The notes under the pieces were generated by a model, which ran no database searches, had not been told where the DNA came from, and saw only the letters and a list, made by a program, of their open reading frames with translations. From the IMG/VR virus record IMGVR_UViG_3300042154_000577, positions 2,634 to 66,633 of that record: a stretch of 64,000 bases of DNA; one strand, given 5' to 3'. Position numbers and translations under genes: made by a program. Below are positions 1 to 64,000 of this stretch, one piece after another (the stretch's first letter is position 1; each line of letters starts with the position of its first letter). The DNA is from a virus.

Positions 1-198
1 TGCGGAGATGACATAGACCCTCGGCGAGTAGCTATAGGGTACAGGGTCTGCCTGTGGTGCGGCGAGGAAGCCGCAACGAACGCCCGTAAGGGCTGGACCG
101 TGGTGCAGGAATACACCAAGGGTAACTATCAGTTCGTTACCCCTAGCAGCGTAGCAGTAACCTTGAAGCAAACTAACCCAAAGGAGATACGGACATGA
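1..198 (+). CDS. 5'-truncated protein with DksA/TraR-like zinc finger
   Basis: Manual frame-1 translation CGDDIDPRRVAIGYRVCLWC...PKEIRT*; TGA overlaps the next ATG; first Cys would lie outside the window. Confidence 0.6.
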   Translation, partial: CGDDIDPRRVAIGYRVCLWCGEEAATNARKGWTVVQEYTKGNYQFVTPSSVAVTLKQTNPKEIRT

Positions 199-365
199 TA
201 TTTGAAGTCGAACTAAAGCGTGAGTCCTACGTGGTGCTCACCATAGAAGCCAACACCCCTGACGAAGCCGAGGCTAAGGCGTGGGGGGAGCTAGAGCGCA
301 CCAACCCCCGCGAAGAGGGGTTCTGGAGCGTTGAGTCCATCGAGTCCATCGAGGATGCAGAATGA
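195..365 (+). CDS. Small acidic hypothetical protein (56 aa)
   Basis: MIFEVELKRES...IEDAE*; AAGGAG RBS; ATGA overlaps at both ends; below ORF-track cutoff. Confidence 0.75.
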   Translation: MIFEVELKRESYVVLTIEANTPDEAEAKAWGELERTNPREEGFWSVESIESIEDAE

Positions 366-595
366 AGCGCCCCTACATCACCCAATACTTTGAAACCCCC
401 AACGCATCGGGGAAAAAGCCAGCATCAACCGGCTACGCTGCAACCCTGCGCGGTGCGCGTAAGAACATGGCCGTGCGCATCGTGCTCGGCCAATACGGGC
501 TGGCTATAGTAGCCGAGAGGGAGAAGGCAACGACTGTGCCCCTGTGCACCATGCGCAGGACACCCACGGGTCTGACTATCAAGGAGGGTGTATGA
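362..595 (+). CDS. Hypothetical early protein
   Basis: 77-aa ORF with ATGA coupling on both sides. Confidence 0.75.
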   Translation: MKRPYITQYFETPNASGKKPASTGYAATLRGARKNMAVRIVLGQYGLAIVAEREKATTVPLCTMRRTPTGLTIKEGV

Positions 596-801
596 AAGGC
601 AAGCCGACACTGTATCTAGACCAGTACGGGAGCCGCTTCTGGGCCAAGACCATCAAAGAACTGCGCGGGCAGATCGGCATGGGCGGCTCCAAGGTATCGA
701 AGATGTACTACGAGAAGAAGGACGGCACCACATGGCACACCGGCTACGTAATAGGCCGACACTGGCTGACGGCGTTCAAACGAGTGGAGATAAAAGCATG
801 A
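592..801 (+). CDS. Hypothetical early protein (MKGKPTLY...)
   Basis: AAGGAGG RBS and ATGA overlap at 592. Confidence 0.8.
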   Translation: MKGKPTLYLDQYGSRFWAKTIKELRGQIGMGGSKVSKMYYEKKDGTTWHTGYVIGRHWLTAFKRVEIKA

Positions 802-1007
802 TCACCAACACATTCATCACCGAGGATGGCAAGTACCACATCGAGACCCTTGGCAACGGGTGGGCGTACTCAGTTACCTGCCAGCGTACAGGTAAGAACT
901 TCTTTGTGCAGAACCACGATGCCGACACCCTGCAGCAGGAGACGAGCAACTTCGAGTGCACTGGTGCACTGGACAACTACATGGACACACTAGGAGGAGA
1001 AGCATGA
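798..1007 (+). CDS. Hypothetical early protein (MITNTF...)
   Basis: GGAG RBS, ATGA overlap. Confidence 0.75.
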   Translation: MITNTFITEDGKYHIETLGNGWAYSVTCQRTGKNFFVQNHDADTLQQETSNFECTGALDNYMDTLGGEA

Positions 1008-1255
1008 CTAACCGAAAACAGATAGATGCAGGTGCGCAACTCAACGAGGCAGAACAGAAGTCAATGATGCAGAAGGTGGACTTGATTCTGTCTCTCGCTG
1101 GCTCAGACCCTGCAACGATGCTAGCTGCCATTAGCTATGCGCTGGTAAATGCAGCAGCTAAGTGCGACGTCACGCCGATGAGCGTGATCAGTGTGCTGGC
1201 CCAGATGTTTGACGACCTTGAAGGAGAAGAAGATGAAGAGGGGGAAGAGGAATGA
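1004..1255 (+). CDS. Hypothetical protein with acidic tail
   Basis: AGGAGG RBS, ATGA overlap; ends EGEEDEEGEEE. Confidence 0.75.
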   Translation: MTNRKQIDAGAQLNEAEQKSMMQKVDLILSLAGSDPATMLAAISYALVNAAAKCDVTPMSVISVLAQMFDDLEGEEDEEGEEE

Positions 1256-1404
1256 TCAGGTTCTTTGTGTCTGGCTGGAGCACTAGGTTCAGCCTGTGGC
1301 ACTCCGAGGTCATCGAGGCCAAGAGCAAGGCTGCGGCCAAGGAGCGGTTCGTCGCTCTGCGGCCTACGCTGAAAAATGTCAAGGTTTTAACTTTAAGGAG
1401 CTAG
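1252..1404 (+). CDS. Small hypothetical protein (50 aa)
   Basis: Manual translation MIRFFVSGWS...VLTLRS*; ATGA overlap; fills the gap exactly. Confidence 0.7.
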   Translation: MIRFFVSGWSTRFSLWHSEVIEAKSKAAAKERFVALRPTLKNVKVLTLRS

Positions 1405-1405
1405 T

Positions 1406-2335
1406 ATGTACGGTAATTCAGGTATGAGAGGTATCAGGCGGATACAGACCTACGAGGAGGCGAAGCTGCGGTACGAGCAGATCAAGCCCATCCGTGGCAG
1501 GGCTGGGGATGTGCGCCCACTAGGGGTGCGGAGCAATGACGACTACCGTATAGCTAAGCTGATAAACCCGCTCAATAACACTACGTCCTATCAGTGCATC
1601 CTGTACCAGACGCCGGTGGTTGAGTTCAAGTCCGATGGGGATGTGGAGATCAACATGGGTGGGTATAACTCAACTGCAACGCGGACGTTCATTGAGAAGG
1701 TTCTGTGCCTTAGCTGTTACTCAAAGAATGGCAGTAGTGTGCTGTGTCTTGGCAACAAAGCCGAGGTTGTGCTGCACACCACCAAGACCACAGTGATTCG
1801 CAAGCTGGAGGCCTACCCGTACACGTGGGAACTGGCATTGGGCGAGCCGGTGCATGAAACACAGATGAACAAAAAGAAGGCTACCACTGTTAGGCAACGG
1901 TACAGTGAGTTTGAGAAGTACCTGAAGGCAATGATCAACCTGCGCGAAGAGACACAAATGGAGGGCGTCATGGGAAACAAGTACGCCTACAAACGTATCA
2001 CGTTCACTACCAGCGAGTTCGCCGAGGCGGGAGTGACCGAGTGGGGGCTGCAGCGGCCCGTGGGCAAAGCAGAGATGGAGCTAATGGCGAGTGACCAGCC
2101 GGAGGAGAGCAAGCACAGCAACTTCTACAAGGCCGCGCTTGGGATCGTTCTGGCTATCAGAGGAGGGGCCGCTGTCAGATTCTTCAAAGGTTCCGAGTTG
2201 TACTTGGCGGCGGGGTCAATCATGCCCAAGTTCCGCGAGATTGTGTACCGGCACCACAGCGACGAGGTGTTCGAGAAGGTGCTGCTGCCCGTGGGTAAGG
2301 CACCGAGTAAGAAGTACGACAGTTGGGTCAAGTGA
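1406..2335 (+). CDS. Hypothetical phage protein (309 aa)
   Basis: Long ORF with TAAGGAG RBS. Confidence 0.85.
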   Translation: MYGNSGMRGIRRIQTYEEAKLRYEQIKPIRGRAGDVRPLGVRSNDDYRIAKLINPLNNTTSYQCILYQTPVVEFKSDGDVEINMGGYNSTATRTFIEKVLCLSCYSKNGSSVLCLGNKAEVVLHTTKTTVIRKLEAYPYTWELALGEPVHETQMNKKKATTVRQRYSEFEKYLKAMINLREETQMEGVMGNKYAYKRITFTTSEFAEAGVTEWGLQRPVGKAEMELMASDQPEESKHSNFYKAALGIVLAIRGGAAVRFFKGSELYLAAGSIMPKFREIVYRHHSDEVFEKVLLPVGKAPSKKYDSWVK

Positions 2336-2359
2336 GGAGTGTAAAGGTTGTGCTTACGC

Positions 2360-2388
2360 TTGACATAGGTACTATATTGTGTTACAAT
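2360..2388 (+). promoter_or_regulatory. Strong sigma70-type promoter
   Basis: TTGACA-N17-TACAAT with extended -10 TG, in the gap before the AAA gene. Confidence 0.85.
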
Positions 2389-2424
2389 GTAGTTTGATTA
2401 GGGGCAATACCGCCCGGTTAGTGG

Positions 2425-2439
2425 CCTAACAATGTTAGG
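2425..2439. promoter_or_regulatory. Palindromic site CCTAACAATGTTAGG, copy 1 (intergenic)
   Basis: Perfect inverted repeat between promoter and AAA RBS; same core recurs elsewhere. Confidence 0.75.
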
Positions 2440-2457
2440 TATTTTGTGGAGTTAGAA

Positions 2458-3522
2458 ATGGCTGAAGTGACATTTGGTAAGAGCATCACGCTCAAGCAAG
2501 CTGCGAACCTGATTTGCAGCAACCCGGAAACCCGGTTCCTCTTGCAGGGCGAGCCCGGTATCGGCAAGTCCTCTCTGCTGGAGATGATCTCTGCACGCAT
2601 GGGCTACGAGTGTGCCTATATTGACGTACCCAATATGGACCTTGGTGACATCGCCATGCCTGTGATCGACCATGACACCAAGACGACCCGGTATTACCCC
2701 AACGCACGGTTCAAGGTGCATGAAGGCAAGCCTGTGGTTGTGATGCTCGACGAGTTCACCAAGGGTGCCGACCCGGTGAAGAACATGCTGCACCCCATGC
2801 TAGAGAAGGCAAACCCACGCTTGGGTGACATCAGCCTGAACAAGGACTGCATCGTGTTCTTGACGGGCAACCTGTCTACCGACGGTGTGGGCGACAACCT
2901 CAAGGCGCACTCAAGGAATCGACTGGTGCCTGTGACGATCAGCAAGCCCAATGCCGAGCAGTGGGTTGAGTGGGCTATCAACAAGAGCATCGAGGCCGAG
3001 GTGATTGCATGGGTGAGTCGGTTCCCGCAGGTGCTGGCATCGTACACGGACGGGGGGCAGAACGACAACCCGTACATCTACAACCCCAAGCGCAACCAGA
3101 ATGCGTTCGTGTCTCCCCGGTCATTGGAGACTGCATCTAACATTGTTAGGACACGGAGTCAGAACGACCCGGATGCGGTGATCGCTGCGCTTACTGGTGC
3201 TCTCGGTGAGTCAGGTGCTAGGGATATGCAGGCGTACATTGAGTTTGCCGACCAGCTACCAACGTGGGAGGCGACGGTGACTAAGCCCGACACAGCGCCT
3301 GTGCCTACTAGCCCCGGTGCATGTGCCATCGTGGTGTTTGGTGCTATCTCCCGTGTGACCAAGGAGACGATGACACCGTTCATGCAGTATCTGGAGCGGT
3401 TCGAGCCTGAGTGGCAGGCAGTGTTCGCAGTCAACATCGCCAAGGCCCCGGCCAAGCAGTCCATTGCGTTCAGTTGCAAGGCGTTTGCAACGTGGGTTTC
3501 GAAGAACCAAGATTTGCTCTGA
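2458..3522 (+). CDS. MoxR/dynein-related AAA+ ATPase
   Basis: Walker A GEPGIGKS, Walker B VVMLDEF, TGN sensor 1, SPRS motif; near a vWA gene. Confidence 0.9.
   Translation: MAEVTFGKSITLKQAANLICSNPETRFLLQGEPGIGKSSLLEMISARMGYECAYIDVPNMDLGDIAMPVIDHDTKTTRYYPNARFKVHEGKPVVVMLDEFTKGADPVKNMLHPMLEKANPRLGDISLNKDCIVFLTGNLSTDGVGDNLKAHSRNRLVPVTISKPNAEQWVEWAINKSIEAEVIAWVSRFPQVLASYTDGGQNDNPYIYNPKRNQNAFVSPRSLETASNIVRTRSQNDPDAVIAALTGALGESGARDMQAYIEFADQLPTWEATVTKPDTAPVPTSPGACAIVVFGAISRVTKETMTPFMQYLERFEPEWQAVFAVNIAKAPAKQSIAFSCKAFATWVSKNQDLL
3137..3149. repeat. Palindrome CTAACATTGTTAG, copy 2 (inside AAA gene)
   Basis: Exact 13-bp core. Confidence 0.8.
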
Positions 3523-3532
3523 GGAGGGTGGT

Positions 3533-3652
3533 ATGTACGTGTACTTTAGTAAGCGCTTGATTGTTGTGGAGTCTAACGTGGGGTGGGCATTGCCTTACTG
3601 GACTAAGCGCAAGCAAGCAGATAAGCGGATCAGTTGGGTTTTCAGGAGCTAG
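3533..3652 (+). CDS. Small hypothetical protein (39 aa)
   Basis: GAGGAGG RBS; MYVYFSKRL... Confidence 0.65.
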   Translation: MYVYFSKRLIVVESNVGWALPYWTKRKQADKRISWVFRS

Positions 3653-3654
3653 CA

Positions 3655-3948
3655 ATGGTATACGCACAACTGAAAGATTGGCCCGCTGGGTACGAGGAGG
3701 TGGAGTACCTAGCCAAGGAGTTGAAATACCTCGCTCCTTCGTACTCGGTACACATAGAGTGCAAGATGTTTGCTATGCAGGACGGGGTCGAGTACAGAGT
3801 AGCCATCATCCGGTGGGAGGGTAGCAACCGCTCGAACTTCAACCGTATTGAAGTATCTACGTACGAAGACATAAGCGAAGCAACTGGAATGCTCAGGTTG
3901 CTGATTGGTAACGCTAAGGCTGAGCGAAGTTTGAACATGTATTCATAA
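3655..3948 (+). CDS. Hypothetical protein
   Basis: AGGAG RBS; MVYAQLKDW... Confidence 0.75.
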   Translation: MVYAQLKDWPAGYEEVEYLAKELKYLAPSYSVHIECKMFAMQDGVEYRVAIIRWEGSNRSNFNRIEVSTYEDISEATGMLRLLIGNAKAERSLNMYS

Positions 3949-3957
3949 GGAGAGAAC

Positions 3958-5193
3958 ATGGAAGCAGAACGGAAATTGCAGAAGGCGAAGATCGCCTTGA
4001 TGCGCAACAAGAACTTTGCCCTGTTGCAGGGCGTGATGATGATCGGCAAGACGCGAGTGGATGAGCACACGCCGACTGCCTGTACTAACGGACGGGATGA
4101 GACCTACGGGCGTGAGTTCGTGACCAAGCTGCGTGACCCTGAGTTGTGCTTTGTGATTGCCCACGAGGCAGGGCACAAGATGTACCGGCACATGACCACG
4201 TGGAAGAAGCTGCACGACGAGGACCACCGGCTAGCCAACATTGCCTGTGATCACGTGATCAACCTGATGCTCAAGGACTTGGACCCCCAAGGCACGGTGA
4301 TCGCCATGCCTGTGTACCGGGATGGCCCACACAAGGGCAGGCAGATGGGCATGTGCGATGCGCGGTTCAAAGGCATGAACTCCAAGCAGGTGTTCGACAT
4401 ACTGAAAGAGGAGAAGAAGTCGGGCGGCGGTGGTAAGGGTAAAGGCCAAGGCGGTGAGGGTAGCGACGGGAACGGTGATGGTGGCATCGACGAGCACGAC
4501 TGGGATGGTGCCGACGGTATGACCGACGAGGAGAAGCGCGAGCTAGTGCGCGACATTGATCAAGCCATACGGCAGGGGTTGATGGCGCACAACAAGCAGG
4601 TGGGTGAGGGTGCGGGTGGACTGGACCGCGAGTTGCAGGAGTTGCTTGAGCCCAAGGTCAACTGGCGTGAAGTGCTGCGCGACTACGTGAAGTCCATGTG
4701 TCACAGCAAGGACGCGAGTAGCTGGCGCAGGGTTAACCGTCGGTTCCTATCCACAGGTGTTTACATGCCGAGCATGATCGGTGAGAAGGTGGGGCATTTG
4801 GTGGTTGCGATAGACACATCAGGCTCCATCGGGCAGGAGGAGTTGTCCGAGTTCCTGTCCGAGGTTAAGGGTATCGCCGAAGAGGTAAGCCCCGAGCTTG
4901 TGGACTTGATCTATTGGGACAGCGCAGTGGCTGCACATGAGACGTACACGGAGTCCGAGGTGCCTAACATTGTTAGCTCTACCAAGCCACGAGGGGGTGG
5001 GGGTACTAGCCCTAGCTGTGTGTCGGACTACCTGAAGAAGGAGCAGATCGTGCCTCAGTGCGTGATCGTCCTGACTGACGGGTACGTGGGTAGTGACTGG
5101 GGTAACGACTGGACTGCGCCTGTTATGTGGGCCATCGTAGGGGGTAACGATGTTGTCGCCCCTAACGGGAAGACGATTCACATCAAAGACTGA
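3958..5193 (+). CDS. Putative metallopeptidase + vWA domain protein (DUF2201-like)
   Basis: HEAGH zincin motif, Gly-rich linker, MIDAS DTSGS, GGGT and LTDG. Confidence 0.9.
   Translation: MEAERKLQKAKIALMRNKNFALLQGVMMIGKTRVDEHTPTACTNGRDETYGREFVTKLRDPELCFVIAHEAGHKMYRHMTTWKKLHDEDHRLANIACDHVINLMLKDLDPQGTVIAMPVYRDGPHKGRQMGMCDARFKGMNSKQVFDILKEEKKSGGGGKGKGQGGEGSDGNGDGGIDEHDWDGADGMTDEEKRELVRDIDQAIRQGLMAHNKQVGEGAGGLDRELQELLEPKVNWREVLRDYVKSMCHSKDASSWRRVNRRFLSTGVYMPSMIGEKVGHLVVAIDTSGSIGQEELSEFLSEVKGIAEEVSPELVDLIYWDSAVAAHETYTESEVPNIVSSTKPRGGGGTSPSCVSDYLKKEQIVPQCVIVLTDGYVGSDWGNDWTAPVMWAIVGGNDVVAPNGKTIHIKD
4964..4976. repeat. Palindrome CTAACATTGTTAG, copy 3 (inside vWA gene)
   Basis: Exact 13-bp core. 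Confidence 0.8.
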
Positions 5194-5203
5194 GGAGAAC
5201 AAC

Positions 5204-5443
5204 ATGATGGTTATGGAATTTAGCTATAGCAGCCTTGTGCTGTCGGCTAAGGATGCGTTAGCAATGGCTGAGATCATTCAGCGTGCAGAGAAGTACGAGA
5301 AGAAGTACCGCAAGGACGAGGTGACCAACAGCAGCAGCTACACGTACCACGTGTGGCCTAACCCCGATGAGATCACCATGAAGCTCATCAGCGACGACAT
5401 CTACCGCATGGCGAAGCTGGCGGGTAAGCCGGAGAAGGAGTAG
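5204..5443 (+). CDS. Hypothetical protein
   Basis: GAGGAG RBS; MMVMEFSY... Confidence 0.75.
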   Translation: MMVMEFSYSSLVLSAKDALAMAEIIQRAEKYEKKYRKDEVTNSSSYTYHVWPNPDEITMKLISDDIYRMAKLAGKPEKE

Positions 5444-5446
5444 CCC

Positions 5447-5683
5447 ATGCCAAGGCGCAAAAAAACATATCTACTTTTGCGGGGGAAGTTCGACACCTAC
5501 ATTGTTGTCGAACGCAGATGGTACGACTTCTCGGGTATAGCCAAGGCGCGAGGGCGCAACCAGAAATGGTCTATCGCCGCGCAGAGTGATGACCACGGAA
5601 TGTTAATGGCAATGGCGAGCCTTACAGAAAAACATGTAAAGCTCGAAGTGAACAACCTTATCTTTGGACCAACAAGATGCTAG
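5447..5683 (+). CDS. Hypothetical protein
   Basis: AAGGAG RBS; 78 aa. Confidence 0.7.
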   Translation: MPRRKKTYLLLRGKFDTYIVVERRWYDFSGIAKARGRNQKWSIAAQSDDHGMLMAMASLTEKHVKLEVNNLIFGPTRC

Positions 5684-6120
5684 ACCCAGAACTGAAGATC
5701 AAACTGCTGGTAGCTGAACGACCTTGGGAGCAAGAGCATCAGCACTCTGAGGAGTGGGTTGATGAGGGCACAGGGTACACGTGCACGATCTGGCGGCACC
5801 CGACGCTAGGCCATCTGTGTGGGTACGTAGGCATACCCAAAGGGCACCGCTGCTGTGGGCTTGGGTACAACGATATGAGTGACATCGAGGTTCATGGTGG
5901 GCTGACGTACTCAGAGGTAGACGATGAGCGGCAGTTGCATGTGTTTGGGTTCGATGCTGGTCACAGTGGAGATTATTCACCGGGGCTGGCATTGACCATG
6001 TTGAGAGTTACTGGGGAGTTCAATAGAGTGAGCAGCGGCGAAGGAGTTACGTACCGTACGTGGGCGTACATGAAAGAGCAAGTGTTGAGTTTGTGTAATC
6101 AATTGAAACTGAAGGAGTAA
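5677..6120 (+). CDS. Conserved phage protein of unknown function
   Basis: GHLCGYV...VHGGLTYS...GFDAGH signature recalled from many phage proteins. Confidence 0.8.
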   Translation: MLDPELKIKLLVAERPWEQEHQHSEEWVDEGTGYTCTIWRHPTLGHLCGYVGIPKGHRCCGLGYNDMSDIEVHGGLTYSEVDDERQLHVFGFDAGHSGDYSPGLALTMLRVTGEFNRVSSGEGVTYRTWAYMKEQVLSLCNQLKLKE

Positions 6121-6124
6121 TGAA

Positions 6125-6976
6125 ATGAGTATTAGTGCATCAGCAGTGTTAGTGGAACTGAACATCAGTGTGTGGCCTGCGTCGAAGATCGACCGGGAGA
6201 CAACGGAGCTAACCAATACAAACGCAGGGGCAGTGCGTGACGCATCGCAGACCAAGAAGAACCTGTTCGCAGGTACCGGCTTGCGCAAGGACATCGAGAA
6301 GTTCGCAGCTAGGGCTCGGCTGTACCACAACCTGCACACGTTGCCGTGGGCTGACAAGGGCGAGCGCATGTTGCCGACCAAGTTGTTCATGGAGTACAAG
6401 CAGACCATGAATGGGTTTGAGCGGACGTTCGATGTCATGTGCCAGAACTTCTTTGTGCAGTACCCGCGTCTGGTTGCTGAAGCGCCTACCAACCTAGGAG
6501 CACTATACAAGGCAAGTGACTACCCTGACATTGAAGAAGTCAAGCAAAAGTTTGGGTTCCGTCGATCAGTCAACCCGATGCCCGACTCCGGCGACTTTCG
6601 CTTGGACATACCAGCAGAGGACTTGGATGATGTGCGAGCGGAGTTCCGCGACAAGTTCGACGAGCGGCTGAAGGAAGCTATGCGTGCACCGTGGGACAAG
6701 CTGCATTCAGTGCTAGTAGGTGTATCTGACAAGCTGAAGGAAGGGAACGACGGAGACAAGAAGCGCTACCACGACTCACTGTTGACCAACCCACTGGAGT
6801 TGTGTGCGCTGCTGACTAAGCTCAACGTGACCAACGACCCACTGTTGGAAGAGGCACGGCGACAGGTAGAGCTAACAATGTTAGGGGCTAACTTGGACAG
6901 CATCAAAGAGGACGCTGACTCACGCAGCGAGTTGAAGTCCAAGGTCGATTCGATCTTGGGTAAGTTTAATTGGTAG
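6125..6976 (+). CDS. DUF3150-like protein
   Basis: LVELNISVW...TLPW...DYP...KF pattern; helical C-terminus; MoxR/vWA neighbourhood. Confidence 0.7.
   Translation: MSISASAVLVELNISVWPASKIDRETTELTNTNAGAVRDASQTKKNLFAGTGLRKDIEKFAARARLYHNLHTLPWADKGERMLPTKLFMEYKQTMNGFERTFDVMCQNFFVQYPRLVAEAPTNLGALYKASDYPDIEEVKQKFGFRRSVNPMPDSGDFRLDIPAEDLDDVRAEFRDKFDERLKEAMRAPWDKLHSVLVGVSDKLKEGNDGDKKRYHDSLLTNPLELCALLTKLNVTNDPLLEEARRQVELTMLGANLDSIKEDADSRSELKSKVDSILGKFNW
6872..6884. repeat. Palindrome CTAACAATGTTAG, copy 4 (inside DUF3150-like gene)
   Basis: Exact 13-bp core. Confidence 0.8.
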
Positions 6977-6985
6977 GAGAAACAC

Positions 6986-7855
6986 ATGAACATAGCAAAC
7001 AACGCGATGGATTTGCCTAACGTACACGCACCTGAAACCAAAGAGCTTGTCAGTGCGTACAAGGTAACGTCCGTCCTCGCCACAGTCATATGGGAACTGG
7101 CATTGAAAAACCCGATGTGGACGTTCAAGGCCACAAACTTTAGCTGGGCAGAGCCTACCCATACCCAGTATAGAACGATGGTAGTAAACAAGTTCGTAGT
7201 AAGCCACAACTGGGAGACGCTGGGCTCTATTGAGAAAGGGTACAAATCGGGGCCGATCATTGAAATCGAAAGTCACCGAATAACCACACGCCAAAACAAC
7301 TACAGGACCGACAACTCTGAGAAGGCTATAGCCAAAGTCCGAAAGACATTCAAGCCCCGATCAGTGCTAGAAGTAGCAGCAGAGGCAGTAGACACAGCCG
7401 ACACTGTTGTTCGACAAGAGCATCACGGCAAGGACCGAGTAGTACGCAAGTACCAAGAAGAGATTAAACAGAAAGCCATCGACTACGTGACCAAAGGTCC
7501 GGGGTACGCCTTGTTCTTGGAGTACGCAAAACAGCAGGGGGACAAGAGCGTTGCGAACAGCTTGGAGATGATGCAGATTGCAACGGACGAACTGTCTACT
7601 ATCGAAGGAATTAAGACCGCTATGGGAGCTAAAAAGTCTGCGCTTATTGTTGTGGATGAGGGAAAGTACCTAGTCAAAATCAATGACAATGTTCAACTCT
7701 ACGACGATACTACCCTCCCCGCCGAGTTCCGTGGGAAGCTGGGCTTGCTCAAGCTAGTGAACGAGAAACAGTTCATCACGGATGTCGGATGTAGGGTCAA
7801 CAAAGAAATCTATGTACTGAAACTGGACGAACAGGAAGCCAAGGAACCAACATGA
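6986..7855 (+). CDS. Hypothetical phage protein (289 aa)
   Basis: Long ORF, AGGAG RBS. Confidence 0.85.
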   Translation: MNIANNAMDLPNVHAPETKELVSAYKVTSVLATVIWELALKNPMWTFKATNFSWAEPTHTQYRTMVVNKFVVSHNWETLGSIEKGYKSGPIIEIESHRITTRQNNYRTDNSEKAIAKVRKTFKPRSVLEVAAEAVDTADTVVRQEHHGKDRVVRKYQEEIKQKAIDYVTKGPGYALFLEYAKQQGDKSVANSLEMMQIATDELSTIEGIKTAMGAKKSALIVVDEGKYLVKINDNVQLYDDTTLPAEFRGKLGLLKLVNEKQFITDVGCRVNKEIYVLKLDEQEAKEPT

Positions 7856-8121
7856 AAATCAATATGAAAAACCTAAACGTATTCCGCCGCCTCGACGAAC
7901 TTGAGACCGCGAACCTGCACCTGAATGTGATGCTGCAGGGAGCGCGGAGGGATATCGAGCGCCTACAGAAAATGACTGCACCCAAACCGAAGGCCAAGCC
8001 CGGACCCAAGCCCGGACTCAAGGCGGTCAGGACTAAGGAGGCGCTGGAAAAAACAGCCGAGAAGAAGCGTGAGTACGCACGTAGGTACTACGCCAAGAAA
8101 AAAGCCGAGAGGGCAATATGA
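7852..8121 (+). CDS. Basic coiled-coil protein, possibly DNA-binding
   Basis: Ends KKREYARRYYAKKKAERAI; ATGA overlap. Confidence 0.7.
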   Translation: MKINMKNLNVFRRLDELETANLHLNVMLQGARRDIERLQKMTAPKPKAKPGPKPGLKAVRTKEALEKTAEKKREYARRYYAKKKAERAI

Positions 8122-8273
8122 AGATCAACATGCTCACCCGAGTGCGTAAGCACTTCAACAGCGGTATGCGCCACATCGACCGCCACAACCAACGCGCATG
8201 GGTCAAGTCCGTGCGCTTCCTTGGAACCAAGTGGCTGATACATCCAGCTAACATTATTGGGAGAAGCAAATGA
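8118..8273 (+). CDS. Small basic hypothetical protein (51 aa)
   Basis: Manual translation MKINMLTRVRKHF...IIGRSK*; ATGA overlaps at both ends. Confidence 0.7.
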   Translation: MKINMLTRVRKHFNSGMRHIDRHNQRAWVKSVRFLGTKWLIHPANIIGRSK

Positions 8274-8458
8274 ACATCAACTCAGATGGGGCAGAAATTG
8301 ACCCCGGCGACATACGCAAGATGCAGGTCTATGGTGATTGGATCAGGTTTGTTGACGGAGAAGGTTCAGCCGGAAAGATTACACCGGGCGTGGTCAAACA
8401 GCTAATGATCTTTGCACTTGAGCATGTAAACGAATTTGGCGAAGGAGCATGGGAATGA
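8270..8458 (+). CDS. Hypothetical protein
   Basis: 62 aa, ATGA coupled. Confidence 0.7.
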   Translation: MNINSDGAEIDPGDIRKMQVYGDWIRFVDGEGSAGKITPGVVKQLMIFALEHVNEFGEGAWE

Positions 8459-8733
8459 ACAACACAGGAGGCCCAGCCTACCCCACTTCCAACTACGGAG
8501 CGATTGTGCCCATTTCCACGGGCTACAGCGAGGGCATGACCCTGCGCGACTATTTCGCAACCCATGCCAGCGAAGAAGACATCAAGTATTGGCAGCCAAT
8601 GGGTGCGATGGTTGCGAAAGTAAAAGAAACAGGCAACGGCAAAATGATCTATCACGAACCCGGTATGTACACCCGAGAGATAGCACGGTATCGGTACGCA
8701 GACGCAATGCTGAAAGCGAGGGAACAAAAATGA
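8455..8733 (+). CDS. Conserved small phage protein
   Basis: GGPAYP...GMTLRDYFA...YADAMLKAR family signature. Confidence 0.85.
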   Translation: MNNTGGPAYPTSNYGAIVPISTGYSEGMTLRDYFATHASEEDIKYWQPMGAMVAKVKETGNGKMIYHEPGMYTREIARYRYADAMLKAREQK

Positions 8734-8969
8734 CAACACGACCAGAAGCCTTGAAGTTGGCTAACCGACTTGACCTATATGCAGCCGGTGATAAGCACCA
8801 GCGAGACACAGAAGAAGCCGCCGCCGAACTGCGCCGGTTGCATGCGCTGAATCAGGAGATGCTAGCGGCGTTGAAAGACGTTTACGAAAACTGCGATTGG
8901 TGTGGCGACGATGGCCGAGAAGCCATGAGCAAAGCCCGTGCAGCAATAGCTAAAGGAGAACAGAAATGA
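8730..8969 (+). CDS. Hypothetical protein
   Basis: MTTRPEALKLA...AAAELRRLH...ARAAIAK; ATGA coupled. Confidence 0.8.
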   Translation: MTTRPEALKLANRLDLYAAGDKHQRDTEEAAAELRRLHALNQEMLAALKDVYENCDWCGDDGREAMSKARAAIAKGEQK

Positions 8970-9256
8970 CTGACATTGAAATCGACAAGGCGCTGGCGCT
9001 GGCTATTGGGTGGCCTATTGTGTGGCGAAGCCGTGACGGGAAGGTATGGGTTAGTAACAATATTATGGTTGTGGGTAGAGTTTTTGACTACCGAGACTGG
9101 AACGTGATCGGCCCGATTGCGGAGAGGTATGACGCATTTCCCTATCGGCTCAGGATCGCCGAAGAGCGCGGCTGGAATGTTTTTACCTACAAAGACAATG
9201 TGGCAGACATCCCACAGAAAGCAATTGCATTGGCGGTAATAGGAGAAGCCAAATGA
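8966..9256 (+). CDS. Hypothetical protein (NinX-like character)
   Basis: DW-x2-IGPI and AIALA pattern; AAGGAG RBS. Confidence 0.65.
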   Translation: MTDIEIDKALALAIGWPIVWRSRDGKVWVSNNIMVVGRVFDYRDWNVIGPIAERYDAFPYRLRIAEERGWNVFTYKDNVADIPQKAIALAVIGEAK

Positions 9257-9369
9257 AAGACGATGAAGTAGAAGACCTATTCGCTTGGGGCTGGGGTGAC
9301 ACTGCCGTTGCCATCGCGGTCGTGTGCGTAATTCTGGTGATTGGCTTTGTTGTGGGGTATGTGATATGA
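9253..9369 (+). CDS. Small membrane protein (38 aa)
   Basis: MKDDEVEDLFAWGWGDTAVAIAVVCVILVIGFVVGYVI*; one TM; ATGA overlaps. Confidence 0.7.
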   Translation: MKDDEVEDLFAWGWGDTAVAIAVVCVILVIGFVVGYVI

Positions 9370-9968
9370 AAACAACGCTAAACAAAATTAGGGCGCATAG
9401 TCCTTGCACCGACGGTTGGAAAAAGCTGTTGAATAATTTAGGTAAAACCGAGGCTGATGATGAGCCACTGCTGCTGACTACCATCCTTGAAAGCAACGGA
9501 CTTGATGATACGTTGTGGTGCCTACGTGCAGTTGACGGGCATGAGCGTGAGATGCGCTTATTTGCTGTAGCCTGCGCTAGGCGTGTGCAACACTGGATGA
9601 CTGACAAGCGTAGTCTTGATGCACTTGACGTTGCAGAAAAGTTTGCTAACGGGCAGGCTACGCAGGAAGAATTAACTGCTGCGTGGTCTGCTGCGATGGC
9701 TGCTGGGAGGGCTGCTGAGAGTGGTGCTGCGAGTGATGCTGCGAGTGATGCTGCGAGTGATGCTGCGGCGTGGGCTCCGGCGTGGGCTCCGGCGTGGGCT
9801 GCGAGGGCTGCGAGGGCTGCGATGGCTGCTGCGAGTGCGGCAAGGGCTGCTGCGGGTGCTGCGGGTGCTGCGAGGGCTGCGGGTGCTGCGAGGGCTGCTG
9901 CGGAGGCTGCGATGGCTGAACGTGAAGCGCAGGCAGCGCTGTTTATTTTGATGTGTGAGGGTATGTGA
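9366..9968 (+). CDS. Ala-rich low-complexity phage protein
   Basis: MKTTLNKIRAHSPC...GW...RLFAVACA followed by Ala-rich repeats. Confidence 0.85.
   Translation: MKTTLNKIRAHSPCTDGWKKLLNNLGKTEADDEPLLLTTILESNGLDDTLWCLRAVDGHEREMRLFAVACARRVQHWMTDKRSLDALDVAEKFANGQATQEELTAAWSAAMAAGRAAESGAASDAASDAASDAAAWAPAWAPAWAARAARAAMAAASAARAAAGAAGAARAAGAARAAAEAAMAEREAQAALFILMCEGM
9676..9916 (+). repeat. GCTGCG-based 9/12-bp tandem repeats
   Basis: GCTGCGAGTGAT x3, GCGTGGGCTCCG x2, GCTGCGAGG/GGT units. Confidence 0.85.
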
Positions 9969-9969
9969 T

Positions 9970-10188
9970 ATGAAACTACCTGAAATGTCCGTGATTGACA
10001 CCCACTTGCCGAGCAATACCAAGATACGTGGTTTCACTACCGAGCAGATGTTGGCGTGGGGCAAAGCCTGCGCCGAGGCAGAACGTGAGGCTTGCGCGAA
10101 GCTGCTTGACGAAATGGCGGCACAAGATAAACATAGCAACTATTACGTTGTCGCAGCCAAAGCCCTTAGAACAAGGAGTAAATCATGA
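9970..10188 (+). CDS. Hypothetical protein (AEREACA motif)
   Basis: MKLPEM...AEAEREACAKL. Confidence 0.75.
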   Translation: MKLPEMSVIDTHLPSNTKIRGFTTEQMLAWGKACAEAEREACAKLLDEMAAQDKHSNYYVVAAKALRTRSKS

Positions 10189-10526
10189 GCCGCTTACTTT
10201 TTGCTGCCGCCCGTGGAGCGAGGATACAGGAGCAAAGACAGTGGAGTAGTGCGGGGTGGTGGGACGCCGTATCTATCGTGATACCTGACTATGAAGTAAC
10301 GCCGCAACGCATCCACCCGGATGACGAGCATCTCCAATACGGCCCGATCAGCACGGCGCTGCGGGAGATGGCTGCAGATAGTTCTTACCGTGGAGATTGG
10401 GAAGTTTACTTTGCTCATGTCGCCGCGAATGAATTTACAGAGTATTTGGATTTCTGGCAGGGCAAGCCTGACAATTCATTGTTTTATTTAATCTTGGCCG
10501 AAGCACTGGCCGATGAGGGGATGTGA
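10185..10526 (+). CDS. Hypothetical protein
   Basis: AAGGAG RBS, ATGA overlap. Confidence 0.75.
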   Translation: MSRLLFAAARGARIQEQRQWSSAGWWDAVSIVIPDYEVTPQRIHPDDEHLQYGPISTALREMAADSSYRGDWEVYFAHVAANEFTEYLDFWQGKPDNSLFYLILAEALADEGM

Positions 10527-10933
10527 TGACAGGATTTGATTCAAAGCGCCAAGCAGCGCAGGCTAAGGTGAACGATGATGACGATGCTGCCACGTTACTG
10601 ATTGTGTACCAGCGCGGGTTTGCAGATGGTAAGGCAGCACAGCCAGAGCAAGAGCCTACCTGCCCCGAATGCAAAGCCGTTGTACTCTACGAATGTGTGG
10701 CTTGCAGCAGCAACAACTATCCACCTAAGCCAGAGCAGGAGCCGGTTGCATTTATAAATCCTCCGGGGCCGATAACGCAATACACCATCCCAACTCAGTC
10801 GCTGCCGGACGAGATTGTCAGGCTTGCCGGTGTCGCACTGCATGAAATGCCACGCCCCCGGACCGACTGGCATAGCTGCGCCAAATTAGTCTGTGAGGCT
10901 GTAGTTGCCCACAACATCAAGGAGAAACCATGA
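10526..10933 (+). CDS. Modular hypothetical protein with two PEQEP linkers and a Cys module
   Basis: AQPEQEPTCPEC...CVAC...PEQEPVAF. Confidence 0.8.
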   Translation: MTGFDSKRQAAQAKVNDDDDAATLLIVYQRGFADGKAAQPEQEPTCPECKAVVLYECVACSSNNYPPKPEQEPVAFINPPGPITQYTIPTQSLPDEIVRLAGVALHEMPRPRTDWHSCAKLVCEAVVAHNIKEKP

Positions 10934-12085
10934 TCACAGTGAAAGATTTAATGACCAGTCCGGCGCAGTCATCGCCAGACGGCAAGCACTGGGAGCCTGC
11001 ACTGCCACACCCCGGTTGGCCTTTTTGGAAAACTCGGCTTAAAGACGCTTTGGCTGTCTGGCAGGGTAAAGCAATTGCAGTCCGTCAAACAACTAAAGCC
11101 GACATCAAGGAGGGGACATGACTAACTTAAGACAAGTTGCGCAGCAGGCGCTGGAGGCGTGGGATGACCCGATGGGTATGAAAGACTTATGCGTGGCAAT
11201 GGATGCCCTTCGCAAAGTTCTGGCACAGCCAGAGCATCAAGCCGAGCCTTTGACTAAAGAACGTATCTTGGTGTTAGTGGACGCTTACGTTGAGGCATCT
11301 GCTAAATGCGACCACATTCTTGGACATTATGCGCAAACTGAGTTTCAGATTGCGCAAGCCAAAGCTGACTTGGCAAAAGCACGGGCGACTTTTGAAACAG
11401 CGATTGTCGCTGCACAGCCAGAGCAGGAGCCGGTGGCGTTTGCGGCGGAAATTGTAGAGGATGTTAACGGTGTTTTGTCAACGCGCTGGGCAGACTGGTG
11501 GATGCCAAACGAGGGCGACAAACTCTACACCACCACACCCGCAGCACAGCCAGAGCCTATGCGTTTGTACGTTGAAGACTTTGCAAGAAGGTGCGGTTGG
11601 GAAAAAGACAGCGGGGAAGGGGCGTTTGAATACGTACAAAGAAAATCGTATGCACAAGGTCTTGAAGATGCTACCCCACCCGTAGCACAGCCAAAGCAGG
11701 AGCCGGTGGCGTGGATTGCTGAAGTTGAATTGAGCGTTTTCGCCAGAACGCCAAAAGAGAAAACAACAGTTGAGATTTGGAAAAAACCTGTTCTTGACAG
11801 CGATGTTGCTATCTACACCGCCCCACCCCAGCGCCCGACGTTTTATCAACCCGCTGCAAACGAAGCGGTAGAAATTTTAAAGTCACTTGGCTACGTGTAC
11901 GAGCCGACATACACTGGACTTGCGTGGGTAGCTAAAAAGGCAGCACAGCCAGAGCAGGAGCCGGTGGCGTGGTTGAAGGAAGATTGGACTGGTGGACACC
12001 TTAACTACGAAAGTGTGTACGAGAAAGCCTTTGCCGCTTTTCCCGTTTTCAAGCACCCACCCGCAGCGCCAGAGCAGGAGCCATG
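10634..12085 (+). repeat. Dispersed direct repeat GCACAGCCAGAGCAGGAGCCGGTGGCGT
   Basis: 28 bp identical at 11412 and 11943, one mismatch at 11685, partial copies near 10634, 10728, 11223, 11541, 12063. Confidence 0.9.
10930..11121 (+). CDS. Hypothetical protein
   Basis: AAGGAG RBS, ATGA overlap. Confidence 0.75.
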   Translation: MITVKDLMTSPAQSSPDGKHWEPALPHPGWPFWKTRLKDALAVWQGKAIAVRQTTKADIKEGT

Positions 12086-12440
12086 CGTAGGAAAAGACCC
12101 GCGATGCCCCTGCCAAGATGGTGATGCGTGTCATTACAAAGACTGTGGGAATACGAAGGCACGGCCAGTGCCGCAAGCCGAGCCAACCACTTGGCGAGAA
12201 ATGGTTGTGGTTACCTTAGTCCGAGAGGGCATCAATAAACACCGGGCGCGGGAGTTGGCTGATCATTTTGCAGCACAGCGCCCGTGGCAGGGTCTGACGG
12301 ACGAGGAGGTCAATGCAGTATACGAACAGGCCGAAGTTCTTGTACATGATTCATGGGTCGGTAGTGGCACTGTCGGATTGATGTTCCCCATCACGTTATA
12401 CAAAATGTTTGAAGCCAAACTGAAGGAGAAGAACAAATGA
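11118..12440 (+). CDS. Mosaic protein of short modules joined by AQPEQEPVA linkers
   Basis: About six linker copies; ends RPWQGLTDEE...EAKLKEKNK. Confidence 0.85.
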   Translation: MTNLRQVAQQALEAWDDPMGMKDLCVAMDALRKVLAQPEHQAEPLTKERILVLVDAYVEASAKCDHILGHYAQTEFQIAQAKADLAKARATFETAIVAAQPEQEPVAFAAEIVEDVNGVLSTRWADWWMPNEGDKLYTTTPAAQPEPMRLYVEDFARRCGWEKDSGEGAFEYVQRKSYAQGLEDATPPVAQPKQEPVAWIAEVELSVFARTPKEKTTVEIWKKPVLDSDVAIYTAPPQRPTFYQPAANEAVEILKSLGYVYEPTYTGLAWVAKKAAQPEQEPVAWLKEDWTGGHLNYESVYEKAFAAFPVFKHPPAAPEQEPCVGKDPRCPCQDGDACHYKDCGNTKARPVPQAEPTTWREMVVVTLVREGINKHRARELADHFAAQRPWQGLTDEEVNAVYEQAEVLVHDSWVGSGTVGLMFPITLYKMFEAKLKEKNK

Positions 12441-12637
12441 GTAACAGACCACTGACAAAAACAGAATGGTTAACGTCTTTGGAGGAGCTATGGGAAACCG
12501 CGCAGCAACCACGCCCGTGGGTAGGGCTGACGGATGAGGAGGTGAAGCACGAATGGGAAGTTTGGAGAGCAAGTTTGCCCCGCTATCTTGGCTTTGCACA
12601 AGGCATCGAAACCAAACTAAAGGAGCGCAACACATGA
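12437..12637 (+). CDS. Hypothetical protein
   Basis: RPWVGLTDEE...IETKLKERNT, same terminal module as the upstream gene. Confidence 0.8.
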   Translation: MSNRPLTKTEWLTSLEELWETAQQPRPWVGLTDEEVKHEWEVWRASLPRYLGFAQGIETKLKERNT

Positions 12638-12828
12638 CACCAAAATTCACACAACTACTTGAAAAGTGCATCCTCGACGGAGTAGTTTTGGGGCACAAAA
12701 GAGCATACAAGCACGACAGTGCGCCAAGTGAATCGGACATTAATCAGTCAATCGTTAATGAAGTGCTTACTGAAATATATGAGTGGTTTGATTTTGATGA
12801 CGCCAAATTAAAGGAGAAGAACACATGA
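12634..12828 (+). CDS. Hypothetical protein (MTPKFTQLL...)
   Basis: AAGGAG RBS, ATGA overlap; ends AKLKEKNT. Confidence 0.75.
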   Translation: MTPKFTQLLEKCILDGVVLGHKRAYKHDSAPSESDINQSIVNEVLTEIYEWFDFDDAKLKEKNT

Positions 12829-12992
12829 AAACGAAACAAGAAATCAAAGAGGAAATCAGCGATTTGTACGCAGCCCAAAAAGCACTTAGCGAAGCTGCGG
12901 AGTGGGTTCACAAGAACCAAATGGAAGCAATGAAAAAGATGATTGCGTTAAACCAAATGCTCAAAGATATGGAGAATGACAATGATCACTGA
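12825..12992 (+). CDS. Small coiled-coil protein (55 aa)
   Basis: Manual translation MKTKQEIKEEISDL...ENDNDH*; AAGGAG RBS, ATGA overlap. Confidence 0.7.
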   Translation: MKTKQEIKEEISDLYAAQKALSEAAEWVHKNQMEAMKKMIALNQMLKDMENDNDH

Positions 12993-13185
12993 AGACGACG
13001 AGTTTGAGAGGATTGAGCGCGAGATTGAGCAACGCAAAAAAAAGGTTGATGATGATCTTATGGTGGTCTACTCATTGCGGTTGACCAAGAGCCAACGGGT
13101 CAAGCTGCTGCAGCTTGGCGGACCCAAGTGGATACGTGAGCAGATAGAGAAAGCAATGGAGAAACCAAATGACAACAGGAATTGA
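12976..13185 (+). CDS. Putative ribbon-helix-helix DNA-binding protein
   Basis: VVYSLRLT strand followed by KLLQLGGPKWIREQIE. Confidence 0.6.
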   Translation: MTMITEDDEFERIEREIEQRKKKVDDDLMVVYSLRLTKSQRVKLLQLGGPKWIREQIEKAMEKPNDNRN

Positions 13186-13375
13186 GTTCTTAAAGCTACC
13201 CAAGAGGCGCATGGGGCGAGGCCCCGGCAAGAAGCCCACGCTGACCAATGTTAGCCTACGCATTCCTCAGGAGGTGCTGGACTACTTTACGGCGCACTAC
13301 CCATACACCAAGCAGGCAGAGATGCGAAGAGCCCTTAGTGAGTTCGTTACCAGAGAGAAAGGCAAAGGCAAATGA
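13169..13375 (+). CDS. BrnA-antitoxin-like RHH protein
   Basis: GRGPGKKP...VSLRIPQEVLDYF...QAEMRRALSEFV matches the BrnA C-terminal pattern. Confidence 0.65.
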   Translation: MTTGIEFLKLPKRRMGRGPGKKPTLTNVSLRIPQEVLDYFTAHYPYTKQAEMRRALSEFVTREKGKGK

Positions 13376-13587
13376 GCGACCCAGTGAATCACCCTGACCA
13401 CTACAAGGTAGGGGGCATTGAGACCATTGACTTTATCGAAGCCAAGCAACTGACGTACAACATCGGCAACGTGGTCAAGTACATCACCCGTGCCGACCAC
13501 AAAGGCAATCAGTTGCAGGACTTACAGAAGGCACAGTGGTATCTGACCCGAGAGATACAGCGCATACAAAAGAACACAGCAGCCTAA
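13372..13587 (+). CDS. DUF3310 / SaV-like protein
   Basis: DPVNHPDHY...GIETIDFI...GNVVKYITRA..KG...DLQKAQWYL. Confidence 0.92.
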   Translation: MSDPVNHPDHYKVGGIETIDFIEAKQLTYNIGNVVKYITRADHKGNQLQDLQKAQWYLTREIQRIQKNTAA

Positions 13588-13597
13588 CAATGTTAGG
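13583..13597. promoter_or_regulatory. Palindromic site CCTAACAATGTTAGG, copy 5
   Basis: Perfect 15-bp copy overlapping the DUF3310 stop, just before a terminator. Confidence 0.75.
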
Positions 13598-13606
13598 GTA
13601 AACACC

Positions 13607-13628
13607 AACCCGCTTCGGCGGGTTTTTT
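13607..13628 (+). terminator. Rho-independent terminator
   Basis: AACCCGC-TTCG-GCGGGTT plus T tract. Confidence 0.9.
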
Positions 13629-13638
13629 ACGTCTGTAC

Positions 13639-13667
13639 TTGTACAAAGTCAAATGCCATGCTATAGT
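13639..13667 (+). promoter_or_regulatory. Sigma70-type promoter for the replication operon
   Basis: TTGTAC-N17-TATAGT with extended -10 TG. Confidence 0.7.
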
Positions 13668-13693
13668 CATTCCATAAACAACTGGAGTGTTAG

Positions 13694-13990
13694 ATGGCAA
13701 CAACCCCCGAGTCCAAGGTCAAGGCAAAGATCAAGGACATCCTCAAAGCCCAGAACGTCTACTACGCTATGCCAATAGGCACTGGCTACGGTAACTCAGG
13801 CGTCCCCGACTTCCTCTGCTGCGTCAACGGTCACTTCCTTGGTATCGAAGCCAAGGCAGGTAAAGGCACGACGACTGCACTGCAGGAAAAGAACCTTGAG
13901 CTAATCAGACATTCGGGCGGCACAGCAACGGTAATCAACGAGGACACGCTTGAGTACCTAGAACAACTAATCAAACTGATGAGAGCATAA
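13694..13990 (+). CDS. VRR-NUC domain nuclease / resolvase
   Basis: PESKVK...GVPD...GIEAK...TALQ. Confidence 0.88.
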   Translation: MATTPESKVKAKIKDILKAQNVYYAMPIGTGYGNSGVPDFLCCVNGHFLGIEAKAGKGTTTALQEKNLELIRHSGGTATVINEDTLEYLEQLIKLMRA

Positions 13991-13992
13991 AA

Positions 13993-14352
13993 ATGGCAGA
14001 AATATCCAATGGTGTAAAGATTCTTTTAGGGCGCATGGCGTCTCACCCCGAAGACTTCTACGGCGATGCTTTGCAATGGAGGTTTATGTTCGCGGAGAAG
14101 TTCCGCGATGTGCTCACCGAGCCAGAGAAGGGGATGATCCACGAAGCCCTGAAGGACTTGCGGCGAGGTGAGTTCGATGGGCTAGTCGTACAAGCCATCC
14201 TGCGAGACGAAGAAGAGAAGAAAGAGGCGGAGGAGCAGGCGGCTGCAGCTATGAGAGTGAGGGCGCAAAACCTACCAAAGTTACGCATGCGACCATCAAA
14301 TATAGGTACGTCTGCTGAGTATATAAACCCATTGCAGAACACCTACAAATGA
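13993..14352 (+). CDS. Hypothetical protein
   Basis: 119-aa ORF coupled to the polymerase by ATGA. Confidence 0.75.
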   Translation: MAEISNGVKILLGRMASHPEDFYGDALQWRFMFAEKFRDVLTEPEKGMIHEALKDLRRGEFDGLVVQAILRDEEEKKEAEEQAAAAMRVRAQNLPKLRMRPSNIGTSAEYINPLQNTYK

Positions 14353-16175
14353 ACATCCTCACCCTAGACTTTGAGACCTACTACTCGCAAGAGTTCAGTC
14401 TCAGCAAGATCACCAATGAGGAGTACGTGCGCTCCTTTGAGTTTGAGGTCATTGGTGTGTCGGTGCAGGTAGATGACGGAGCGCCTGAGTGGTTCACCGG
14501 GACTATGGCCGAGACCGCTGTGTTTTTGCGGCAGTTCGATTGGGAGAATAGCCTAGCCCTAGCTCACAATGCTGCGTTCGATGCGTCTATCCTTACGTGG
14601 ATATTCGGTATCAAGCCGAAGGGCTGGCTGGACACGTTGTCTATGGGTCGTGCACTGCACGGCACTGAGGTCGGTGGTAGCTTGGCTGTACTTGCAAAGC
14701 ACTACGAGGTTGGTACCAAAGGCACTGAGGTAGTCACGGCGAAGGGACTGCGCCGTAAGGACTTCCCTGAAGAGCAGCTAGCAGAGTACGGCAAGTATTG
14801 CTGCAACGATACGGCCATGACCTATGCCCTATTCCAGAAGATGAGCGTTGGGTTCCCGCCGAGCGAGTTGCGGCTCATTGACTTGACCGTTCGCATGTTC
14901 TCTGAGCCGGTGCTGCAGTTGGACGAGGACATTTTGAAGTCGCACTTGTTCGAGGTTAAGACGAAGAAAGCCGAACTGCTTAGCAAGATGCTGATCGAGA
15001 AGGACCAGCTAATGAGCAACCCTCAGCTTGCAAAGGTGCTTGAGGAGTTGGGTGTGGTTGTGCCTATGAAGGTCAGCCCAGCCAACGGCAAACAGACGTA
15101 CGCATTCTCTAAGACCGACGAGGAGTTTAAGGCGTTGCTTGAGCATGACAACGTGATCGTGCAGGCCATCGTCGCTGCGCGGCTTGGGGTCAAGTCAACC
15201 ATCGAGGAGACACGGACTGAGAGGTTCATTGGGATTGCCCAGCGCGGTCCGATGCCAGTTCCGCTACGCTACTACGCTGCACACACAGGTCGATGGGGCG
15301 GTGACGACAAGCTCAACCTGCAGAACCTGCCGCGCAAATCTCCACTGAAGTATTCCATCATTGCCCCCGATGGGTACGTGATACTGGACTCAGACTCCTC
15401 GCAGATTGAAGCCCGTACGCTGGCATGGCTAGCTGGGCAGAATGACTTGGTTGAAGCATTCGATAAGGGCGAGGATGTGTACTGCATCATGGCGTCAGCC
15501 ATCTACGGACGCCAGATTACCAAGGCTGACGGGGCGGAGAGACAGGTAGGCAAATTAACGGTTCTCGGATGCGGCTATGGCATGGGCGCAGCAAAGTTCA
15601 AGCTGCAGCTAAAAAACTCTGGCGTTGACGTTGAGCTAGACGAGGCCAAGCGCATCATTGATACTTACCGGGCTACCTACCCTAACATTGTTAGGCTGTG
15701 GGCAGAAGCTGGCGACATGCTTAGGGCCATGCTGCGGAATGCACAGACAACTCTGGGCCGCGATGGACTGCTAGAAGTGGACGGGGCCAACGGCGTCAAG
15801 CTACCCAACGGGCTGTATCTCAAGTATCCTAACCTGCGCGTACGTGAGGACGAGAAGACAGGCAAGGTCGAGGTTGTGTACGACACCAAGAAGGGCAAAG
15901 CAGTTATCCCTAACCGCATATACGGTGGTAAGGTAATCGAGAACGTATGCCAAGCACTTGCCCGCATCATCATAGGTGAGCAGATGCTACGGATCGCAAA
16001 GAAGTACCGGGTGGTCATGACCGTGCACGATGCGATTGCGGTCATTGCACCCAAAGCCGAGGCTGAAACAGCCCAAGAATATGTAGAGATGTGCATGCGG
16101 CTCCGCCCCTCATGGGCACCGGAGCTACCCCTCAACTGTGAATCTGGATACGGAGATAGTTATGGAGACTGTTAA
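14349..16175 (+). CDS. polA: Family A DNA polymerase with 3'-5' exonuclease
   Basis: Exo DFETY and AHNAAFD; TGRW, NLQN; motif A DSSQIEAR; motif B RQVGKLTVLGCGYG; motif C VHD. Confidence 0.95.
   Translation: MNILTLDFETYYSQEFSLSKITNEEYVRSFEFEVIGVSVQVDDGAPEWFTGTMAETAVFLRQFDWENSLALAHNAAFDASILTWIFGIKPKGWLDTLSMGRALHGTEVGGSLAVLAKHYEVGTKGTEVVTAKGLRRKDFPEEQLAEYGKYCCNDTAMTYALFQKMSVGFPPSELRLIDLTVRMFSEPVLQLDEDILKSHLFEVKTKKAELLSKMLIEKDQLMSNPQLAKVLEELGVVVPMKVSPANGKQTYAFSKTDEEFKALLEHDNVIVQAIVAARLGVKSTIEETRTERFIGIAQRGPMPVPLRYYAAHTGRWGGDDKLNLQNLPRKSPLKYSIIAPDGYVILDSDSSQIEARTLAWLAGQNDLVEAFDKGEDVYCIMASAIYGRQITKADGAERQVGKLTVLGCGYGMGAAKFKLQLKNSGVDVELDEAKRIIDTYRATYPNIVRLWAEAGDMLRAMLRNAQTTLGRDGLLEVDGANGVKLPNGLYLKYPNLRVREDEKTGKVEVVYDTKKGKAVIPNRIYGGKVIENVCQALARIIIGEQMLRIAKKYRVVMTVHDAIAVIAPKAEAETAQEYVEMCMRLRPSWAPELPLNCESGYGDSYGDC
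15681..15695. repeat. Palindrome CCTAACATTGTTAGG, copy 6 (inside polymerase gene)
   Basis: Perfect 15-bp copy. Confidence 0.8.
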
Positions 16176-16845
16176 GGCAATAGAAACTTACTACAAGGGT
16201 TACCACTTCCGGTCAAGGCTAGAAGCTAGGTGGGCTGTGTTCTTTGACACGCTTGGCCTACCTTGGAAGTACGAAGACCAAGGATACCAAAAGGAAATAT
16301 ACGACGAGGATGCCCCTATTGCTGACGCTGACCCCGAATCAGAACAGTATGGTTCCAAAATAGTACGGTATCTTCCCGACTTCTTCCTGCCGCGCAGATA
16401 CGGAGAAGAAGGGATTTTTGTAGAAGTCAAAGGCGATAAAAATGCGCTTAAAAAAGATTGGTGGAAACACAGCCAGATGCACGATTACGGAGGAGTACTA
16501 CCCAATTTTGCAGACTCAATTGGTAAAAATATAGGACTGCTACTGCTTTCCGAAATACCCGAACCATCAAACAGCAAGGCATATTTCCACCCCATCCTCC
16601 AGCATCACAAAGGGCTTGTAAAAAGCTATGGCTCCTTTACGCCTCACGGTTTTGAGGTTGTTCGGCGATCTGGACTAGCCGAACTCCTAGACATAGACCC
16701 GATTCATGGTTTAGATTCCAGCGGCGATGATTGGGACATAGATACACGCCAAGTGCACACCCATAACCATTACCCAACTGTAGTGAACGCATACGCCGCT
16801 GCACGGTCTGCTAGGTTCGAGCATGGGCAGAGGGGGGCTACATGA
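16162..16845 (+). CDS. PD-(D/E)XK-type endonuclease-like protein
   Basis: FRSRLEARWAVFFD...YE...YLPDF...FVEVKG. Confidence 0.78.
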   Translation: METVKAIETYYKGYHFRSRLEARWAVFFDTLGLPWKYEDQGYQKEIYDEDAPIADADPESEQYGSKIVRYLPDFFLPRRYGEEGIFVEVKGDKNALKKDWWKHSQMHDYGGVLPNFADSIGKNIGLLLLSEIPEPSNSKAYFHPILQHHKGLVKSYGSFTPHGFEVVRRSGLAELLDIDPIHGLDSSGDDWDIDTRQVHTHNHYPTVVNAYAAARSARFEHGQRGAT

Positions 16846-17516
16846 ACTCTAAACCAATCGTCTGGTCATTCAGCAGCTTAAAGACATTTCAACAGTGCCC
16901 GCGCAAGTATTACCACGCCAAGATTGCGCCCGATGCGATTCGAGAACCCGACACCACAGCTACGCTATACGGCAAGGCTGCGCACACGGTGGCCGAGGAC
17001 TACATTAACAAGGGCGCACCAATCCCACCGCAGTTTGAGTACATGCAGGGTGTGCTGGACACGCTCAACGCAATCCCCGGAGAGAAGCTATGCGAAGTGA
17101 GGCTTGGGTTAACAAGAAACTTGGAGAGTTGCGATTTCGATGCACCGAATGTATGGTGGCATGGAATAGCCGATCTGGTGATTATCAATCGGACGACAGG
17201 GGTGGCTCACTCAGTGGACTACAAGACAAGCAAGAATGCGAGATATGCGGACAAAAAGCAACTGGACCTTGTAGCTTGTGGCCTGTTTGCAAAGTTTCCG
17301 GAGATCAAGAAGGTCAAGTCCGCTCTCCTTTTTATCGTGAGTAAGGAGTTCGTCAGAGCCGAGCAGTTCGCCGAGTTCAAGGACACCTACATAGACAAGT
17401 CCGCAGTAGACGTTGCGCGTATCGAAGCAGCAATAAAGAGTGGGGTGTGGAACCCCGTTAGCGGGCCGCTGTGCAAGTTCTGCGCGGTGAAAGATTGTGA
17501 GTACAACAGGAGCTAA
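16842..17516 (+). CDS. Cas4/RecB-like PD-(D/E)XK exonuclease
   Basis: WSFSSL...CP, GIADL, DYKT, QL, C-terminal CKFC...C. Confidence 0.9.
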   Translation: MNSKPIVWSFSSLKTFQQCPRKYYHAKIAPDAIREPDTTATLYGKAAHTVAEDYINKGAPIPPQFEYMQGVLDTLNAIPGEKLCEVRLGLTRNLESCDFDAPNVWWHGIADLVIINRTTGVAHSVDYKTSKNARYADKKQLDLVACGLFAKFPEIKKVKSALLFIVSKEFVRAEQFAEFKDTYIDKSAVDVARIEAAIKSGVWNPVSGPLCKFCAVKDCEYNRS

Positions 17517-17517
17517 T

Positions 17518-17775
17518 ATGAGCCAAATGACCAACGAAGAAACCGATACCGCCCTCATCCTTGAGAACGAACTAAAACGCCGAGTGACTGAGGTGTTGGG
17601 CACCATTGTGCACAAGGTTGTGCATAAGGCCATAGAAGCGAATTACGCTCAGCACAAATCGGCCATGATGCTAGAGGTTGCCGTATCAGTCGGTAAGATG
17701 CTGCGTTCAATTGAAGAAGATGGTCGCAAACCTCTGTGGGAAAATGATGCAGTATCAGCAATCACAAAGGACTAA
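17518..17775 (+). CDS. Hypothetical protein
   Basis: AGGAG RBS. Confidence 0.7.
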   Translation: MSQMTNEETDTALILENELKRRVTEVLGTIVHKVVHKAIEANYAQHKSAMMLEVAVSVGKMLRSIEEDGRKPLWENDAVSAITKD

Positions 17776-17777
17776 CT

Positions 17778-18056
17778 ATGCCTTACGTAAACAAACCACG
17801 GCCTTACAAAAAAGAGTACGCCCAGCAAGTTGAGAGGGGCGAACTACCTGCGCGGATGGATCGACAGCGTGCACGCAACGAGATGGACGCTAAAGGTGTT
17901 GACCGCACAGGTAAGGACATCGACCATGTAACCCCCCTGAGCAAAGGCGGCACCAATGCGCCGAGCAACCTGAAGCTGAAGTCGCCGAGTGACAACCGTT
18001 CCTTTACACGCAACTCAGACCACACAGTCAAAGTCAACAAGCCGAAGAAAAAATGA
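17778..18056 (+). CDS. Small HNH endonuclease
   Basis: DIDHVTPLSKGGTN..SNL.....DNR. Confidence 0.85.
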   Translation: MPYVNKPRPYKKEYAQQVERGELPARMDRQRARNEMDAKGVDRTGKDIDHVTPLSKGGTNAPSNLKLKSPSDNRSFTRNSDHTVKVNKPKKK

Positions 18057-19441
18057 ATCTATCAGAATATGAGTGGCCCCGACCACATGGGTTTGAGCCG
18101 TTCGACCACCAAAAGGTCACATCAGAGTTTTTGATTTCCAACCGCAAGGCGTTCTGCTTCAACGAGCAGGGTACCGGCAAGACTGCATCAGTCATATGGG
18201 CGGTTGACTATTTGATGAGCGTCAGAGCAGTTAGACGAGTGTTAGTGATATGCCCCCTGTCCATCATGCGGGCTGCATGGCAGAACGACCTGTTCAAGTT
18301 TGCGATTCGTAGGACCGTTGCAATAGCTCATGGCAGTGCAGCCAAGCGCAAGGAGATCATCAACAGCGGTGCCGAGTTCGTCGTGATCAACTTCGACGGG
18401 GTTGCGATTGTCAAGAAGGAACTGCTGGCTGGTGGGTTCGACCTCATCGTCGTCGATGAAGCGTCGGCGTACAAGAATGCACAGACGGACAGATGGAAAG
18501 CACTGCGAGACCTCAACAAGGTAATCAAGGGGCTGTGGATGCTTACTGGTACGCCAGCAGCGCAATCTCCCGCCGACGCCTACGGACTAGCTAAGCTGAT
18601 CAACCCCACTGCAGTGTCGCCGTTCTTTGGGCAGTTCAAGGACACGGTGATGACCAAGATAAGCATGTACCGCTGGTTGCCAAAACCCAATGCCCAAGCC
18701 ACGGTGCACAAGATACTGCAGCCAGCAATTCGGTTCGAGAAGGCCCAGTGCCTTGACCTTCCTCCGGTTACCTTCGTAGACCGAGACGCACCGCTCAGCG
18801 TACAGCAGCAAAAGTTTTACACCATCTTGAGAAAGCAGATGCTCATCGAGGCCGCTGGGGAGGAGATCACCGCAGTCAACGCTGCCGTGAAGGTGAGCAA
18901 GCTGCTGCAGATTTCATGCGGGTCGGTGTACACAGATAAGCATGAGGTGATTGAGTTCGATGTCAGCAACCGGCTGAACGTAGTGCAGGAGATCATCGAC
19001 GAGACAAGCAACAAAGTCCTCGTGTTCGTCCCGTTTACACATACTATCGACCTGTTAAAAAAGCACCTAGAAAACCAACACATCACGTGTGCAGTCATCA
19101 ATGGTGCCGTCAGCCTGAACCAGCGCAGCGACATCGTTAAGAGCTTCCAAGAGCAGCCCGAGCCAAAGGTGCTCATCATTCAGCCGCAAGCTGCGTCACA
19201 TGGGTTAACCCTAACTGCTGCCGACACTATCATCTGGTACGCTCCCTGCACCAGCGTGGAGACATACCTGCAAGCCAACGCACGTATTGACCGACCCGGC
19301 CAGAAGAACAACATGACCATCGTGCACATCTCAGGGAGCCCAGTGGAAGCTAAGGTCTACTCTTTGCTGCGCAACAACATCGGCAACCACCAAAAAATTA
19401 TCGACCTGTACCGTCAAGAAATTTCTTCCGAAATCATTTGA
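18053..19441 (+). CDS. SNF2-family helicase
   Basis: QGTGKT, VVDEAS, LTGTP, HGLTL, QANARIDRPGQ. Confidence 0.93.
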   Translation: MNLSEYEWPRPHGFEPFDHQKVTSEFLISNRKAFCFNEQGTGKTASVIWAVDYLMSVRAVRRVLVICPLSIMRAAWQNDLFKFAIRRTVAIAHGSAAKRKEIINSGAEFVVINFDGVAIVKKELLAGGFDLIVVDEASAYKNAQTDRWKALRDLNKVIKGLWMLTGTPAAQSPADAYGLAKLINPTAVSPFFGQFKDTVMTKISMYRWLPKPNAQATVHKILQPAIRFEKAQCLDLPPVTFVDRDAPLSVQQQKFYTILRKQMLIEAAGEEITAVNAAVKVSKLLQISCGSVYTDKHEVIEFDVSNRLNVVQEIIDETSNKVLVFVPFTHTIDLLKKHLENQHITCAVINGAVSLNQRSDIVKSFQEQPEPKVLIIQPQAASHGLTLTAADTIIWYAPCTSVETYLQANARIDRPGQKNNMTIVHISGSPVEAKVYSLLRNNIGNHQKIIDLYRQEISSEII

Positions 19442-19465
19442 CAATGTACAATCCTGTGATATAGT
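19438..19465 (+). promoter_or_regulatory. Sigma70-type promoter
   Basis: TTGACA-N16-TATAGT with extended -10 TG; followed by hairpin GTAGGC/GCCTAC (19473-19489). Confidence 0.75.
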
Positions 19466-19516
19466 CAGTTCCGTAGGCAGGTAGCCTACACCTTCATTAA
19501 CCATTAGGAGTATTAG

Positions 19517-19939
19517 ATGACTGAAGAAACTTCAGAGGGAAAGAGTTCCCCAAATTTAGACATGCTGGCGAACGTCTACATCAAGATTCGTGACGCCCGG
19601 ACTACGCTCAAAGCGGAGTTCACTACGCAGGACTCAGTTCTACAAGAACAGATGGACTTGCTGGAAGCCAACATGCTCGATGCGTGCAAAGACCTGAATG
19701 CAAGCAGCATCAAAACCCAACACGGCACAATCATTCGCTCGGTCAAGTCACGGTACTGGACGAACGATTGGGATTCGATGTACACCTTTATCAAAGAGCA
19801 AGGTGCATTTGGCCTGTTAGAGAAACGACTTCATCAGACAAACATGAAAGATTTTCTCGTTGAGAATCCTGACCTTCTGCCTATGGGCTTGAATGTCGAG
19901 AGTGAGTACACCGTGGTAGTTAGACGCCCAAAACCCTGA
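19517..19939 (+). CDS. Conserved replication-module protein
   Basis: Coiled coil YIKIRD..., then SIKTQHGT, DWD...FI, LLEKR. Confidence 0.8.
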   Translation: MTEETSEGKSSPNLDMLANVYIKIRDARTTLKAEFTTQDSVLQEQMDLLEANMLDACKDLNASSIKTQHGTIIRSVKSRYWTNDWDSMYTFIKEQGAFGLLEKRLHQTNMKDFLVENPDLLPMGLNVESEYTVVVRRPKP

Positions 19940-19948
19940 AAGAATCAA

Positions 19949-20869
19949 ATGAGCAACATTACAGTTATTGACCAAGACCTTCCCGACTTCCTGCAAGCCT
20001 CGGGCATCAGCGAACTCACCAAGTCCCTCATGGGCAGCACGGGCACGAAGCGCATCGTGCCCAAGAACGGCATCTTCCGCAAGGAGATTGGCGGCAAGGA
20101 GATGGGCAAGGTCAAGGGCGACCTGAACGTCATCATCGTCAACTCGTCCCCCAAGGTTGGGCGCATCTTCTACGCAGCGCAGTGGACCCCCGACGCAAAG
20201 CCAGTTCCCCCCGATTGCTTCTCCAACGATGGCAATGTGCCCGACGCTGGGTCTGCGAACAAACAGGCTGACCGCTGCGACTCGTGCCCCCAGAACATCA
20301 AAGGTTCGGGTATGGGTAACTCAAAGGCTTGCCGCTACTCCCGTCGCATCGCCGTGCTGCTGGAAGATGACTTTGGCACCGCGCTTGAGGGTGAGGTCTA
20401 TCAGATGAACTTGGCGTCCAAGTCTCTGTTTGGTGAGAGTCCATCTGCTACTGAGCACGTATTTGAGAGCTACGTCAAGTATCTGGGCAACAACGGCAAG
20501 AGTCTTGATTGGTACATCACCAAGCTGAGCTTCAACGAGAACAACGACAACCAGTCGATTCTGTTCACTGCTGTGGAGCACATCAAGCGCCACCACTACG
20601 ACGTTATCACTAAGGTCGGCAACACCCCCGAGGTGCAGAAGCTGGTGACTATGACGCCGTTCCAAGCGCAGACAGACGGGGTTGCCAAACTGGAAGCACC
20701 AAAGGCGGAAGCGCCTAAGCCGGTAGCGCCAGCCCCCAAGGCTGCGAAGGTGGAAGCCGAGGAGGTCGCTGAGCCAGTCAAGCGTGAAAGCAAGAAGGTA
20801 GAAGTCCCGCCCCCTGCGGCTAAGCGCGACTTGACCTCCGTGCTCGCTGCATGGAGCGACGAGGAGTAA
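19949..20869 (+). CDS. Putative ssDNA-binding/annealing protein
   Basis: PDCFS, CDSCPQN, KAC motifs; Pro/Ala/Lys linker; acidic tail WSDEE; position in replication module. Confidence 0.6.
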   Translation: MSNITVIDQDLPDFLQASGISELTKSLMGSTGTKRIVPKNGIFRKEIGGKEMGKVKGDLNVIIVNSSPKVGRIFYAAQWTPDAKPVPPDCFSNDGNVPDAGSANKQADRCDSCPQNIKGSGMGNSKACRYSRRIAVLLEDDFGTALEGEVYQMNLASKSLFGESPSATEHVFESYVKYLGNNGKSLDWYITKLSFNENNDNQSILFTAVEHIKRHHYDVITKVGNTPEVQKLVTMTPFQAQTDGVAKLEAPKAEAPKPVAPAPKAAKVEAEEVAEPVKRESKKVEVPPPAAKRDLTSVLAAWSDEE

Positions 20870-20872
20870 CCT

Positions 20873-21112
20873 ATGAGCTACGGATACAGCCAGCGGCTAG
20901 TCGATGCAAACAACAATGCAGACGTTAGTTCGCGTGGCGTGTATCTGGGTAGTCGTTGCATAAAGCTCGGCATCTCGGTCAGTGAAGTAGCGGACAGGCT
21001 TGGCGTAAGTCGGGCCACCGTCTACAACTGGTTCTGGGGGTCAGTGACTCCCAGCGCTAGCCACACCGCCAAGATCAACAAGTATCTGCACGCACTCAGA
21101 AACCGCAAGTAA
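20873..21112 (+). CDS. Cro/XRE-type HTH regulator
   Basis: ISVSEVADRLGVSRATVYNWFWG...P. Confidence 0.88.
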   Translation: MSYGYSQRLVDANNNADVSSRGVYLGSRCIKLGISVSEVADRLGVSRATVYNWFWGSVTPSASHTAKINKYLHALRNRK

Positions 21113-21122
21113 CACGACAACT

Positions 21123-23969
21123 ATGTCCGACTTTGACCTACTCGATGCGGTGCTACCCTCAGAAGGGCGCTACTGTGTGATGGGGATTGGGCGGTACCCA
21201 GACCAGAAGTTTGTAGATACTAGAGAAGAACTTGATACCATAGCCGGGCAGTTTGTAGCTAAGGGTGTGGATGCGTATTTTGGTTGTGCCAAATACGGCC
21301 TCCTGAACAACCGCACGCACGCCAACGCCACGTACTTCCGCGCACTATGGATGGATATCGACTGCGGCCCCACGAAGGCAGCACCAGATGAGAAGGGCGT
21401 TATCAAGGGTTACATCGACCAAGCAACAGGGCTTAGCGAATTTCAAAAGTTTTGCACATCTGTCGGTTTGCCAAGACCTATCCTAGTGAGTTCCGGTTAT
21501 GGGATTCACGCCTACTGGCTACTTAAAGAGACGGTCTCCCGTGCAGAATGGGAACCACTCGCCGAACGACTCCGAGAGCTTTGCATTGAGCAGAGTTTTA
21601 TCGTGGACCCGTCGGTGTTTGAAGCATCGCGCATACTGCGCATCCCCGGCACGTTTAACTTCAAGCAGAGCGAGCCACAACCCGTAGAGGTGATCAACGA
21701 GCGCAGTGCGCGTATAGAGTACGCACAACTGAAAGAGCTACTAGGGGCAGCGGACCCCAAGGAAGAGCGGCCTGACTTTATCCCCCGTGCTATGAGCCCC
21801 ATGATGGAAGCTCTGATGGGCAACAAGATCAAGCGGTTCAAGACCATTATGATGAAGTCGGCTAACGGCACGGGCTGTAACCAGCTACTGCACTGCTTTG
21901 AGCACCAAGCAGATGTAGACGAGCCGTTGTGGAGGTCGGCGTTATCCATCGCCGCATTTTGCATTGATAAGGACAAGGCAGCACACAAGCTGTCGAGTAA
22001 CCATCCGGGCTATGACCCCGACGAGGTAGAGCGCAAGGTAGATCAGATCGTGAAGCATGGAGGCCCACACCGCTGCATCACGTTTGAGAAGCTGAACCCC
22101 ACAGGGTGCATCGACTGCCAGCATAAGGGGAAGATCAAGTCCCCCATCGTGCTTGGTGTTGAGATAGAGGAGGCTGATGACGCCGACAACGAAGTGACCG
22201 TAGAGACCGAGAAGGGGGCGGAGACCGTAACCATACCTGAGTATCCGTTTCCATTTTTCCGAGGGAAGAACGGTGGTGTCTATAGGAAGCCTATGGAGGA
22301 CGAGTCAGACCCTGAGTTGGTCTATGAGCACGACTTGTACGTGGTGAAGCGTATGCGGGACCCTACGGCGGGAGAAGTCATTCTGTTCAGGCTGCACCTA
22401 CCGCACGATGGCGTTAGAGAGTTTGCGATATCCACGGCAGCGATATCGTCCAAGGATGAGTTGCGTAAGGCGCTAGCCCAACAAGGTGTTATGGCACACC
22501 ACAAGCAGTATGAGAACTTGGCCGTGTACGTGGTCACGTTCATCAAGAACCTACAGTATTCAAAGAAAGCAGACATTATGAGAACACAATTCGGATGGGT
22601 AGAAGGTGACAGCAAGTTCATCATGGGTGACCGAGAGATCACTAAGGACGGGGTGTTCTACAGCCCGCCGACAACAGCCACAGAGTTCTTTGCAGACAAG
22701 ATTCACCCCAAGGGTACTTTCGACAAGTGGAAGGAGGTGTTTAACCTGTACGCCCTGCCGGGTATGGAGCCCCATGCGTTTGCAGCACTCACAGCGTTCG
22801 GCTCACCCCTGATGAAGTTCACTGGTTTGGACGGGGCAATCATCAACGTGATCTATGAAGAGGCTGGTTCTGGTAAGTCCACCATCTTGCGTATGTGCAA
22901 CAGCGTCTACGGCCAACCCAAGGAGTTGATGGCGATTGAGAAGGACACGCTCAACGCAAAGATGCAGCAGCTAGGGGTGATGAACAACCTGCCCAACACA
23001 ATCGACGAGATCACAAACATGCCGCCCAAGGAGTTCTCGGACTTGGCTTACGGCATCAGTCATGGTCGGGGCAAGAACCGCATGACCGGCTCGGCTAACG
23101 CACTGCGCCTGAACAACACCTCATGGCAGAACATGACCTTGGCATCAGCTAACGCTAGCTTTCACGAGAAGCTGTCAATGCTCAAGAACACGCCCGATGG
23201 TGAGTCCGTGCGCTTGATGGAGTACAAGATTGAGCCTAACAATGTTATTGGTGTGGCTCGGGGCAAGGAGATGTTTGACCACCAACTCAATGAGAACTAC
23301 GGCCATGCTGGTGAGACATACATAAGCTGGCTGATCAACAACTTGGAAGAGGCCAAGGAGCTAGTCAAGAAGGTTCAGGCCCGCATTGACAAAGAGGTGC
23401 AGTTCACTAGCCGAGAGCGTTTCTGGTCGGCAGAGGCCGCATGCAACATTGCTGGTGGTTTGATAGCTAGGCAGCTAGGACTGCACGACTACGATATGGC
23501 CGCTGTGTACGCATGGCTCAAGGGTATGCTGTCTGAGATGCGCCATGATGTGAAGCCCCCGATCACTAACCCAGCGTCTGCACTCGGCGAGTTCATCAAC
23601 GCCAACATCTTCAACACGCTGGTGGTCAACGGTGAAGTGGATGCTCGGAGTAACTTGATCTCCATGCCTAGCCTAGAGCCACGTGGGGAGCTACTGATAC
23701 GCTACGAGCCAGATACCAAGCACCTGTATATTTCCGCCAAGAAGTTCAAGGACTTCTGCGTAGAGCGGCAAGTGAACTACAAGAACCTGCTGACCAAGCT
23801 CACTGAGGTAAAGGTGTTCATGGAAGCCACAAACAAGCGCATGGCGAAGGGGATGAAGGTCGTATCACCTGCGGTGCGCGTACTCAAGTTCAACGCAGCC
23901 AACTCTGAGTTCCTGCAAGTAGACGCACTGTTGGCGAATGAAGATCGAGACAGTCTCGTATCAGGTTAA
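21123..23969 (+). CDS. Primase-helicase (RepB-like primase + DUF927-like NTPase)
   Basis: WMDID, SGYGIHAYW, RILRIPGTFN, Cys cluster, GSGKST, TIDE. Confidence 0.9.
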   Translation: MSDFDLLDAVLPSEGRYCVMGIGRYPDQKFVDTREELDTIAGQFVAKGVDAYFGCAKYGLLNNRTHANATYFRALWMDIDCGPTKAAPDEKGVIKGYIDQATGLSEFQKFCTSVGLPRPILVSSGYGIHAYWLLKETVSRAEWEPLAERLRELCIEQSFIVDPSVFEASRILRIPGTFNFKQSEPQPVEVINERSARIEYAQLKELLGAADPKEERPDFIPRAMSPMMEALMGNKIKRFKTIMMKSANGTGCNQLLHCFEHQADVDEPLWRSALSIAAFCIDKDKAAHKLSSNHPGYDPDEVERKVDQIVKHGGPHRCITFEKLNPTGCIDCQHKGKIKSPIVLGVEIEEADDADNEVTVETEKGAETVTIPEYPFPFFRGKNGGVYRKPMEDESDPELVYEHDLYVVKRMRDPTAGEVILFRLHLPHDGVREFAISTAAISSKDELRKALAQQGVMAHHKQYENLAVYVVTFIKNLQYSKKADIMRTQFGWVEGDSKFIMGDREITKDGVFYSPPTTATEFFADKIHPKGTFDKWKEVFNLYALPGMEPHAFAALTAFGSPLMKFTGLDGAIINVIYEEAGSGKSTILRMCNSVYGQPKELMAIEKDTLNAKMQQLGVMNNLPNTIDEITNMPPKEFSDLAYGISHGRGKNRMTGSANALRLNNTSWQNMTLASANASFHEKLSMLKNTPDGESVRLMEYKIEPNNVIGVARGKEMFDHQLNENYGHAGETYISWLINNLEEAKELVKKVQARIDKEVQFTSRERFWSAEAACNIAGGLIARQLGLHDYDMAAVYAWLKGMLSEMRHDVKPPITNPASALGEFINANIFNTLVVNGEVDARSNLISMPSLEPRGELLIRYEPDTKHLYISAKKFKDFCVERQVNYKNLLTKLTEVKVFMEATNKRMAKGMKVVSPAVRVLKFNAANSEFLQVDALLANEDRDSLVSG

Positions 23970-24132
23970 GTGGTCAAAGTTCCGTAAGGGGTACTCGTTC
24001 TTTGTGCCCTGCATCGACCACCGCGCAGCCAAGAAATCCATGCTCGCCGTAGCTGAGCGATTGAAGATGGATGTCGTCACCAAAGTTGTGATCGAAGACG
24101 GCATAAAGGGGCTGCGCATCTGGAGGGTTTGA
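23938..24132 (+). CDS. Small conserved hypothetical protein
   Basis: GYSFFVP...GLRIWRV. Confidence 0.75.
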   Translation: MKIETVSYQVKWSKFRKGYSFFVPCIDHRAAKKSMLAVAERLKMDVVTKVVIEDGIKGLRIWRV

Positions 24133-24185
24133 TGTACACTAACTTCTTTGTCAGTGCCTTCTCTCCTTGGCGGCAACCCCGCCTT

Positions 24186-24213
24186 ACCCCCGGTCTTCAC
24201 CGGGGGTTTTTTT
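24186..24213 (+). terminator. Rho-independent terminator at the convergence of the arms
   Basis: ACCCCCGGT-CTTC-ACCGGGGGT then T run. Confidence 0.9.
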
Positions 24214-27200
24214 ATGGCCTAGCTTCTTTCTCGCGCTCCGCCAACTCTTTCCGAGAAGCAGCCAATGATTTGATGAACACCGGTACGTTCTTATCGGTAA
24301 GCACTACGCCCTTGAGTGATGACGCCCGCTGTTCTGCACGTTTCTCCAACGACCCCGTTATGTTATCCTCTGTAATTTCGTACGAGGGGTGCTTAGAGTT
24401 GAACTTTTGGATTTCTTTGAGCACACCCGAAAACTTTTTGAAGTCGCTTTTTACGAGGTCACGATTCAAGCTGTTTAGCAACTCAGTGCGCTCGTTTTCT
24501 ATCCGCAAAGCAAGCCCGTTTGCTCTGAAGTTGACGTATTGCGCGTTTGCAAGTAAGTCGGGCTGAAACCCAATTGCTCGCCCTATGAGTTCACCACGCC
24601 TAAAAGAGTCCTTAGACATAATCGGAGCACCTGTTACGTCTTTGGCTCCCTCCGTAGCGTATTTGTGAGCAACCACAAAGTTTCGGAACCCTGCGGGTAG
24701 CATTTTCTCTACGCCCTTCTGCATATCACCCTTAGAGAAAGCATCGTACGCATCTGCGAGAGACAGGACCATGCTCACACTGGGGCCAGCCCTATCTAGT
24801 GCCGCAGCTATAAGCTCCTCGCGCACAGTTTTGTACTCTTTGCTGTCATGAGACCACAAGTTAGACATCCCAGTGCGACCACTAATATCCAACCCAGTAA
24901 GTGCATTGATCGGCCCACGTTCAACAATAGACGAGAGCGTCTTACCACCTATGGTTATATGCCCAAGCTGGCTAGGGAGAAAAATGGTGCGGAACCAAAA
25001 CATTGGGTCCATGTTCTTCAGGTCTTCAGGGAGTAATTCCTCCTCGTCCAACTTTCTCCAGAAAGCACCTAGCAGCCCCGCTACAGCAGCAATGGGTAAG
25101 CCTATAGCGCCAGCCAGCACGCCAGTGGTAAACATGGTGCCGAAGAACTTTATCGTTGCTTCTTTGCGCGTACTGTCGTCCATAGGAACGATCATCTGCT
25201 TAAAGTTGTTAAGCAAAAACAGCGTCACCTGCAGCGGGTACATCTGAAACTGAGTCAGAACCTTACCCACACCGGTCTGCATATACCTAGGGCGGTTGTA
25301 CCCACCGTAGTTGAATAGGGCTTCGTTAGTATCGTTTACAGCCTCGCGCACGGAACGATCAAAGTCCCCATGCTGCTTCATGTTCAAACGGAACGATGTC
25401 AGGAACACCATCTCGCGGGAGATACGTTCTGAAGAGTGCATCAACCCACCCAACAAAAGCGCACTCACAGCATCCTTGCCTAGCTGCACTTTAGGCCCAC
25501 TTAACTTCTCCGTAGGTGAGCCTTTTTGCTCGTACAGAGCACGGCTAAAGGTAGACTCAGACACTCCGTATGCTGCCATGCCGCGCACAGCCTTGCGCTC
25601 ATCAGGAGTAAGCCCTTTGGAGTCCTCAATACTTGGCGCTACCCACGATTTTGTACCGTTGGCGTTAGTTCTCCACACCCCGTATTCATTCCACACGCGC
25701 AGCATCTTGCTCATTTCACGGGTAGCGTTAACCGCACCATACCGAGCAGCCAGCACCGGCATGCCGGTTTGAAAAACACTCATTGGCTGCAGTAGCGCAG
25801 TGGACGCTCCGCCGAGATAGAAGAAGAACGAAGCCTTGTTAAATACTCTTGCAAATTTGTCCCCGGTGGTTTCGTTGTGGAAACCGAGCGTAGTATCTGC
25901 CCTCCGATCCATCTCAGAAACAAACGGTTCATTCTTGGGCTGTCCAGAAACGCTATCCCTAGCGGCAGACAAAGAGTTGCGGATGTACGGGGCGTACTTG
26001 ATTCTGGCTAGCTGCGTAGCCATTTTCACCGAGGCAGTGGACACACTACGCACTAAGTCAGTGCTAAAGCCTGTAGTGTTCTTACGGTTGATGAACTGAT
26101 TCCGAAAACTCTGTTCCGGCATCGTCTGCAGGTATATTTGGTAGATTGCGTCCTTGAGCGATTCTTTTGCGTTGGGGTCGCCCAGATTAGAGGAGTCGAT
26201 GCTGTCAAACACGCCACGTAACAGCAGGCTGGAATCAAATGACTTGCGGCGCAGGCTATGGATGTCGTTGCCTACATCGTAAGTTCCGTCTTCAATAAGT
26301 TCCTTGAGGTTGTCCTGTTTTCGGCGTTCAAAAGCAGCCGCAGATTCGTTTGGCTTGCGGTAAATTGACTTGTCAGCCATAGCCTGCATAGCGTTGTCAC
26401 GGCCCATAAGTGACTCATACATGTAGAACTGCCGGTTCTTGCCAGACCCAATAGACAACCAATAATCACCGTGCCGAGTGAGGGGGAAGTATGGGGTGAT
26501 TTTTTTGCCGGTCTCGTACATCTTCCGCAGTTCTGCCATCAGATTGCTTTTTTCCTCGGCGGTAAGCCGCGAGTTTTTAATCTGATCATCCAGCAACTTG
26601 GAGTACAGGTCCGACAGGTTCTCGAAATGGTTTTTGATGCGGTTGTACAGTTGCTGCCCCTTGCTACCTAGGTCAGCGTACATAGTGTCCAGCTTAGCGT
26701 TACGCAGCTTAGCCGACGTATCGGACGGGTCCACTTGGGCAATGGTAGCCGTAAACACCAAATTTTCCAGCTTGGGGCGTAAGCCAGAGTCTTCCAAGAA
26801 CGCACGATGTACGTCAGTTGTCAGGACACCAGACTGCTTCAAAATCTGCTGGGTCATACCCCCCATCTTCTGCATCAGGTCGTACGTGTTACGCAGTTCT
26901 GGCACCTTCTTACCAGCCCAGCTAACCAAGAAGTCCATAGTCGGCAACCGCACTAAGGCATTGCGCTCGTAGTAGGTAGCAGCGTTCCACAGCAGTTGTA
27001 GCTGCGGTATGATGTTTTTGGGGTTACGCGCAAGCTGCAGCAGCCCTACAGCTTTGGCTAGTGTTTCGTTATCCTTGGACTCAGCGACTTTGTTCAGCGC
27101 TAGGTCTACGTCCTTGTCTAGCTGACGCTGGCTTCTTTCTGCTGTGCCTTCTGCATCTTCATCAACATCTCCTTCACTGACGCCGACTTGTCCAGCACTT

Positions 27201-30200
27201 TGAGTGCCTGACTGAGTGATTCTGGATAGGCTGGGTCCCCGCCCTCCTGCAGAGCCAGCGCCCTCCATTGACTCAACAGCGCTTTCATTTCTGGCTTGGA
27301 AGGAGCCAGAGTCTTTGAGGCGGTTTCCAACAGGTTTGTAATTTCCACTTTTGAACTCTCCGTCTAGGTAGGTAAATATATCATTGTTGTTCTGGATAAA
27401 GGCGGACAGTTTTTTCTTGACCGCCGACATGTCGATACCATCATAGGTATCCAACAAGTTCATCACTCGTTGCATTTCAGACGCAAAGTCCGCATTGTGG
27501 CTACGCACCCTATAGTGCGCCAACTCATGCTGCATAGTACCTATCATGGATACCGCAATCTGGCTAGCACTCCCTTTCAGAGCGGTAGTGGCGGGGTTGA
27601 TAAACATAGCCTCAAAAGGCAATATGGTGCTGACACCGTAGTATTCGCTATCCAGACTTACACCAATACCTATTTTTGATAGGCTAGCGCCCCCTCTAGG
27701 CGGGGTGTTGTACTCAGGGTCCGCTGCAATCAGAGCATTGCGCAACTGCTGGAATACAGAACCGATTGTCTGCAAGTACGTGTCATACCGCTTACCAAAC
27801 TTGGCTCGCGCATTGCCTGAAAGAGTTGTGCCACTGGTAGCTTGCGGCGTTAATATCCCTACGTCCTCAAGGTCTGACGCAATATCTTCTGACGAGCCAA
27901 CAAATTTTGTACGTGTACCGTCGTCGTTGTTAACTGTAAAGCTGTATTTATTGGGCCCTTCGTAATCAACAGAAAATTTACTGCCGTTGCTATCTTCTAA
28001 ATCGTAGAGGCGTGATTTAGCACTCCCCTGCTCCTTTACTGGCAGCGTCATGTTGTCGTGCACCATGACTTTGGATGGATCAATCTGATCCTGCGGTATC
28101 GTAAGCTCGTCAATACGTATGGCTGTGTTCTTTAGGTCGTCGTTTGTAAGCTCAGGTATCTTCCGATTGTTTACGTACAGAACCCCATCGCGTACTTCTA
28201 CAGCGTCACCCGGCTTGATTAGCGTAAAGGCGTTGTCTGTTGTTGGTGCCTTTGGCTCCAGCAGTTCAGCTTTGGTCAAGCTACCGCCCGCATTTATGTA
28301 CTGCACGGTGCCAAAGTTTTGCACCTCAGAGGCAAAGTCTACCTGCCTGTACAGGGCCGTAACGTAGTTGAAGATTTTGCTAAAGTCTCCGTCAGCGGCT
28401 TTAGAAAAGTTTTGCCGGTTTAGGTCGAATGGATAGCCTGCGTCTTCTGGTTTGACGCTCTCGTCAGGGGTCACATCAATGTAAAACCTACGCTTGATAC
28501 TCTTTCCATCCCAACCCGGCTTGTCTTTTAAGGTCTTGCTAAACTGCCACAAACCGTTAGACAGGATATGGGTATTATCCCCGTAGGAGTCTTCAACCTT
28601 CTTAGATACATATATGCGAGCAGTGCCCCACGCAAAACGCACATTGGCAAATGGGGTGTAGTCGGCAACAGGAAATCCGTTGCCTATGTCCAACATAGAT
28701 GGGGACCCACCCGAGGAAAAAGTAACGTCAATGTCGTTAAACAGTGGGCTGTTTGTTAAGACCTTACTGAACTTTAAGTCGTAGGTGTCAAAGCGAATAG
28801 TTTTATCCTCGCCGGTAGACTCGTCTTTGTAACTCTCGGGTACTTGAATAGAGATAAATGTGCCGTGCCCATCAGGGAACAGGGTCTTCGTGTATTGCTC
28901 AATGGTCTTGGGGTCGGTAGAGGTAGCTACATTGATCTCAGGTATGGTTACTCCACTCTCTTTTTGCCTTTGGATAGCCATCTGTATGATAGGCTCCATA
29001 GCAACCATGTCATCTTCAGTTACAAAATCTTTTAGCGTCTCAAACAGCGTTCTAGGATTAGAAGCCATTGCCAGTTTAAGTTCTTCCCCTGTTGTTGACA
29101 ACCTAGATACTACACCGTCGCGCAGAGAGACAACCTCAAGCTGCTTGTTCTCAAACAGGAACAGCATCTTGGCTACGCCAAGACCGCCCGAGGCGCGGGA
29201 TGTACCCTTGACGGTACCCGCTATCTGCAAAAACTGATTGCCCATAACGCTAGTCGGCATACCGGGGCCGTTATCCGTTATTGAGATAGTCCTAGTTTTG
29301 CTATCCACTTTGATGTCAATCTTGCCCTTGGTTATGTGCCAAGGTTCGTTTTTCTTCTCCAGCCCTTCTTTGATTGCATCGAACGAGTTTTGGAACAACT
29401 CCTTGAGGGACACACGAGCTATGTCATCCGGGGTCCCGTATAGCTTGGAACCAAGCATCTTAGCCAAACGCGCTACGTTAGCTGACGGTCTTGCTGCAAC
29501 TGATTTATCAGACTTTGCGGTCTTGTCGCCACCAAACCACGATGGCAATGCCAGTTCCTCTCGTTTTGCCGTAGCTTTATCCGCAGCTTCCAGAAGACGC
29601 ATGGTCGGGGACTTGCGGGCTGACAAGAGCTTGTCGGTTACCAGAACCAAATCGGAAAGCGCATTTATAGAGTCAACGTCCATGCCGAAGTAGTTGCGGA
29701 TGGAGTTAACAAACCGGCTGAAGAAATTAGCGTTACCCTCGTACCCTTTAGCGCCGAGCAGGAAAGTCTGCATGGCGTCATCGCTCATACCGTAGGCAAG
29801 GAACTCGTCTAGGTTGCTGAATACTTTAGCTTGCGTGCTAAGGTCTTGAATGTACTTGGGTAGTTTGCCCGCCGCTGACAACTCGTCAAACCGTTTCTTG
29901 GCACTATCCATAGTGCGCTGCAAGTCTTGAGTAGCCAAAGTCACCGCATTGTCTGATGACCAGCCGCGCTCTAGGGCCAACTGACCCAGCTTCAGCTTTT
30001 GGTAGGTTGCTGCGTGCAGCAGTTCGTGCAGGATGGTTACGTTGTTTGTTCCTTGGGAATTGCCAAAACTATCCCCACGGATGTAGACAGTCTTCTCGCT
30101 GGGTACGTACAAACCACGGGCATTGGCCCATTGCTCAGCAGCCCGACCAGACTGCAAGCGTGCGGGTAGCGGGGCACCATCTTCCACCACCACTATCTTG

Positions 30201-33115
30201 ACACCGTTCACAAACCCACGAATGCGCTTGGCTAGCATCTGCTGGAACGGATTACCAGTCTTTACAATTTGCGCGATAGCCTGCGCACCGTTGGTGACTT
30301 TGCCTAGCTTGGGGTCTGACTTGTATGTAGCACTACCTATGCTCGGGAGCGCTTGCGGTGTCTCGGCTTTAACTTCGCGTTTGAGACTATCAAGTTCCGC
30401 AGTGGTAAAGCGGTTGCGGTGCTTCTCAAGTGTGGCCTTAGCAGCTATGCCTGCAGCGGTACCACGAATAGCCGACTCCAACTTGAGCAACTCTTTATAC
30501 GCAGCCCGTCGGTTGGTCTGGTTGCCGGTGTTGATTGCGGATTCAAGTATTTTGGTTTGCTTCTTTATCGCGCGATCAGCCCTTTGATAGGCAGCTTTAG
30601 TGGCCCTACCCTCAGCGGCTTTGCTAGCCTCTTGCTCAGGCGTCAGTACGAGCTTAGGCCGACCACGTTGCCCCTTTTTGGTCTCCTTGATGGCCTCCCG
30701 AGCCTGATCGGCAGCGGTCTCTATATCGGTTTTGGTTTCAGTCGCCGGGGCTTCAGTTTTAGTTTTTTCTTCGTCGGTCAGTGGACGGAATTGTGGTTTT
30801 TCTCCCACTGCAGGCCCCTCAGCAGTAGCTCCAGTTGGAACCACTCCTCCGGGTTCAGTCCCCGTAGGTCCTTCGGTTGCGGTAGTTCCTGTGGGTTGTC
30901 CAGCCACAGTAGTGCTTCTTGCACTTGGTCTACCGACAGCTTTTGCAGCCTCAGCGTCATCTCTTTCCTCCTGTTTGGCGAGTTCAGTCGCACGCTGCTT
31001 AGCTTCTTTTAGCGGGAAGCCAGCGGTAAGTAGCTCTTCTGTCAGTTCTTCTACGCGGTTGGTAGGTAACGCAGTTTTAGGTGCCTTTGCCCCGAGCTTT
31101 TCTTGCTTGGTTTCTGCCTCGTTGATACGATTCTCAGCAATAACCGCCGCATCTTCGGCGGATACCCCGCTGTCTTCAATTTGGGCTGTAAGTTCCGCTA
31201 CGCGCCTAGCACGTGCTTCAGCCTTTGGAGCGGCTTCACCGGGAGCAGCAGCCCCTACCTCGCCTAAGTCAGTACCAGCGCTCGTAGCTTCACCGGGGGC
31301 AGCAGCCCCTATATCACCTATATCGGTAGTATCAGTGGTATCTTCACCGGGAGCAGCAGCCCCCACCTCACCTAAGTCAGTACCAGCAGTTGTATCTTCG
31401 CCGGGGGAAAACGCACCAACGCTCCCCAAATCAAATTCTGCATCTGCAATAGGGGTAGTCCCTGCGGCGGGGGTAGTCCTTGCTTCAGGAGTGAGAAACC
31501 CCCTGCTCCTAGCCATGAACTCGGCAAGTCCTTTGGTGCTTGTGTCTTGCTTGCTCCGCAGTTTATCCTGCGCCATACCTACGCCTTTAACCGCACCGAT
31601 TGTTACCCCCGCTGTTACACCAGCTTGGAACACCGTCTGCCGTAGCGTTTCTTCTAGCTCCCTGTACAGCCCCAGCAAACTTGGGTTTTTGTTCAGCCCA
31701 ATCTCGGGCATCATGTTTATAGCGTACTGAGTTGTGGTAGTAGCCAACTCAGTAGGTATTTCTTTGGCAATCGCAGTACCTACGTATTTTGGGACACTAG
31801 ATAGACCAAACTCGGCCACATGCGCCCTAAGGCCAGCTAACGCCTTAGTCATACCAAACCGCTCAAAAAATACTTCCGCCGCAGCCATAGGTATAGCTCT
31901 AATCGCGGCTTTATCACCGGGCAAACCAGCGGCTCTTCCTTCGCTGTAAAAATTACCAAACCCTTGTATGGCTGCTTGTGCAAGAACAGGCGCTGCGGTT
32001 CCGGTTATTGCGCTTAGGACCATTGTTGGTGCCTGCCCAGCCAAGCTAGTCATAGCACTCTGAAACGACTTATCAACTATGCCCTTACCTTCTGGGATAG
32101 CACCTTCACGCGCATTTTCAATCCGTATCGCGTCAGACAGTTCTCCACTAAACTTTTTGTCCCCAGATATATCCGCGTACGCTTGTAGAAGGCCAATCCC
32201 GCTCTTCGTGTACTGAGATCGCGCTCCAGCGGCAATCCGATCAAGAAAATCGGCGTTTTCCAGTTCTTTGGCCCGTGCCCGTGCTGCTACATCTGCCTTC
32301 TCCCCAACTACATCAGGGGCCATCTCATCAAAATCAGGACGTAGCCCACCGGACAATGCCTGCTGTTTAGCAAGCCCCTCGGCGATATCGGGTCGTAAGC
32401 CCTGCTCTACAAACCGTGCCTTCTGTGCCTCTAGCCGGGGGTCCAGCTTTTGCATTGTGGGCGATACAACTTGGTCGAGTTTTGCGTATCGCGCTGCAAC
32501 TACTTTTGCTGCACGACCATAAACATCCGTGCGCTGAACCATCTGAGTTAGCGCGGCTGCACGTTGCGCTTTAGGTAGCGAATTGAGTTTGGCTTCTACC
32601 GCCTGCACAAATTCAGGGCGTAGCATTTTGTCTTCTGGGACAGGCGCGGCTGTCTCTGGCCCCCTCAGCGATTCCAGCACAGACCCTTTACGGTCCCCAT
32701 CCCCGACAGGTACGCCAGTAGCCCAATCACGGACAGTGTTAAAAAACCCCCCGGAAGTGGGGGCTTGGGCTGCTGGAGCTTGAACTGGGCGGGCTACCGG
32801 GGCTTGGGCTGCTGGAGCTTGAACTGGGCGGGCTACCGGGGCTTGGGCTACTGGCGCTTGAACTGGGCGGGCTACTGGGGCTTGGGCTACCGGGGCTTGG
32901 GCTACTGGGGCTTGGGCTACTGGGGCTTGGGCTACTGGGTTTTGCCCACGGGCTTTCATTGCCTGATCGTAGTCCCCACCGGGGTTAATATCCTGCCATG
33001 CTTCGCGGGAAGGTAGCTTAGCAGGGGGCGGGGCATCGTCAAACGTGTCAAAAAAATTTTTTTGTGCAGCTACAGGAGTCTTTGGGCTATCAAAGGTATC
33101 AAAAAAATTTGCCAT
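24212..33115 (-). CDS. Giant polyvalent internal-virion/ejection protein (2967 aa)
   Basis: NFFDTFD x2, repeats, HELLH zincin, GHKL motifs (ELFQNSFDA, DNGPGM, GGLGV), HELAH, YFPLTRHG (PLxRFG-like); last gene of late arm. Confidence 0.88.
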   Translation of the reverse strand: MANFFDTFDSPKTPVAAQKNFFDTFDDAPPPAKLPSREAWQDINPGGDYDQAMKARGQNPVAQAPVAQAPVAQAPVAQAPVARPVQAPVAQAPVARPVQAPAAQAPVARPVQAPAAQAPTSGGFFNTVRDWATGVPVGDGDRKGSVLESLRGPETAAPVPEDKMLRPEFVQAVEAKLNSLPKAQRAAALTQMVQRTDVYGRAAKVVAARYAKLDQVVSPTMQKLDPRLEAQKARFVEQGLRPDIAEGLAKQQALSGGLRPDFDEMAPDVVGEKADVAARARAKELENADFLDRIAAGARSQYTKSGIGLLQAYADISGDKKFSGELSDAIRIENAREGAIPEGKGIVDKSFQSAMTSLAGQAPTMVLSAITGTAAPVLAQAAIQGFGNFYSEGRAAGLPGDKAAIRAIPMAAAEVFFERFGMTKALAGLRAHVAEFGLSSVPKYVGTAIAKEIPTELATTTTQYAINMMPEIGLNKNPSLLGLYRELEETLRQTVFQAGVTAGVTIGAVKGVGMAQDKLRSKQDTSTKGLAEFMARSRGFLTPEARTTPAAGTTPIADAEFDLGSVGAFSPGEDTTAGTDLGEVGAAAPGEDTTDTTDIGDIGAAAPGEATSAGTDLGEVGAAAPGEAAPKAEARARRVAELTAQIEDSGVSAEDAAVIAENRINEAETKQEKLGAKAPKTALPTNRVEELTEELLTAGFPLKEAKQRATELAKQEERDDAEAAKAVGRPSARSTTVAGQPTGTTATEGPTGTEPGGVVPTGATAEGPAVGEKPQFRPLTDEEKTKTEAPATETKTDIETAADQAREAIKETKKGQRGRPKLVLTPEQEASKAAEGRATKAAYQRADRAIKKQTKILESAINTGNQTNRRAAYKELLKLESAIRGTAAGIAAKATLEKHRNRFTTAELDSLKREVKAETPQALPSIGSATYKSDPKLGKVTNGAQAIAQIVKTGNPFQQMLAKRIRGFVNGVKIVVVEDGAPLPARLQSGRAAEQWANARGLYVPSEKTVYIRGDSFGNSQGTNNVTILHELLHAATYQKLKLGQLALERGWSSDNAVTLATQDLQRTMDSAKKRFDELSAAGKLPKYIQDLSTQAKVFSNLDEFLAYGMSDDAMQTFLLGAKGYEGNANFFSRFVNSIRNYFGMDVDSINALSDLVLVTDKLLSARKSPTMRLLEAADKATAKREELALPSWFGGDKTAKSDKSVAARPSANVARLAKMLGSKLYGTPDDIARVSLKELFQNSFDAIKEGLEKKNEPWHITKGKIDIKVDSKTRTISITDNGPGMPTSVMGNQFLQIAGTVKGTSRASGGLGVAKMLFLFENKQLEVVSLRDGVVSRLSTTGEELKLAMASNPRTLFETLKDFVTEDDMVAMEPIIQMAIQRQKESGVTIPEINVATSTDPKTIEQYTKTLFPDGHGTFISIQVPESYKDESTGEDKTIRFDTYDLKFSKVLTNSPLFNDIDVTFSSGGSPSMLDIGNGFPVADYTPFANVRFAWGTARIYVSKKVEDSYGDNTHILSNGLWQFSKTLKDKPGWDGKSIKRRFYIDVTPDESVKPEDAGYPFDLNRQNFSKAADGDFSKIFNYVTALYRQVDFASEVQNFGTVQYINAGGSLTKAELLEPKAPTTDNAFTLIKPGDAVEVRDGVLYVNNRKIPELTNDDLKNTAIRIDELTIPQDQIDPSKVMVHDNMTLPVKEQGSAKSRLYDLEDSNGSKFSVDYEGPNKYSFTVNNDDGTRTKFVGSSEDIASDLEDVGILTPQATSGTTLSGNARAKFGKRYDTYLQTIGSVFQQLRNALIAADPEYNTPPRGGASLSKIGIGVSLDSEYYGVSTILPFEAMFINPATTALKGSASQIAVSMIGTMQHELAHYRVRSHNADFASEMQRVMNLLDTYDGIDMSAVKKKLSAFIQNNNDIFTYLDGEFKSGNYKPVGNRLKDSGSFQARNESAVESMEGAGSAGGRGPSLSRITQSGTQSAGQVGVSEGDVDEDAEGTAERSQRQLDKDVDLALNKVAESKDNETLAKAVGLLQLARNPKNIIPQLQLLWNAATYYERNALVRLPTMDFLVSWAGKKVPELRNTYDLMQKMGGMTQQILKQSGVLTTDVHRAFLEDSGLRPKLENLVFTATIAQVDPSDTSAKLRNAKLDTMYADLGSKGQQLYNRIKNHFENLSDLYSKLLDDQIKNSRLTAEEKSNLMAELRKMYETGKKITPYFPLTRHGDYWLSIGSGKNRQFYMYESLMGRDNAMQAMADKSIYRKPNESAAAFERRKQDNLKELIEDGTYDVGNDIHSLRRKSFDSSLLLRGVFDSIDSSNLGDPNAKESLKDAIYQIYLQTMPEQSFRNQFINRKNTTGFSTDLVRSVSTASVKMATQLARIKYAPYIRNSLSAARDSVSGQPKNEPFVSEMDRRADTTLGFHNETTGDKFARVFNKASFFFYLGGASTALLQPMSVFQTGMPVLAARYGAVNATREMSKMLRVWNEYGVWRTNANGTKSWVAPSIEDSKGLTPDERKAVRGMAAYGVSESTFSRALYEQKGSPTEKLSGPKVQLGKDAVSALLLGGLMHSSERISREMVFLTSFRLNMKQHGDFDRSVREAVNDTNEALFNYGGYNRPRYMQTGVGKVLTQFQMYPLQVTLFLLNNFKQMIVPMDDSTRKEATIKFFGTMFTTGVLAGAIGLPIAAVAGLLGAFWRKLDEEELLPEDLKNMDPMFWFRTIFLPSQLGHITIGGKTLSSIVERGPINALTGLDISGRTGMSNLWSHDSKEYKTVREELIAAALDRAGPSVSMVLSLADAYDAFSKGDMQKGVEKMLPAGFRNFVVAHKYATEGAKDVTGAPIMSKDSFRRGELIGRAIGFQPDLLANAQYVNFRANGLALRIENERTELLNSLNRDLVKSDFKKFSGVLKEIQKFNSKHPSYEITEDNITGSLEKRAEQRASSLKGVVLTDKNVPVFIKSLAASRKELAEREKEARP
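31230..31435 (-). repeat. Four degenerate D-L/I-G-x-V/I-GA-x-x-PGE repeats
   Basis: Visible in translation and as CACCGGGAGCAGCAGCCCC-like DNA copies. Confidence 0.8.
32760..32937 (-). repeat. Tandem repeats encoding (QAPVA)n / QAPVARPVQAPAA
   Basis: 15-bp GGGGCTTGGGCTAC(T/C) units and longer composite units. Confidence 0.9.
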
Positions 33116-33116
33116 G

Positions 33117-35288
33117 TTACTGCCTTTGTAGTGCCTTGGCTGCAGCGCCTATTCCAAATTTTAAGTCAAACTCAGCGGCCCTATTGGGGTTAGCCTTCAA
33201 GGCTTGTATATGCGCATCGGTTGGCGTTACAACAGGGCTAGCACCTGCAGCGGCGGCAGGTTTAACACCTTGTCGTTTAGCAAGGGCATCATACATGTCA
33301 TTCTTAGCCTTCTCCATGCCCGCAGCGTCACTTTTTGAGAGAGCTTCTTGGTACGCAGGGTCCATCAATTTGTTCTTCTCTACCAGAGCATTGATGCTTG
33401 CATTGGTTCTAGTAGCAGTCTCTTCCGTCGTTGCCGTTATTCTCTTACCTTCAATATCTTGTTTAGCAGTCCCAATATCGCTAGTACGCGATGCTTTTAG
33501 CACTTCCAGAGCAGCCTCCGCTTTTAATTTGTTATCCGGGGTTGGGTCTTTTCGGTACGCAGTTACAGCAGCAAGTGCTGCCTCAGGCAATTTCAAACCC
33601 GCTTCAGGTTTCTCAGGCTTCGTAGCCGCAAGGATGCCCTGCTGCAATGTGCGCTGGCGATTGTTTTCATCCTGTCTAGCCGAGTGGGCAGCACGCCGAT
33701 TTTGTTCGGCAGCGACAACTAACCCTTGAGCCTCACGGTGCAGACCCATCTTCTCTTTGCGTTCGGCGTCGGCCAAATTAAAGCGCATGTTTTGCAAGGC
33801 GCGTGTTTCCGCTTGTGACGCCTGATTAGCAGCACTGTAAGACTTCCCAAACGCCCCAAGACCTTTCCCTAAACCACGAGCTAGGTCATTGCCTTCCAGC
33901 ATAGCTCCAGCAGCTTCAAACGCCGCTAGCCCCCTATCCAGTTTCTTGTTAGTCGCGTTTTCTTCTTGTATGCGTTTGATGTTTGCACGCTCTTCGTCGT
34001 ATTGACTGGGTCCAGCCGCATCTGTAAGTTCTTTCCTAGCCGCCATTACCAATGCCAAACGCTGCTCGGGGGTCTGCTCCGTGTATGCAGGGGCTGGAGT
34101 CTGGAGGTCTTTGTACAGCTTTCTAAGCAACCCTCTACGCATACCTTCTTCGTCTAGTTCTAGTTCTGGTTGCGCCGGTCCAATATCTATATCTGGAATG
34201 CCAGACCTCCCCCGTCCGCCATACACAAGGCTACCGTCGTTTCCAGCAAAAGCAACAACACCACCACGAGCCATGCTTTCCTCCGTCGGCAACATTTGGT
34301 CCATATCCACGGGCATAGCACCAATACCACGCTGCATAGAGGCACGGGCAGCTTTCTCCATTTGGATGGCCTGCAGTTGCTCTTGGTCTCCACGAGCTTT
34401 AGCGGCTTCTTCAGCTTGCGCCAACTGCTGATCAGACAGCTTGGATACGATGCTCTCAATGTTCTGCTGGCTGTCAACACTACCACCGTCGGCGAAGAAC
34501 TGCTTCAGACCGTAAGCTGCAGTACCCGCAGAACCCAACAACTGACCGAATGACGGCGAACCCGGATTTTGAATACCTGTCGAAGCAGTGGTGCTACCTA
34601 GTGGCAGGCCCCGAATCATGTTCGACATGTTGCTCAACTGCTGCTGCGGGTATTCCCGCTGGTTCTGGTAGTCTTGATACGCTTGGTCTAGCCCTCGCTG
34701 CCCCATAGCCTGCTCTTGTGTACCGTAAGCCGACTGCAGCCGATTGACATCCATACCTTGTGTGATGCCTGAACGAAACTGATTGGACGCTTGCTCAAAG
34801 TTCGCCTGATCCCCACGGGCTTGGATGTCAGCCATTTGCTGTTGGCGTTGCTGATCCAACAACGAGCGTCTAAGCGTGTCCCGCGAACCACCAAAAGCCC
34901 CAACCTGCGCTGCCTGTGCCTGCTGTTGTTGACCCATAAGATCAAACTCTTGCCCCGCTTTACGCTTCTGGATGTCCGTTACTTGCTGCTGGTAGGGTGA
35001 CATATACGCACTGATACCCTGACTAAACCCCTCGGGGCCAGCATTCATGTTTGCAGCGTTTTGTCGCGCCTGCTCCTGCATTGGGGTAAACCCTTGGATG
35101 CGGTTAGCTCCATAGGCTTCGTAGGGTCGGTCTGAAAGCGCAGCTTGTTTGGCTAGCGTGTCTTGCGCATAGCCTTTAGCCCATTCGGGTAAACCCGTAG
35201 TCGCTGTAGAACTTGAAGAAGCAGGGGAACCACCGCCCATAAAGCCGCTCAACGGCATCAGTTTGCGTTTCAGGTCCAGAATATTCAT
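33117..35288 (-). CDS. Internal virion / DNA ejection protein
   Basis: Gln/Ala/Gly-rich; LPEWAKGY, YMSPY; position before the giant protein; start set at ATGA overlap. Confidence 0.8.
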   Translation of the reverse strand: MNILDLKRKLMPLSGFMGGGSPASSSSTATTGLPEWAKGYAQDTLAKQAALSDRPYEAYGANRIQGFTPMQEQARQNAANMNAGPEGFSQGISAYMSPYQQQVTDIQKRKAGQEFDLMGQQQQAQAAQVGAFGGSRDTLRRSLLDQQRQQQMADIQARGDQANFEQASNQFRSGITQGMDVNRLQSAYGTQEQAMGQRGLDQAYQDYQNQREYPQQQLSNMSNMIRGLPLGSTTASTGIQNPGSPSFGQLLGSAGTAAYGLKQFFADGGSVDSQQNIESIVSKLSDQQLAQAEEAAKARGDQEQLQAIQMEKAARASMQRGIGAMPVDMDQMLPTEESMARGGVVAFAGNDGSLVYGGRGRSGIPDIDIGPAQPELELDEEGMRRGLLRKLYKDLQTPAPAYTEQTPEQRLALVMAARKELTDAAGPSQYDEERANIKRIQEENATNKKLDRGLAAFEAAGAMLEGNDLARGLGKGLGAFGKSYSAANQASQAETRALQNMRFNLADAERKEKMGLHREAQGLVVAAEQNRRAAHSARQDENNRQRTLQQGILAATKPEKPEAGLKLPEAALAAVTAYRKDPTPDNKLKAEAALEVLKASRTSDIGTAKQDIEGKRITATTEETATRTNASINALVEKNKLMDPAYQEALSKSDAAGMEKAKNDMYDALAKRQGVKPAAAAGASPVVTPTDAHIQALKANPNRAAEFDLKFGIGAAAKALQRQ

Positions 35289-35692
35289 AGCTTTACCCCA
35301 ACAATACGGTATTTTTCTTTGAAGCCGTAGCGTTGCCACAGCCTAGCAATTGATTCCCTAGCAGCACCTTCAATAGCCGTAGCGCCCATAGACCTTGCGT
35401 AGGTCCGTAGTTGCTCAAACGTATCCTCACTGCTTACTAGCTTACCGCCTATAGCGGTAATGAACGCAACCCGATCATCAGGGCGATTGAAAAACTCAAC
35501 TGTCGCGGCACCGTGGATAACGCCAGAATCGTCAACTGCAACGATCAGCGCCCACCTACCTTGGGTTACGAATACCTTAGCATGCGTTACTGTGTAGTCC
35601 CCATTGGAATGCTCCAGTGCACTAGATATAAACCCCTCAACCTTGTCCCAAGTATAGTTCACCCACTCTGAGGCGACATACTGTATCTTCAT
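35285..35692 (-). CDS. GNAT-fold protein of the virion module
   Basis: GAATVE..., FITAIGG..., GATAIEG...RYGF pattern. Confidence 0.6.
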   Translation of the reverse strand: MKIQYVASEWVNYTWDKVEGFISSALEHSNGDYTVTHAKVFVTQGRWALIVAVDDSGVIHGAATVEFFNRPDDRVAFITAIGGKLVSSEDTFEQLRTYARSMGATAIEGAARESIARLWQRYGFKEKYRIVGVKL

Positions 35693-36738
35693 GCTGGCAG
35701 GTACTTGTCCATGCGTGAGTTTGCAGCTACTTTGCCCCTACCAATAGACTTTTTACGGCCTGCCTGAATACGAGCAAGCATGGCGTAGAGCTTTCGCGCA
35801 CCGGCTTCGGTGGAACCGTTACCTAGTTCGGACACGATACGTGCAGGCACTACGAACTCACCGTCCGCGAGCCGTGCAGGGCGCTTTGCCTTGCCAATAG
35901 TTGCTGGGATCGAATCAGAGACGCCATCACCGGGGCCGCGCAGTAGCCTGCCGCCATCCGAGTAGTTACCAAGGGAGCCGAGGCCACCGTGCGCAAAAGC
36001 GGTCAAACCACCGTATGCAAACGGACTGCCGTTACCTTCAACTCCACCCCCCGCGCTTTCGCCCCCGCCCCCGGCAGGAGCAGCGGCCCCTTCCCCGTAA
36101 CCAAGCCCAAAATCACCAGAATCGGTTTGGGCTTGGGTAGAAACCCCTGCAAGAGCCTGCTCTGGCGTCATCGTGCTTGTAGGAGCATCTGCTATCGCCG
36201 CGCTTTGTGCTTTATCCGCCGCCATCACGCCGCTACCAAGTGCACTACTCCCCCGCCCACCACGCCCCTCATGGCTATAGTTGGGGTCTACGTTTTTAGC
36301 CATTTCGTCCGACATCCCCCGAAGCCCTGCACCGAAGACACCCCCGAGCTTATTGCCCAAATTGCCTATACCGGCAGCGGCAAAATTTCTAGCAGAGTCC
36401 ATGCCCGTAGTAGTGCCGGGGAGCCCCCCACCATCGCCCTTGCCACCGTAATCCCCCGCACCGCCTTCACCACCCTGCCCACCAGCATTGATGCCCGCAC
36501 CAGCACTATCCCCCAAATTTGATGCTACGGTTCCAGCAGGTACCCATGTGTACTGACCCGTTGCGGGGTTAAACGTGTACTTGCCGCTACTGTAGGTTTT
36601 TTCCCCCGCAGCCTCGATAGCTGCAGACCTAGGCAAGTAGTCGTAGTACAGTTGCTCTCTACCAAAGCTGCCACCGTAGTTACCGTTATTGGGCACATCA
36701 GGCTGAGGAAAATAGCGGGGGTCGTCTCTTAGGCTCAT
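35689..36738 (-). CDS. Gly-rich virion protein with C-terminal GPGDGxSDSIPA...DGEFV domain
   Basis: Domain resembles the C-terminal domain of many tape-measure proteins; preceded by FAxGG motifs. Confidence 0.8.
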   Translation of the reverse strand: MSLRDDPRYFPQPDVPNNGNYGGSFGREQLYYDYLPRSAAIEAAGEKTYSSGKYTFNPATGQYTWVPAGTVASNLGDSAGAGINAGGQGGEGGAGDYGGKGDGGGLPGTTTGMDSARNFAAAGIGNLGNKLGGVFGAGLRGMSDEMAKNVDPNYSHEGRGGRGSSALGSGVMAADKAQSAAIADAPTSTMTPEQALAGVSTQAQTDSGDFGLGYGEGAAAPAGGGGESAGGGVEGNGSPFAYGGLTAFAHGGLGSLGNYSDGGRLLRGPGDGVSDSIPATIGKAKRPARLADGEFVVPARIVSELGNGSTEAGARKLYAMLARIQAGRKKSIGRGKVAANSRMDKYLPA

Positions 36739-37034
36739 GTTTTTACTTTCAGTACGTTACTTGCCGAAGTATCATAGTAGATATCCCCAACGCGCAGGTT
36801 AGCAAGGTCGGCTTGCGTCGGCAAACTGGGCGTTGAAGTTCCTGCATTAGGCGCGAAACTCAAGCCCGCAACAACGTCTGTACCGTTGAACTGTGACGAC
36901 CCCGCCATAGGCCCCGCATTGTCAAGCTGGGCAAAGTACATCCGGAGTATGTTGAATAGCTGGTTAAACACCACGGGGTCGTACTCTGGCGTAACAACGG
37001 GGAGCCGGGGGGCAGTTACATTTTTCTGTGCCAT
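36735..37034 (-). CDS. Conserved tail-region protein
   Basis: APRLP...EYD...LRMYF. Confidence 0.75.
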   Translation of the reverse strand: MAQKNVTAPRLPVVTPEYDPVVFNQLFNILRMYFAQLDNAGPMAGSSQFNGTDVVAGLSFAPNAGTSTPSLPTQADLANLRVGDIYYDTSASNVLKVKT

Positions 37035-39169
37035 TACCCGCCCCTACGTCCGTCAGCGCGTGTATCAATCCGAGGAGACCCCATCTGCCACTGAGTACCC
37101 AACGTGTTGCAAGCAATCTTCATAGACATCTGGCGTCCACGTACACGGATGTTTAACTGACCGGTAAAGGTGTCTAAGTCAATTGGGTATGTCTGCGTAG
37201 CCGTAACAGTTTGCGTGCCTGTGGCGCTCGTCCCGCCAATAGAGATTGGGTTGTTGTAACCTGAGCCTGAGTTTTGCAGCGGCAAAAGTTGGATTGTCAA
37301 GCTAGGTGTTGTCCCGTCCGTGGAGCCATTAAAGGTCAGGTCAGGCAACATGCGCCACACAAACGCAAAGTTGTTACCGTCACCAATATCAAACTGAGCG
37401 CTTGTGATGAAAGAGTCCATTGCCACGGGGGTTCCCGTAGTGTTGTCGTCCACATCGTACTCGTGGTTTACGATGTTTCCTGTACCCGCATCCGCGTCGT
37501 ATGTTGCAGCCAGCGGGTAGTTCCGCAGTCCCGTGTCCAGCCATGCAGGACGCTTTATACTGCCGTAGTACCAGCAATTTTCGAGGTAGTTGTAGACAAC
37601 GTACCGGTCATTTTCGTTTGAGTCGGCGGTGCAGTAGAACCACCACACCTCATTAAAGCCTTCGTTGGTACTGGCAAAAACTTGGTCGAACTGACTCCGA
37701 TTGATATCGTTGTATATGAACCTAAGAAGGTCGCAGTTCAGCGTTTGTATGCGCCCGTCGTACTTGTAGAACTTGTCTACGCCCATCCAGTAGGTCACCC
37801 CAGAAGCCAACGCCGCTGCGTTGGGGCCTGCAATAGACACGTTATCCCCAAGCAGCGTTGTACCCCATACATACGGAGGGCCAAGGTACTGCATTGAGTA
37901 GAGCGTAGAGTCCGTCCATACCAAGATTTCCTGCCGACTTTGCATCGCAGTGACAATCCTTGACCCGTGTGACAGCCGTATGCTGCCTGCTTGGTTAGTG
38001 ACTGCGGGGGCCCATTCTGTCACGGACTCTTGATCACTCCACCGGATCAGCATTGGGTCAAAAGTTGTGGAGAGGTAGTCGTTGGTCCCAAAGCAGATAA
38101 CAAACCGGCTGGTGTCTGAAACCAGAAAGTAGTTTTGCGTCAGCGGCGTGCTTGAAGCCCCGGCCAAAGCAGAGATCGCTACCCCCCGAGGGGAGATACT
38201 GTGCACACCGGACTGGGAACCAGAAGTCGTAATCAGAGCGCCCGTAGGTGTAGCTGACAAGTTAAAAACTGTTGGTGTTGCAGTGGTTCGAACGTAGTAA
38301 ACCGTGCCGGGGAGCAACCCTGTCGGCAACGCCCCGGTAGTCTGCAACGTAATGGGGGTAAGGTTAAGTAAGGTCAGCGTAGAGGTAACAGCACCGGGCA
38401 CGGCAATAGTTATAGTCGCTGTTGTTGGCGCATACCCAACCGTTGCATCCCAATAATACAGAGCCCCGCCACGAGGGCCGTAGATAAGGTTTTGACCAAA
38501 GTTGTTCTGATTCCAAATAGCCAAAGGCACCGTCGTAGTAGTGGTTGCGCCGCTGGTGCCCCACACTCCAGAACCCCACGTACCTGCGCCCCACCCAAAC
38601 AACGGCACAACCACAGAGGGGCTTGCGCTGAGTTGGTAGCTAGCGTAGACCGTACCACCAGCCGGGACCGTAACTGTTGATGTTGCGTTTGAAGAAGCCG
38701 TGATTGTGTAGCTGCCAGAAACTACGGTCTTGATCTGATACTCACCGCTGATCGTAAGCCCACCAACAGCCACGCCGCCGTTAAACGTCACAAAACTGTT
38801 AACTGCGTACCCACCAAGCCCATCAGTAACCGTAACTGTTGGGGAGCCTGATACTGTTGTAAAAGGGTTCGTCAGCGTACGCGCAGTAACAATAGGTGTG
38901 ATGTCGTAGTAAGTGCCTTGGTCCTCAATGTAGAACTTTAGGTTGGTGCCAATGCCCAGCAGGTTTTGCGATGCAAGCGTTACCCAGTTCCACAGGGAAC
39001 GGCAGACGCCCAGAAAGTAGTTGGCTGAAATCCGAGCCCAACCACCAATCTTCTCAGGTGTGCCTTGGCGAAAGCGAACTAGATTTGACTCGTAGTAACC
39101 ACCCTCATTGGTCAGGCGCGTATTTTCACGATTTACCCCCGGCCTTAGTGTGATGCGTTGCAATGGCAT
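37034..39169 (-). CDS. Tail nozzle / stabilization protein (P22 gp10 or T7 gp12 analogue)
   Basis: 711 aa, beta-rich, IRWSDQE, EVWWFY; position. Confidence 0.75.
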   Translation of the reverse strand: MPLQRITLRPGVNRENTRLTNEGGYYESNLVRFRQGTPEKIGGWARISANYFLGVCRSLWNWVTLASQNLLGIGTNLKFYIEDQGTYYDITPIVTARTLTNPFTTVSGSPTVTVTDGLGGYAVNSFVTFNGGVAVGGLTISGEYQIKTVVSGSYTITASSNATSTVTVPAGGTVYASYQLSASPSVVVPLFGWGAGTWGSGVWGTSGATTTTTVPLAIWNQNNFGQNLIYGPRGGALYYWDATVGYAPTTATITIAVPGAVTSTLTLLNLTPITLQTTGALPTGLLPGTVYYVRTTATPTVFNLSATPTGALITTSGSQSGVHSISPRGVAISALAGASSTPLTQNYFLVSDTSRFVICFGTNDYLSTTFDPMLIRWSDQESVTEWAPAVTNQAGSIRLSHGSRIVTAMQSRQEILVWTDSTLYSMQYLGPPYVWGTTLLGDNVSIAGPNAAALASGVTYWMGVDKFYKYDGRIQTLNCDLLRFIYNDINRSQFDQVFASTNEGFNEVWWFYCTADSNENDRYVVYNYLENCWYYGSIKRPAWLDTGLRNYPLAATYDADAGTGNIVNHEYDVDDNTTGTPVAMDSFITSAQFDIGDGNNFAFVWRMLPDLTFNGSTDGTTPSLTIQLLPLQNSGSGYNNPISIGGTSATGTQTVTATQTYPIDLDTFTGQLNIRVRGRQMSMKIACNTLGTQWQMGSPRIDTRADGRRGG

Positions 39170-39177
39170 GGTATAAT
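39169..39177 (+). promoter_or_regulatory. Extended -10 promoter for the GIY-YIG gene
   Basis: TGGTATAAT; no clear -35. Confidence 0.55.
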
Positions 39178-39196
39178 CTTTATGAAGGAGGCTTTT

Positions 39197-39895
39197 ATGT
39201 CACACTATGTATACGTATGGTACAAACCCGATGGGACACCATTTTACGTTGGTATTGGGAAAACGGCAATTCGTTGGAACCCTAACAGACCTTGGAGCCA
39301 ACGCAATCGTTTTTGTAGGGCGGTACTCAACAAGTACGGGCGCAAAAATATTCTTTTTAGTGTCTTCGGGGTGGCATCACTGTTCTCTGCATATAGGTAT
39401 GAACGGGTTTTGATCAATCGACTGGGACGCGCTGACCTTGGGCTGGGGCCACTAACCAATATTACGGCTGGGGGCGAAGGGTCTACCGAACTTGGGGACT
39501 CCGCAAGAAAAGTTTTGCGAGACAAATGGGCCAATAACACCGCAAGAAAAGAACAACTATCTACACAAAGCCGTTCTAGGGAAAATAAAGAACGTGCAGT
39601 GCGTCGAGCCGCTGATCCAAACGATGCTTTTGCGAAGCACGGCGCGGTTACTTGTGCGTTAATAAATTCCGATGCGGAGTTAACCCAGCGTCGTGTAAAT
39701 GCATTGCGTTTGTCTAGTGCGGCCATAAGTAAAGGTGTTATAGCCTCAATGGAAGCTAGATTAAAAACAATGCAAACGCCAGAAGTACAAGCAAAACTCA
39801 AAGCCCCCAAAACCGCAGAACACAAAGCAAGGTTGTCGGAAAGTAAAAAAGCATATTGGGCTAAACGAAAGCTCGCGTCCCAGAACGGTCAATGA
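39197..39895 (+). CDS. GIY-YIG homing-endonuclease-like protein, antisense to late genes
   Basis: YVYVW..PDGTPFYVGIG...R; LTNITAGGEG; EHKARLSES (NUMOD3-like); AAGGAGG RBS. Confidence 0.85.
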   Translation: MSHYVYVWYKPDGTPFYVGIGKTAIRWNPNRPWSQRNRFCRAVLNKYGRKNILFSVFGVASLFSAYRYERVLINRLGRADLGLGPLTNITAGGEGSTELGDSARKVLRDKWANNTARKEQLSTQSRSRENKERAVRRAADPNDAFAKHGAVTCALINSDAELTQRRVNALRLSSAAISKGVIASMEARLKTMQTPEVQAKLKAPKTAEHKARLSESKKAYWAKRKLASQNGQ

Positions 39896-40289
39896 TAAGC
39901 GCCTGTCGGCGTGGAAGTGCTGCTGCGGTGTTGGGGATACTGATGTGCGTCCAAGCGTCAAACTCACGGATGATCTGGTCAAAGTACAGCCCGTGGCCCA
40001 TGATAGCGCGTACAACTTGGTCAGGCGTCATGCCGGGTACACGGATGTCAGCAGCGCAGCCTAACCTATGCTGGCTGGTGTCTTTACTGCCCACCGAGTC
40101 ATTGACCTGCTTAGACCTGAAGGCTGAGTTCACCATGATTGGCTTGCCGTCGAGCTTGGCCTTCACCAACTCCAGAAACTGTGCCAGCCGGGTCAGGTTG
40201 GCAATCTCGTCGGCGTTGGGTGTGTTGTCAAACTGCCGGTGGCTTGTCGTCGTCAGTTCTTCAAGCGTGAAATGGGGCGTGAGGTTCAC
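39861..40289 (-). CDS. Endolysin, peptidase M15A family
   Basis: HFTLEEL, SAFRS..VN..VG, SQH..G.AADI, WTHIS. Confidence 0.9.
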   Translation of the reverse strand: MNLTPHFTLEELTTTSHRQFDNTPNADEIANLTRLAQFLELVKAKLDGKPIMVNSAFRSKQVNDSVGSKDTSQHRLGCAADIRVPGMTPDQVVRAIMGHGLYFDQIIREFDAWTHISIPNTAAALPRRQALIIDRSGTRAFV

Positions 40290-40789
40290 CGCATCTCCTT
40301 TGCCATCTCAGCCATTTTGTCGGTCTTATCCTGACTGCTCTTGCTCGTACCGTAGAAGAAGTTCATGAACGTGGCGACGATTGTGCCCAGCAGGAACCCA
40401 AGGATGGTGTCGGCAAAGCGGACGTTTTGCTCTGGGATGGTGGCGAAGGTGATGAAGCCGATGTAAACAACCGCGCACACTGACCAGAAGGCAGCGAAGT
40501 AGTAGATGAACCGCTTGGAGAACACATCCGACTGAGCCAGCGCAGCGGTCTGCATGTCCCGCGCTCCCTTGACGTTCTCAAGGTGCAGCTTGGCGTACTC
40601 AAGGTCTAGTTCCCGCAGCTTTTCTTCTGCCTTGGGGTCACCCGCAATAGCCTGTGCTACAGCAGCTACAGAGTCCTCGACGCCAAACTTCTTTGCAATC
40701 ATCGACACCGCCGCGCCACCAAGGGGGCCAGCTACCGCAGTAGCAATGGCAGGGGCAAAGCCTTTGAGTAGGTTAAATAGTTGATCCAT
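40286..40789 (-). CDS. Holin-like membrane protein
   Basis: Two C-terminal TMs ending FFYGTS; adjacent to endolysin. Confidence 0.7.
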   Translation of the reverse strand: MDQLFNLLKGFAPAIATAVAGPLGGAAVSMIAKKFGVEDSVAAVAQAIAGDPKAEEKLRELDLEYAKLHLENVKGARDMQTAALAQSDVFSKRFIYYFAAFWSVCAVVYIGFITFATIPEQNVRFADTILGFLLGTIVATFMNFFYGTSKSSQDKTDKMAEMAKEMR

Positions 40790-41244
40790 TATTTCTCCAA
40801 TAAAAATGACAAGTTTGCATGGCGAGGATACTGCACCACTCGCTCACCCTCTGGGCATTTGTACTTAATCGTCGCCAGCAGAGTAGCTGCACCCGGCGCA
40901 ATCTTCTCTTTTCGCACCATTGCCAATTGATAGGTAAAAGTGTCAATCTCTGGCCCTGCGGGGCCGCTAAATTTACTTGCAGTGGTGGTTGCCTCATGCA
41001 CCATGCCCGATGCGTCACGGACGCTGGGGGTAAAACTTTCCACTGAGCAGTCGTCGCGCTTTTTGACCCGCGCAACAGTGACGTTGATAGGCTTTCCTGC
41101 TTCCGCTACGATTTTGAAATGCTCTGGATGCCACTCAAGAATAGCCCTGTCAAACCATCCGAACTTATCGGCAAGGGTGTAACCGCCGCCGATAGCTGCA
41201 ATGCTGGCTGCGACTGCTCCGATGGCTTTGGTCAGGTCAATCAT
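40789..41244 (-). CDS. Membrane-anchored beta-rich protein
   Basis: N-terminal hydrophobic segment, two Cys; lysis region. Confidence 0.7.
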   Translation of the reverse strand: MIDLTKAIGAVAASIAAIGGGYTLADKFGWFDRAILEWHPEHFKIVAEAGKPINVTVARVKKRDDCSVESFTPSVRDASGMVHEATTTASKFSGPAGPEIDTFTYQLAMVRKEKIAPGAATLLATIKYKCPEGERVVQYPRHANLSFLLEK

Positions 41245-41393
41245 TTGTCTTTTCGGTTGAACAACTCAAACAAGGTCTTGATCTTCTCCTCTAAGACTGC
41301 CACTCGCAAGTCCAGCTTGCTCAAAACGATGATAAGCGTGATCAACGCCAGCAGTATCGGCCAGCTTTTTGAAAGCAAGTCGAAGAGTTCCAT
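41241..41393 (-). CDS. Small TM + coiled-coil protein (50 aa)
   Basis: Manual translation MELFDLLSKSWPILLALITLIIVLSKLDLRVAVLEEKIK...KDK*; ATGA overlap. Confidence 0.75.
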   Translation of the reverse strand: MELFDLLSKSWPILLALITLIIVLSKLDLRVAVLEEKIKTLFELFNRKDK

Positions 41394-41398
41394 ACGCC

Positions 41399-41683
41399 CT
41401 ATGCGGGCCAGCGGGCCTTGATTTCAGCTACCTTGGCAAGCCAGTCCGCTTGTGTAGCTTCACCGCGCTGGGACATGAAGAAGATTGGGTCCGACTCAGC
41501 AACGTAGGCGGCATGGCGCATGGCGCTGTAGTCGATTGGTAACGGCGGGTCGGCAGGCTCGGGCGTATTGCCTTCTGCTAGCCATGCTAGGTACTGTTGG
41601 TAGTCGGTGTTGCCAGAGTCGGCGGGGATAATGGCTCCATCCGTGGTTCGGATGATTTCAGTGTTGGCAGTTAGTTTGTACAT
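41399..41683 (-). CDS. Tail-fibre-associated small protein
   Basis: [26 protein letters not shown]; W...V..IKARWP; follows a fibre gene. Confidence 0.75.
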
Positions 41684-41686
41684 GGT

Positions 41687-43090
41687 TTATAACTCGGCTG
41701 AAAGACTGCTGTTGGCGGAAACTGCAAAATCGAACGAACCCGTCGCGGTTACAGTGGCGCCAAAGGTGGCCCCAGACGTTGTGATATTGCCTAAAACCGC
41801 GCCAGTTGTGTTGGTTTGACTGTATGTTGCAGTAACCGTCGGGGCAACTCGCATGGGGGGCCAAGTCGTTGAGATGTTCACATTTTGAGTGCCGCCACCT
41901 ACATAACCCTGATACCGCGTTAGCGGGGCTGGCTGGTAATACCGCTGACACAACGCAAACTCCAGCCCGTAGGTCCGCTGTTCAAACGTGGTGGCGACGG
42001 AGCCGAGTTCGAGCTGGGTGCCTGTGATGGCAAAGATGTTGCCAATGGTGTCGAGGCAGTTGACTTGGCTTGCAGTTGCTCGAAAATTTCCGGTCTGCCA
42101 AGCATTAGCGGTTGTTTGGTATGTGGACCCTGCGGCGAGTGTCCAACCGACGTACACCCCAGCGCCGTTCGTTACGTTCCAAGTGCCTGTTGACGATAGC
42201 CCACCGTTCACCGTAAGTGTTTTGAACTCCCAAGTATTTGCAACACTTACGGTGTACTCCAAGATATAAGAACGGTCGAGATCACCATTCGCTAGAAAAA
42301 CGCAATGGGTGCCGGTTTTACTACTGCGAACCCAGAACGATAGCGTAAAAGTACGAATAAACAAATCGCGGGCGTTGTAACCCTCGATAACTTGCCGTAA
42401 AAAAGCCAGTTGCCCTGCCGCAATACTGGCGTCTGCAGTGGTAACCGCAACGCGAGAACTGATGTCAAATTGTTGTGCTGCGGGTACGTCGGTCTGGTTT
42501 GAAACCGTAACTACAGCATCCGAGGTTGCTTCATACGCCAAACGGTCAGCCGCATATGTTCCAGAAGTTGCCGCCGGAAAATTTGTTCCCCGTTGGGCAA
42601 TTGCCATGCCCCCATTTATTAAATGGTTCCGCAAGCCCGCAAGTTGGCCGCTGTTGACGCTGCTGACGTTGATCGTGTCAAAAGCGACGATGACATTGGT
42701 GCCATCGGAGTACAGCAGCATAGTAGCGCCGTTGGGGACCTCAATGCCAGTTCCCGCCGAAGTCTTGACCGTTACCGAGAAGCCGCCCGTTGTGGCGTTC
42801 TTGACGATGTACATCTTGGACGTACTGGGGACGATGATGTTCCGAGCAGCAGTCAAAGTCAGTGACGAAGGGACTAACAGCGCCATGTACCGGGCTTCGT
42901 TGGCAGCATTGCCATTGCCGTTGGTTAGCGTGTAGTTGGCATCGGTCATCGAGGTCAGGGACACCGTGCCCGAAACCGACTGATCTACCAGCGAGGTGAT
43001 CTGGTCATTGACAACATCACCCCACGTACCGGACTCTGTTCCCGTGGTGGGAAGGCCCAGTTTTAGGTTACTTGTGTACGTTACGGCCAT
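41687..43090 (-). CDS. Tail fibre / receptor-binding protein
   Basis: ESGTWG anchor; RNHLINGGM.IAQRG...QLELGSVAT.FE.R...E..LCQRYY. Confidence 0.85.
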   Translation of the reverse strand: MAVTYTSNLKLGLPTTGTESGTWGDVVNDQITSLVDQSVSGTVSLTSMTDANYTLTNGNGNAANEARYMALLVPSSLTLTAARNIIVPSTSKMYIVKNATTGGFSVTVKTSAGTGIEVPNGATMLLYSDGTNVIVAFDTINVSSVNSGQLAGLRNHLINGGMAIAQRGTNFPAATSGTYAADRLAYEATSDAVVTVSNQTDVPAAQQFDISSRVAVTTADASIAAGQLAFLRQVIEGYNARDLFIRTFTLSFWVRSSKTGTHCVFLANGDLDRSYILEYTVSVANTWEFKTLTVNGGLSSTGTWNVTNGAGVYVGWTLAAGSTYQTTANAWQTGNFRATASQVNCLDTIGNIFAITGTQLELGSVATTFEQRTYGLEFALCQRYYQPAPLTRYQGYVGGGTQNVNISTTWPPMRVAPTVTATYSQTNTTGAVLGNITTSGATFGATVTATGSFDFAVSANSSLSAEL

Positions 43091-43171
43091 GTGTTACTCC
43101 TAGTAATGGCGTTCTGCTACGCCGGTCAATTCTATACCACAACTTCTTCCCAAGCGGGGGCATTTTCCATG

Positions 43172-43432
43172 TCAGTACCCCGACTTAGCCCTAGCCTCTA
43201 CCTCGTAGGGGCTGTTGATGTAGCCGTAGCGCAGCAGGTACCAGAAAATCTTGACCGTCCATTTGATAGCCCCGTCCCGCTCGATCTGCTCACAATGCAC
43301 CGCCTCGTGGGCGGCGAGTGGGTAGTTGTTTTCCTGTCCGGGTCGGCAGTAGGCGGTCTTCCACGGCATCGTGATTGCCAACGAGTTGCTGGCTTTCAGG
43401 AACCACAGAACGGGGAACGGGGCAGTTTTCAT
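43172..43432 (-). CDS. Small zincin-like protein (DUF4157-like)
   Basis: AIT, HEAVH..Q, PYEVEAR. Confidence 0.7.
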   Translation of the reverse strand: MKTAPFPVLWFLKASNSLAITMPWKTAYCRPGQENNYPLAAHEAVHCEQIERDGAIKWTVKIFWYLLRYGYINSPYEVEARAKSGY

Positions 43433-43656
43433 ACAGCTTCGGCTTCGACTTTTTCAGTGGTTGCCAGCGCCTCTTTAAGCAGCTTGAAGAACGAATCTTT
43501 GCCGACTTGAAGTTGCTGAAGCTGAAACTGCGTCGAGCCGATCTTGCGATCCAAGTCGATGGTGTGGTTCAGCAACAAGATTTGCTGCTCCGTAAAAGTG
43601 TTGGCGTCATGCTCAACATTATCTATCGTGACGATCTGGGGCTTTTTGGTTTCCAT
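43429..43656 (-). CDS. Small coiled-coil protein
   Basis: AAGGA RBS; 75 aa. Confidence 0.75.
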   Translation of the reverse strand: METKKPQIVTIDNVEHDANTFTEQQILLLNHTIDLDRKIGSTQFQLQQLQVGKDSFFKLLKEALATTEKVEAEAV

Positions 43657-43675
43657 TTCGTTTTCCTTTCAGTGT

Positions 43676-43703
43676 GCTGCCAGAAGCGGGTGGCAGCGTC
43701 CCG
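43676..43703 (-). ncRNA. Candidate H-type pseudoknot in an intergenic leader
   Basis: CGGG-AC-GCUGCCA-CCCG-CUUC-UGGCAGC. Confidence 0.5.
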
Positions 43704-44012
43704 TTATGCGGCCCAAGGAAGGGGTGGGGTCACCACAGGTGGGTTGATCTGGTTGTCAAGCTGCTGCTGCACAGCGGCCTCGGTAGCGTCTTTGTCCACG
43801 CCGTTGTCCCAAATCCAGCCCAGCACTTGCTCTTGCGTCAATTGATCGTAGGGCGTGAAGGTGCCGGTGGGCGTAGGCACAGAGCAGGTGGAGTAGATGC
43901 TGCTGGTGTAGGTGCCGTCAGTGCCAGAGCAAGTCCAATGGCAAACGATTACGGTGTCGGGGTTCTGCTCAGTGGTTGAGCAGTTCATTGCGGTGATTGT
44001 CCAAGTGATCAT
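43704..44012 (-). CDS. Conserved tail-fibre-adjacent protein
   Basis: FTPYDQLTQEQVLGW...PLPW. Confidence 0.8.
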   Translation of the reverse strand: MITWTITAMNCSTTEQNPDTVIVCHWTCSGTDGTYTSSIYSTCSVPTPTGTFTPYDQLTQEQVLGWIWDNGVDKDATEAAVQQQLDNQINPPVVTPPLPWAA

Positions 44013-46951
44013 GGTTTGCTTTCAAGTTGTGCCACACGGGCGGTGAGTTGGGTGATGAGGGCTTGTTGTTCTTGGATGGCAGCGGTCAATGTAGCCACTA
44101 AAAATGATGTGTCAATGCCCTGTGATTTGATTGAGCCATCTTCATTAACAGCATCTTTTTCACCAGAAACTGCTTGAGGACAAACTTCAGCCAATTCATG
44201 GGCAATAAAACCTTGACCATCAGAGCCATCTAACTTCCACTTATAAGTTACTGGTTTAAGTTTTGCTACTGTAGCCAACGCACCTGTCATTGGTACAACA
44301 TTTTCTTTTAGTCTATGGTCAGATATGGAGTTATAAGAAGTAGCTGTAGTAGATGCACTAATCCATCCAACAAATGTTGAATTAACAACAAATGCAATTG
44401 AATCTTGAGTTGTGCTTGTGGTATTTCTTACAACCACTCCTCGTTGAGACGAGCCTGTGAAATCTATAGTAACTCGCTCTCCACCATAGGAACTCGTAGT
44501 CCCCACCAGCAAGTTACCGCTGGAGTCGAGGGTCATTGTTTGGGTTAAAGAACCAGCGGCTGGTCTTGTGTAAAACTGAATATCAGTTCCAACATTGTCT
44601 GTAACTGCGCCAAAACGAATAAGCCCGACAGTTGAACTCGCCGAGTTATTCATTTGAAAGCTGCCACGATTCCCTGATGTGACACTACTGGAATTGGTCA
44701 TTGAAATGCCAACATCGCTAGTAGCACCAACATCCAACTTTGTAGCAGGCGAAGTCGTCCCAATACCCAAGTTACCGCTTGCATCCAGCGTCATTGCTTG
44801 GGTGAAGGTGATGGCGTTACCTGCTGTGCCTGATGAAGTGCTTGTAAAAAACTGATGCGCACCAGCACCCTGCGAATAGTAAGTTGCCGCACCATTTTGT
44901 TTAAATCGGTAAACAGCAGATGCGTCACGGTAAGAATTAGCCATAAAGCCAGAATCGTTTACTGTGTCAGTGCGGAAATATAACGCACCGCTTGCACCCT
45001 CTAAAACACGATAAGTGCTATACCAAGCACTAGGAGTAACCCCCAAGCCCAAGTTACCGCTGGAGTCGAGGCGCATGGCTTCTGGTGGTGCGCCAGATGT
45101 AGTTCCATGCGTATAAAACACAAGCGCGGCATTTGACGTTGTGCCGTCTGTTGTCCAATCGGTAGTCGCAATTGATGCAATTCGTGCGCCAATATTATTG
45201 TTGCCAGCAGTTACGTCATTATCAACACCATAGAAGTAGATATTGCCAAGTACATCCCCGCTCAAAATCTGTGGCGTTCCAGCCTTGTTAAGACCCAAAG
45301 ACAAATTACCTGTTCCACTTGTTAAGCCTTGAACAGAGATGCCAGTAAACGCCGCTGTATAGGGTGTAGTAGCCCCCACCAGCAAGTTACCGCTGGAGTC
45401 AAGGGTCATCCGAGTAACACCATTGGTGCTATCCCTGAATGCAAGACTGCCCACATTGCCAACAATGGACGACGATCCGACTGAAAATATGTTCCAGTTG
45501 TAGCCGCCGGTGCTGGTGTTAATGATGTTTATGGCTGTGCCAGTAGTATCTGCGCTGCTTAGTACGAGTTTTTGTGTAGGCGAACTCGTCCCAATACCCA
45601 AGTTACCGCTTGCATCCAGCGTCATTGCTTGGGTGAAGGTGATGGGGTTACCTGCTGTGCCGGAGGGGGCGTTGAACCATTGGTGTTGACCGCTAATTTG
45701 CAAATATTCAGAAGCTGCCGCACTTGATCTGTATATGTAATTAGTTCCGTTAAAGTAAGCATTGCAAAACAATGCAGACTGCACATTAGCGCCTGAACTA
45801 AAACCTGATAAAGCGTACCCAACACCTTCAAAGATTGAACTGAAAGTAGACCAAGCACTAGGAGTAACCCCCAAGCCTAGGTTGCCGGAGTAATCCAATT
45901 GCAGTCTTGAGTCACTGAGCGTTGCATTGGCGCTAGTAGCGTCTGCATTAAGGCATAAATGTAATGTGCCACGCCCGTTTCCGTCTGCGGACTGGAAAAT
46001 TACCGCAGCTTTTTGGTAGGTCGTGCCTGTAAAACCAATCCGCATTCCAACAAAATTACCAGCCGTTCCGATGCTATTTGAAGTCAGCGCAATTGGGTAA
46101 TAGTTCCCCGCCGCGTCATCTATGGTCAGCTTATAAGCTGGCGAACTCGTCCCAATACCCAGCCCTGTGCTGGTGAGGCGCATTTTTTCTGTGCTGGACG
46201 CATAAAACCTTGACTCTGCGGTTGCAAATAAAGCTAAGTCATCGCTTGTATTGCTTCCACCGCCAATCACATTGCTTGCAGTACCTAAAAGAATTTTTGG
46301 TGTGCCCCCACGGGAGATTGACACGTAACCTCCTTGAGCCGCAGAACTTCCACCATTTAAATATAGTTCTGCGCTATTTGCTGTTACTGTTATGTCATCA
46401 GTAGCACTCAGCGTCCCGGTGACTGCTAGGCCGGTGGAGGAGAAATCTGCAACAACTGGAATTGATGCACCAACACCAATTTTTACGTGCCCTGCGGCAT
46501 TATCTGACGCAATAAAAGCGCCAGCCGTACCGCTGCTATATATTCCAACCGCATTAGGCACAAGCACTCCATACGAGGTGTAGCCTGTACCGCCAAGTAC
46601 CAAAGCTGCGTCATTTCCGCTGCCGTTACTTAATTTGATACTAGATACAGCCGCAGTCCCAGCGTTGGCGTTGGTTACGGTTAACCCATCTACCCGTGCG
46701 CTTGCTCCACTTTTTGTAATAGTTACAACATCTGTAAACGTCCCCGTAGTAAACGCACCCGTGGTCGCAGTCGTAGCGCCAACAGTGCCGTTCAGTGGGC
46801 CAGCAAAAGACAAAGCAGAGACTGCCCGACCAGCAGTCAGGTCTGATACCGCCACCTTAACATTGCCCCCTGCTTGTACGAGTGGCAATACTTCCGTTCC
46901 GGTAAGTGGCGTGGTTGCGCTGGGTAGTGCAGATATCTTGGTATCAGCCAT
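44009..46951 (-). CDS. Long tail fibre with C-terminal S74 intramolecular chaperone
   Basis: MADTKISALP anchor; repeated MTLDxSGNLGIGT; SDHRLKEN...GFIAHEL...P.AV.G. Confidence 0.92.
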   Translation of the reverse strand: MADTKISALPSATTPLTGTEVLPLVQAGGNVKVAVSDLTAGRAVSALSFAGPLNGTVGATTATTGAFTTGTFTDVVTITKSGASARVDGLTVTNANAGTAAVSSIKLSNGSGNDAALVLGGTGYTSYGVLVPNAVGIYSSGTAGAFIASDNAAGHVKIGVGASIPVVADFSSTGLAVTGTLSATDDITVTANSAELYLNGGSSAAQGGYVSISRGGTPKILLGTASNVIGGGSNTSDDLALFATAESRFYASSTEKMRLTSTGLGIGTSSPAYKLTIDDAAGNYYPIALTSNSIGTAGNFVGMRIGFTGTTYQKAAVIFQSADGNGRGTLHLCLNADATSANATLSDSRLQLDYSGNLGLGVTPSAWSTFSSIFEGVGYALSGFSSGANVQSALFCNAYFNGTNYIYRSSAAASEYLQISGQHQWFNAPSGTAGNPITFTQAMTLDASGNLGIGTSSPTQKLVLSSADTTGTAINIINTSTGGYNWNIFSVGSSSIVGNVGSLAFRDSTNGVTRMTLDSSGNLLVGATTPYTAAFTGISVQGLTSGTGNLSLGLNKAGTPQILSGDVLGNIYFYGVDNDVTAGNNNIGARIASIATTDWTTDGTTSNAALVFYTHGTTSGAPPEAMRLDSSGNLGLGVTPSAWYSTYRVLEGASGALYFRTDTVNDSGFMANSYRDASAVYRFKQNGAATYYSQGAGAHQFFTSTSSGTAGNAITFTQAMTLDASGNLGIGTTSPATKLDVGATSDVGISMTNSSSVTSGNRGSFQMNNSASSTVGLIRFGAVTDNVGTDIQFYTRPAAGSLTQTMTLDSSGNLLVGTTSSYGGERVTIDFTGSSQRGVVVRNTTSTTQDSIAFVVNSTFVGWISASTTATSYNSISDHRLKENVVPMTGALATVAKLKPVTYKWKLDGSDGQGFIAHELAEVCPQAVSGEKDAVNEDGSIKSQGIDTSFLVATLTAAIQEQQALITQLTARVAQLESKP
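44747..45661. repeat. 84-bp direct repeat inside the fibre gene (44747-44830 and 45578-45661)
   Basis: Two mismatches by manual alignment; shorter repeats near 44501/45375 and 45022/45850. Confidence 0.85.
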
Positions 46952-47027
46952 GTTCTATGTCCTTTAAGCGGAAGTTACCGTTTTTCGGTTGGGCCGCACT
47001 CGCGCACAGCGCTCTTCTTAGTTTACC

Positions 47028-48956
47028 CTAGTTCTGATCAAACGCAGTGGGTATTAGCTCCCACCCAGCCGTTTGGGCGTCGGACACTACCCCCCATCCG
47101 GGGCTCTGGGCGTTGGATATCGGAACCCAACCAGCGTTTTGTGCGTTACTTATAGCAGCCCATGCGGCGGTCTGGGCATTGTCTATCTCAGCCCAGTTTG
47201 CGTTCTGTGCATCGTCAATGATGTCCCAGTAAGACTTCTGGACCCCAAGAACTCCGACGTTTCCTGTGGCTGCTACCCCAGACAGTAGCGCTGCCCTTAC
47301 TACTGCCAAATACCCCACAGCGCCCTGAGATGCTGCGCCCGTAATGGCAACCGTTATGTTGGAAACCGGGGTACCTGCAAGGCCATCAGCGTGGACCCCA
47401 CGTAGTGCCGGAGACACCGCAATCATCTCATTGACTGCGCCTACTATCAATAGCCCGCTGCTCCACGTATCAGCGCCCCAAGCACCTATGCCCCACTTAG
47501 AGTCGAGTGCAACCGATGTAGCGGGAGCTACAGCCCCCACGGCACCGTTGATGCTTGGGATCGGGCCTGTGCCCGCCTCTCCCATCAAATAGCTGCCGTC
47601 TTCCAACAGCAAGTACCCTGAACCGTCTTCTAGCAAGAAACGGCTGATGCCAATGTCCACCGTTATGCTCGGGGTCATCTGCCCCACGGAGCCGCTTGCC
47701 TGTACGCCCTTTAGCTCTGGGGAATAAGCAATGCTGCCAACGGAGCCCGTAATTGCTGCTTGGGCTCCACCCCATGTTCCAGAACCCCAAGCACCCGTAC
47801 CCCAGTTAGTAGCTAGGGAAACTGTAGTAGACGGAACAACAGCACCGACATTTGCGGCGGACGCTACCCCGGTTAAAAAGTAAATGTAGCTCTGGTTGAC
47901 GCTGCCAACAGAAGCATTGATAACAGTGCTGCTTCCACCCCACACACCGGAGCCCCACGTACTAACCCCCCAGCTAGCGTACTCACCTGCACTAGCTTCT
48001 TCCAGTAAGTAGCTGCCATCTTCCAGCAGCAAGTACCCTGAGTCATCCTCCAAAAGGAAGCGACTAATGCCAATAGTGATCGTAATGCCGGGTGTTACAC
48101 CGCCTACTGCGCCAAGCCCTTGCACTCCCGTAATGAACTCAATACGGTTATAGATGATGGTGCCGGTCTGCCCCGCCGCAGCATTGCCTATGCTGGCAAC
48201 CTGTACCTCAACTCCGTTTGACCCAACAGCACCCGTAATTGCTAAGTCAGACCCCCAAGCTCCAGAACCCCAAGCTCCAGACCCCCAGCCGGTGTTGATC
48301 GAAACAGCTATAACAGGGGCTACAGTTCCCGTGTTCCCTGAAGACGTTACACCGCTCAACGCTGCGGTTCTATCGACGGCTACAGAGCCCGTGTTTCCAG
48401 CAGCAAAAACGCCCGTGTTGGCAACCTGTATCTCAACTCCGTTTGATCCAACAGCACCTGCTATTGCTGGGGTAGCAGACCCCCAAGCTCCAGAACCCCA
48501 AGCTCCAGAACCCCAGCCGGGAACTATAGACGCCGTGATTGATGGGGTTAAGCTGCCTACCCCGCCCGAAGCAATTACACCCACTAGAGCAGGTGCAGTA
48601 GTTCCTGCGTTTCCGGTGGCGGATACGCCTGTGCTGGCAACAGTGATGCTTGGGGTAACGCTGCCTACGGCGCTTGTTTCTGCTACTCCTACAAGTGCAG
48701 TCGCTTGTGCTACGGTACCAACGGCACCGTTGATACTAGGGATTGGGCCGGTACCGGCCTCCTCCATGAGGTAGCTTCCGTCTTCCAGAAGCAGATACCC
48801 CGAACCGTCCTCAAGCAGGAAACGGCTGATGCCTATGTCTACTGAAATTGAAGCAGTAAGTACCCCGACTGCGCCTGCAGCAGAGTTGCCGTTTATTAGG
48901 GTGTAGCCGCCCCAGCCGCTACTACTCCAAGTGTCTTCACCCCAACTAGCAGCCAT
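47028..48956 (-). CDS. Gly/Trp-rich repetitive structural protein
   Basis: WGxGxWG clusters, 3x ISRFLLEDxSGYLLLEDGSYL, C-terminal AQxAxW repeats. Confidence 0.8.
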   Translation of the reverse strand: MAASWGEDTWSSSGWGGYTLINGNSAAGAVGVLTASISVDIGISRFLLEDGSGYLLLEDGSYLMEEAGTGPIPSINGAVGTVAQATALVGVAETSAVGSVTPSITVASTGVSATGNAGTTAPALVGVIASGGVGSLTPSITASIVPGWGSGAWGSGAWGSATPAIAGAVGSNGVEIQVANTGVFAAGNTGSVAVDRTAALSGVTSSGNTGTVAPVIAVSINTGWGSGAWGSGAWGSDLAITGAVGSNGVEVQVASIGNAAAGQTGTIIYNRIEFITGVQGLGAVGGVTPGITITIGISRFLLEDDSGYLLLEDGSYLLEEASAGEYASWGVSTWGSGVWGGSSTVINASVGSVNQSYIYFLTGVASAANVGAVVPSTTVSLATNWGTGAWGSGTWGGAQAAITGSVGSIAYSPELKGVQASGSVGQMTPSITVDIGISRFLLEDGSGYLLLEDGSYLMGEAGTGPIPSINGAVGAVAPATSVALDSKWGIGAWGADTWSSGLLIVGAVNEMIAVSPALRGVHADGLAGTPVSNITVAITGAASQGAVGYLAVVRAALLSGVAATGNVGVLGVQKSYWDIIDDAQNANWAEIDNAQTAAWAAISNAQNAGWVPISNAQSPGWGVVSDAQTAGWELIPTAFDQN

Positions 48957-48984
48957 GATTTATACAGCCTAGGGCTGTCCACGT

Positions 48985-49461
48985 TTAAGTCGTGGCGAGC
49001 CGAAGTAGTGCCGAACTTGTGGTATTGGAAGGCATTGTCAAAGTAAAGGTGCCAGCAGTAATGGTCTGTGAACCAAAAGTGTGGACGCTTACCGCTGCAT
49101 TGCTTTGCGTGGAGTTGTATATCAGCACCGAATCAAATGCCGTAGAAATTGTGACGGTGCTGTACACAATGCTTGCTGATGGTGTCCAGTAGGCTACGCC
49201 TGCGGTTGCAGAGGTATTAGAAGACGCCGGTACGGTGGCATTGGTAACGGTGGCCCCGCCTGCTGTATATCCAGTACCTGTAACTTCGCCAGTCGTACTA
49301 TAAACCGTGGTGCTTGCGTCAATAGTTGCAGATGCAAAGTACAGGGCTGCTTTAAACGTGTCCGCAGCAGTTGAGCCACGGACAGGGGCAACGCCAAAGT
49401 TATGCGTTCCGGTCAAAAGCTGCCTCATAAATGAGGTGGTCATCGCCTGCGTGTTAGCCAT
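48985..49461 (-). CDS. Virion structural protein (paralogue of 49656-50072)
   Basis: TSF..., TFKAALY, GYTAGG, VHTFG, TFT.TMP. Confidence 0.8.
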   Translation of the reverse strand: MANTQAMTTSFMRQLLTGTHNFGVAPVRGSTAADTFKAALYFASATIDASTTVYSTTGEVTGTGYTAGGATVTNATVPASSNTSATAGVAYWTPSASIVYSTVTISTAFDSVLIYNSTQSNAAVSVHTFGSQTITAGTFTLTMPSNTTSSALLRLATT

Positions 49462-49470
49462 GATGGGTTC

Positions 49471-49659
49471 CTAAATTTGTGCTGCTTCAGCAAACAGCGA
49501 GGGGGATTTTTTCAACGTAACATGGGCCGAGCGATGCACCAACTCACCATCTAACCAATACTCAGTCCAAGTCGTGTGCTCGTCTTCATTGTCAACAGAA
49601 CCTTCCCGCTTTACCAGCAGAGAATCGTCCATGTCGCCTTTGGTGGTCGTGACAATCAA
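49471..49659 (-). CDS. Small conserved protein
   Basis: TTKGDMD...EYWLDGELVHRS. Confidence 0.75.
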   Translation of the reverse strand: MIVTTTKGDMDDSLLVKREGSVDNEDEHTTWTEYWLDGELVHRSAHVTLKKSPSLFAEAAQI

Positions 49660-50072
49660 TTTGAACTCCTAATGAGTGCGGTGGTCGAAGTATTAGCAGG
49701 CATTGTAATCAAGAACGTCGTGGTTGAGGTCTTATCCGCACCAAAGTCGATGACCGCAATTGCCCGATTGGCCTTGCTGGCATTGTAGAGCAGAGCGCAA
49801 CGTGCAGTCAAAGCTGCAGTCCAACTTGTGTTGGCCCAGTTGACGTAGGCAGTGTAGTCAGAGGCGTTGATCGCCACGCCTGTAAGCGTGTTGCCACCTG
49901 CTGTGTACCCAGACGCTACAACCTGATTAGTAACGCTATAGACCGTAGTGTCCGCCCCTAAGTTGGCATTGGCCGTGTACAACGCCATTTTGATCGTGTC
50001 CGTGGACAGGTCGTGGATGCCCTGATACAACTCCTTTTTGAAGCTGGTGCACTGGGTTTGAACAATTGCCAT
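49656..50072 (-). CDS. Virion structural protein
   Basis: CTSFKKEL, KMALYT, GYTAGG, VIDFGADK. Confidence 0.8.
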   Translation of the reverse strand: MAIVQTQCTSFKKELYQGIHDLSTDTIKMALYTANANLGADTTVYSVTNQVVASGYTAGGNTLTGVAINASDYTAYVNWANTSWTAALTARCALLYNASKANRAIAVIDFGADKTSTTTFLITMPANTSTTALIRSSN

Positions 50073-50073
50073 G

Positions 50074-50742
50074 CTATGTCACCGCCTGACGATACTGCCC
50101 GCTACGGTACGCATCCTGTCGCTCCATACCGTCGCCCAGACGTTTGGCAAGAACAACAGCTTCCTTGTACTTACCGTCGTACAACGCGATCATGTCGGCT
50201 TCACCCTTCATGTAGGTGTAGGCTTCCACCAGCGCACCGTACAGGAGAACCGTGTCAAAGTTGTCCCCGAGCCACGTGTTCACGGCTGTTGTGATCGACT
50301 CGGGGTAGTAGAAGTAGTGCAGTTCCGCGCCGTAGTTGGTGTTGGGTGTTGGACCAACAATGAAAGATAGCTCTGCGGTTGGCGTAGGGGGTGCGCCCGA
50401 GGTTGTTGGGCCAAACAGGGCGTAGTATTTGGGAACCCCTGTTGATGTTGGGTTCGGGTACGCTTCACGAATGAAGTTGACATCCTTGTTCAGTAGGAAC
50501 GTGTAGTCGCCGCCCCCTGTGGGGTACACCGCTAAGGAGTACACGGCCAAGAAGTCGTCCGGGCAGGACAGGTACTTGTTGCTGGCTGTCACTGTCCCGG
50601 TCACGTTCTTACGAAGCGACGGAAACTGGATGGTGTTGTAGATGCGCTGCTCTGCCTGCGTGATGAACGTGTTCATCTGCGTTGTCGGAAACGTATTCTC
50701 CGTGTAGGTGGAGATCGCAGTGACAAGAGCCGCGTAGTTCAT
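50074..50742 (-). CDS. Head-tail adaptor-like protein
   Basis: FITQAEQRI, G.PKYY, GPTP, LLYGALVEA. Confidence 0.75.
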   Translation of the reverse strand: MNYAALVTAISTYTENTFPTTQMNTFITQAEQRIYNTIQFPSLRKNVTGTVTASNKYLSCPDDFLAVYSLAVYPTGGGDYTFLLNKDVNFIREAYPNPTSTGVPKYYALFGPTTSGAPPTPTAELSFIVGPTPNTNYGAELHYFYYPESITTAVNTWLGDNFDTVLLYGALVEAYTYMKGEADMIALYDGKYKEAVVLAKRLGDGMERQDAYRSGQYRQAVT

Positions 50743-51005
50743 GCCATCGGACCCCGAGCCATTGTGCCTTTAGTAGCCGCGCCGTTGCCGCGAGTTATGA
50801 TGCCCGAGGTCTTGGTGGCCTCATTGCCAGCGGACTTGCTGATGTTTCCGACACTGATGTCGAAAGAATCTAGCTGGCTTCGGTTCGGTAACTTGCCGGG
50901 GTTTGCCTCAACTGTTACCGCCTTACCACTCATTGTGTGGGGCTTGGCGTAAACGGCGGCGGAGCCAACCTCTTTACCCATAATTTTTTGACTGAACGTA
51001 GCCAT
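50739..51005 (-). CDS. Small basic late protein
   Basis: Ends RGNGAATKGTMARGPMA. Confidence 0.75.
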   Translation of the reverse strand: MATFSQKIMGKEVGSAAVYAKPHTMSGKAVTVEANPGKLPNRSQLDSFDISVGNISKSAGNEATKTSGIITRGNGAATKGTMARGPMA

Positions 51006-51015
51006 AAGATTCTCC

Positions 51016-51405
51016 TTACGAAGTTACTACCGATACTATACCGAGTTCTGCTATCGAAACCAGATAATTTGGCGTCAGCGCAGCATCAAAATTAGAAGCA
51101 CCGCCAATCGGGTTCCAGCCCCATTGTATGTCTCGTGACCCTCCAGAGGGGTTGCCCGCAATGTTGGGTCCAGAAACAAGGTAGGTCTGATCATGTCGTG
51201 GGTTGCGTACCGCCTGTGGGTCATCTACGGGATACATGCCTAGCTGCAACTGCGGATGATCTGGGTCCCAGCATTCTGGGCAAACTAAGAGGTTAAAAGT
51301 CTTTAGCTTGATGATCTCTTTTTTCAGTTGCTTTAGCTTGTACCTCTGCCCACAGCGGTCACACTCCGCGATACTACTCTTACCAGAAGCAAACCTATTC
51401 CCCAT
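51016..51405 (-). CDS. Zn-finger late protein
   Basis: CDRCG...VCPECWD.DHPQL. Confidence 0.8.
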   Translation of the reverse strand: MGNRFASGKSSIAECDRCGQRYKLKQLKKEIIKLKTFNLLVCPECWDPDHPQLQLGMYPVDDPQAVRNPRHDQTYLVSGPNIAGNPSGGSRDIQWGWNPIGGASNFDAALTPNYLVSIAELGIVSVVTS

Positions 51406-51408
51406 GCT

Positions 51409-52101
51409 CTACCCAATGAATTGCTGGCGCGGTACAAAACGCACCGCAGCTTTTTCACGGTCCTCTTCAGAAGCCAGAGCCCATGCCTCGTCGTACTGCT
51501 GCTTTAGCATCGGCAGGCGTTCACCACCAGTCGGCACCTTCATGGCAAGATGATAGGCCAAACCCGCAACCATGCAGGGGATAAACCGGAAGGGTACGTC
51601 CATTGTGTTAACACCAGTTCCTGCGTCATCAATACGCTTCAGACGCCAATAGACCAGCGTGTAGGTCTGCGTGTTATCAGGAATCGGCCACACAGTAACC
51701 TGCGGGATAGACGTTTTGCGGTCAATGTAAATCTGGATTGGGCGAGCCTGTTGCAGCTTGTTGGGTATCGTAGCGTACGTAGACACGCTGATGCGTGTGA
51801 TGGTCAAGTCAGCCTGTGTTGCAGCACTGCCTGCGCCCGTACGTATAACGTGCTCAAGAAGATCAACTGTGCTCGCAGGGAGGTCATATGTGGCAGTACC
51901 GGCAACCAGCGTGATCGACCCCTGCTCAAACGTCCACATGTTCAGGCCACGATTGGCCCAGTCGGCAAACATCAGATTCAGGCTGCGCCGTGCGGTCTTC
52001 AGGTCATAGCCCGTGCGCAACTCGGCCCCACAGCGCTCAAACGCCTCTTCAACTAGCTCAACTAGGTCAAGATTGAATATCGTCGTGCCAGAAGTTGCCA
52101 T
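51409..52101 (-). CDS. Head-tail connector / tail tubular protein A-like
   Basis: EEAFERCG, ARRSLN...WANRG, P.RF.P. Confidence 0.75.
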   Translation of the reverse strand: MATSGTTIFNLDLVELVEEAFERCGAELRTGYDLKTARRSLNLMFADWANRGLNMWTFEQGSITLVAGTATYDLPASTVDLLEHVIRTGAGSAATQADLTITRISVSTYATIPNKLQQARPIQIYIDRKTSIPQVTVWPIPDNTQTYTLVYWRLKRIDDAGTGVNTMDVPFRFIPCMVAGLAYHLAMKVPTGGERLPMLKQQYDEAWALASEEDREKAAVRFVPRQQFIG

Positions 52102-52334
52102 TATCTAAACCCTGCTGTTTTCTTTGCAATGCCCTTGGGCTGCGCTACGAACTGCTTGCCCTTGGCTTTACCTGCTCTTTTGGCCTTCGTGGTTGCAGCA
52201 TACTCAGCAGGGCTCAGGCTTTTGATAGCCGCCTCTGGCAAATACCTCTCCCCCGTCTTGGAAGACGGTTTACCAGACTTGGTGCGCCACTTCTGGTCAC
52301 CCCAGTCCTTGAGGGATTGCTGCGGTGCTTTCAA
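52101..52334 (-). CDS. Basic protein, C-terminal part of a DUF5872-like family
   Basis: QKWRTKSG...ERYLP...GKQFV; TTG start overlapping the upstream stop. Confidence 0.7.
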   Translation of the reverse strand: MKAPQQSLKDWGDQKWRTKSGKPSSKTGERYLPEAAIKSLSPAEYAATTKAKRAGKAKGKQFVAQPKGIAKKTAGFR

Positions 52335-52618
52335 TCTTTGTACCCGCCGCCTGCGGCCTTGTATCGTTTAGCCATAACTTGCGCTTTTCTCGCGCTCCAT
52401 TGCCCAGCACCTGTGCCTACAATCGCCGCAGCTTTGACGCTGTTAAAGATGCGCTTGCGAAGGCTGGGCTTGGTGTAGTTGCCAGCTTCGTTAACCTTTG
52501 ACTTTACTTCTCCGCCCTCGGCATACTGCGTAAAGTCCGTGTCATCACGGCGTGCCGTTTTCTTGGCCTTTGGCATCTTAGAGGGGTTGATGTCCCCCAT
52601 ACCTCTGCTTGCTCTCAT
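52331..52618 (-). CDS. Basic protein, N-terminal part of a DUF5872-like family
   Basis: NEAGNYTKP...GQWSARKAQ...GGGYK. Confidence 0.75.
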   Translation of the reverse strand: MRASRGMGDINPSKMPKAKKTARRDDTDFTQYAEGGEVKSKVNEAGNYTKPSLRKRIFNSVKAAAIVGTGAGQWSARKAQVMAKRYKAAGGGYKD

Positions 52619-52828
52619 TTAGCACATCCGCCCACGGGTTTTCCCGCGCTGCTCAATGCCGCCGCCACGAGCGTACTTCTTGACTGCCGGTGGCTTAGGC
52701 GCAGATGCCTTTGGCGCGGGGGCAGGGGCCTGCTCCGTAACAGTTAGCGACTTTGCATATGCCTTGTCAACTGTGCCTTTTTGTTCGGCACGGGCGTCAT
52801 CAATTTCTTGTTGAGTAGGGCGTCCCAT
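52619..52828 (-). CDS. Small late protein with YARGG motif
   Basis: Ends GIEQRGKTRGRMC. Confidence 0.7.
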   Translation of the reverse strand: MGRPTQQEIDDARAEQKGTVDKAYAKSLTVTEQAPAPAPKASAPKPPAVKKYARGGGIEQRGKTRGRMC

Positions 52829-53331
52829 CAGCACTTCCCACCTTTCTTCATACCTGTGGTGCTACCAGCCATCGTTGGCCTAGCTGCTTTGGTCATGCCC
52901 TTGGAAGCAATACCGTCAGCCGCCCGGACGTACCCGCCGCCTTTGAGACCAGCATGGGCCTTAGATGCGGGTTTACCAGCGTGTTTTTCCAGTGCGGAAG
53001 TCATACCGCCGCTAGCCATTTTTTTCGTGGGCATTTCAGGTTTGGCTCCAGCTTTCTTCTTAGCCATCATTGCCATCATGCCGGGGTTCATTTTCGTAGC
53101 CATAGTATCACCACCTTCTTTGAAAAGTTCGTTACGACCTTGATTGGTCTTGGGATTGTTTACCTTTTGCAGGTCGGGTCGGCTACCCGCACGGGCAGGT
53201 AGTTTTAGCGCTTTGTCAGCCGCTGTAAAGTCTTTACCCACGGACCGTGGGACTCCTGCTTTCTTGGCAAACGACGGCGAATTGGCAATCGCAGCCATGA
53301 AATTGTGTTGGGCTTTTGAGGTAGAGGGCAT
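52828..53331 (-). CDS. Lys/Met/Gly-rich late protein with four GG motifs
   Basis: FKEGG, MASGG, LKGGG, MKKGG. Confidence 0.8.
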   Translation of the reverse strand: MPSTSKAQHNFMAAIANSPSFAKKAGVPRSVGKDFTAADKALKLPARAGSRPDLQKVNNPKTNQGRNELFKEGGDTMATKMNPGMMAMMAKKKAGAKPEMPTKKMASGGMTSALEKHAGKPASKAHAGLKGGGYVRAADGIASKGMTKAARPTMAGSTTGMKKGGKC

Positions 53332-53510
53332 TATTCTTTCCTCTTGAGAATGCGCTGAACCGTGTCCGTTTCCCAGATTCGGATTCCTGTCCAGATGATT
53401 GTGAACAAGGCCGCAATAGAAGGTAGCATGTCCGCCAATGTTCCAATTACGGTTACGACAGAAAGCGCGTCAATGATGTGCTTTGTGGATTCTGTCAATT
53501 CGTGTTTCAT
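53331..53510 (-). CDS. Small membrane protein
   Basis: Hydrophobic; IRIWETDTVQ. Confidence 0.7.
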   Translation of the reverse strand: MKHELTESTKHIIDALSVVTVIGTLADMLPSIAALFTIIWTGIRIWETDTVQRILKRKE

Positions 53511-53511
53511 G

Positions 53512-53769
53512 TCAGCACTTCCATCTTGCAAGAGCAGCAGCCTTTCGGGTCGGCTTGCCTTTCTCGTCTTTCATTGGCCCCGGCATACCTGACATCCGGG
53601 CGCAGAACGAATCCTTGCGTGGGCCACCTTGGGGCTGTGGAGCCTTCAGGTTGCTGCCAGTTGCTGCGTTGTACTTGGCCCTGCCCTTGGCAGTCAGTCC
53701 AGCGCCCTTGGAGATCGGCAGCTTCTCGCCCCGACCCACAGAGAGAACCGGGCCTTTTTTCTTAGCCAT
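53512..53769 (-). CDS. Small basic protein (DUF6321-like)
   Basis: GLTAKGRAKYN...SFCARM...W.C. Confidence 0.75.
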   Translation of the reverse strand: MAKKKGPVLSVGRGEKLPISKGAGLTAKGRAKYNAATGSNLKAPQPQGGPRKDSFCARMSGMPGPMKDEKGKPTRKAAALARWKC

Positions 53770-54277
53770 AGAAAATCTGCGTAGAGTCAATGTTGGTCAT
53801 CAAGGCATAAATACCATTGACTGCAAGCACACCTTCACCCGGAATAAACGGCGCATTACTGAAAGTATCAGTGCTGTCAATTTCGTAGGTCATCAACCAA
53901 CGTCCGCCGCCACTTACATACGAAGCCGCAGTAGAGGTAATAGTGCCAGTGTTAACGTCTGTAAGCGTGAAGGTATCTGCGCCGGTTCTGGTGATGGTGT
54001 AGTTGCCATCTGTTGCTGATTGGCTTGTGTTGCTGTCAAAGTGAATGCCAACAACATCGCCTGTAACCAGACCGTGCGCTACTTTTGTTACCGTCACTGT
54101 CGTACCAGAACGAGCGTATGTAACGCTGGCAGTCACTGGAACAGAAGCGGTATCAAACAACACCAACGTGGCATCCGTACCAGCGCCAAAAAACGAAATA
54201 CCCTTAACGCGATTTCGCCCAAGAACAAAAAAACCACTTTGGTTTAGGTGTCCCTGTTTTACGTCTGTCTGCATCAT
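53762..54277 (-). CDS. Beta-rich virion protein
   Basis: MQTDVK...IPGEGVL...IFYG; AAGGAG RBS. Confidence 0.75.
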   Translation of the reverse strand: MMQTDVKQGHLNQSGFFVLGRNRVKGISFFGAGTDATLVLFDTASVPVTASVTYARSGTTVTVTKVAHGLVTGDVVGIHFDSNTSQSATDGNYTITRTGADTFTLTDVNTGTITSTAASYVSGGGRWLMTYEIDSTDTFSNAPFIPGEGVLAVNGIYALMTNIDSTQIFYG

Positions 54278-54297
54278 AATCAATCTCCTTTAGAACG

Positions 54298-54311
54298 GGG
54301 GCCGAAGCCCC
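54298..54311 (-). other. Intergenic UUCG-tetraloop hairpin
   Basis: GGGGC-TTCG-GCCCC; no U tract. Confidence 0.55.
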
Positions 54312-54320
54312 TTGAGTTGA

Positions 54321-54869
54321 TTAAGAGTCTGCAAACGGTGTAGCGACAGTGCCGGAACCAATAACATTCCCATTCACCATGTACTTGTTAGCAGCAATCG
54401 CCACAATCTGAACCCATGTGCCAGCAACGCCGCCGGTAGTTGTACCGTTCAAGTTGATGAAGTCATTGGAAGAGCCGTTAGCAGAGAAAGCAACCACAGC
54501 ACCAGATGTGTCTGAATCAATAGACATTACAGCGCCGACGTACAAGTCACCAGAAGCAGCGGTAACACCGATTTTCAACGAGCTAGTGGAGATAGTTGTG
54601 GGCACCCAGATGGTGTAAACAACGCCTTCGTTGTTCAGTGTATTGGGGTCTTGACCGGGGCCAGACGTAATGGGGTTAGTTGAAACATTGATCGCGGGCA
54701 ATGTCAGTGTCAACGCAGCGGCTAAAGAGCCGCCAACAGAAATGATACGACCGCCGTGAGCTTCGGGGCTTAATGTGGTGCTGGTTGTGATCTCAACAAC
54801 AGCGGCTGGGCCCTGCTGATAGACGCCGCCCAATGATCGAACTGGGCCTTGAAACGTAGTACGTGCCAT
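54321..54869 (-). CDS. Capsid decoration / fibre-like protein
   Basis: MARTTFQGPV...LNGTTTGG...ATPF. Confidence 0.75.
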   Translation of the reverse strand: MARTTFQGPVRSLGGVYQQGPAAVVEITTSTTLSPEAHGGRIISVGGSLAAALTLTLPAINVSTNPITSGPGQDPNTLNNEGVVYTIWVPTTISTSSLKIGVTAASGDLYVGAVMSIDSDTSGAVVAFSANGSSNDFINLNGTTTGGVAGTWVQIVAIAANKYMVNGNVIGSGTVATPFADS

Positions 54870-54875
54870 GATTTT

Positions 54876-54950
54876 TCCTTACATACAAGTTAGGTGCATT
54901 AGTCTGTATGTCGTCAGCCGGGGCTGTCTAATGCACCGGAAAGCCCGGAG
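54876..54950 (-). ncRNA. Pseudoknotted leader RNA, candidate Mu-gpT-DE-like motif
   Basis: Three interlocked pairings: CCGGG/CCCGG, GGUGCAUUAG/CUAAUGCACC, ACAUACA/UGUAUGU next to the AAGGA RBS. Confidence 0.65.
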
Positions 54951-54957
54951 TGGTTGC

Positions 54958-54986
54958 AATATATCAGGAATCGGCGGTGGGGGCAA
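54958..54986 (-). promoter_or_regulatory. Promoter just upstream of the leader RNA
   Basis: TTGCCC-N17-TATATT with extended -10 TG. Confidence 0.55.
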
Positions 54987-55566
54987 GGAGCCTGTTTGAC
55001 TTTTTTAAGTTTTCTTCTTGGGTGATCACACGTAGGTTCCACGGTACATGCAGCCCACAAACCTCCTCTGAGCGCAGAGGAACAATGTGGTCTACAACGT
55101 ACTGTTCGCCAGTGGTCTGGGTCATAGTGATGGCAACTTGGTAAATCTGCCGTATCTCCGACTTCTGCTTGCGACTCAGCCACGGTGGGGTGGCGTCCCG
55201 ATGTTTACGCCTTCGGGCTTTTGTGTCCGCCCTAATCTGGGTTTTGTGGTTAGCTTTCCACGTGTTTCGGTACTCGCGCAATACGTGCGCGGGGCGAGTG
55301 GCGGCGGTATTGATTACCGTTTCGCGGTTTTCTTGATACCACTCATTTTTACGATCTTTAACTTCTTCGCGTCTGTTGTAGGCGATAAAGTAGTCGGCGC
55401 GTTCAACACCGCTTTTGACCCACTCAACTTTCAAGCACTCTATGCAGGCCCCTTTGGTTTTGCGTGGGGCTACATGCCCGTGCTTGCAAGGCTCCCCTGT
55501 GAAGTAGTGTTTAGCTCCGGTGGCTTTGGCTTCGGCGCGGGTTTTTGGTAATCTGATAGTGTCCAT
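54964..55566 (-). CDS. Free-standing HNH endonuclease
   Basis: TGEPCKHGH...CIEC; VDHIVPL...GLHVPWNL.....ENLKKSN. Confidence 0.88.
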   Translation of the reverse strand: MDTIRLPKTRAEAKATGAKHYFTGEPCKHGHVAPRKTKGACIECLKVEWVKSGVERADYFIAYNRREEVKDRKNEWYQENRETVINTAATRPAHVLREYRNTWKANHKTQIRADTKARRRKHRDATPPWLSRKQKSEIRQIYQVAITMTQTTGEQYVVDHIVPLRSEEVCGLHVPWNLRVITQEENLKKSNRLLAPTADS

Positions 55567-55593
55567 AGTGGCTCCTGTGACTTAGTAACAGGT

Positions 55594-55621
55594 AATGTAC
55601 CACAAAACAAGCAAAAGTCAA
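55594..55621 (-). promoter_or_regulatory. Promoter for the HNH gene
   Basis: TTGACT-N16-TACATT with extended -10 TG. Confidence 0.6.
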
Positions 55622-55630
55622 CAGGCAAAG

Positions 55631-55651
55631 AAAAAGGCCCCGAAGGGCCTT
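55631..55651 (-). terminator. Terminator after the major capsid gene
   Basis: AAGGCCC-TTCG-GGGCCTT plus T tract on the minus strand. Confidence 0.85.
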
Positions 55652-55675
55652 AAAATTAGGGGTAAACCCTTGTTT

Positions 55676-56593
55676 TTAAGACGAACCGGGGCTTCCAAAG
55701 ACTCCAAGCGGGTCCGACCAGCCAAAGCTGTAACGCTCACGGCTCTTGTAACGTACGTTCCCCGTATCAAAATCACCATCCATGGAGTTCGCCAGAGGTG
55801 AACGGATAAAGTGCTTCAGACCGTTGGGCACATCAGTGGTCAGGTACCAACCATTCGTATCGGTCAAGAAGTGATTGATGCAGTAGCCCTCAGGAATCGA
55901 GCCGTTGTTCTTCAACGCATTGATATCGTTGTCGGCAGTGCCAACACGGAGGCTGGTTTCCAACAGACGAGTAGCAACGAATTGCAGAGCAGGTGGGACG
56001 ACCATCTTCTTGGGCTTTGCAGCAATCAGCAGACCGCGCTCATCCGTCCAAGCAGCGATCTGAATGACGGCGGCTTCCAAAGAAGTCTCGTTCAGATCAG
56101 CGCCAGTGGTGGGACGATTGCTGTTGGTGCCGCCGCCAGTTAGCGGGTGAGCCGTGGAGAACAGAGGAACGCCATCGCCGCCGTAGTACGCAGAAGAGTT
56201 GGTGAAGCCGTTGTTGATGACGGCAGCAGCCTTGACTTGCTTGGTGTACGCCATTGCACGAGCCAGACCCTTGGTGTAACGAGCAGACAGCGAGTCATAC
56301 AAGTTATCTTCCACGGCCTCTTCAGTGATGGAGAAGCCCAGAGCGATGGTTTCGTGGTTGTAGCGAGTCGTCCATGCTTCCTGTGCGTTGTCGTAAGCGA
56401 TGGCAGAGCCCTCGTTCTTGACTGGTGCAGCAGAGAAACCGGACAGCTTGGTTTCCTCTTCAAACGAACGCTCAGAGGTTTCAGTCTCGTAGAGTTCCTT
56501 GTGCTCTTCACCGTACCGAGCGTACTCAAGACCGAAAAGGGCGTTGAGGCCGGGAAGGAGTTCCTTCAGTAGTTGTGCGCGTGAAATTGCCAT
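55676..56593 (-). CDS. Major capsid protein (Mu gpT-like family)
   Basis: MAISRAQLLKELLPGLNALFG...FSITEEAVEDNLY...RERYSFG; downstream terminator. Confidence 0.9.
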   Translation of the reverse strand: MAISRAQLLKELLPGLNALFGLEYARYGEEHKELYETETSERSFEEETKLSGFSAAPVKNEGSAIAYDNAQEAWTTRYNHETIALGFSITEEAVEDNLYDSLSARYTKGLARAMAYTKQVKAAAVINNGFTNSSAYYGGDGVPLFSTAHPLTGGGTNSNRPTTGADLNETSLEAAVIQIAAWTDERGLLIAAKPKKMVVPPALQFVATRLLETSLRVGTADNDINALKNNGSIPEGYCINHFLTDTNGWYLTTDVPNGLKHFIRSPLANSMDGDFDTGNVRYKSRERYSFGWSDPLGVFGSPGSS

Positions 56594-56604
56594 GATTTAG
56601 CTCC

Positions 56605-57228
56605 TTACAGGCCAACAGCATTGCTGTAGGCGTGGTATCCGGGGTTGAACTTCACCAGAATGTCAGTAAATGCGTCACCCACGGTGGAGAAACCAACCAT
56701 GTTCACAAAACCAACGACGCGGAAAGCGGCGGTAGTAGTGACACCGGAAGCACCTGCCACAACGGAAGCGGTTGAGTTACCAGTAGAAGTGCTACCAGTA
56801 GAAACAGCGCCGGTTGAGAAGAACACGTTCAGGCCCAAAGCCGCTTGGGTTACCGAGCCAGCGGACTGGACTTGGAACACGCAGCGATCATCGTCAACCA
56901 CAAGCGCTACCCCGTTCAGGGCACCGGAAGGGTAGTATTGCGAAAAAACCGTTTGGCCTTGGGTGTTGGTGTACGAACAACCGACGAACACGCCTACAGC
57001 GCCGGTATTAGCGGTGCCAACAGGAAAGCCATTGGTTGTTGCGTCAGCGCCGGTAGCGGTAACGATTTCAACGTAACCCGTAGCCTTAACGTACACCAAA
57101 CTGCCGTTGTAGACATTGGCGGCGTAGCCAGCGGGGTCGAATAAAAATGAGCGGGTGCTACCTGCGTACGGTAGGCCACCCAACTCATTTACGGGCTTAA
57201 GCCCGTAGGGAGAAGCGACTGATGCCAT
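56605..57228 (-). CDS. Capsid-associated protein
   Basis: PYGLKP...GVFVGCSY; directly upstream of the capsid gene. Confidence 0.75.
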   Translation of the reverse strand: MASVASPYGLKPVNELGGLPYAGSTRSFLFDPAGYAANVYNGSLVYVKATGYVEIVTATGADATTNGFPVGTANTGAVGVFVGCSYTNTQGQTVFSQYYPSGALNGVALVVDDDRCVFQVQSAGSVTQAALGLNVFFSTGAVSTGSTSTGNSTASVVAGASGVTTTAAFRVVGFVNMVGFSTVGDAFTDILVKFNPGYHAYSNAVGL

Positions 57229-57247
57229 TTAAGGACTCCTTGAAAAT

Positions 57248-57715
57248 TTAAGAACCAGAACCGAACGTGACCTTTGACTGCTTGCTTGCAAACAAAGGCA
57301 TACGAGGGTCACTATCTCGAAGAAAGTTGTTGTCTACTGACTCCATCTGAGCCTTGTTCTGATTGGCGTAGTAAGCAGAACGCTGTATCAGAAACTCTTC
57401 AGGAATGCGGCAAAGCAACAATCCGCCCACCTCGACGTTACCTCTAAAACGTCCTTCAGTGGAAGCGTGCACCAATAGCTCAGGATAGTCCTCTGCCTTG
57501 CAGGGTTCATATCCCTCGCGTAACTTAGAAGAGATGTTGCTTGGATCAGCTTGGCCTAGCATACTAATGCGAACCCAGCGATGCTCCCAACCCGGACGTT
57601 TATCCGGCGATGGCAACGTCTCTGGAGGACGCCAAGCAGTAGGGCGTGCAAAGGATTCACGACTGTCCAGTTCACGAACCAGACGGTTTTGAGTTTTGTC
57701 CAAAGTCTTTTCCAT
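57248..57715 (-). CDS. Conserved head-module protein
   Basis: W.PP..LP, HRWVR, REGYEP, VGGLLL. Confidence 0.8.
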   Translation of the reverse strand: MEKTLDKTQNRLVRELDSRESFARPTAWRPPETLPSPDKRPGWEHRWVRISMLGQADPSNISSKLREGYEPCKAEDYPELLVHASTEGRFRGNVEVGGLLLCRIPEEFLIQRSAYYANQNKAQMESVDNNFLRDSDPRMPLFASKQSKVTFGSGS

Positions 57716-57717
57716 TT

Positions 57718-58704
57718 TCAACCTCGATTAAGTAAAGCAACCTGTTTCGCGTATTGTTCTGGGGTCACCCCAAGTCGCCGGGCAATGGCTACTTCGGATG
57801 CCTTCAACCGGATACGGTTAGGCGGTGTGCTGCGGGTAGCCGGGGCTACAACCGAAGCTGGTTTTGTTGCACGGACGGGGGTGTAATCCTCCTCCGGTTC
57901 AGAAACTTTTTTGGAAGGAGTTTCATCATCCTCATAGCTCTGAGAATCCGAAAAATTCTCAGGAAAACGCTTTCGCATTGTTTTGTCAATGGTCTCAAAG
58001 TAATCTTTGGAACCAATATATTCGGCACCATACTGCCTTTGGAGCTTTCTGTCAAGTCCTGATGCTGCAGCAGTCATTTCTTCGTCCTTGCCCCACCAGT
58101 CCGAGTTTGCCTCTAGCCACTTAGCAGTACGTGGATGTGTTGGGGGCGGGTCTTGGGGCTCGAACTTTTTCTCCTCCACCGGAATAGGCTTCATGTTCTC
58201 AGCCTTGTCCAGTTTCAGCGTAGCCCTAGCAATCTTGGTCTGAGCAGCAGCAATGAGGTCGGGGTCCCCGGCTTCGTAGGCTTCTTTGTACCCACGTTCA
58301 GCGGCGTCAAGATCACTTTGCGCAGAGGCTTTGTTCTGCTCGATATAGGTTTCACTGCCGCTAGCCAACTGCTGTTGCAGCCGTTTATTGTCCTCAAACA
58401 CCTGCTTTGCAAAGGTTTCCGCAGCCTGACGCTCACGGATAGCCTCTTCTTTTGCTCGGCGCTCGTCGTGATACCCACGAGTGAACTTCTTGATCCGTGC
58501 CTGTACTTTCTCGTCATAAGACGAAAGTTCGTCCTCCGTGGGGTCCTCGGGCGGGGGCGCGGCCTTGCGACCACGATCCTCTACAGGCGTGTCGTTTTCA
58601 ATCTCAATCTCAAGCTCGCCCGTTTCTGTACTCACGGGTTTACCCTTAGTCTCAGCTTCCTTTTCGTCAGGAAACTTAAATTCGTCTTGTCCAAATCTAG
58701 CCAT
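57718..58704 (-). CDS. Scaffolding protein
   Basis: Acidic coiled coil; ends IARRLGVTPEQYAK; between portal and capsid. Confidence 0.75.
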   Translation of the reverse strand: MARFGQDEFKFPDEKEAETKGKPVSTETGELEIEIENDTPVEDRGRKAAPPPEDPTEDELSSYDEKVQARIKKFTRGYHDERRAKEEAIRERQAAETFAKQVFEDNKRLQQQLASGSETYIEQNKASAQSDLDAAERGYKEAYEAGDPDLIAAAQTKIARATLKLDKAENMKPIPVEEKKFEPQDPPPTHPRTAKWLEANSDWWGKDEEMTAAASGLDRKLQRQYGAEYIGSKDYFETIDKTMRKRFPENFSDSQSYEDDETPSKKVSEPEEDYTPVRATKPASVVAPATRSTPPNRIRLKASEVAIARRLGVTPEQYAKQVALLNRG

Positions 58705-58714
58705 TTCTTACTCC

Positions 58715-59125
58715 TTATGCAGCACGTGTAATCCCACGGGGATCGTCAACTGTTGCTTCAACCGAGTCATCATTGATGATTCGGAATTCGCGGCCATGAA
58801 TCTTCAAACGGGTACCGGAATTTGGTCGGCAAATAACGAAATCGCCTTCCGCGCACGATGGCCCATTGGGGAAACGAGTTGCGTCTTTGTACGCATCAGG
58901 TCCAAGTTTCACTACAAACAGCACTGGGGTCAGCACTTCTTCGTAGTGCATAGTCTTCGAGTCCTTGATAATTCCCACAGAACTCTCCGCAAACTCCTCC
59001 ATAGCCTCTGGGACTACGCAAAGAATGTGGAAGGTTTTGGGGTCAGGCAACTGCTTTGCTTTCTCTTCGTTACCCTTATTCAGGATGCCAGAGAGGTCCA
59101 CTGCAGTGATATCAAATTCACTCAT
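58715..59125 (-). CDS. groES: GroES-like co-chaperonin
   Basis: GII, VVKLGPDAY, GDFV, SGT, FRIINDD.V.A. Confidence 0.85.
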   Translation of the reverse strand: MSEFDITAVDLSGILNKGNEEKAKQLPDPKTFHILCVVPEAMEEFAESSVGIIKDSKTMHYEEVLTPVLFVVKLGPDAYKDATRFPNGPSCAEGDFVICRPNSGTRLKIHGREFRIINDDSVEATVDDPRGITRAA

Positions 59126-59318
59126 CTTCGGCTTTCTCCATACGTTGCACGAGGTCGTTTACGATAGATTCTGCATGGCTCAGACCCCGGATGATCCCGC
59201 AGATATGCCGGTATTCAGGGTAGTCCCCTGCTCTCCCAGCGGAAAGAAAACTCGCCTGCTCACTACGCAATTTGTCTATCTCTCGGGCAATGAACCCGAG
59301 CAAGCGATGTTGGTCCAT
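59118..59318 (-). CDS. Small conserved protein after the portal
   Basis: Y...CG.IRGL. Confidence 0.75.
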   Translation of the reverse strand: MDQHRLLGFIAREIDKLRSEQASFLSAGRAGDYPEYRHICGIIRGLSHAESIVNDLVQRMEKAEDE

Positions 59319-61753
59319 TACCTAGTTTCCTTAGAAGGTTTTGGTTGCGGTTGTTGCCGCGCTTGCTGCTGCGCTTGTTGGCGTTGCTGAGCCACACGAT
59401 CCCGTGCCGTAGCCGAAGTAGCCGCAATTTGCATACGAGCGATCTCCTTCTGGGCCTCAATCCGAGCCTGCTCAATCGTCAACTGCGCTGCTTTGGCGTG
59501 CGCCTCGGCGTTCTGTTTCTGCTCTTTGAGCTTCAGTTCCTGCTGTTTGATCTGCAGTTCCTGCTGTTGCATTTGTACAACAGGGTCTTGTTGTTGCTGC
59601 TGTGCGGCCTGCTGCTGAGCTTCCTGCTGGTTCTGCTGCAGTAACTTCTGGGACGCCTGCGCTGCCATCATTGCAATACGATCAGCAAGTTCTGGTGATA
59701 CCTCTTTGTTCTGATCCTTGGTCGGCAACGGCAGGCCCATCTGCATCTCAATCTGCTTGCGGTACTCGAACGCAATGTGCTCGTTTATGTGGGCCATAGC
59801 TGCTGCCATGATTGCCTGCGCCTGCGGGTTCATCTGCATCAACTGCTGAATCTTGGGGTCCTGCAGCGCAGCTTGGTGCACTGCAATATGCGCTTGGTGG
59901 TTCTGCTCGATGAACGCCTTAACCGGCTTGCCCGTAAGAAGGTCTTGGTTCTCTTGCACGGGGTCCACTGGCACTGCATCATCTTCAGTAGGTACAAGTT
60001 TCGCTGCGTTCTTGACCCCTAAGATTTCAATCATCTGGCGGTGCAAGAGGGGGAGGTCATACAACTGAGGCGCTGACTGAGCCAACTGCAGGACTGCCTG
60101 ATACTGCACAACCTTCTGCGCCATCGTGGCGGCGTTGGGGTCACTGACCGGAATAACGTCCACCGCGTCATAGTCGGACTTCTTGATGTCTCGACCCCCG
60201 CCTTCTGGCTCGTAGTCGTATTCCTCCGGTGTGTAGTCGGCAATGATGACCTTCAGCAGTTTGAACTCCTGCTTCATCGCATAGTGCAGGCGAGCCTGAA
60301 CTGCAGACATGACCTTCAACGTGCGCTCAAGCAGGGCCAAAGTGGTGCCAACTGGAGCGTTTGCGCTCATATCACTCACGTTTATGTCGCCAGATGACGC
60401 GAACGCACGGCCTTCAGACACGATATTTTGGAACAAAGCGAACAGAACTTGGCTCGGTTCCTTGTAAGGTAGCGGTAAGATGTTGTCCCTGATGCTGCCA
60501 CTTGGCACATCCACATCCCGGAACTCGCCCGGAGCGATGGGTGTATCGTCACCTTTGATCCGTAGCCCACGGGATTTCAAGCCACCCGGCAAGTTACTCA
60601 GCGTGCCAGCATCGACCAACTGACGAATCAACATCGTGGACGACTTGGCGTACCCACCAATTAGGTGGATCAGACCGTAGCCATAGAACCCAAAGCCGGG
60701 GATGTACTGGTAGTGCACGAAGTGCTGACGTTTCAAGTGGAGCTTATCTCCCTCGTACCAATTCCTACGTACAGACAATATCTTCGTAGTGCCCTTCTCG
60801 ATTGTGACTACATACGGCAGAGCAATACCTGTCATCTCACCCTCGGCGTCCTCGTCCTCATACCCCTCAAGGTCCAAGTCCACGTGCATCTCTAGTATGC
60901 GGAACCGATTGTCCTGTGTAGCAGTCAGGCCCATCTCCTCGGCCTTCTGCTTCTCGATGTCGTCCAGTTCGTTCGACGGCTCACCAAGCTCAACGTCTGA
61001 GTAGAACCCAGCGGCCATGAGCTTCTTCAACTCGTTCGGTGTCTTCCGCATCACGTGGGTTACACGCTCCGCTGTCTCCAAACTAGACGCACCATACGGC
61101 ACCACGATATCCTCGGCGGGGATGAACATCGCTACCTGCCGACCTTTGCTCGGGTCGTAGTACACCTTCTTGAACGCACTACCCGCCAGCGGCAGTGACC
61201 ACAGCAGCTTCTCATGCTCTGGCCGGTACTCAACCATTACCTCGGTCAACTGATAGTTCATGTCGTCACGAACCCGCGCAGCGGACTCCTCAGCCAGCAA
61301 GTCAATTGCCCCAACAATCTGAGTCTTCACCGGGCCCATAGCCGGGAACGTCTCCATCATGGCTTCTGACTGGAACCTTACAACGCTCTCGGTCAGCATC
61401 GGGTGGAACACACCGCAAGCACCCTGCCAAGGCTCAGTGCGCTCCTCGTACTTCAATCCAAGTAGCTTCAGCCCTTCCACATACGTGCGCATCCAGTCCT
61501 TGCGGTCCGACAGGTCTTTGTCAACCTCCCCCACAAGCTCCGAACCCAACGAGTCCAGCACGCTGTCACTGATGTACTCAGCAAGGTTGTCGTCGAACGT
61601 CTCTTCATCCTTGGTGTTTCTGGGCTCCAAGTCAATCTCCAGCCCGCCCATGCCCTCCGGGCCCTCAATTTCAATCTCAATCTCGGGTAACTGCAACGCC
61701 TCAAGTCCTTGAGGAGCCGCGTACAAACCTTTGTCTATAGAACTTGTCGCCAT
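59318..61753 (-). CDS. Portal protein
   Basis: 811 aa after TerL; PWQGA.GV.HP, GSAFKKVYYD; Gln-rich C-terminal helix. Confidence 0.88.
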   Translation of the reverse strand: MATSSIDKGLYAAPQGLEALQLPEIEIEIEGPEGMGGLEIDLEPRNTKDEETFDDNLAEYISDSVLDSLGSELVGEVDKDLSDRKDWMRTYVEGLKLLGLKYEERTEPWQGACGVFHPMLTESVVRFQSEAMMETFPAMGPVKTQIVGAIDLLAEESAARVRDDMNYQLTEVMVEYRPEHEKLLWSLPLAGSAFKKVYYDPSKGRQVAMFIPAEDIVVPYGASSLETAERVTHVMRKTPNELKKLMAAGFYSDVELGEPSNELDDIEKQKAEEMGLTATQDNRFRILEMHVDLDLEGYEDEDAEGEMTGIALPYVVTIEKGTTKILSVRRNWYEGDKLHLKRQHFVHYQYIPGFGFYGYGLIHLIGGYAKSSTMLIRQLVDAGTLSNLPGGLKSRGLRIKGDDTPIAPGEFRDVDVPSGSIRDNILPLPYKEPSQVLFALFQNIVSEGRAFASSGDINVSDMSANAPVGTTLALLERTLKVMSAVQARLHYAMKQEFKLLKVIIADYTPEEYDYEPEGGGRDIKKSDYDAVDVIPVSDPNAATMAQKVVQYQAVLQLAQSAPQLYDLPLLHRQMIEILGVKNAAKLVPTEDDAVPVDPVQENQDLLTGKPVKAFIEQNHQAHIAVHQAALQDPKIQQLMQMNPQAQAIMAAAMAHINEHIAFEYRKQIEMQMGLPLPTKDQNKEVSPELADRIAMMAAQASQKLLQQNQQEAQQQAAQQQQQDPVVQMQQQELQIKQQELKLKEQKQNAEAHAKAAQLTIEQARIEAQKEIARMQIAATSATARDRVAQQRQQAQQQARQQPQPKPSKETR

Positions 61754-61771
61754 GATGTGTCCTTTATGTCC

Positions 61772-63295
61772 TTAAACTGTGTAGAACCGCTCTCGGCGGC
61801 TACTTTTGAACCATTTGATCTCGTCGGGCTCGTCAGTCGGCAGGCGTAGAAACCCACCCTGCCTAAACCGCATCAAGGCTAAAGTAGTCGCGTCAACCAA
61901 GTCATCGTGCTCCCCGGAAGGAAACGAAGCAACCTCGTCAACTAGCTCCTCAGCCCAGCGGGTGCGGGGAATCCACACTTTCCCAGACGCAATTATGTCT
62001 GAGACTGCGTTAAGACGGGCAATTTTGTCTTGGCCCTTACCCGGCGTAAACTCCTGCACAGGTATGCCCATTGCCCGAAGTTCGTAGATCAAAGGTGCGC
62101 CACTAGCTTTCTTTTCAATCAATACCCCATCAGGCTCATACTCGTTGTACTCCCTGAGCACATCCTTCTTCAAGTCAGGGTACTCAACACGCTTCTTATA
62201 TGTATTGAGTAGGATGATGTTTGGCGCACCGTGGTCCTCGTCCAGATTAAACACGCCCCACGTGGTGCCCGCAGAATAGTCAGCCCGCTGGTTTTTCTCA
62301 AAGGCTGTGTCCCATGTCTGCAAAACGTAATCACAGTGGGGTGGGTCATCCTTCTCCCACCACTTCCACCAGTCGCGTTTTACGATGGCGCTTTCGTTGC
62401 CAACAGGATTCTGCTGATACTGCGCTTGCCACTTGGAGTTGGGTAGTTCTTCTCGGAGGGCTTCGAGTTCTTGCAGAGACCAGAATTCAGGCCAAACAGG
62501 AGAACCGGACGGCAGGATGGCCGGAAATTCGATGACTTCCCAATCTTCACCTGCTCGTTGTGCTGCACTTTTGAGTACCTGTCCAGTTAAATCCCGCTGA
62601 GCCCACCGCGTCATGACTACGACAATAGCCCCACCCGGCTGCAAACGCTGCCTTGGCCCCGATGTGTACCACTCATACACTTTATCGTAGACTTCTGGGT
62701 TGCTAGCGGCCATTGCAGCCTCTTGCTCCGAGTGCGGATCGTCAATAATGAGCACATCTGCACCCTTACCGGTCACCGTACCCCCTACGCCGATAGCAAA
62801 ATAGTCGCCGCCCTTGCTGGTATTCCACCTACCGGCAGCTTTTGAGTCCGCTTGGAGCGTCAATTCGGGGAAAATATCGTGGTAGACCTCGGAATCGACC
62901 AGATTTCGCACCTTTCGACCAAAACCTACCGCCAACTCGCCCGTATTCGAGCACTGGATCACCTTTTTGTTAGGGTATTTACCTAGGAACCACGCAGGTA
63001 GCAGGTAAGACGCAAATTCTGACTTGGTGTGCCGGGGCGGCATGTTGATGATGAGTCGTTTGCAGGTCCCATTTGCCACTCGCTCGAACGCTTCAGCCAT
63101 CCGCTTGTGGTGCCTACCCGAAATGAAGCTCGGCCACACCGCTTCCACGAACTTGATGAACTTAGTCTGGCTAAGCTCCCGTTGTTTCATCTTCTCCAGC
63201 TTGTCAAGCTGCGCTTCGAGCACGCGCATGTCCGACTCGGAGAGCTTCCCCGCATTTATTAGCGTCTCAATATCTCTAAGTGAGATGCTACTCAT
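61772..63295 (-). CDS. terL: Terminase large subunit
   Basis: MPPRHTKS, IIDDPH, MTRW, QYQQNP, WDTA, HDDLVD. Confidence 0.95.
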   Translation of the reverse strand: MSSISLRDIETLINAGKLSESDMRVLEAQLDKLEKMKQRELSQTKFIKFVEAVWPSFISGRHHKRMAEAFERVANGTCKRLIINMPPRHTKSEFASYLLPAWFLGKYPNKKVIQCSNTGELAVGFGRKVRNLVDSEVYHDIFPELTLQADSKAAGRWNTSKGGDYFAIGVGGTVTGKGADVLIIDDPHSEQEAAMAASNPEVYDKVYEWYTSGPRQRLQPGGAIVVVMTRWAQRDLTGQVLKSAAQRAGEDWEVIEFPAILPSGSPVWPEFWSLQELEALREELPNSKWQAQYQQNPVGNESAIVKRDWWKWWEKDDPPHCDYVLQTWDTAFEKNQRADYSAGTTWGVFNLDEDHGAPNIILLNTYKKRVEYPDLKKDVLREYNEYEPDGVLIEKKASGAPLIYELRAMGIPVQEFTPGKGQDKIARLNAVSDIIASGKVWIPRTRWAEELVDEVASFPSGEHDDLVDATTLALMRFRQGGFLRLPTDEPDEIKWFKSSRRERFYTV

Positions 63296-63926
63296 CTTGG
63301 GTTTGCTCTAGGTCCTGCACTTGGGGGTATAGCTGGCGGAGAAATGGGTCTGATTCTGGTTCCGGTTCGGGCATAGGCGTAGGTAGTCCCAACTGCTCAT
63401 CCAGATCATCTATTGGGGTTACGTCCGTAACCGTAGTATTCAGCAGGCGCTTGATCCGCTCCTTGATGGAGTTCTCCAAGGACGAAGACGTTGTGTGGTG
63501 CACAGTAATTTCACTGCGCTCCGTAAAAATCCCAATATCGCTGTGCTTGCCAAGTAGCTCCAACGCCTTTAGCTCAAACCGGGGGTCTCCGCAGTCTGCT
63601 AGTTCGATGAGCTTGTTGGTGATGAAGTTGCGGGCCTGAATTGCATCCGCAATCGCTTGATAGTCGTACGCCTTGAGGATTTGCGCAGCCTTCTTAGCTA
63701 CGCCGGGGACAGATACAGTTTTTGGTTCTTCGCCCCTAGCCTCGCCCTTGATTAGCTCGCGGGCTTTTTCCTCATCTTCAGCACTGTAGTCAATGCTGCC
63801 CCCCAACTGATCTATGAGGTCCGCAGTATTTGCAGCAATGGCAATACTGTCTGCATGCGTTTTGGGCTGCTCTGCGGATAGATCAAAGGGCAGTGGGTGT
63901 TCTGCAGTAGGCGTAATTTCTATCAT
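63288..63926 (-). CDS. terS: Terminase small subunit (putative)
   Basis: LKALELLGK...IFTER; overlaps the TerL start. Confidence 0.7.
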   Translation of the reverse strand: MIEITPTAEHPLPFDLSAEQPKTHADSIAIAANTADLIDQLGGSIDYSAEDEEKARELIKGEARGEEPKTVSVPGVAKKAAQILKAYDYQAIADAIQARNFITNKLIELADCGDPRFELKALELLGKHSDIGIFTERSEITVHHTTSSSLENSIKERIKRLLNTTVTDVTPIDDLDEQLGLPTPMPEPEPESDPFLRQLYPQVQDLEQTQDE

Positions 63927-63954
63927 ATGCACCGGGTTAGCGGGAGGTGGGCCG

Positions 63955-63963
63955 ACTGTAGCA
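63955..63963 (-). promoter_or_regulatory. Possible extended -10 promoter for the late arm
   Basis: TGCTACAGT preceded by a T-rich tract. Confidence 0.4.
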
Positions 63964-64000
63964 CAAAAATATATGGGGGTGGGGGTATACGATTTTGAAA

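What the first reader, a model, noticed from the sequence alone, without database searches (positions are those of the whole stretch)
2425..23249. Dispersed 13-bp palindrome CTAACA(A/T)TGTTAG confined to the early/replication arm, mostly inside genes
Seen: exact cores at 2426, 3137, 4964, 6872, 13584 and 15682, a one-mismatch copy at 23236 and a weaker one at 1881. I found none by eye in the 40-kb late arm. A uniform-base estimate gives about 0.002 chance copies per 64 kb. The coding copies are read in different frames and orientations (SNIVR, PNIVS, LTMLG, PNIVR, PNNVI), so the constraint is on DNA, not protein. Only two copies are at gene boundaries. Inference: a protein-binding array coating one arm, more like matS/parS-type organising sites than a classic operator (it shares the TnACAnTGTnA layout of E. 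coli matS, as analogy only). Possible roles: roadblock silencing of the early arm, DNA entry, anchoring or partition. Candidate binders are the RHH proteins (12976-13375), the HTH (20873) or a host factor.
Basis: partly seen in the sequence, partly recalled or inferred. Interest (0 to 1): 0.82.

Follow-up and report, generated by a model that had tools for sequence, protein, structure and literature searches.

The report
Conserved palindrome array in phage early region
A lake-water phage and many uncultured relatives carry an exactly repeated 13-15-base palindrome along their early genes, most likely docking sites for a still unidentified regulator of early transcription, a kind of repeat array seen before in other phages but never explained.

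Summary
The window holds 6 exact CTAACAWTGTTAG copies (0 expected). The whole 66.6-kb phage genome holds 13. Seven of them lie in the 2.6 kb just left of the window, and none lie in the 40-kb late arm.

The element is a self-contained inverted repeat, (C)CTAAC-AWT-GTTAG(G). It is conserved in at least 61 of 80 related IMG/VR loci and confined to one span of at most 16 kb in five complete relatives. It is held at synonymous sites, and in some lineages symmetric variants replace it (2-nt centre, TGACA arms), even at the same position inside a gene.

Family-wide, 70% of sites sit at gene boundaries. They peak at +30..+69 and -90..-70 from predicted sigma-70 starts and 10-19 nt before terminators, and never over core promoters.

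Invariant arms, a free centre and no flank covariation favour a dimeric DNA-binding protein over an RNA hairpin. The RHH and HTH candidates do not track the motif. The first gene (ORF1) subfamily does, but only imperfectly.

The closest known analogue is the unexplained 17-bp dyad repeat of Cluster O mycobacteriophages. I class this as a new variant of a known kind. The binder and mechanism are unproven.

The parts
2426..2438 (.). Exact site (CTAACAATGTTAG) in the 5' leader of the MoxR-type AAA ATPase gene. Its centre lies about +37 from the predicted start of the promoter at 2360-2388 and 26 nt before the ATG at 2458.
   Evidence: same position in relatives
3137..3149 (.). Exact site inside the AAA ATPase gene (read as SNIVR).
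   Evidence: The 17-nt block is invariant among 5 aligned genomes while flanking synonymous sites vary.
4964..4976 (.). Exact site inside the DUF2201/VWA gene (PNIVS). Its position is conserved across the family and the motif class there switches with the genome.
6872..6884 (.). Exact site near the 3' end of the DUF3150-like gene (6125-6976; read as LTMLG).
13584..13596 (.). Exact site overlapping the TAA stop (13585-13587) of the DUF3310 gene. It is the first element of a conserved junction of site, terminator and promoter.
13609..13628 (+). Terminator-like hairpin (CCCGC-TTCG-GCGGG) plus T run, 12 nt after the site.
13639..13667 (+). Sigma-70-like promoter (TTGTAC-17-TATAGT) for the endonuclease/DNA polymerase module. 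The site centre lies about -84 from its predicted start.
   Evidence: read by eye; family pattern
15682..15694 (.). Exact site inside the DNA polymerase gene (PNIVR).
23236..23248 (.). One-mismatch copy, CTAACAATGTTAT, in the primase gene. The final-G-to-T change it carries is the commonest one-mismatch change in the family (22 of 79 unique one-mismatch copies).
1881..1893 (.). Two-mismatch copy, probably chance. The other two-mismatch copy, at 8248-8260, is likewise probably chance.
   Evidence: 1.2 expected at up to 2 mismatches
2360..2388 (+). Strong sigma-70-like promoter (TTGACA-17-TACAAT, 11 of 12) upstream of the site at 2426.
12976..13185 (+). RHH-like protein 1, a first-reader candidate binder. 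Relatives were found in only 15 of 81 sources, all class I.
13169..13375 (+). RHH-like protein 2 (cluster 4), a first-reader candidate. It is present in 54 of 81 sources, including those without arrays. The protein is near-identical (differing only at the C-terminal tail) in genomes with different motif classes.
20873..21112 (+). XRE-type HTH protein, a first-reader candidate. It is a core gene whose recognition helix is invariant whether or not an array is present.

Best explanation
The repeats are binding sites on double-stranded DNA for a sequence-specific, two-fold symmetric (dimeric) DNA-binding protein. The protein is most likely phage-encoded and fast-evolving, and it controls host-RNA-polymerase transcription of the early arm.

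Each site is two 5-7-bp arms, (C)CTAAC and GTTAG(G), around an uncontacted A/T-rich centre. Sites avoid core promoters. They sit in 5' leaders (+30..+69), about 80 bp upstream of promoters, just before terminators at operon ends, and at fixed places inside genes.

The inferred action is therefore not classical promoter occlusion. It is either elongation roadblock (stoperator-like) or pairing of upstream and downstream sites by looping. Either would shut down or time the early arm, most densely around the first gene.

Shown here: the array exists, it is confined to the early arm, it is under DNA-level selection, its variants are symmetric, and it is placed relative to predicted promoters and terminators. 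Inferred: that a protein binds, that it binds duplex DNA, and that the effect is repression. The binder is not identified. The hypervariable first gene (ORF1, genome 301-867, left of the window) is the best lead.
For: (1) Statistics. The genome has 13 exact copies against about 0 expected. In ORFs there are 8 against 0.142 in codon shuffles.

(2) Family conservation. 61 of 80 related loci carry at least one exact 13-mer, 414 copies in 1.06 Mb. In 5 complete relatives, 63 of 64 core sites lie in one span of at most 16 kb.

(3) The pattern expected of a dimer on duplex DNA:
- The arms are invariant and the centre is free: A 165, T 150, G 3, C 1; GCT, GAC and GAT in the distant relative L280.
- 52 of the 79 unique one-mismatch copies differ at the two outermost positions.
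- Nothing is conserved beyond -2 to +1.
- Flanks show base preference, not complementarity: non-C-G complementary pairs are 12 against 22.7 expected.
- Transitions that would keep G-U pairs in plus-strand RNA are not favoured (5 against 16 mirror changes).

(4) Class switches are symmetric (TAACA/TGTTA to TGACA/TGTCA; GTAACA/TGTTAC) and occur at the same positions, forcing a peptide change in DUF2201.

(5) Placement, using 226 predicted promoters and 691 sites:
- 71 sites at +30..+69 (about 6.5 expected).
- 52 sites at -90..-70 (about 4.6 expected).
- 0 sites at -20..+29 (about 8 expected).
- 43 sites have a terminator starting within 60 nt downstream (8 expected), 35 of them at 10-19 nt.

(6) The leftmost site lies about 76 bp upstream of the predicted first early promoter, so transcripts from that promoter do not contain it (promoter read by eye).

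(7) The site class around ORF1 follows the ORF1 subfamily. All 14 c25 loci have 5-7 one-nt-centre sites and no two-nt-centre sites. 65 of 70 c53 loci have two-nt-centre sites (61 of the 70 contigs are new). All 7 c44 loci have none. L063 has a backbone 83-90% identical to L061 and L068, but a 39-43% identical ORF1 and different arms.
Against: - No binding was tested, and no DNA-binding fold was found for ORF1. Its AF2 model (pLDDT 78.5) is all-helical with no significant match.
- Type I sites stay invariant in genomes whose ORF1 is the unrelated c44 type, so c25 cannot be their only binder.
- No conserved early protein shows convergent changes in the two TGACA lineages.
- One- and two-nt centres coexist in single genomes. 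That is awkward for one rigid dimer and easy for a hairpin.
- The two-nt centre is biased AA over TT on the coding strand (88 against 21), although the bias reverses near T runs and may reflect coding constraint.
- In the cultured distant relative MinM2, the analogous palindrome starts 4 nt after stop codons and its centre is 29-30 nt before start codons. Such spacing suits an RNA or translation-linked role.
- Promoters and terminators are consensus predictions, and many counted sites are orthologous copies, so the enrichment figures overstate the number of independent events.
Confidence: 0.45

Rival explanations
1. The element acts as an RNA hairpin in early transcripts (6-7-bp stem, 3-4-nt loop). 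A sequence-specific RNA-binding protein or endoribonuclease would recognise it and set intercistronic processing, mRNA stability, antitermination or translation.
For: - Predicted hairpins fold at -5.4 to -8.9 kcal/mol.
- Sites sit in 5' leaders 15-39 nt before start codons (100 against about 50 expected), right after stop codons, and 10-19 nt before terminators. This resembles nutL/nutR placement (recalled).
- In MinM2 the palindrome GGTTCAGNCTGAACC starts 4 nt after the stop and its centre lies 29-30 nt before the ATG in most early intergenic gaps.
- 3-nt and 4-nt loops coexist in one genome.
- The two-nt centre has a strand bias.
Against: - The loop is the least conserved part and the stem sequence is invariant, the reverse of known hairpin-protein recognition (the rule itself is recalled).
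- There is no covariation that would extend the stem.
- G-U-preserving changes show no excess.
- The leftmost conserved site lies upstream of the first predicted promoter.
- The centre A/T ratio shows no strand preference in the main class (165 against 150).
Confidence: 0.25
2. The sites bind a host protein (a global regulator or nucleoid protein) that the phage exploits. Under this reading the motif classes reflect different hosts.
For: - No phage protein tracks all classes.
- Type I sites persist whatever the ORF1 type.
- The core TAACA-N-TGTTA is very widely conserved.
Against: - Closely related backbones carry different classes, and some genomes carry two classes interleaved.
- A 97%-complete relative has almost no sites.
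- The host is unknown. The five MAG contigs that matched are labelled with five unrelated taxa and give no host, so the host chromosome could not be scanned.
Confidence: 0.12
3. The sites are hairpin-type promoters (as in phage N4) or other signals for an unrecognised phage RNA polymerase or primase.
For: - A 5-7-bp stem with a 3-nt loop is the geometry recalled for N4 early promoters.
- The sites cluster at one genome end.
- The AAA/VWA module is about 30% identical to that of N4-like phages.
- The 2967-aa virion protein shares 150 aa with a 'virion RNA polymerase' PHROG.
Against: - No polymerase family hit appears in any scanned ORF.
- The PHROG match covers only profile positions 2098-2250, outside the polymerase core as I recall it. 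There is no DxDGD motif and no PDB polymerase match.
- Good sigma-70-like promoters precede early genes.
- Sites placed 10-19 nt before terminators make no sense as promoters.
Confidence: 0.06
4. The array organises DNA rather than transcription. Possibilities are matS/parS-like anchoring, staged genome entry, or recombination hot spots that shuffle early gene cassettes (PeSL-like).
For: - Site density falls with distance from the left end: 7 in 2.5 kb, 4 in the next 7 kb, 2 in the next 9 kb.
- The early left region is hypervariable and sites lie at gene boundaries.
- PeSL motifs in T4-type phages are repeated promoter/stem-loop units at cassette borders (PMC2839356 and PMC4122927; titles and starts of abstracts only).
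Against: - No ParB/MatP-type protein was found in the scanned ORFs.
- Contig ends in relatives are assembly ends, so the physical left end is unknown.
- Fixed intragenic sites under purifying selection are not explained by shuffling.
- Placement tracks promoters and terminators.
Confidence: 0.08

Closest known systems
17-bp dyad repeat of Cluster O mycobacteriophages (5'-TGTTCGG-NNN-CCGAACA), function unknown (PMC4351075; passages read)
   Same: - Inverted arms separated by 3 bp, with invariant arms.
- The centre is variable and mostly A/T (TTT or AAA).
- Dozens of exact copies.
- Denser toward one genome end.
- About one third of copies are inside ORFs and the rest are at or near gene boundaries.
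- The phage is not obviously temperate.
- The authors likewise predict a dimeric DNA-binding protein and a role other than promoter control.
   Different: - The sequence, phage lineage and host are unrelated.
- Here there are 13-19 copies rather than more than 30.
- Here the array is strictly confined to the early arm (63 of 64 sites in 5 complete relatives).
- Here the sites are placed relative to promoters and terminators.
- Here there are several co-evolving classes, sometimes two in one genome.
Stoperators of Cluster A mycobacteriophages (L5 gp71-type repressor) (PMC9283540, passages read; PMC6550527, listing only)
   Same: Many dispersed 13-bp sites at promoters and in short intergenic gaps of transcribed regions. 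The proposed action is on elongation. Specificities diversify among relatives.
   Different: Stoperators are asymmetric, oriented with transcription, bound by a monomer, spread over the whole genome, and belong to temperate phages. Here the sites are palindromic, occupy one arm only, and no integrase or repressor was found in the scanned ORFs.
Intergenic palindrome GGTTCAG-N-CTGAACC of Synechococcus phage MinM2 / Planktothrix phage Pag-Yong1 (found here; no paper on these phages turned up among the 15 listed results)
   Same: The phage shares the MoxR, VWA and DUF3150 early genes and a giant virion protein. It has a 15-bp palindrome with a free centre, with 33 copies at up to 1 mismatch, enriched in the early arm.
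   Different: The arm sequence differs. The copies are almost all intergenic at fixed distances from stop and start codons, and they also occur in the late arm (12 of the 33 copies).
PeSL promoter/stem-loop cassettes of T4-type phages (PMC2839356 and PMC4122927; titles and starts of abstracts only)
   Same: Repeated composite signals at the borders of variable early genes. The site-terminator-promoter junction found here resembles a composite motif.
   Different: PeSLs are promoter plus terminator units, not a short exact palindrome, and they are not found inside conserved genes.
matS/MatP, parS/ParB, KorB OB sites (recalled)
   Same: 13-16-bp palindromes dispersed over one replicon domain.
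   Different: The arms differ from the recalled matS consensus. No MatP/ParB family hit was found. The sites follow gene boundaries and transcription signals.
MtvA (MazE-like antitoxin) operator TAACATTGTTA on a Pseudomonas plasmid (PMC11826091; passages read)
   Same: An identical 11-bp core, shown by EMSA to bind a small dimeric regulator.
   Different: It is a single operator in an unrelated plasmid. No AbrB/MazE family hit was found in the phage. The match is probably coincidence.

Membership tests
Cluster O-type dispersed dyad repeat (a descriptive kind, not a homologous family) | Short inverted repeat with invariant arms and a variable 3-bp centre | tested here: met
   definition from PMC4351075
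Cluster O-type dispersed dyad repeat (a descriptive kind, not a homologous family) | Many copies, both intergenic and intragenic, denser toward one end | tested here: met
   13 copies, 7 of them in the first 2.5 kb; 70% at boundaries or intergenic and 30% deep in ORFs
Cluster A stoperators | Asymmetric site whose orientation follows transcription | tested here: not met
   The site is a palindrome and the centre is A 165 against T 150. Only the two-nt-centre class shows a bias, which may come from coding constraint.
Cluster A stoperators | Temperate phage with an immunity repressor, and sites over the whole genome | tested here: not met
   No integrase or repressor family hit in the scanned ORFs; no site in the late arm
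Cluster A stoperators | Bound protein blocks elongating RNA polymerase | not testable with these tools
   Needs EMSA and reporter or run-off assays
matS/MatP | Match to the matS consensus (recalled as GTGACRNYGTCAC) and presence of MatP | tested here: not met
   The arms are CTAACA/TGTTAG; no MatP family hit for the RHH-like or other ORFs. The consensus is recalled, not checked.
parS/ParB or KorB OB | A ParB/KorB-family protein encoded with the sites | tested here: not met
   No ParB family hit in the scanned ORFs
N4-type hairpin promoters | 5-7-bp stem with a 3-nt loop (recalled) | tested here: met
N4-type hairpin promoters | Virion or phage single-subunit RNA polymerase that reads them | tested here: not met
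   The only match is 150 aa to a region of the vRNAP PHROG outside the polymerase core as I recall it. A very divergent polymerase cannot be excluded.
lambda-type nut/boxB | Placed downstream of promoters and upstream of terminators | tested here: met
   (predicted signals only)
lambda-type nut/boxB | Loop bases conserved and read by an arginine-rich N-type peptide; stem free to covary (recalled) | tested here: not met
   The loop or centre is the least conserved part and the stem is invariant. No N-like protein was searched for.

The most novel reading that the evidence does not exclude
The array and the hypervariable first gene form a previously unrecognised specificity system of lytic phages. 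ORF1, an all-helical protein with no known fold, occurs in subfamilies c25, c53 and others. Under this reading it is a new kind of sequence-specific DNA binder whose alleles co-evolve with genome-wide palindrome classes (1-nt or 2-nt centre; TAACA or TGACA arms).

Binding across the first-entering, first-transcribed 15 kb would switch off the early arm. It could also silence incoming relatives of the same class. That would be an immunity-like exclusion code diversifying among co-occurring lake phages, with some genomes carrying two orthogonal codes.
Probability: 0.12. Interest if true: 0.8.

Novelty: new variant of a known kind. Interest (0 to 1): 0.6.

Why it matters
Dispersed exact dyad repeats have been noted in a few phage groups (Cluster O mycobacteriophages) and remain unexplained. 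This work shows the same kind of element in a large, abundant, uncultured freshwater phage lineage and in a cultured cyanophage relative.

It adds comparative evidence that the earlier case lacked:
- strict confinement to the early arm;
- selection at synonymous sites;
- symmetric class switching at fixed positions;
- defined placement relative to promoters and terminators;
- a candidate cognate gene.

That makes the open question of what such arrays do directly testable. MinM2/Pag-Yong1 can be grown, and the 15-mers and small early proteins are easy to test in vitro. If the array is an elongation-level or looping switch with evolving specificity, it would extend stoperator-type control from temperate actinophages to lytic phages of other hosts.

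Tried and rejected
- **Expression data.** The look-up of sequencing runs listed 24 DNA holders (lake, river and groundwater metagenomes) and no RNA holder.
- **Rfam.** A scan of the left 6 kb gave only two sub-threshold sRNA hits caused by the hairpin-plus-terminator shape. No tRNA was found.
- **Earlier scan notes.** None exist for this genome.
- **Motif in the literature.** A full-text search for the 13-mers and the 11-mer cores found no phage paper. The one biological hit, the MtvA operator, is taken as coincidence.
- **Host identification.** The one genome-contig scan gave 5 MAG contigs labelled with five unrelated taxa (an archaeon, Bacillota, Alphaproteobacteria, Caulobacteraceae, Clostridiaceae) and no usable host.
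- **N4-like reading.** Rejected for lack of a polymerase.
- **Binder search by presence or absence** of ortholog clusters, by divergence between close genomes of different class, and by convergent columns in two TGACA lineages: nothing convincing.
- **RHH cluster 4, RHH1 and the HTH.** All rejected as specificity determinants.
- **ORF1.** Homologues are all 'hypothetical' (172 hits). The AF2 model matched nothing in Foldseek-PDB or the VIA wide search (best Z 6.7, generic helices). ESM Atlas gave only unnamed viral clusters.
- **Conserved early proteins c1, c2, c6.** No PDB sequence relatives and no NCBIfam hits.
- **Half-site enrichment in G000.** None: 28 in the early arm and 55 in the late arm.
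- **HTVC027P.** It shares only structural genes and has no comparable palindrome. Keyword searches of PMC12753301 and PMC9599517 found no mention of promoters or palindromes; their supplements were not opened.
- **Strand-bias test of the two-nt centre.** Inconclusive because of coding constraint.

Full report
**1. The observation**

The window is bases 2634-66633 of a single 66,633-bp virus record. The copy at 23236 has one mismatch. The copies at 1881 and 8248 have two mismatches and may be chance, since 1.2 are expected at that threshold.

The whole genome has 13 exact copies. Seven lie in the 2,633 bp left of the window, at genome 154, 371, 893, 959, 1200, 1716 and 2464. The 40-kb late arm has none, even at up to 2 mismatches. 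Synonymous-codon shuffling of the early ORFs gives 0.142 copies on average (maximum 2 in 1000 shuffles), against 8 observed.

**2. The phage**

PHROG, Pfam and NCBIfam scans give the following layout.
- A plus-strand early and replication arm: MoxR-type AAA ATPase, DUF2201/VWA protein, DNA polymerase I, PD-(D/E)XK exonuclease, helicase, and DUF927 primase.
- A minus-strand late arm: terminase, portal, capsid and tail fibres.
- A 2967-aa internal virion protein with a PDB match to 9sfn_G.

No RNA polymerase, integrase, repressor or ParB family was hit. Good sigma-70-like promoters and intrinsic terminators are present.

The nearest cultured phages are distant. The DNA polymerase is 38% identical to Rhizobium phage RHph_TM3_14A. 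The terminase is 45-57% identical to HTVC023P-type pelagiphages, DSL-LC04 and MinM2/Pag-Yong1. The VWA protein is about 30% identical to those of N4-like phages. The DNA is held by lake, river and groundwater metagenomes, and no RNA run is listed.

**3. Anatomy of the element**

A logo of 334 unique sites shows no information beyond positions -2 (A or G), -1 (C) and +1 (G). The element is therefore self-contained: CCTAACAWTGTTAGG. The centre base is A in 165, T in 150, G in 3 and C in 1 unique copies.

Of 79 unique one-mismatch copies, 52 differ at the two outermost positions. 13 differ at the positions next to the centre, giving CTAAC-TTT/AAA-GTTAG. In a distant relative (L280) the arms CTAAC/GTTAG are kept while the centre is GCT, GAC, GAT or ATT. 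The invariant unit is therefore two 5-bp arms separated by 3 bp.

Flanking bases do not covary. Complementary pairs other than C-G number 12 against 22.7 expected.

**4. Conservation and variants**

Eighty related loci were fetched through the DUF2201 protein.
- 61 of them hold at least one exact 13-mer, 414 copies in 1.06 Mb.
- In five complete relatives, 63 of 64 core sites lie within one span of at most 16 kb in a 62-64-kb genome.

Other lineages carry symmetric variants:
- TCTAACA-AA-TGTTAGA, with a two-nt centre;
- TCTGACAAATGTCAGA and CCTGACAWWTGTCAGG;
- GGTAACA-NN-TGTTACC;
- AGGGTTAACCCT.

Several genomes carry two classes interleaved (L021, L053, L058, L063, L068).

Inside the DUF2201 gene the site position is conserved while the class changes. 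Class I genomes read xCTAACATTGTTAGy as (P/S/A)NIVS. Three genomes read TCTGACATTTGTCAGA as SDICQT. Array-poor genomes encode SNIVQS or SNIIQS with other codons. In the AAA gene a 17-nt block is invariant among five genomes while about 14 of the 40 preceding columns vary. This is direct evidence for selection on the nucleic acid.

**5. Placement**

Family-wide, 366 of 525 unique sites (70%) lie near ORF ends or between genes, against 47% of random positions. 30% are deep in ORFs.

Relative to 226 predicted sigma-70 promoters, site centres pile up at +30..+69 (71 against about 6.5 expected) and at -90..-70 (52 against about 4.6). They are absent from -20..+29 (0 against about 8). Forty-three of 691 sites have a terminator starting within 60 nt downstream (8 expected), 35 of them at 10-19 nt.

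One junction recurs in many genomes: gene stop, site, about 10 nt, terminator, about 10 nt, TTGACA-type promoter, lying upstream of the endonuclease and polymerase module. The site class at that junction follows the genome's class. In the window it occupies 13584-13667.

The site at 2426 lies at about +37 of a near-consensus promoter and 26 nt before the AAA start codon. The leftmost genome site lies about 76 bp upstream of the predicted ORF1 promoter (read by eye; the same arrangement appears in relatives).

All promoters and terminators are predictions, and many counted sites are orthologous copies. The enrichments are therefore real as patterns but not as independent counts.

**6. A cultured analogue**

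Synechococcus phage MinM2 has the same 65,014-bp record length as, and identical hit statistics to, Planktothrix phages Pag-Yong1 and Pra-JY27. It shares the MoxR, VWA and DUF3150-like genes and a giant virion protein.

It has its own 15-bp palindrome, GGTTCAG-N-CTGAACC. There are 25 copies at up to 1 mismatch in the 39-kb piece and 8 in the other 25.7 kb. In the early arm most copies are intergenic. In the regular early-arm gaps the palindrome typically starts 4 nt after the stop codon, and its centre is 29-30 nt (up to 36) before the annotated ATG.

A search on the names of these phages listed no paper about them. Keyword searches of two pelagiphage papers found no mention of promoters or palindromes.

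**7. Duplex DNA or hairpin**

For a protein on duplex DNA:
- the arms are invariant and the centre is free;
- each flank has its own base preference without complementarity;
- the centre shows no strand preference in the main class;
- transitions that would keep G-U pairs in plus-strand RNA are not favoured (5 against 16);
- one conserved site lies upstream of the first promoter.

For a hairpin (RNA or single-stranded DNA):
- one-nt and two-nt centres coexist in the same genome;
- the two-nt centre is AA far more often than TT on the coding strand (88 against 21), though mostly in coding DNA and reversed near T runs;
- the sites lie next to ribosome-binding sites, stop codons and terminators, most regularly in MinM2;
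- the predicted hairpins are stable, at -5.4 to -8.9 kcal/mol.

I weigh this as about 0.45 for a phage-encoded dimeric binder on duplex DNA, plus 0.12 for a host protein binding the same way. I give 0.25 to an RNA hairpin, 0.06 to a polymerase or primase signal, and 0.08 to a DNA-organising, entry or shuffling role.

**8. Who binds**

- **RHH-like cluster 4 (13169-13375).** It is found in 54 of 81 sources, including array-poor ones. The protein is near-identical (differing only at the C-terminal tail) in L059 (TGACA class), L053 (two classes) and L060 (class I), and its strand residues do not follow the class.
- **RHH-like protein at 12976-13185.** It has relatives in only 15 sources.
- **HTH at 20873-21112.** It is a core gene whose helix VSRATVYNWFWG is essentially invariant in class I, two-class and TGACA-carrying genomes. 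It is also unchanged in a 97%-complete genome with a single core site in 61 kb.

No conserved early protein shows residues shared by the two independent TGACA lineages.

The one correlate is the first gene, ORF1 (genome 301-867; 172 database relatives, all unnamed). It comes in alignable subfamilies c25 and c53 and an unrelated type, c44.
- All 14 c25 loci have 5-7 one-nt-centre sites and no two-nt-centre site around the gene.
- c53 loci have two-nt-centre sites there.
- All 7 c44 loci have none.

In a second sample, 65 of 70 c53 loci carry two-nt-centre sites (61 of the 70 contigs are new). Only 2 of the 197 loci found through the class I 15-mer carry one. L063 shares an 83-90% identical backbone with L061 and L068, but its ORF1 is only 39-43% identical and its arms differ.

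Against ORF1 as the binder:
- gene and nearby sites are physically linked, so linkage alone can explain part of the association;
- the AF2 model (pLDDT 78.5) is a helical protein with no fold match;
- class I sites stay under constraint in c44 genomes.

I rate ORF1 as a lead, not a finding.

**9. Comparison with known systems**

The closest match in kind is the 17-bp repeat of Cluster O mycobacteriophages. It has 7-bp inverted arms, a 3-bp mostly TTT/AAA centre, 34 copies with invariant arms, about one third inside ORFs, and higher density toward one end. The phages are not temperate, the function is unknown, and the authors predict a dimeric DNA-binding protein acting on something other than initiation (PMC4351075, passages).

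Cluster A stoperators share the dispersed 13-bp sites in transcribed regions. They differ in being asymmetric, oriented, bound by a monomer and genome-wide in temperate phages (PMC9283540, passages).

The resemblances to nut/boxB, N4 hairpin promoters, matS and parS rest on recalled definitions. Each fails at least one defining feature that I tested (see the membership table). The element is thus a new variant of a known but unexplained kind, not a member of any characterised system.

**10. Verdict**

The array is real, strongly non-random, family-wide and under selection. It is tied to transcription signals of the early arm rather than being mostly intragenic. A regulator-binding array acting on elongation or by looping is the best-supported mechanism (0.45). 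The binder is unknown, and the RNA-hairpin rival remains serious. Interest is 0.6.

Noticed in passing
window 24212-33115 (- strand): A 2967-aa internal virion protein. It has an Ala/Pro/Gln-rich repeat at the N-terminus, two HExxH motifs (residues 1030 and 1863), a GHKL-type ATPase stretch (1236-1340), and a DarB-like C-terminal third. A 150-aa stretch matches both PDB 9sfn_G and the C-terminal part of a 'virion RNA polymerase' PHROG. MinM2 has a syntenic 2803-aa gene annotated RelA/SpoT.
   Followed up: partly
L278 (genome) 870-1750, left of the window: About 880 nt without a convincing ORF. It holds two terminator-like hairpins, a 34-nt direct repeat (starting near 1003 and 1070) whose CCAGTTCTC core recurs after terminators in relatives, a promoter-like site, and a very AT-rich stretch (1440-1500). 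It could be an origin or a small-RNA region. Relatives show TGTTACG half-site repeats 12-16 nt apart just right of the equivalent site.
   Followed up: no
L284 and L286 (Synechococcus phage MinM2, OQ594354.1): This cultured cyanophage carries 33 copies (at up to 1 mismatch) of GGTTCAG-N-CTGAACC. In the early arm they form a repeated intergenic cassette: stop, 4 nt, palindrome, about 12 nt, GGAG, ATG. I found no description of this in the papers searched.
   Followed up: partly
window 2446-7855: A conserved early module: unknown 309-aa protein, MoxR-type AAA ATPase, VWA/DUF2201 protein, DUF3150-like protein (72% mean identity across 24 relatives) and a 289-aa unknown. The AAA/VWA pair is shared at about 30% identity with N4-like phages. 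None of the unknowns has a PDB sequence relative.
   Followed up: partly
L278 2592-2831 (window -41..198): A 79-aa protein with two CxxC pairs (CTCVEC...CLWC), present in 35 related loci. By recalled pattern it looks like a TraR/DksA-type zinc finger that could act on host RNA polymerase. It gave no Pfam hit at E up to 0.01.
   Followed up: no
L015 and L016 (IMG/VR relatives): These array-poor relatives carry 6 copies of AGGGTTAACC, the core of a different 12-bp palindrome (AGGGTTAACCCT), and two tandem copies of the c44-type first gene.
   Followed up: no
loci L013, L018, L053, L059, L068, L078-L080: Cluster 55 proteins (154-208 aa) near the left end appear to contain two RHH-like repeats in one chain, judged by eye. 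The L059 and L068 alleles are nearly identical to each other and differ from those in class I genomes, but L061 lacks the gene.
   Followed up: partly
window 13169-13375: The widely conserved RHH-like protein has an N-terminal GRGPGKKP stretch resembling an AT-hook (recalled motif), just before the predicted strand.
   Followed up: no
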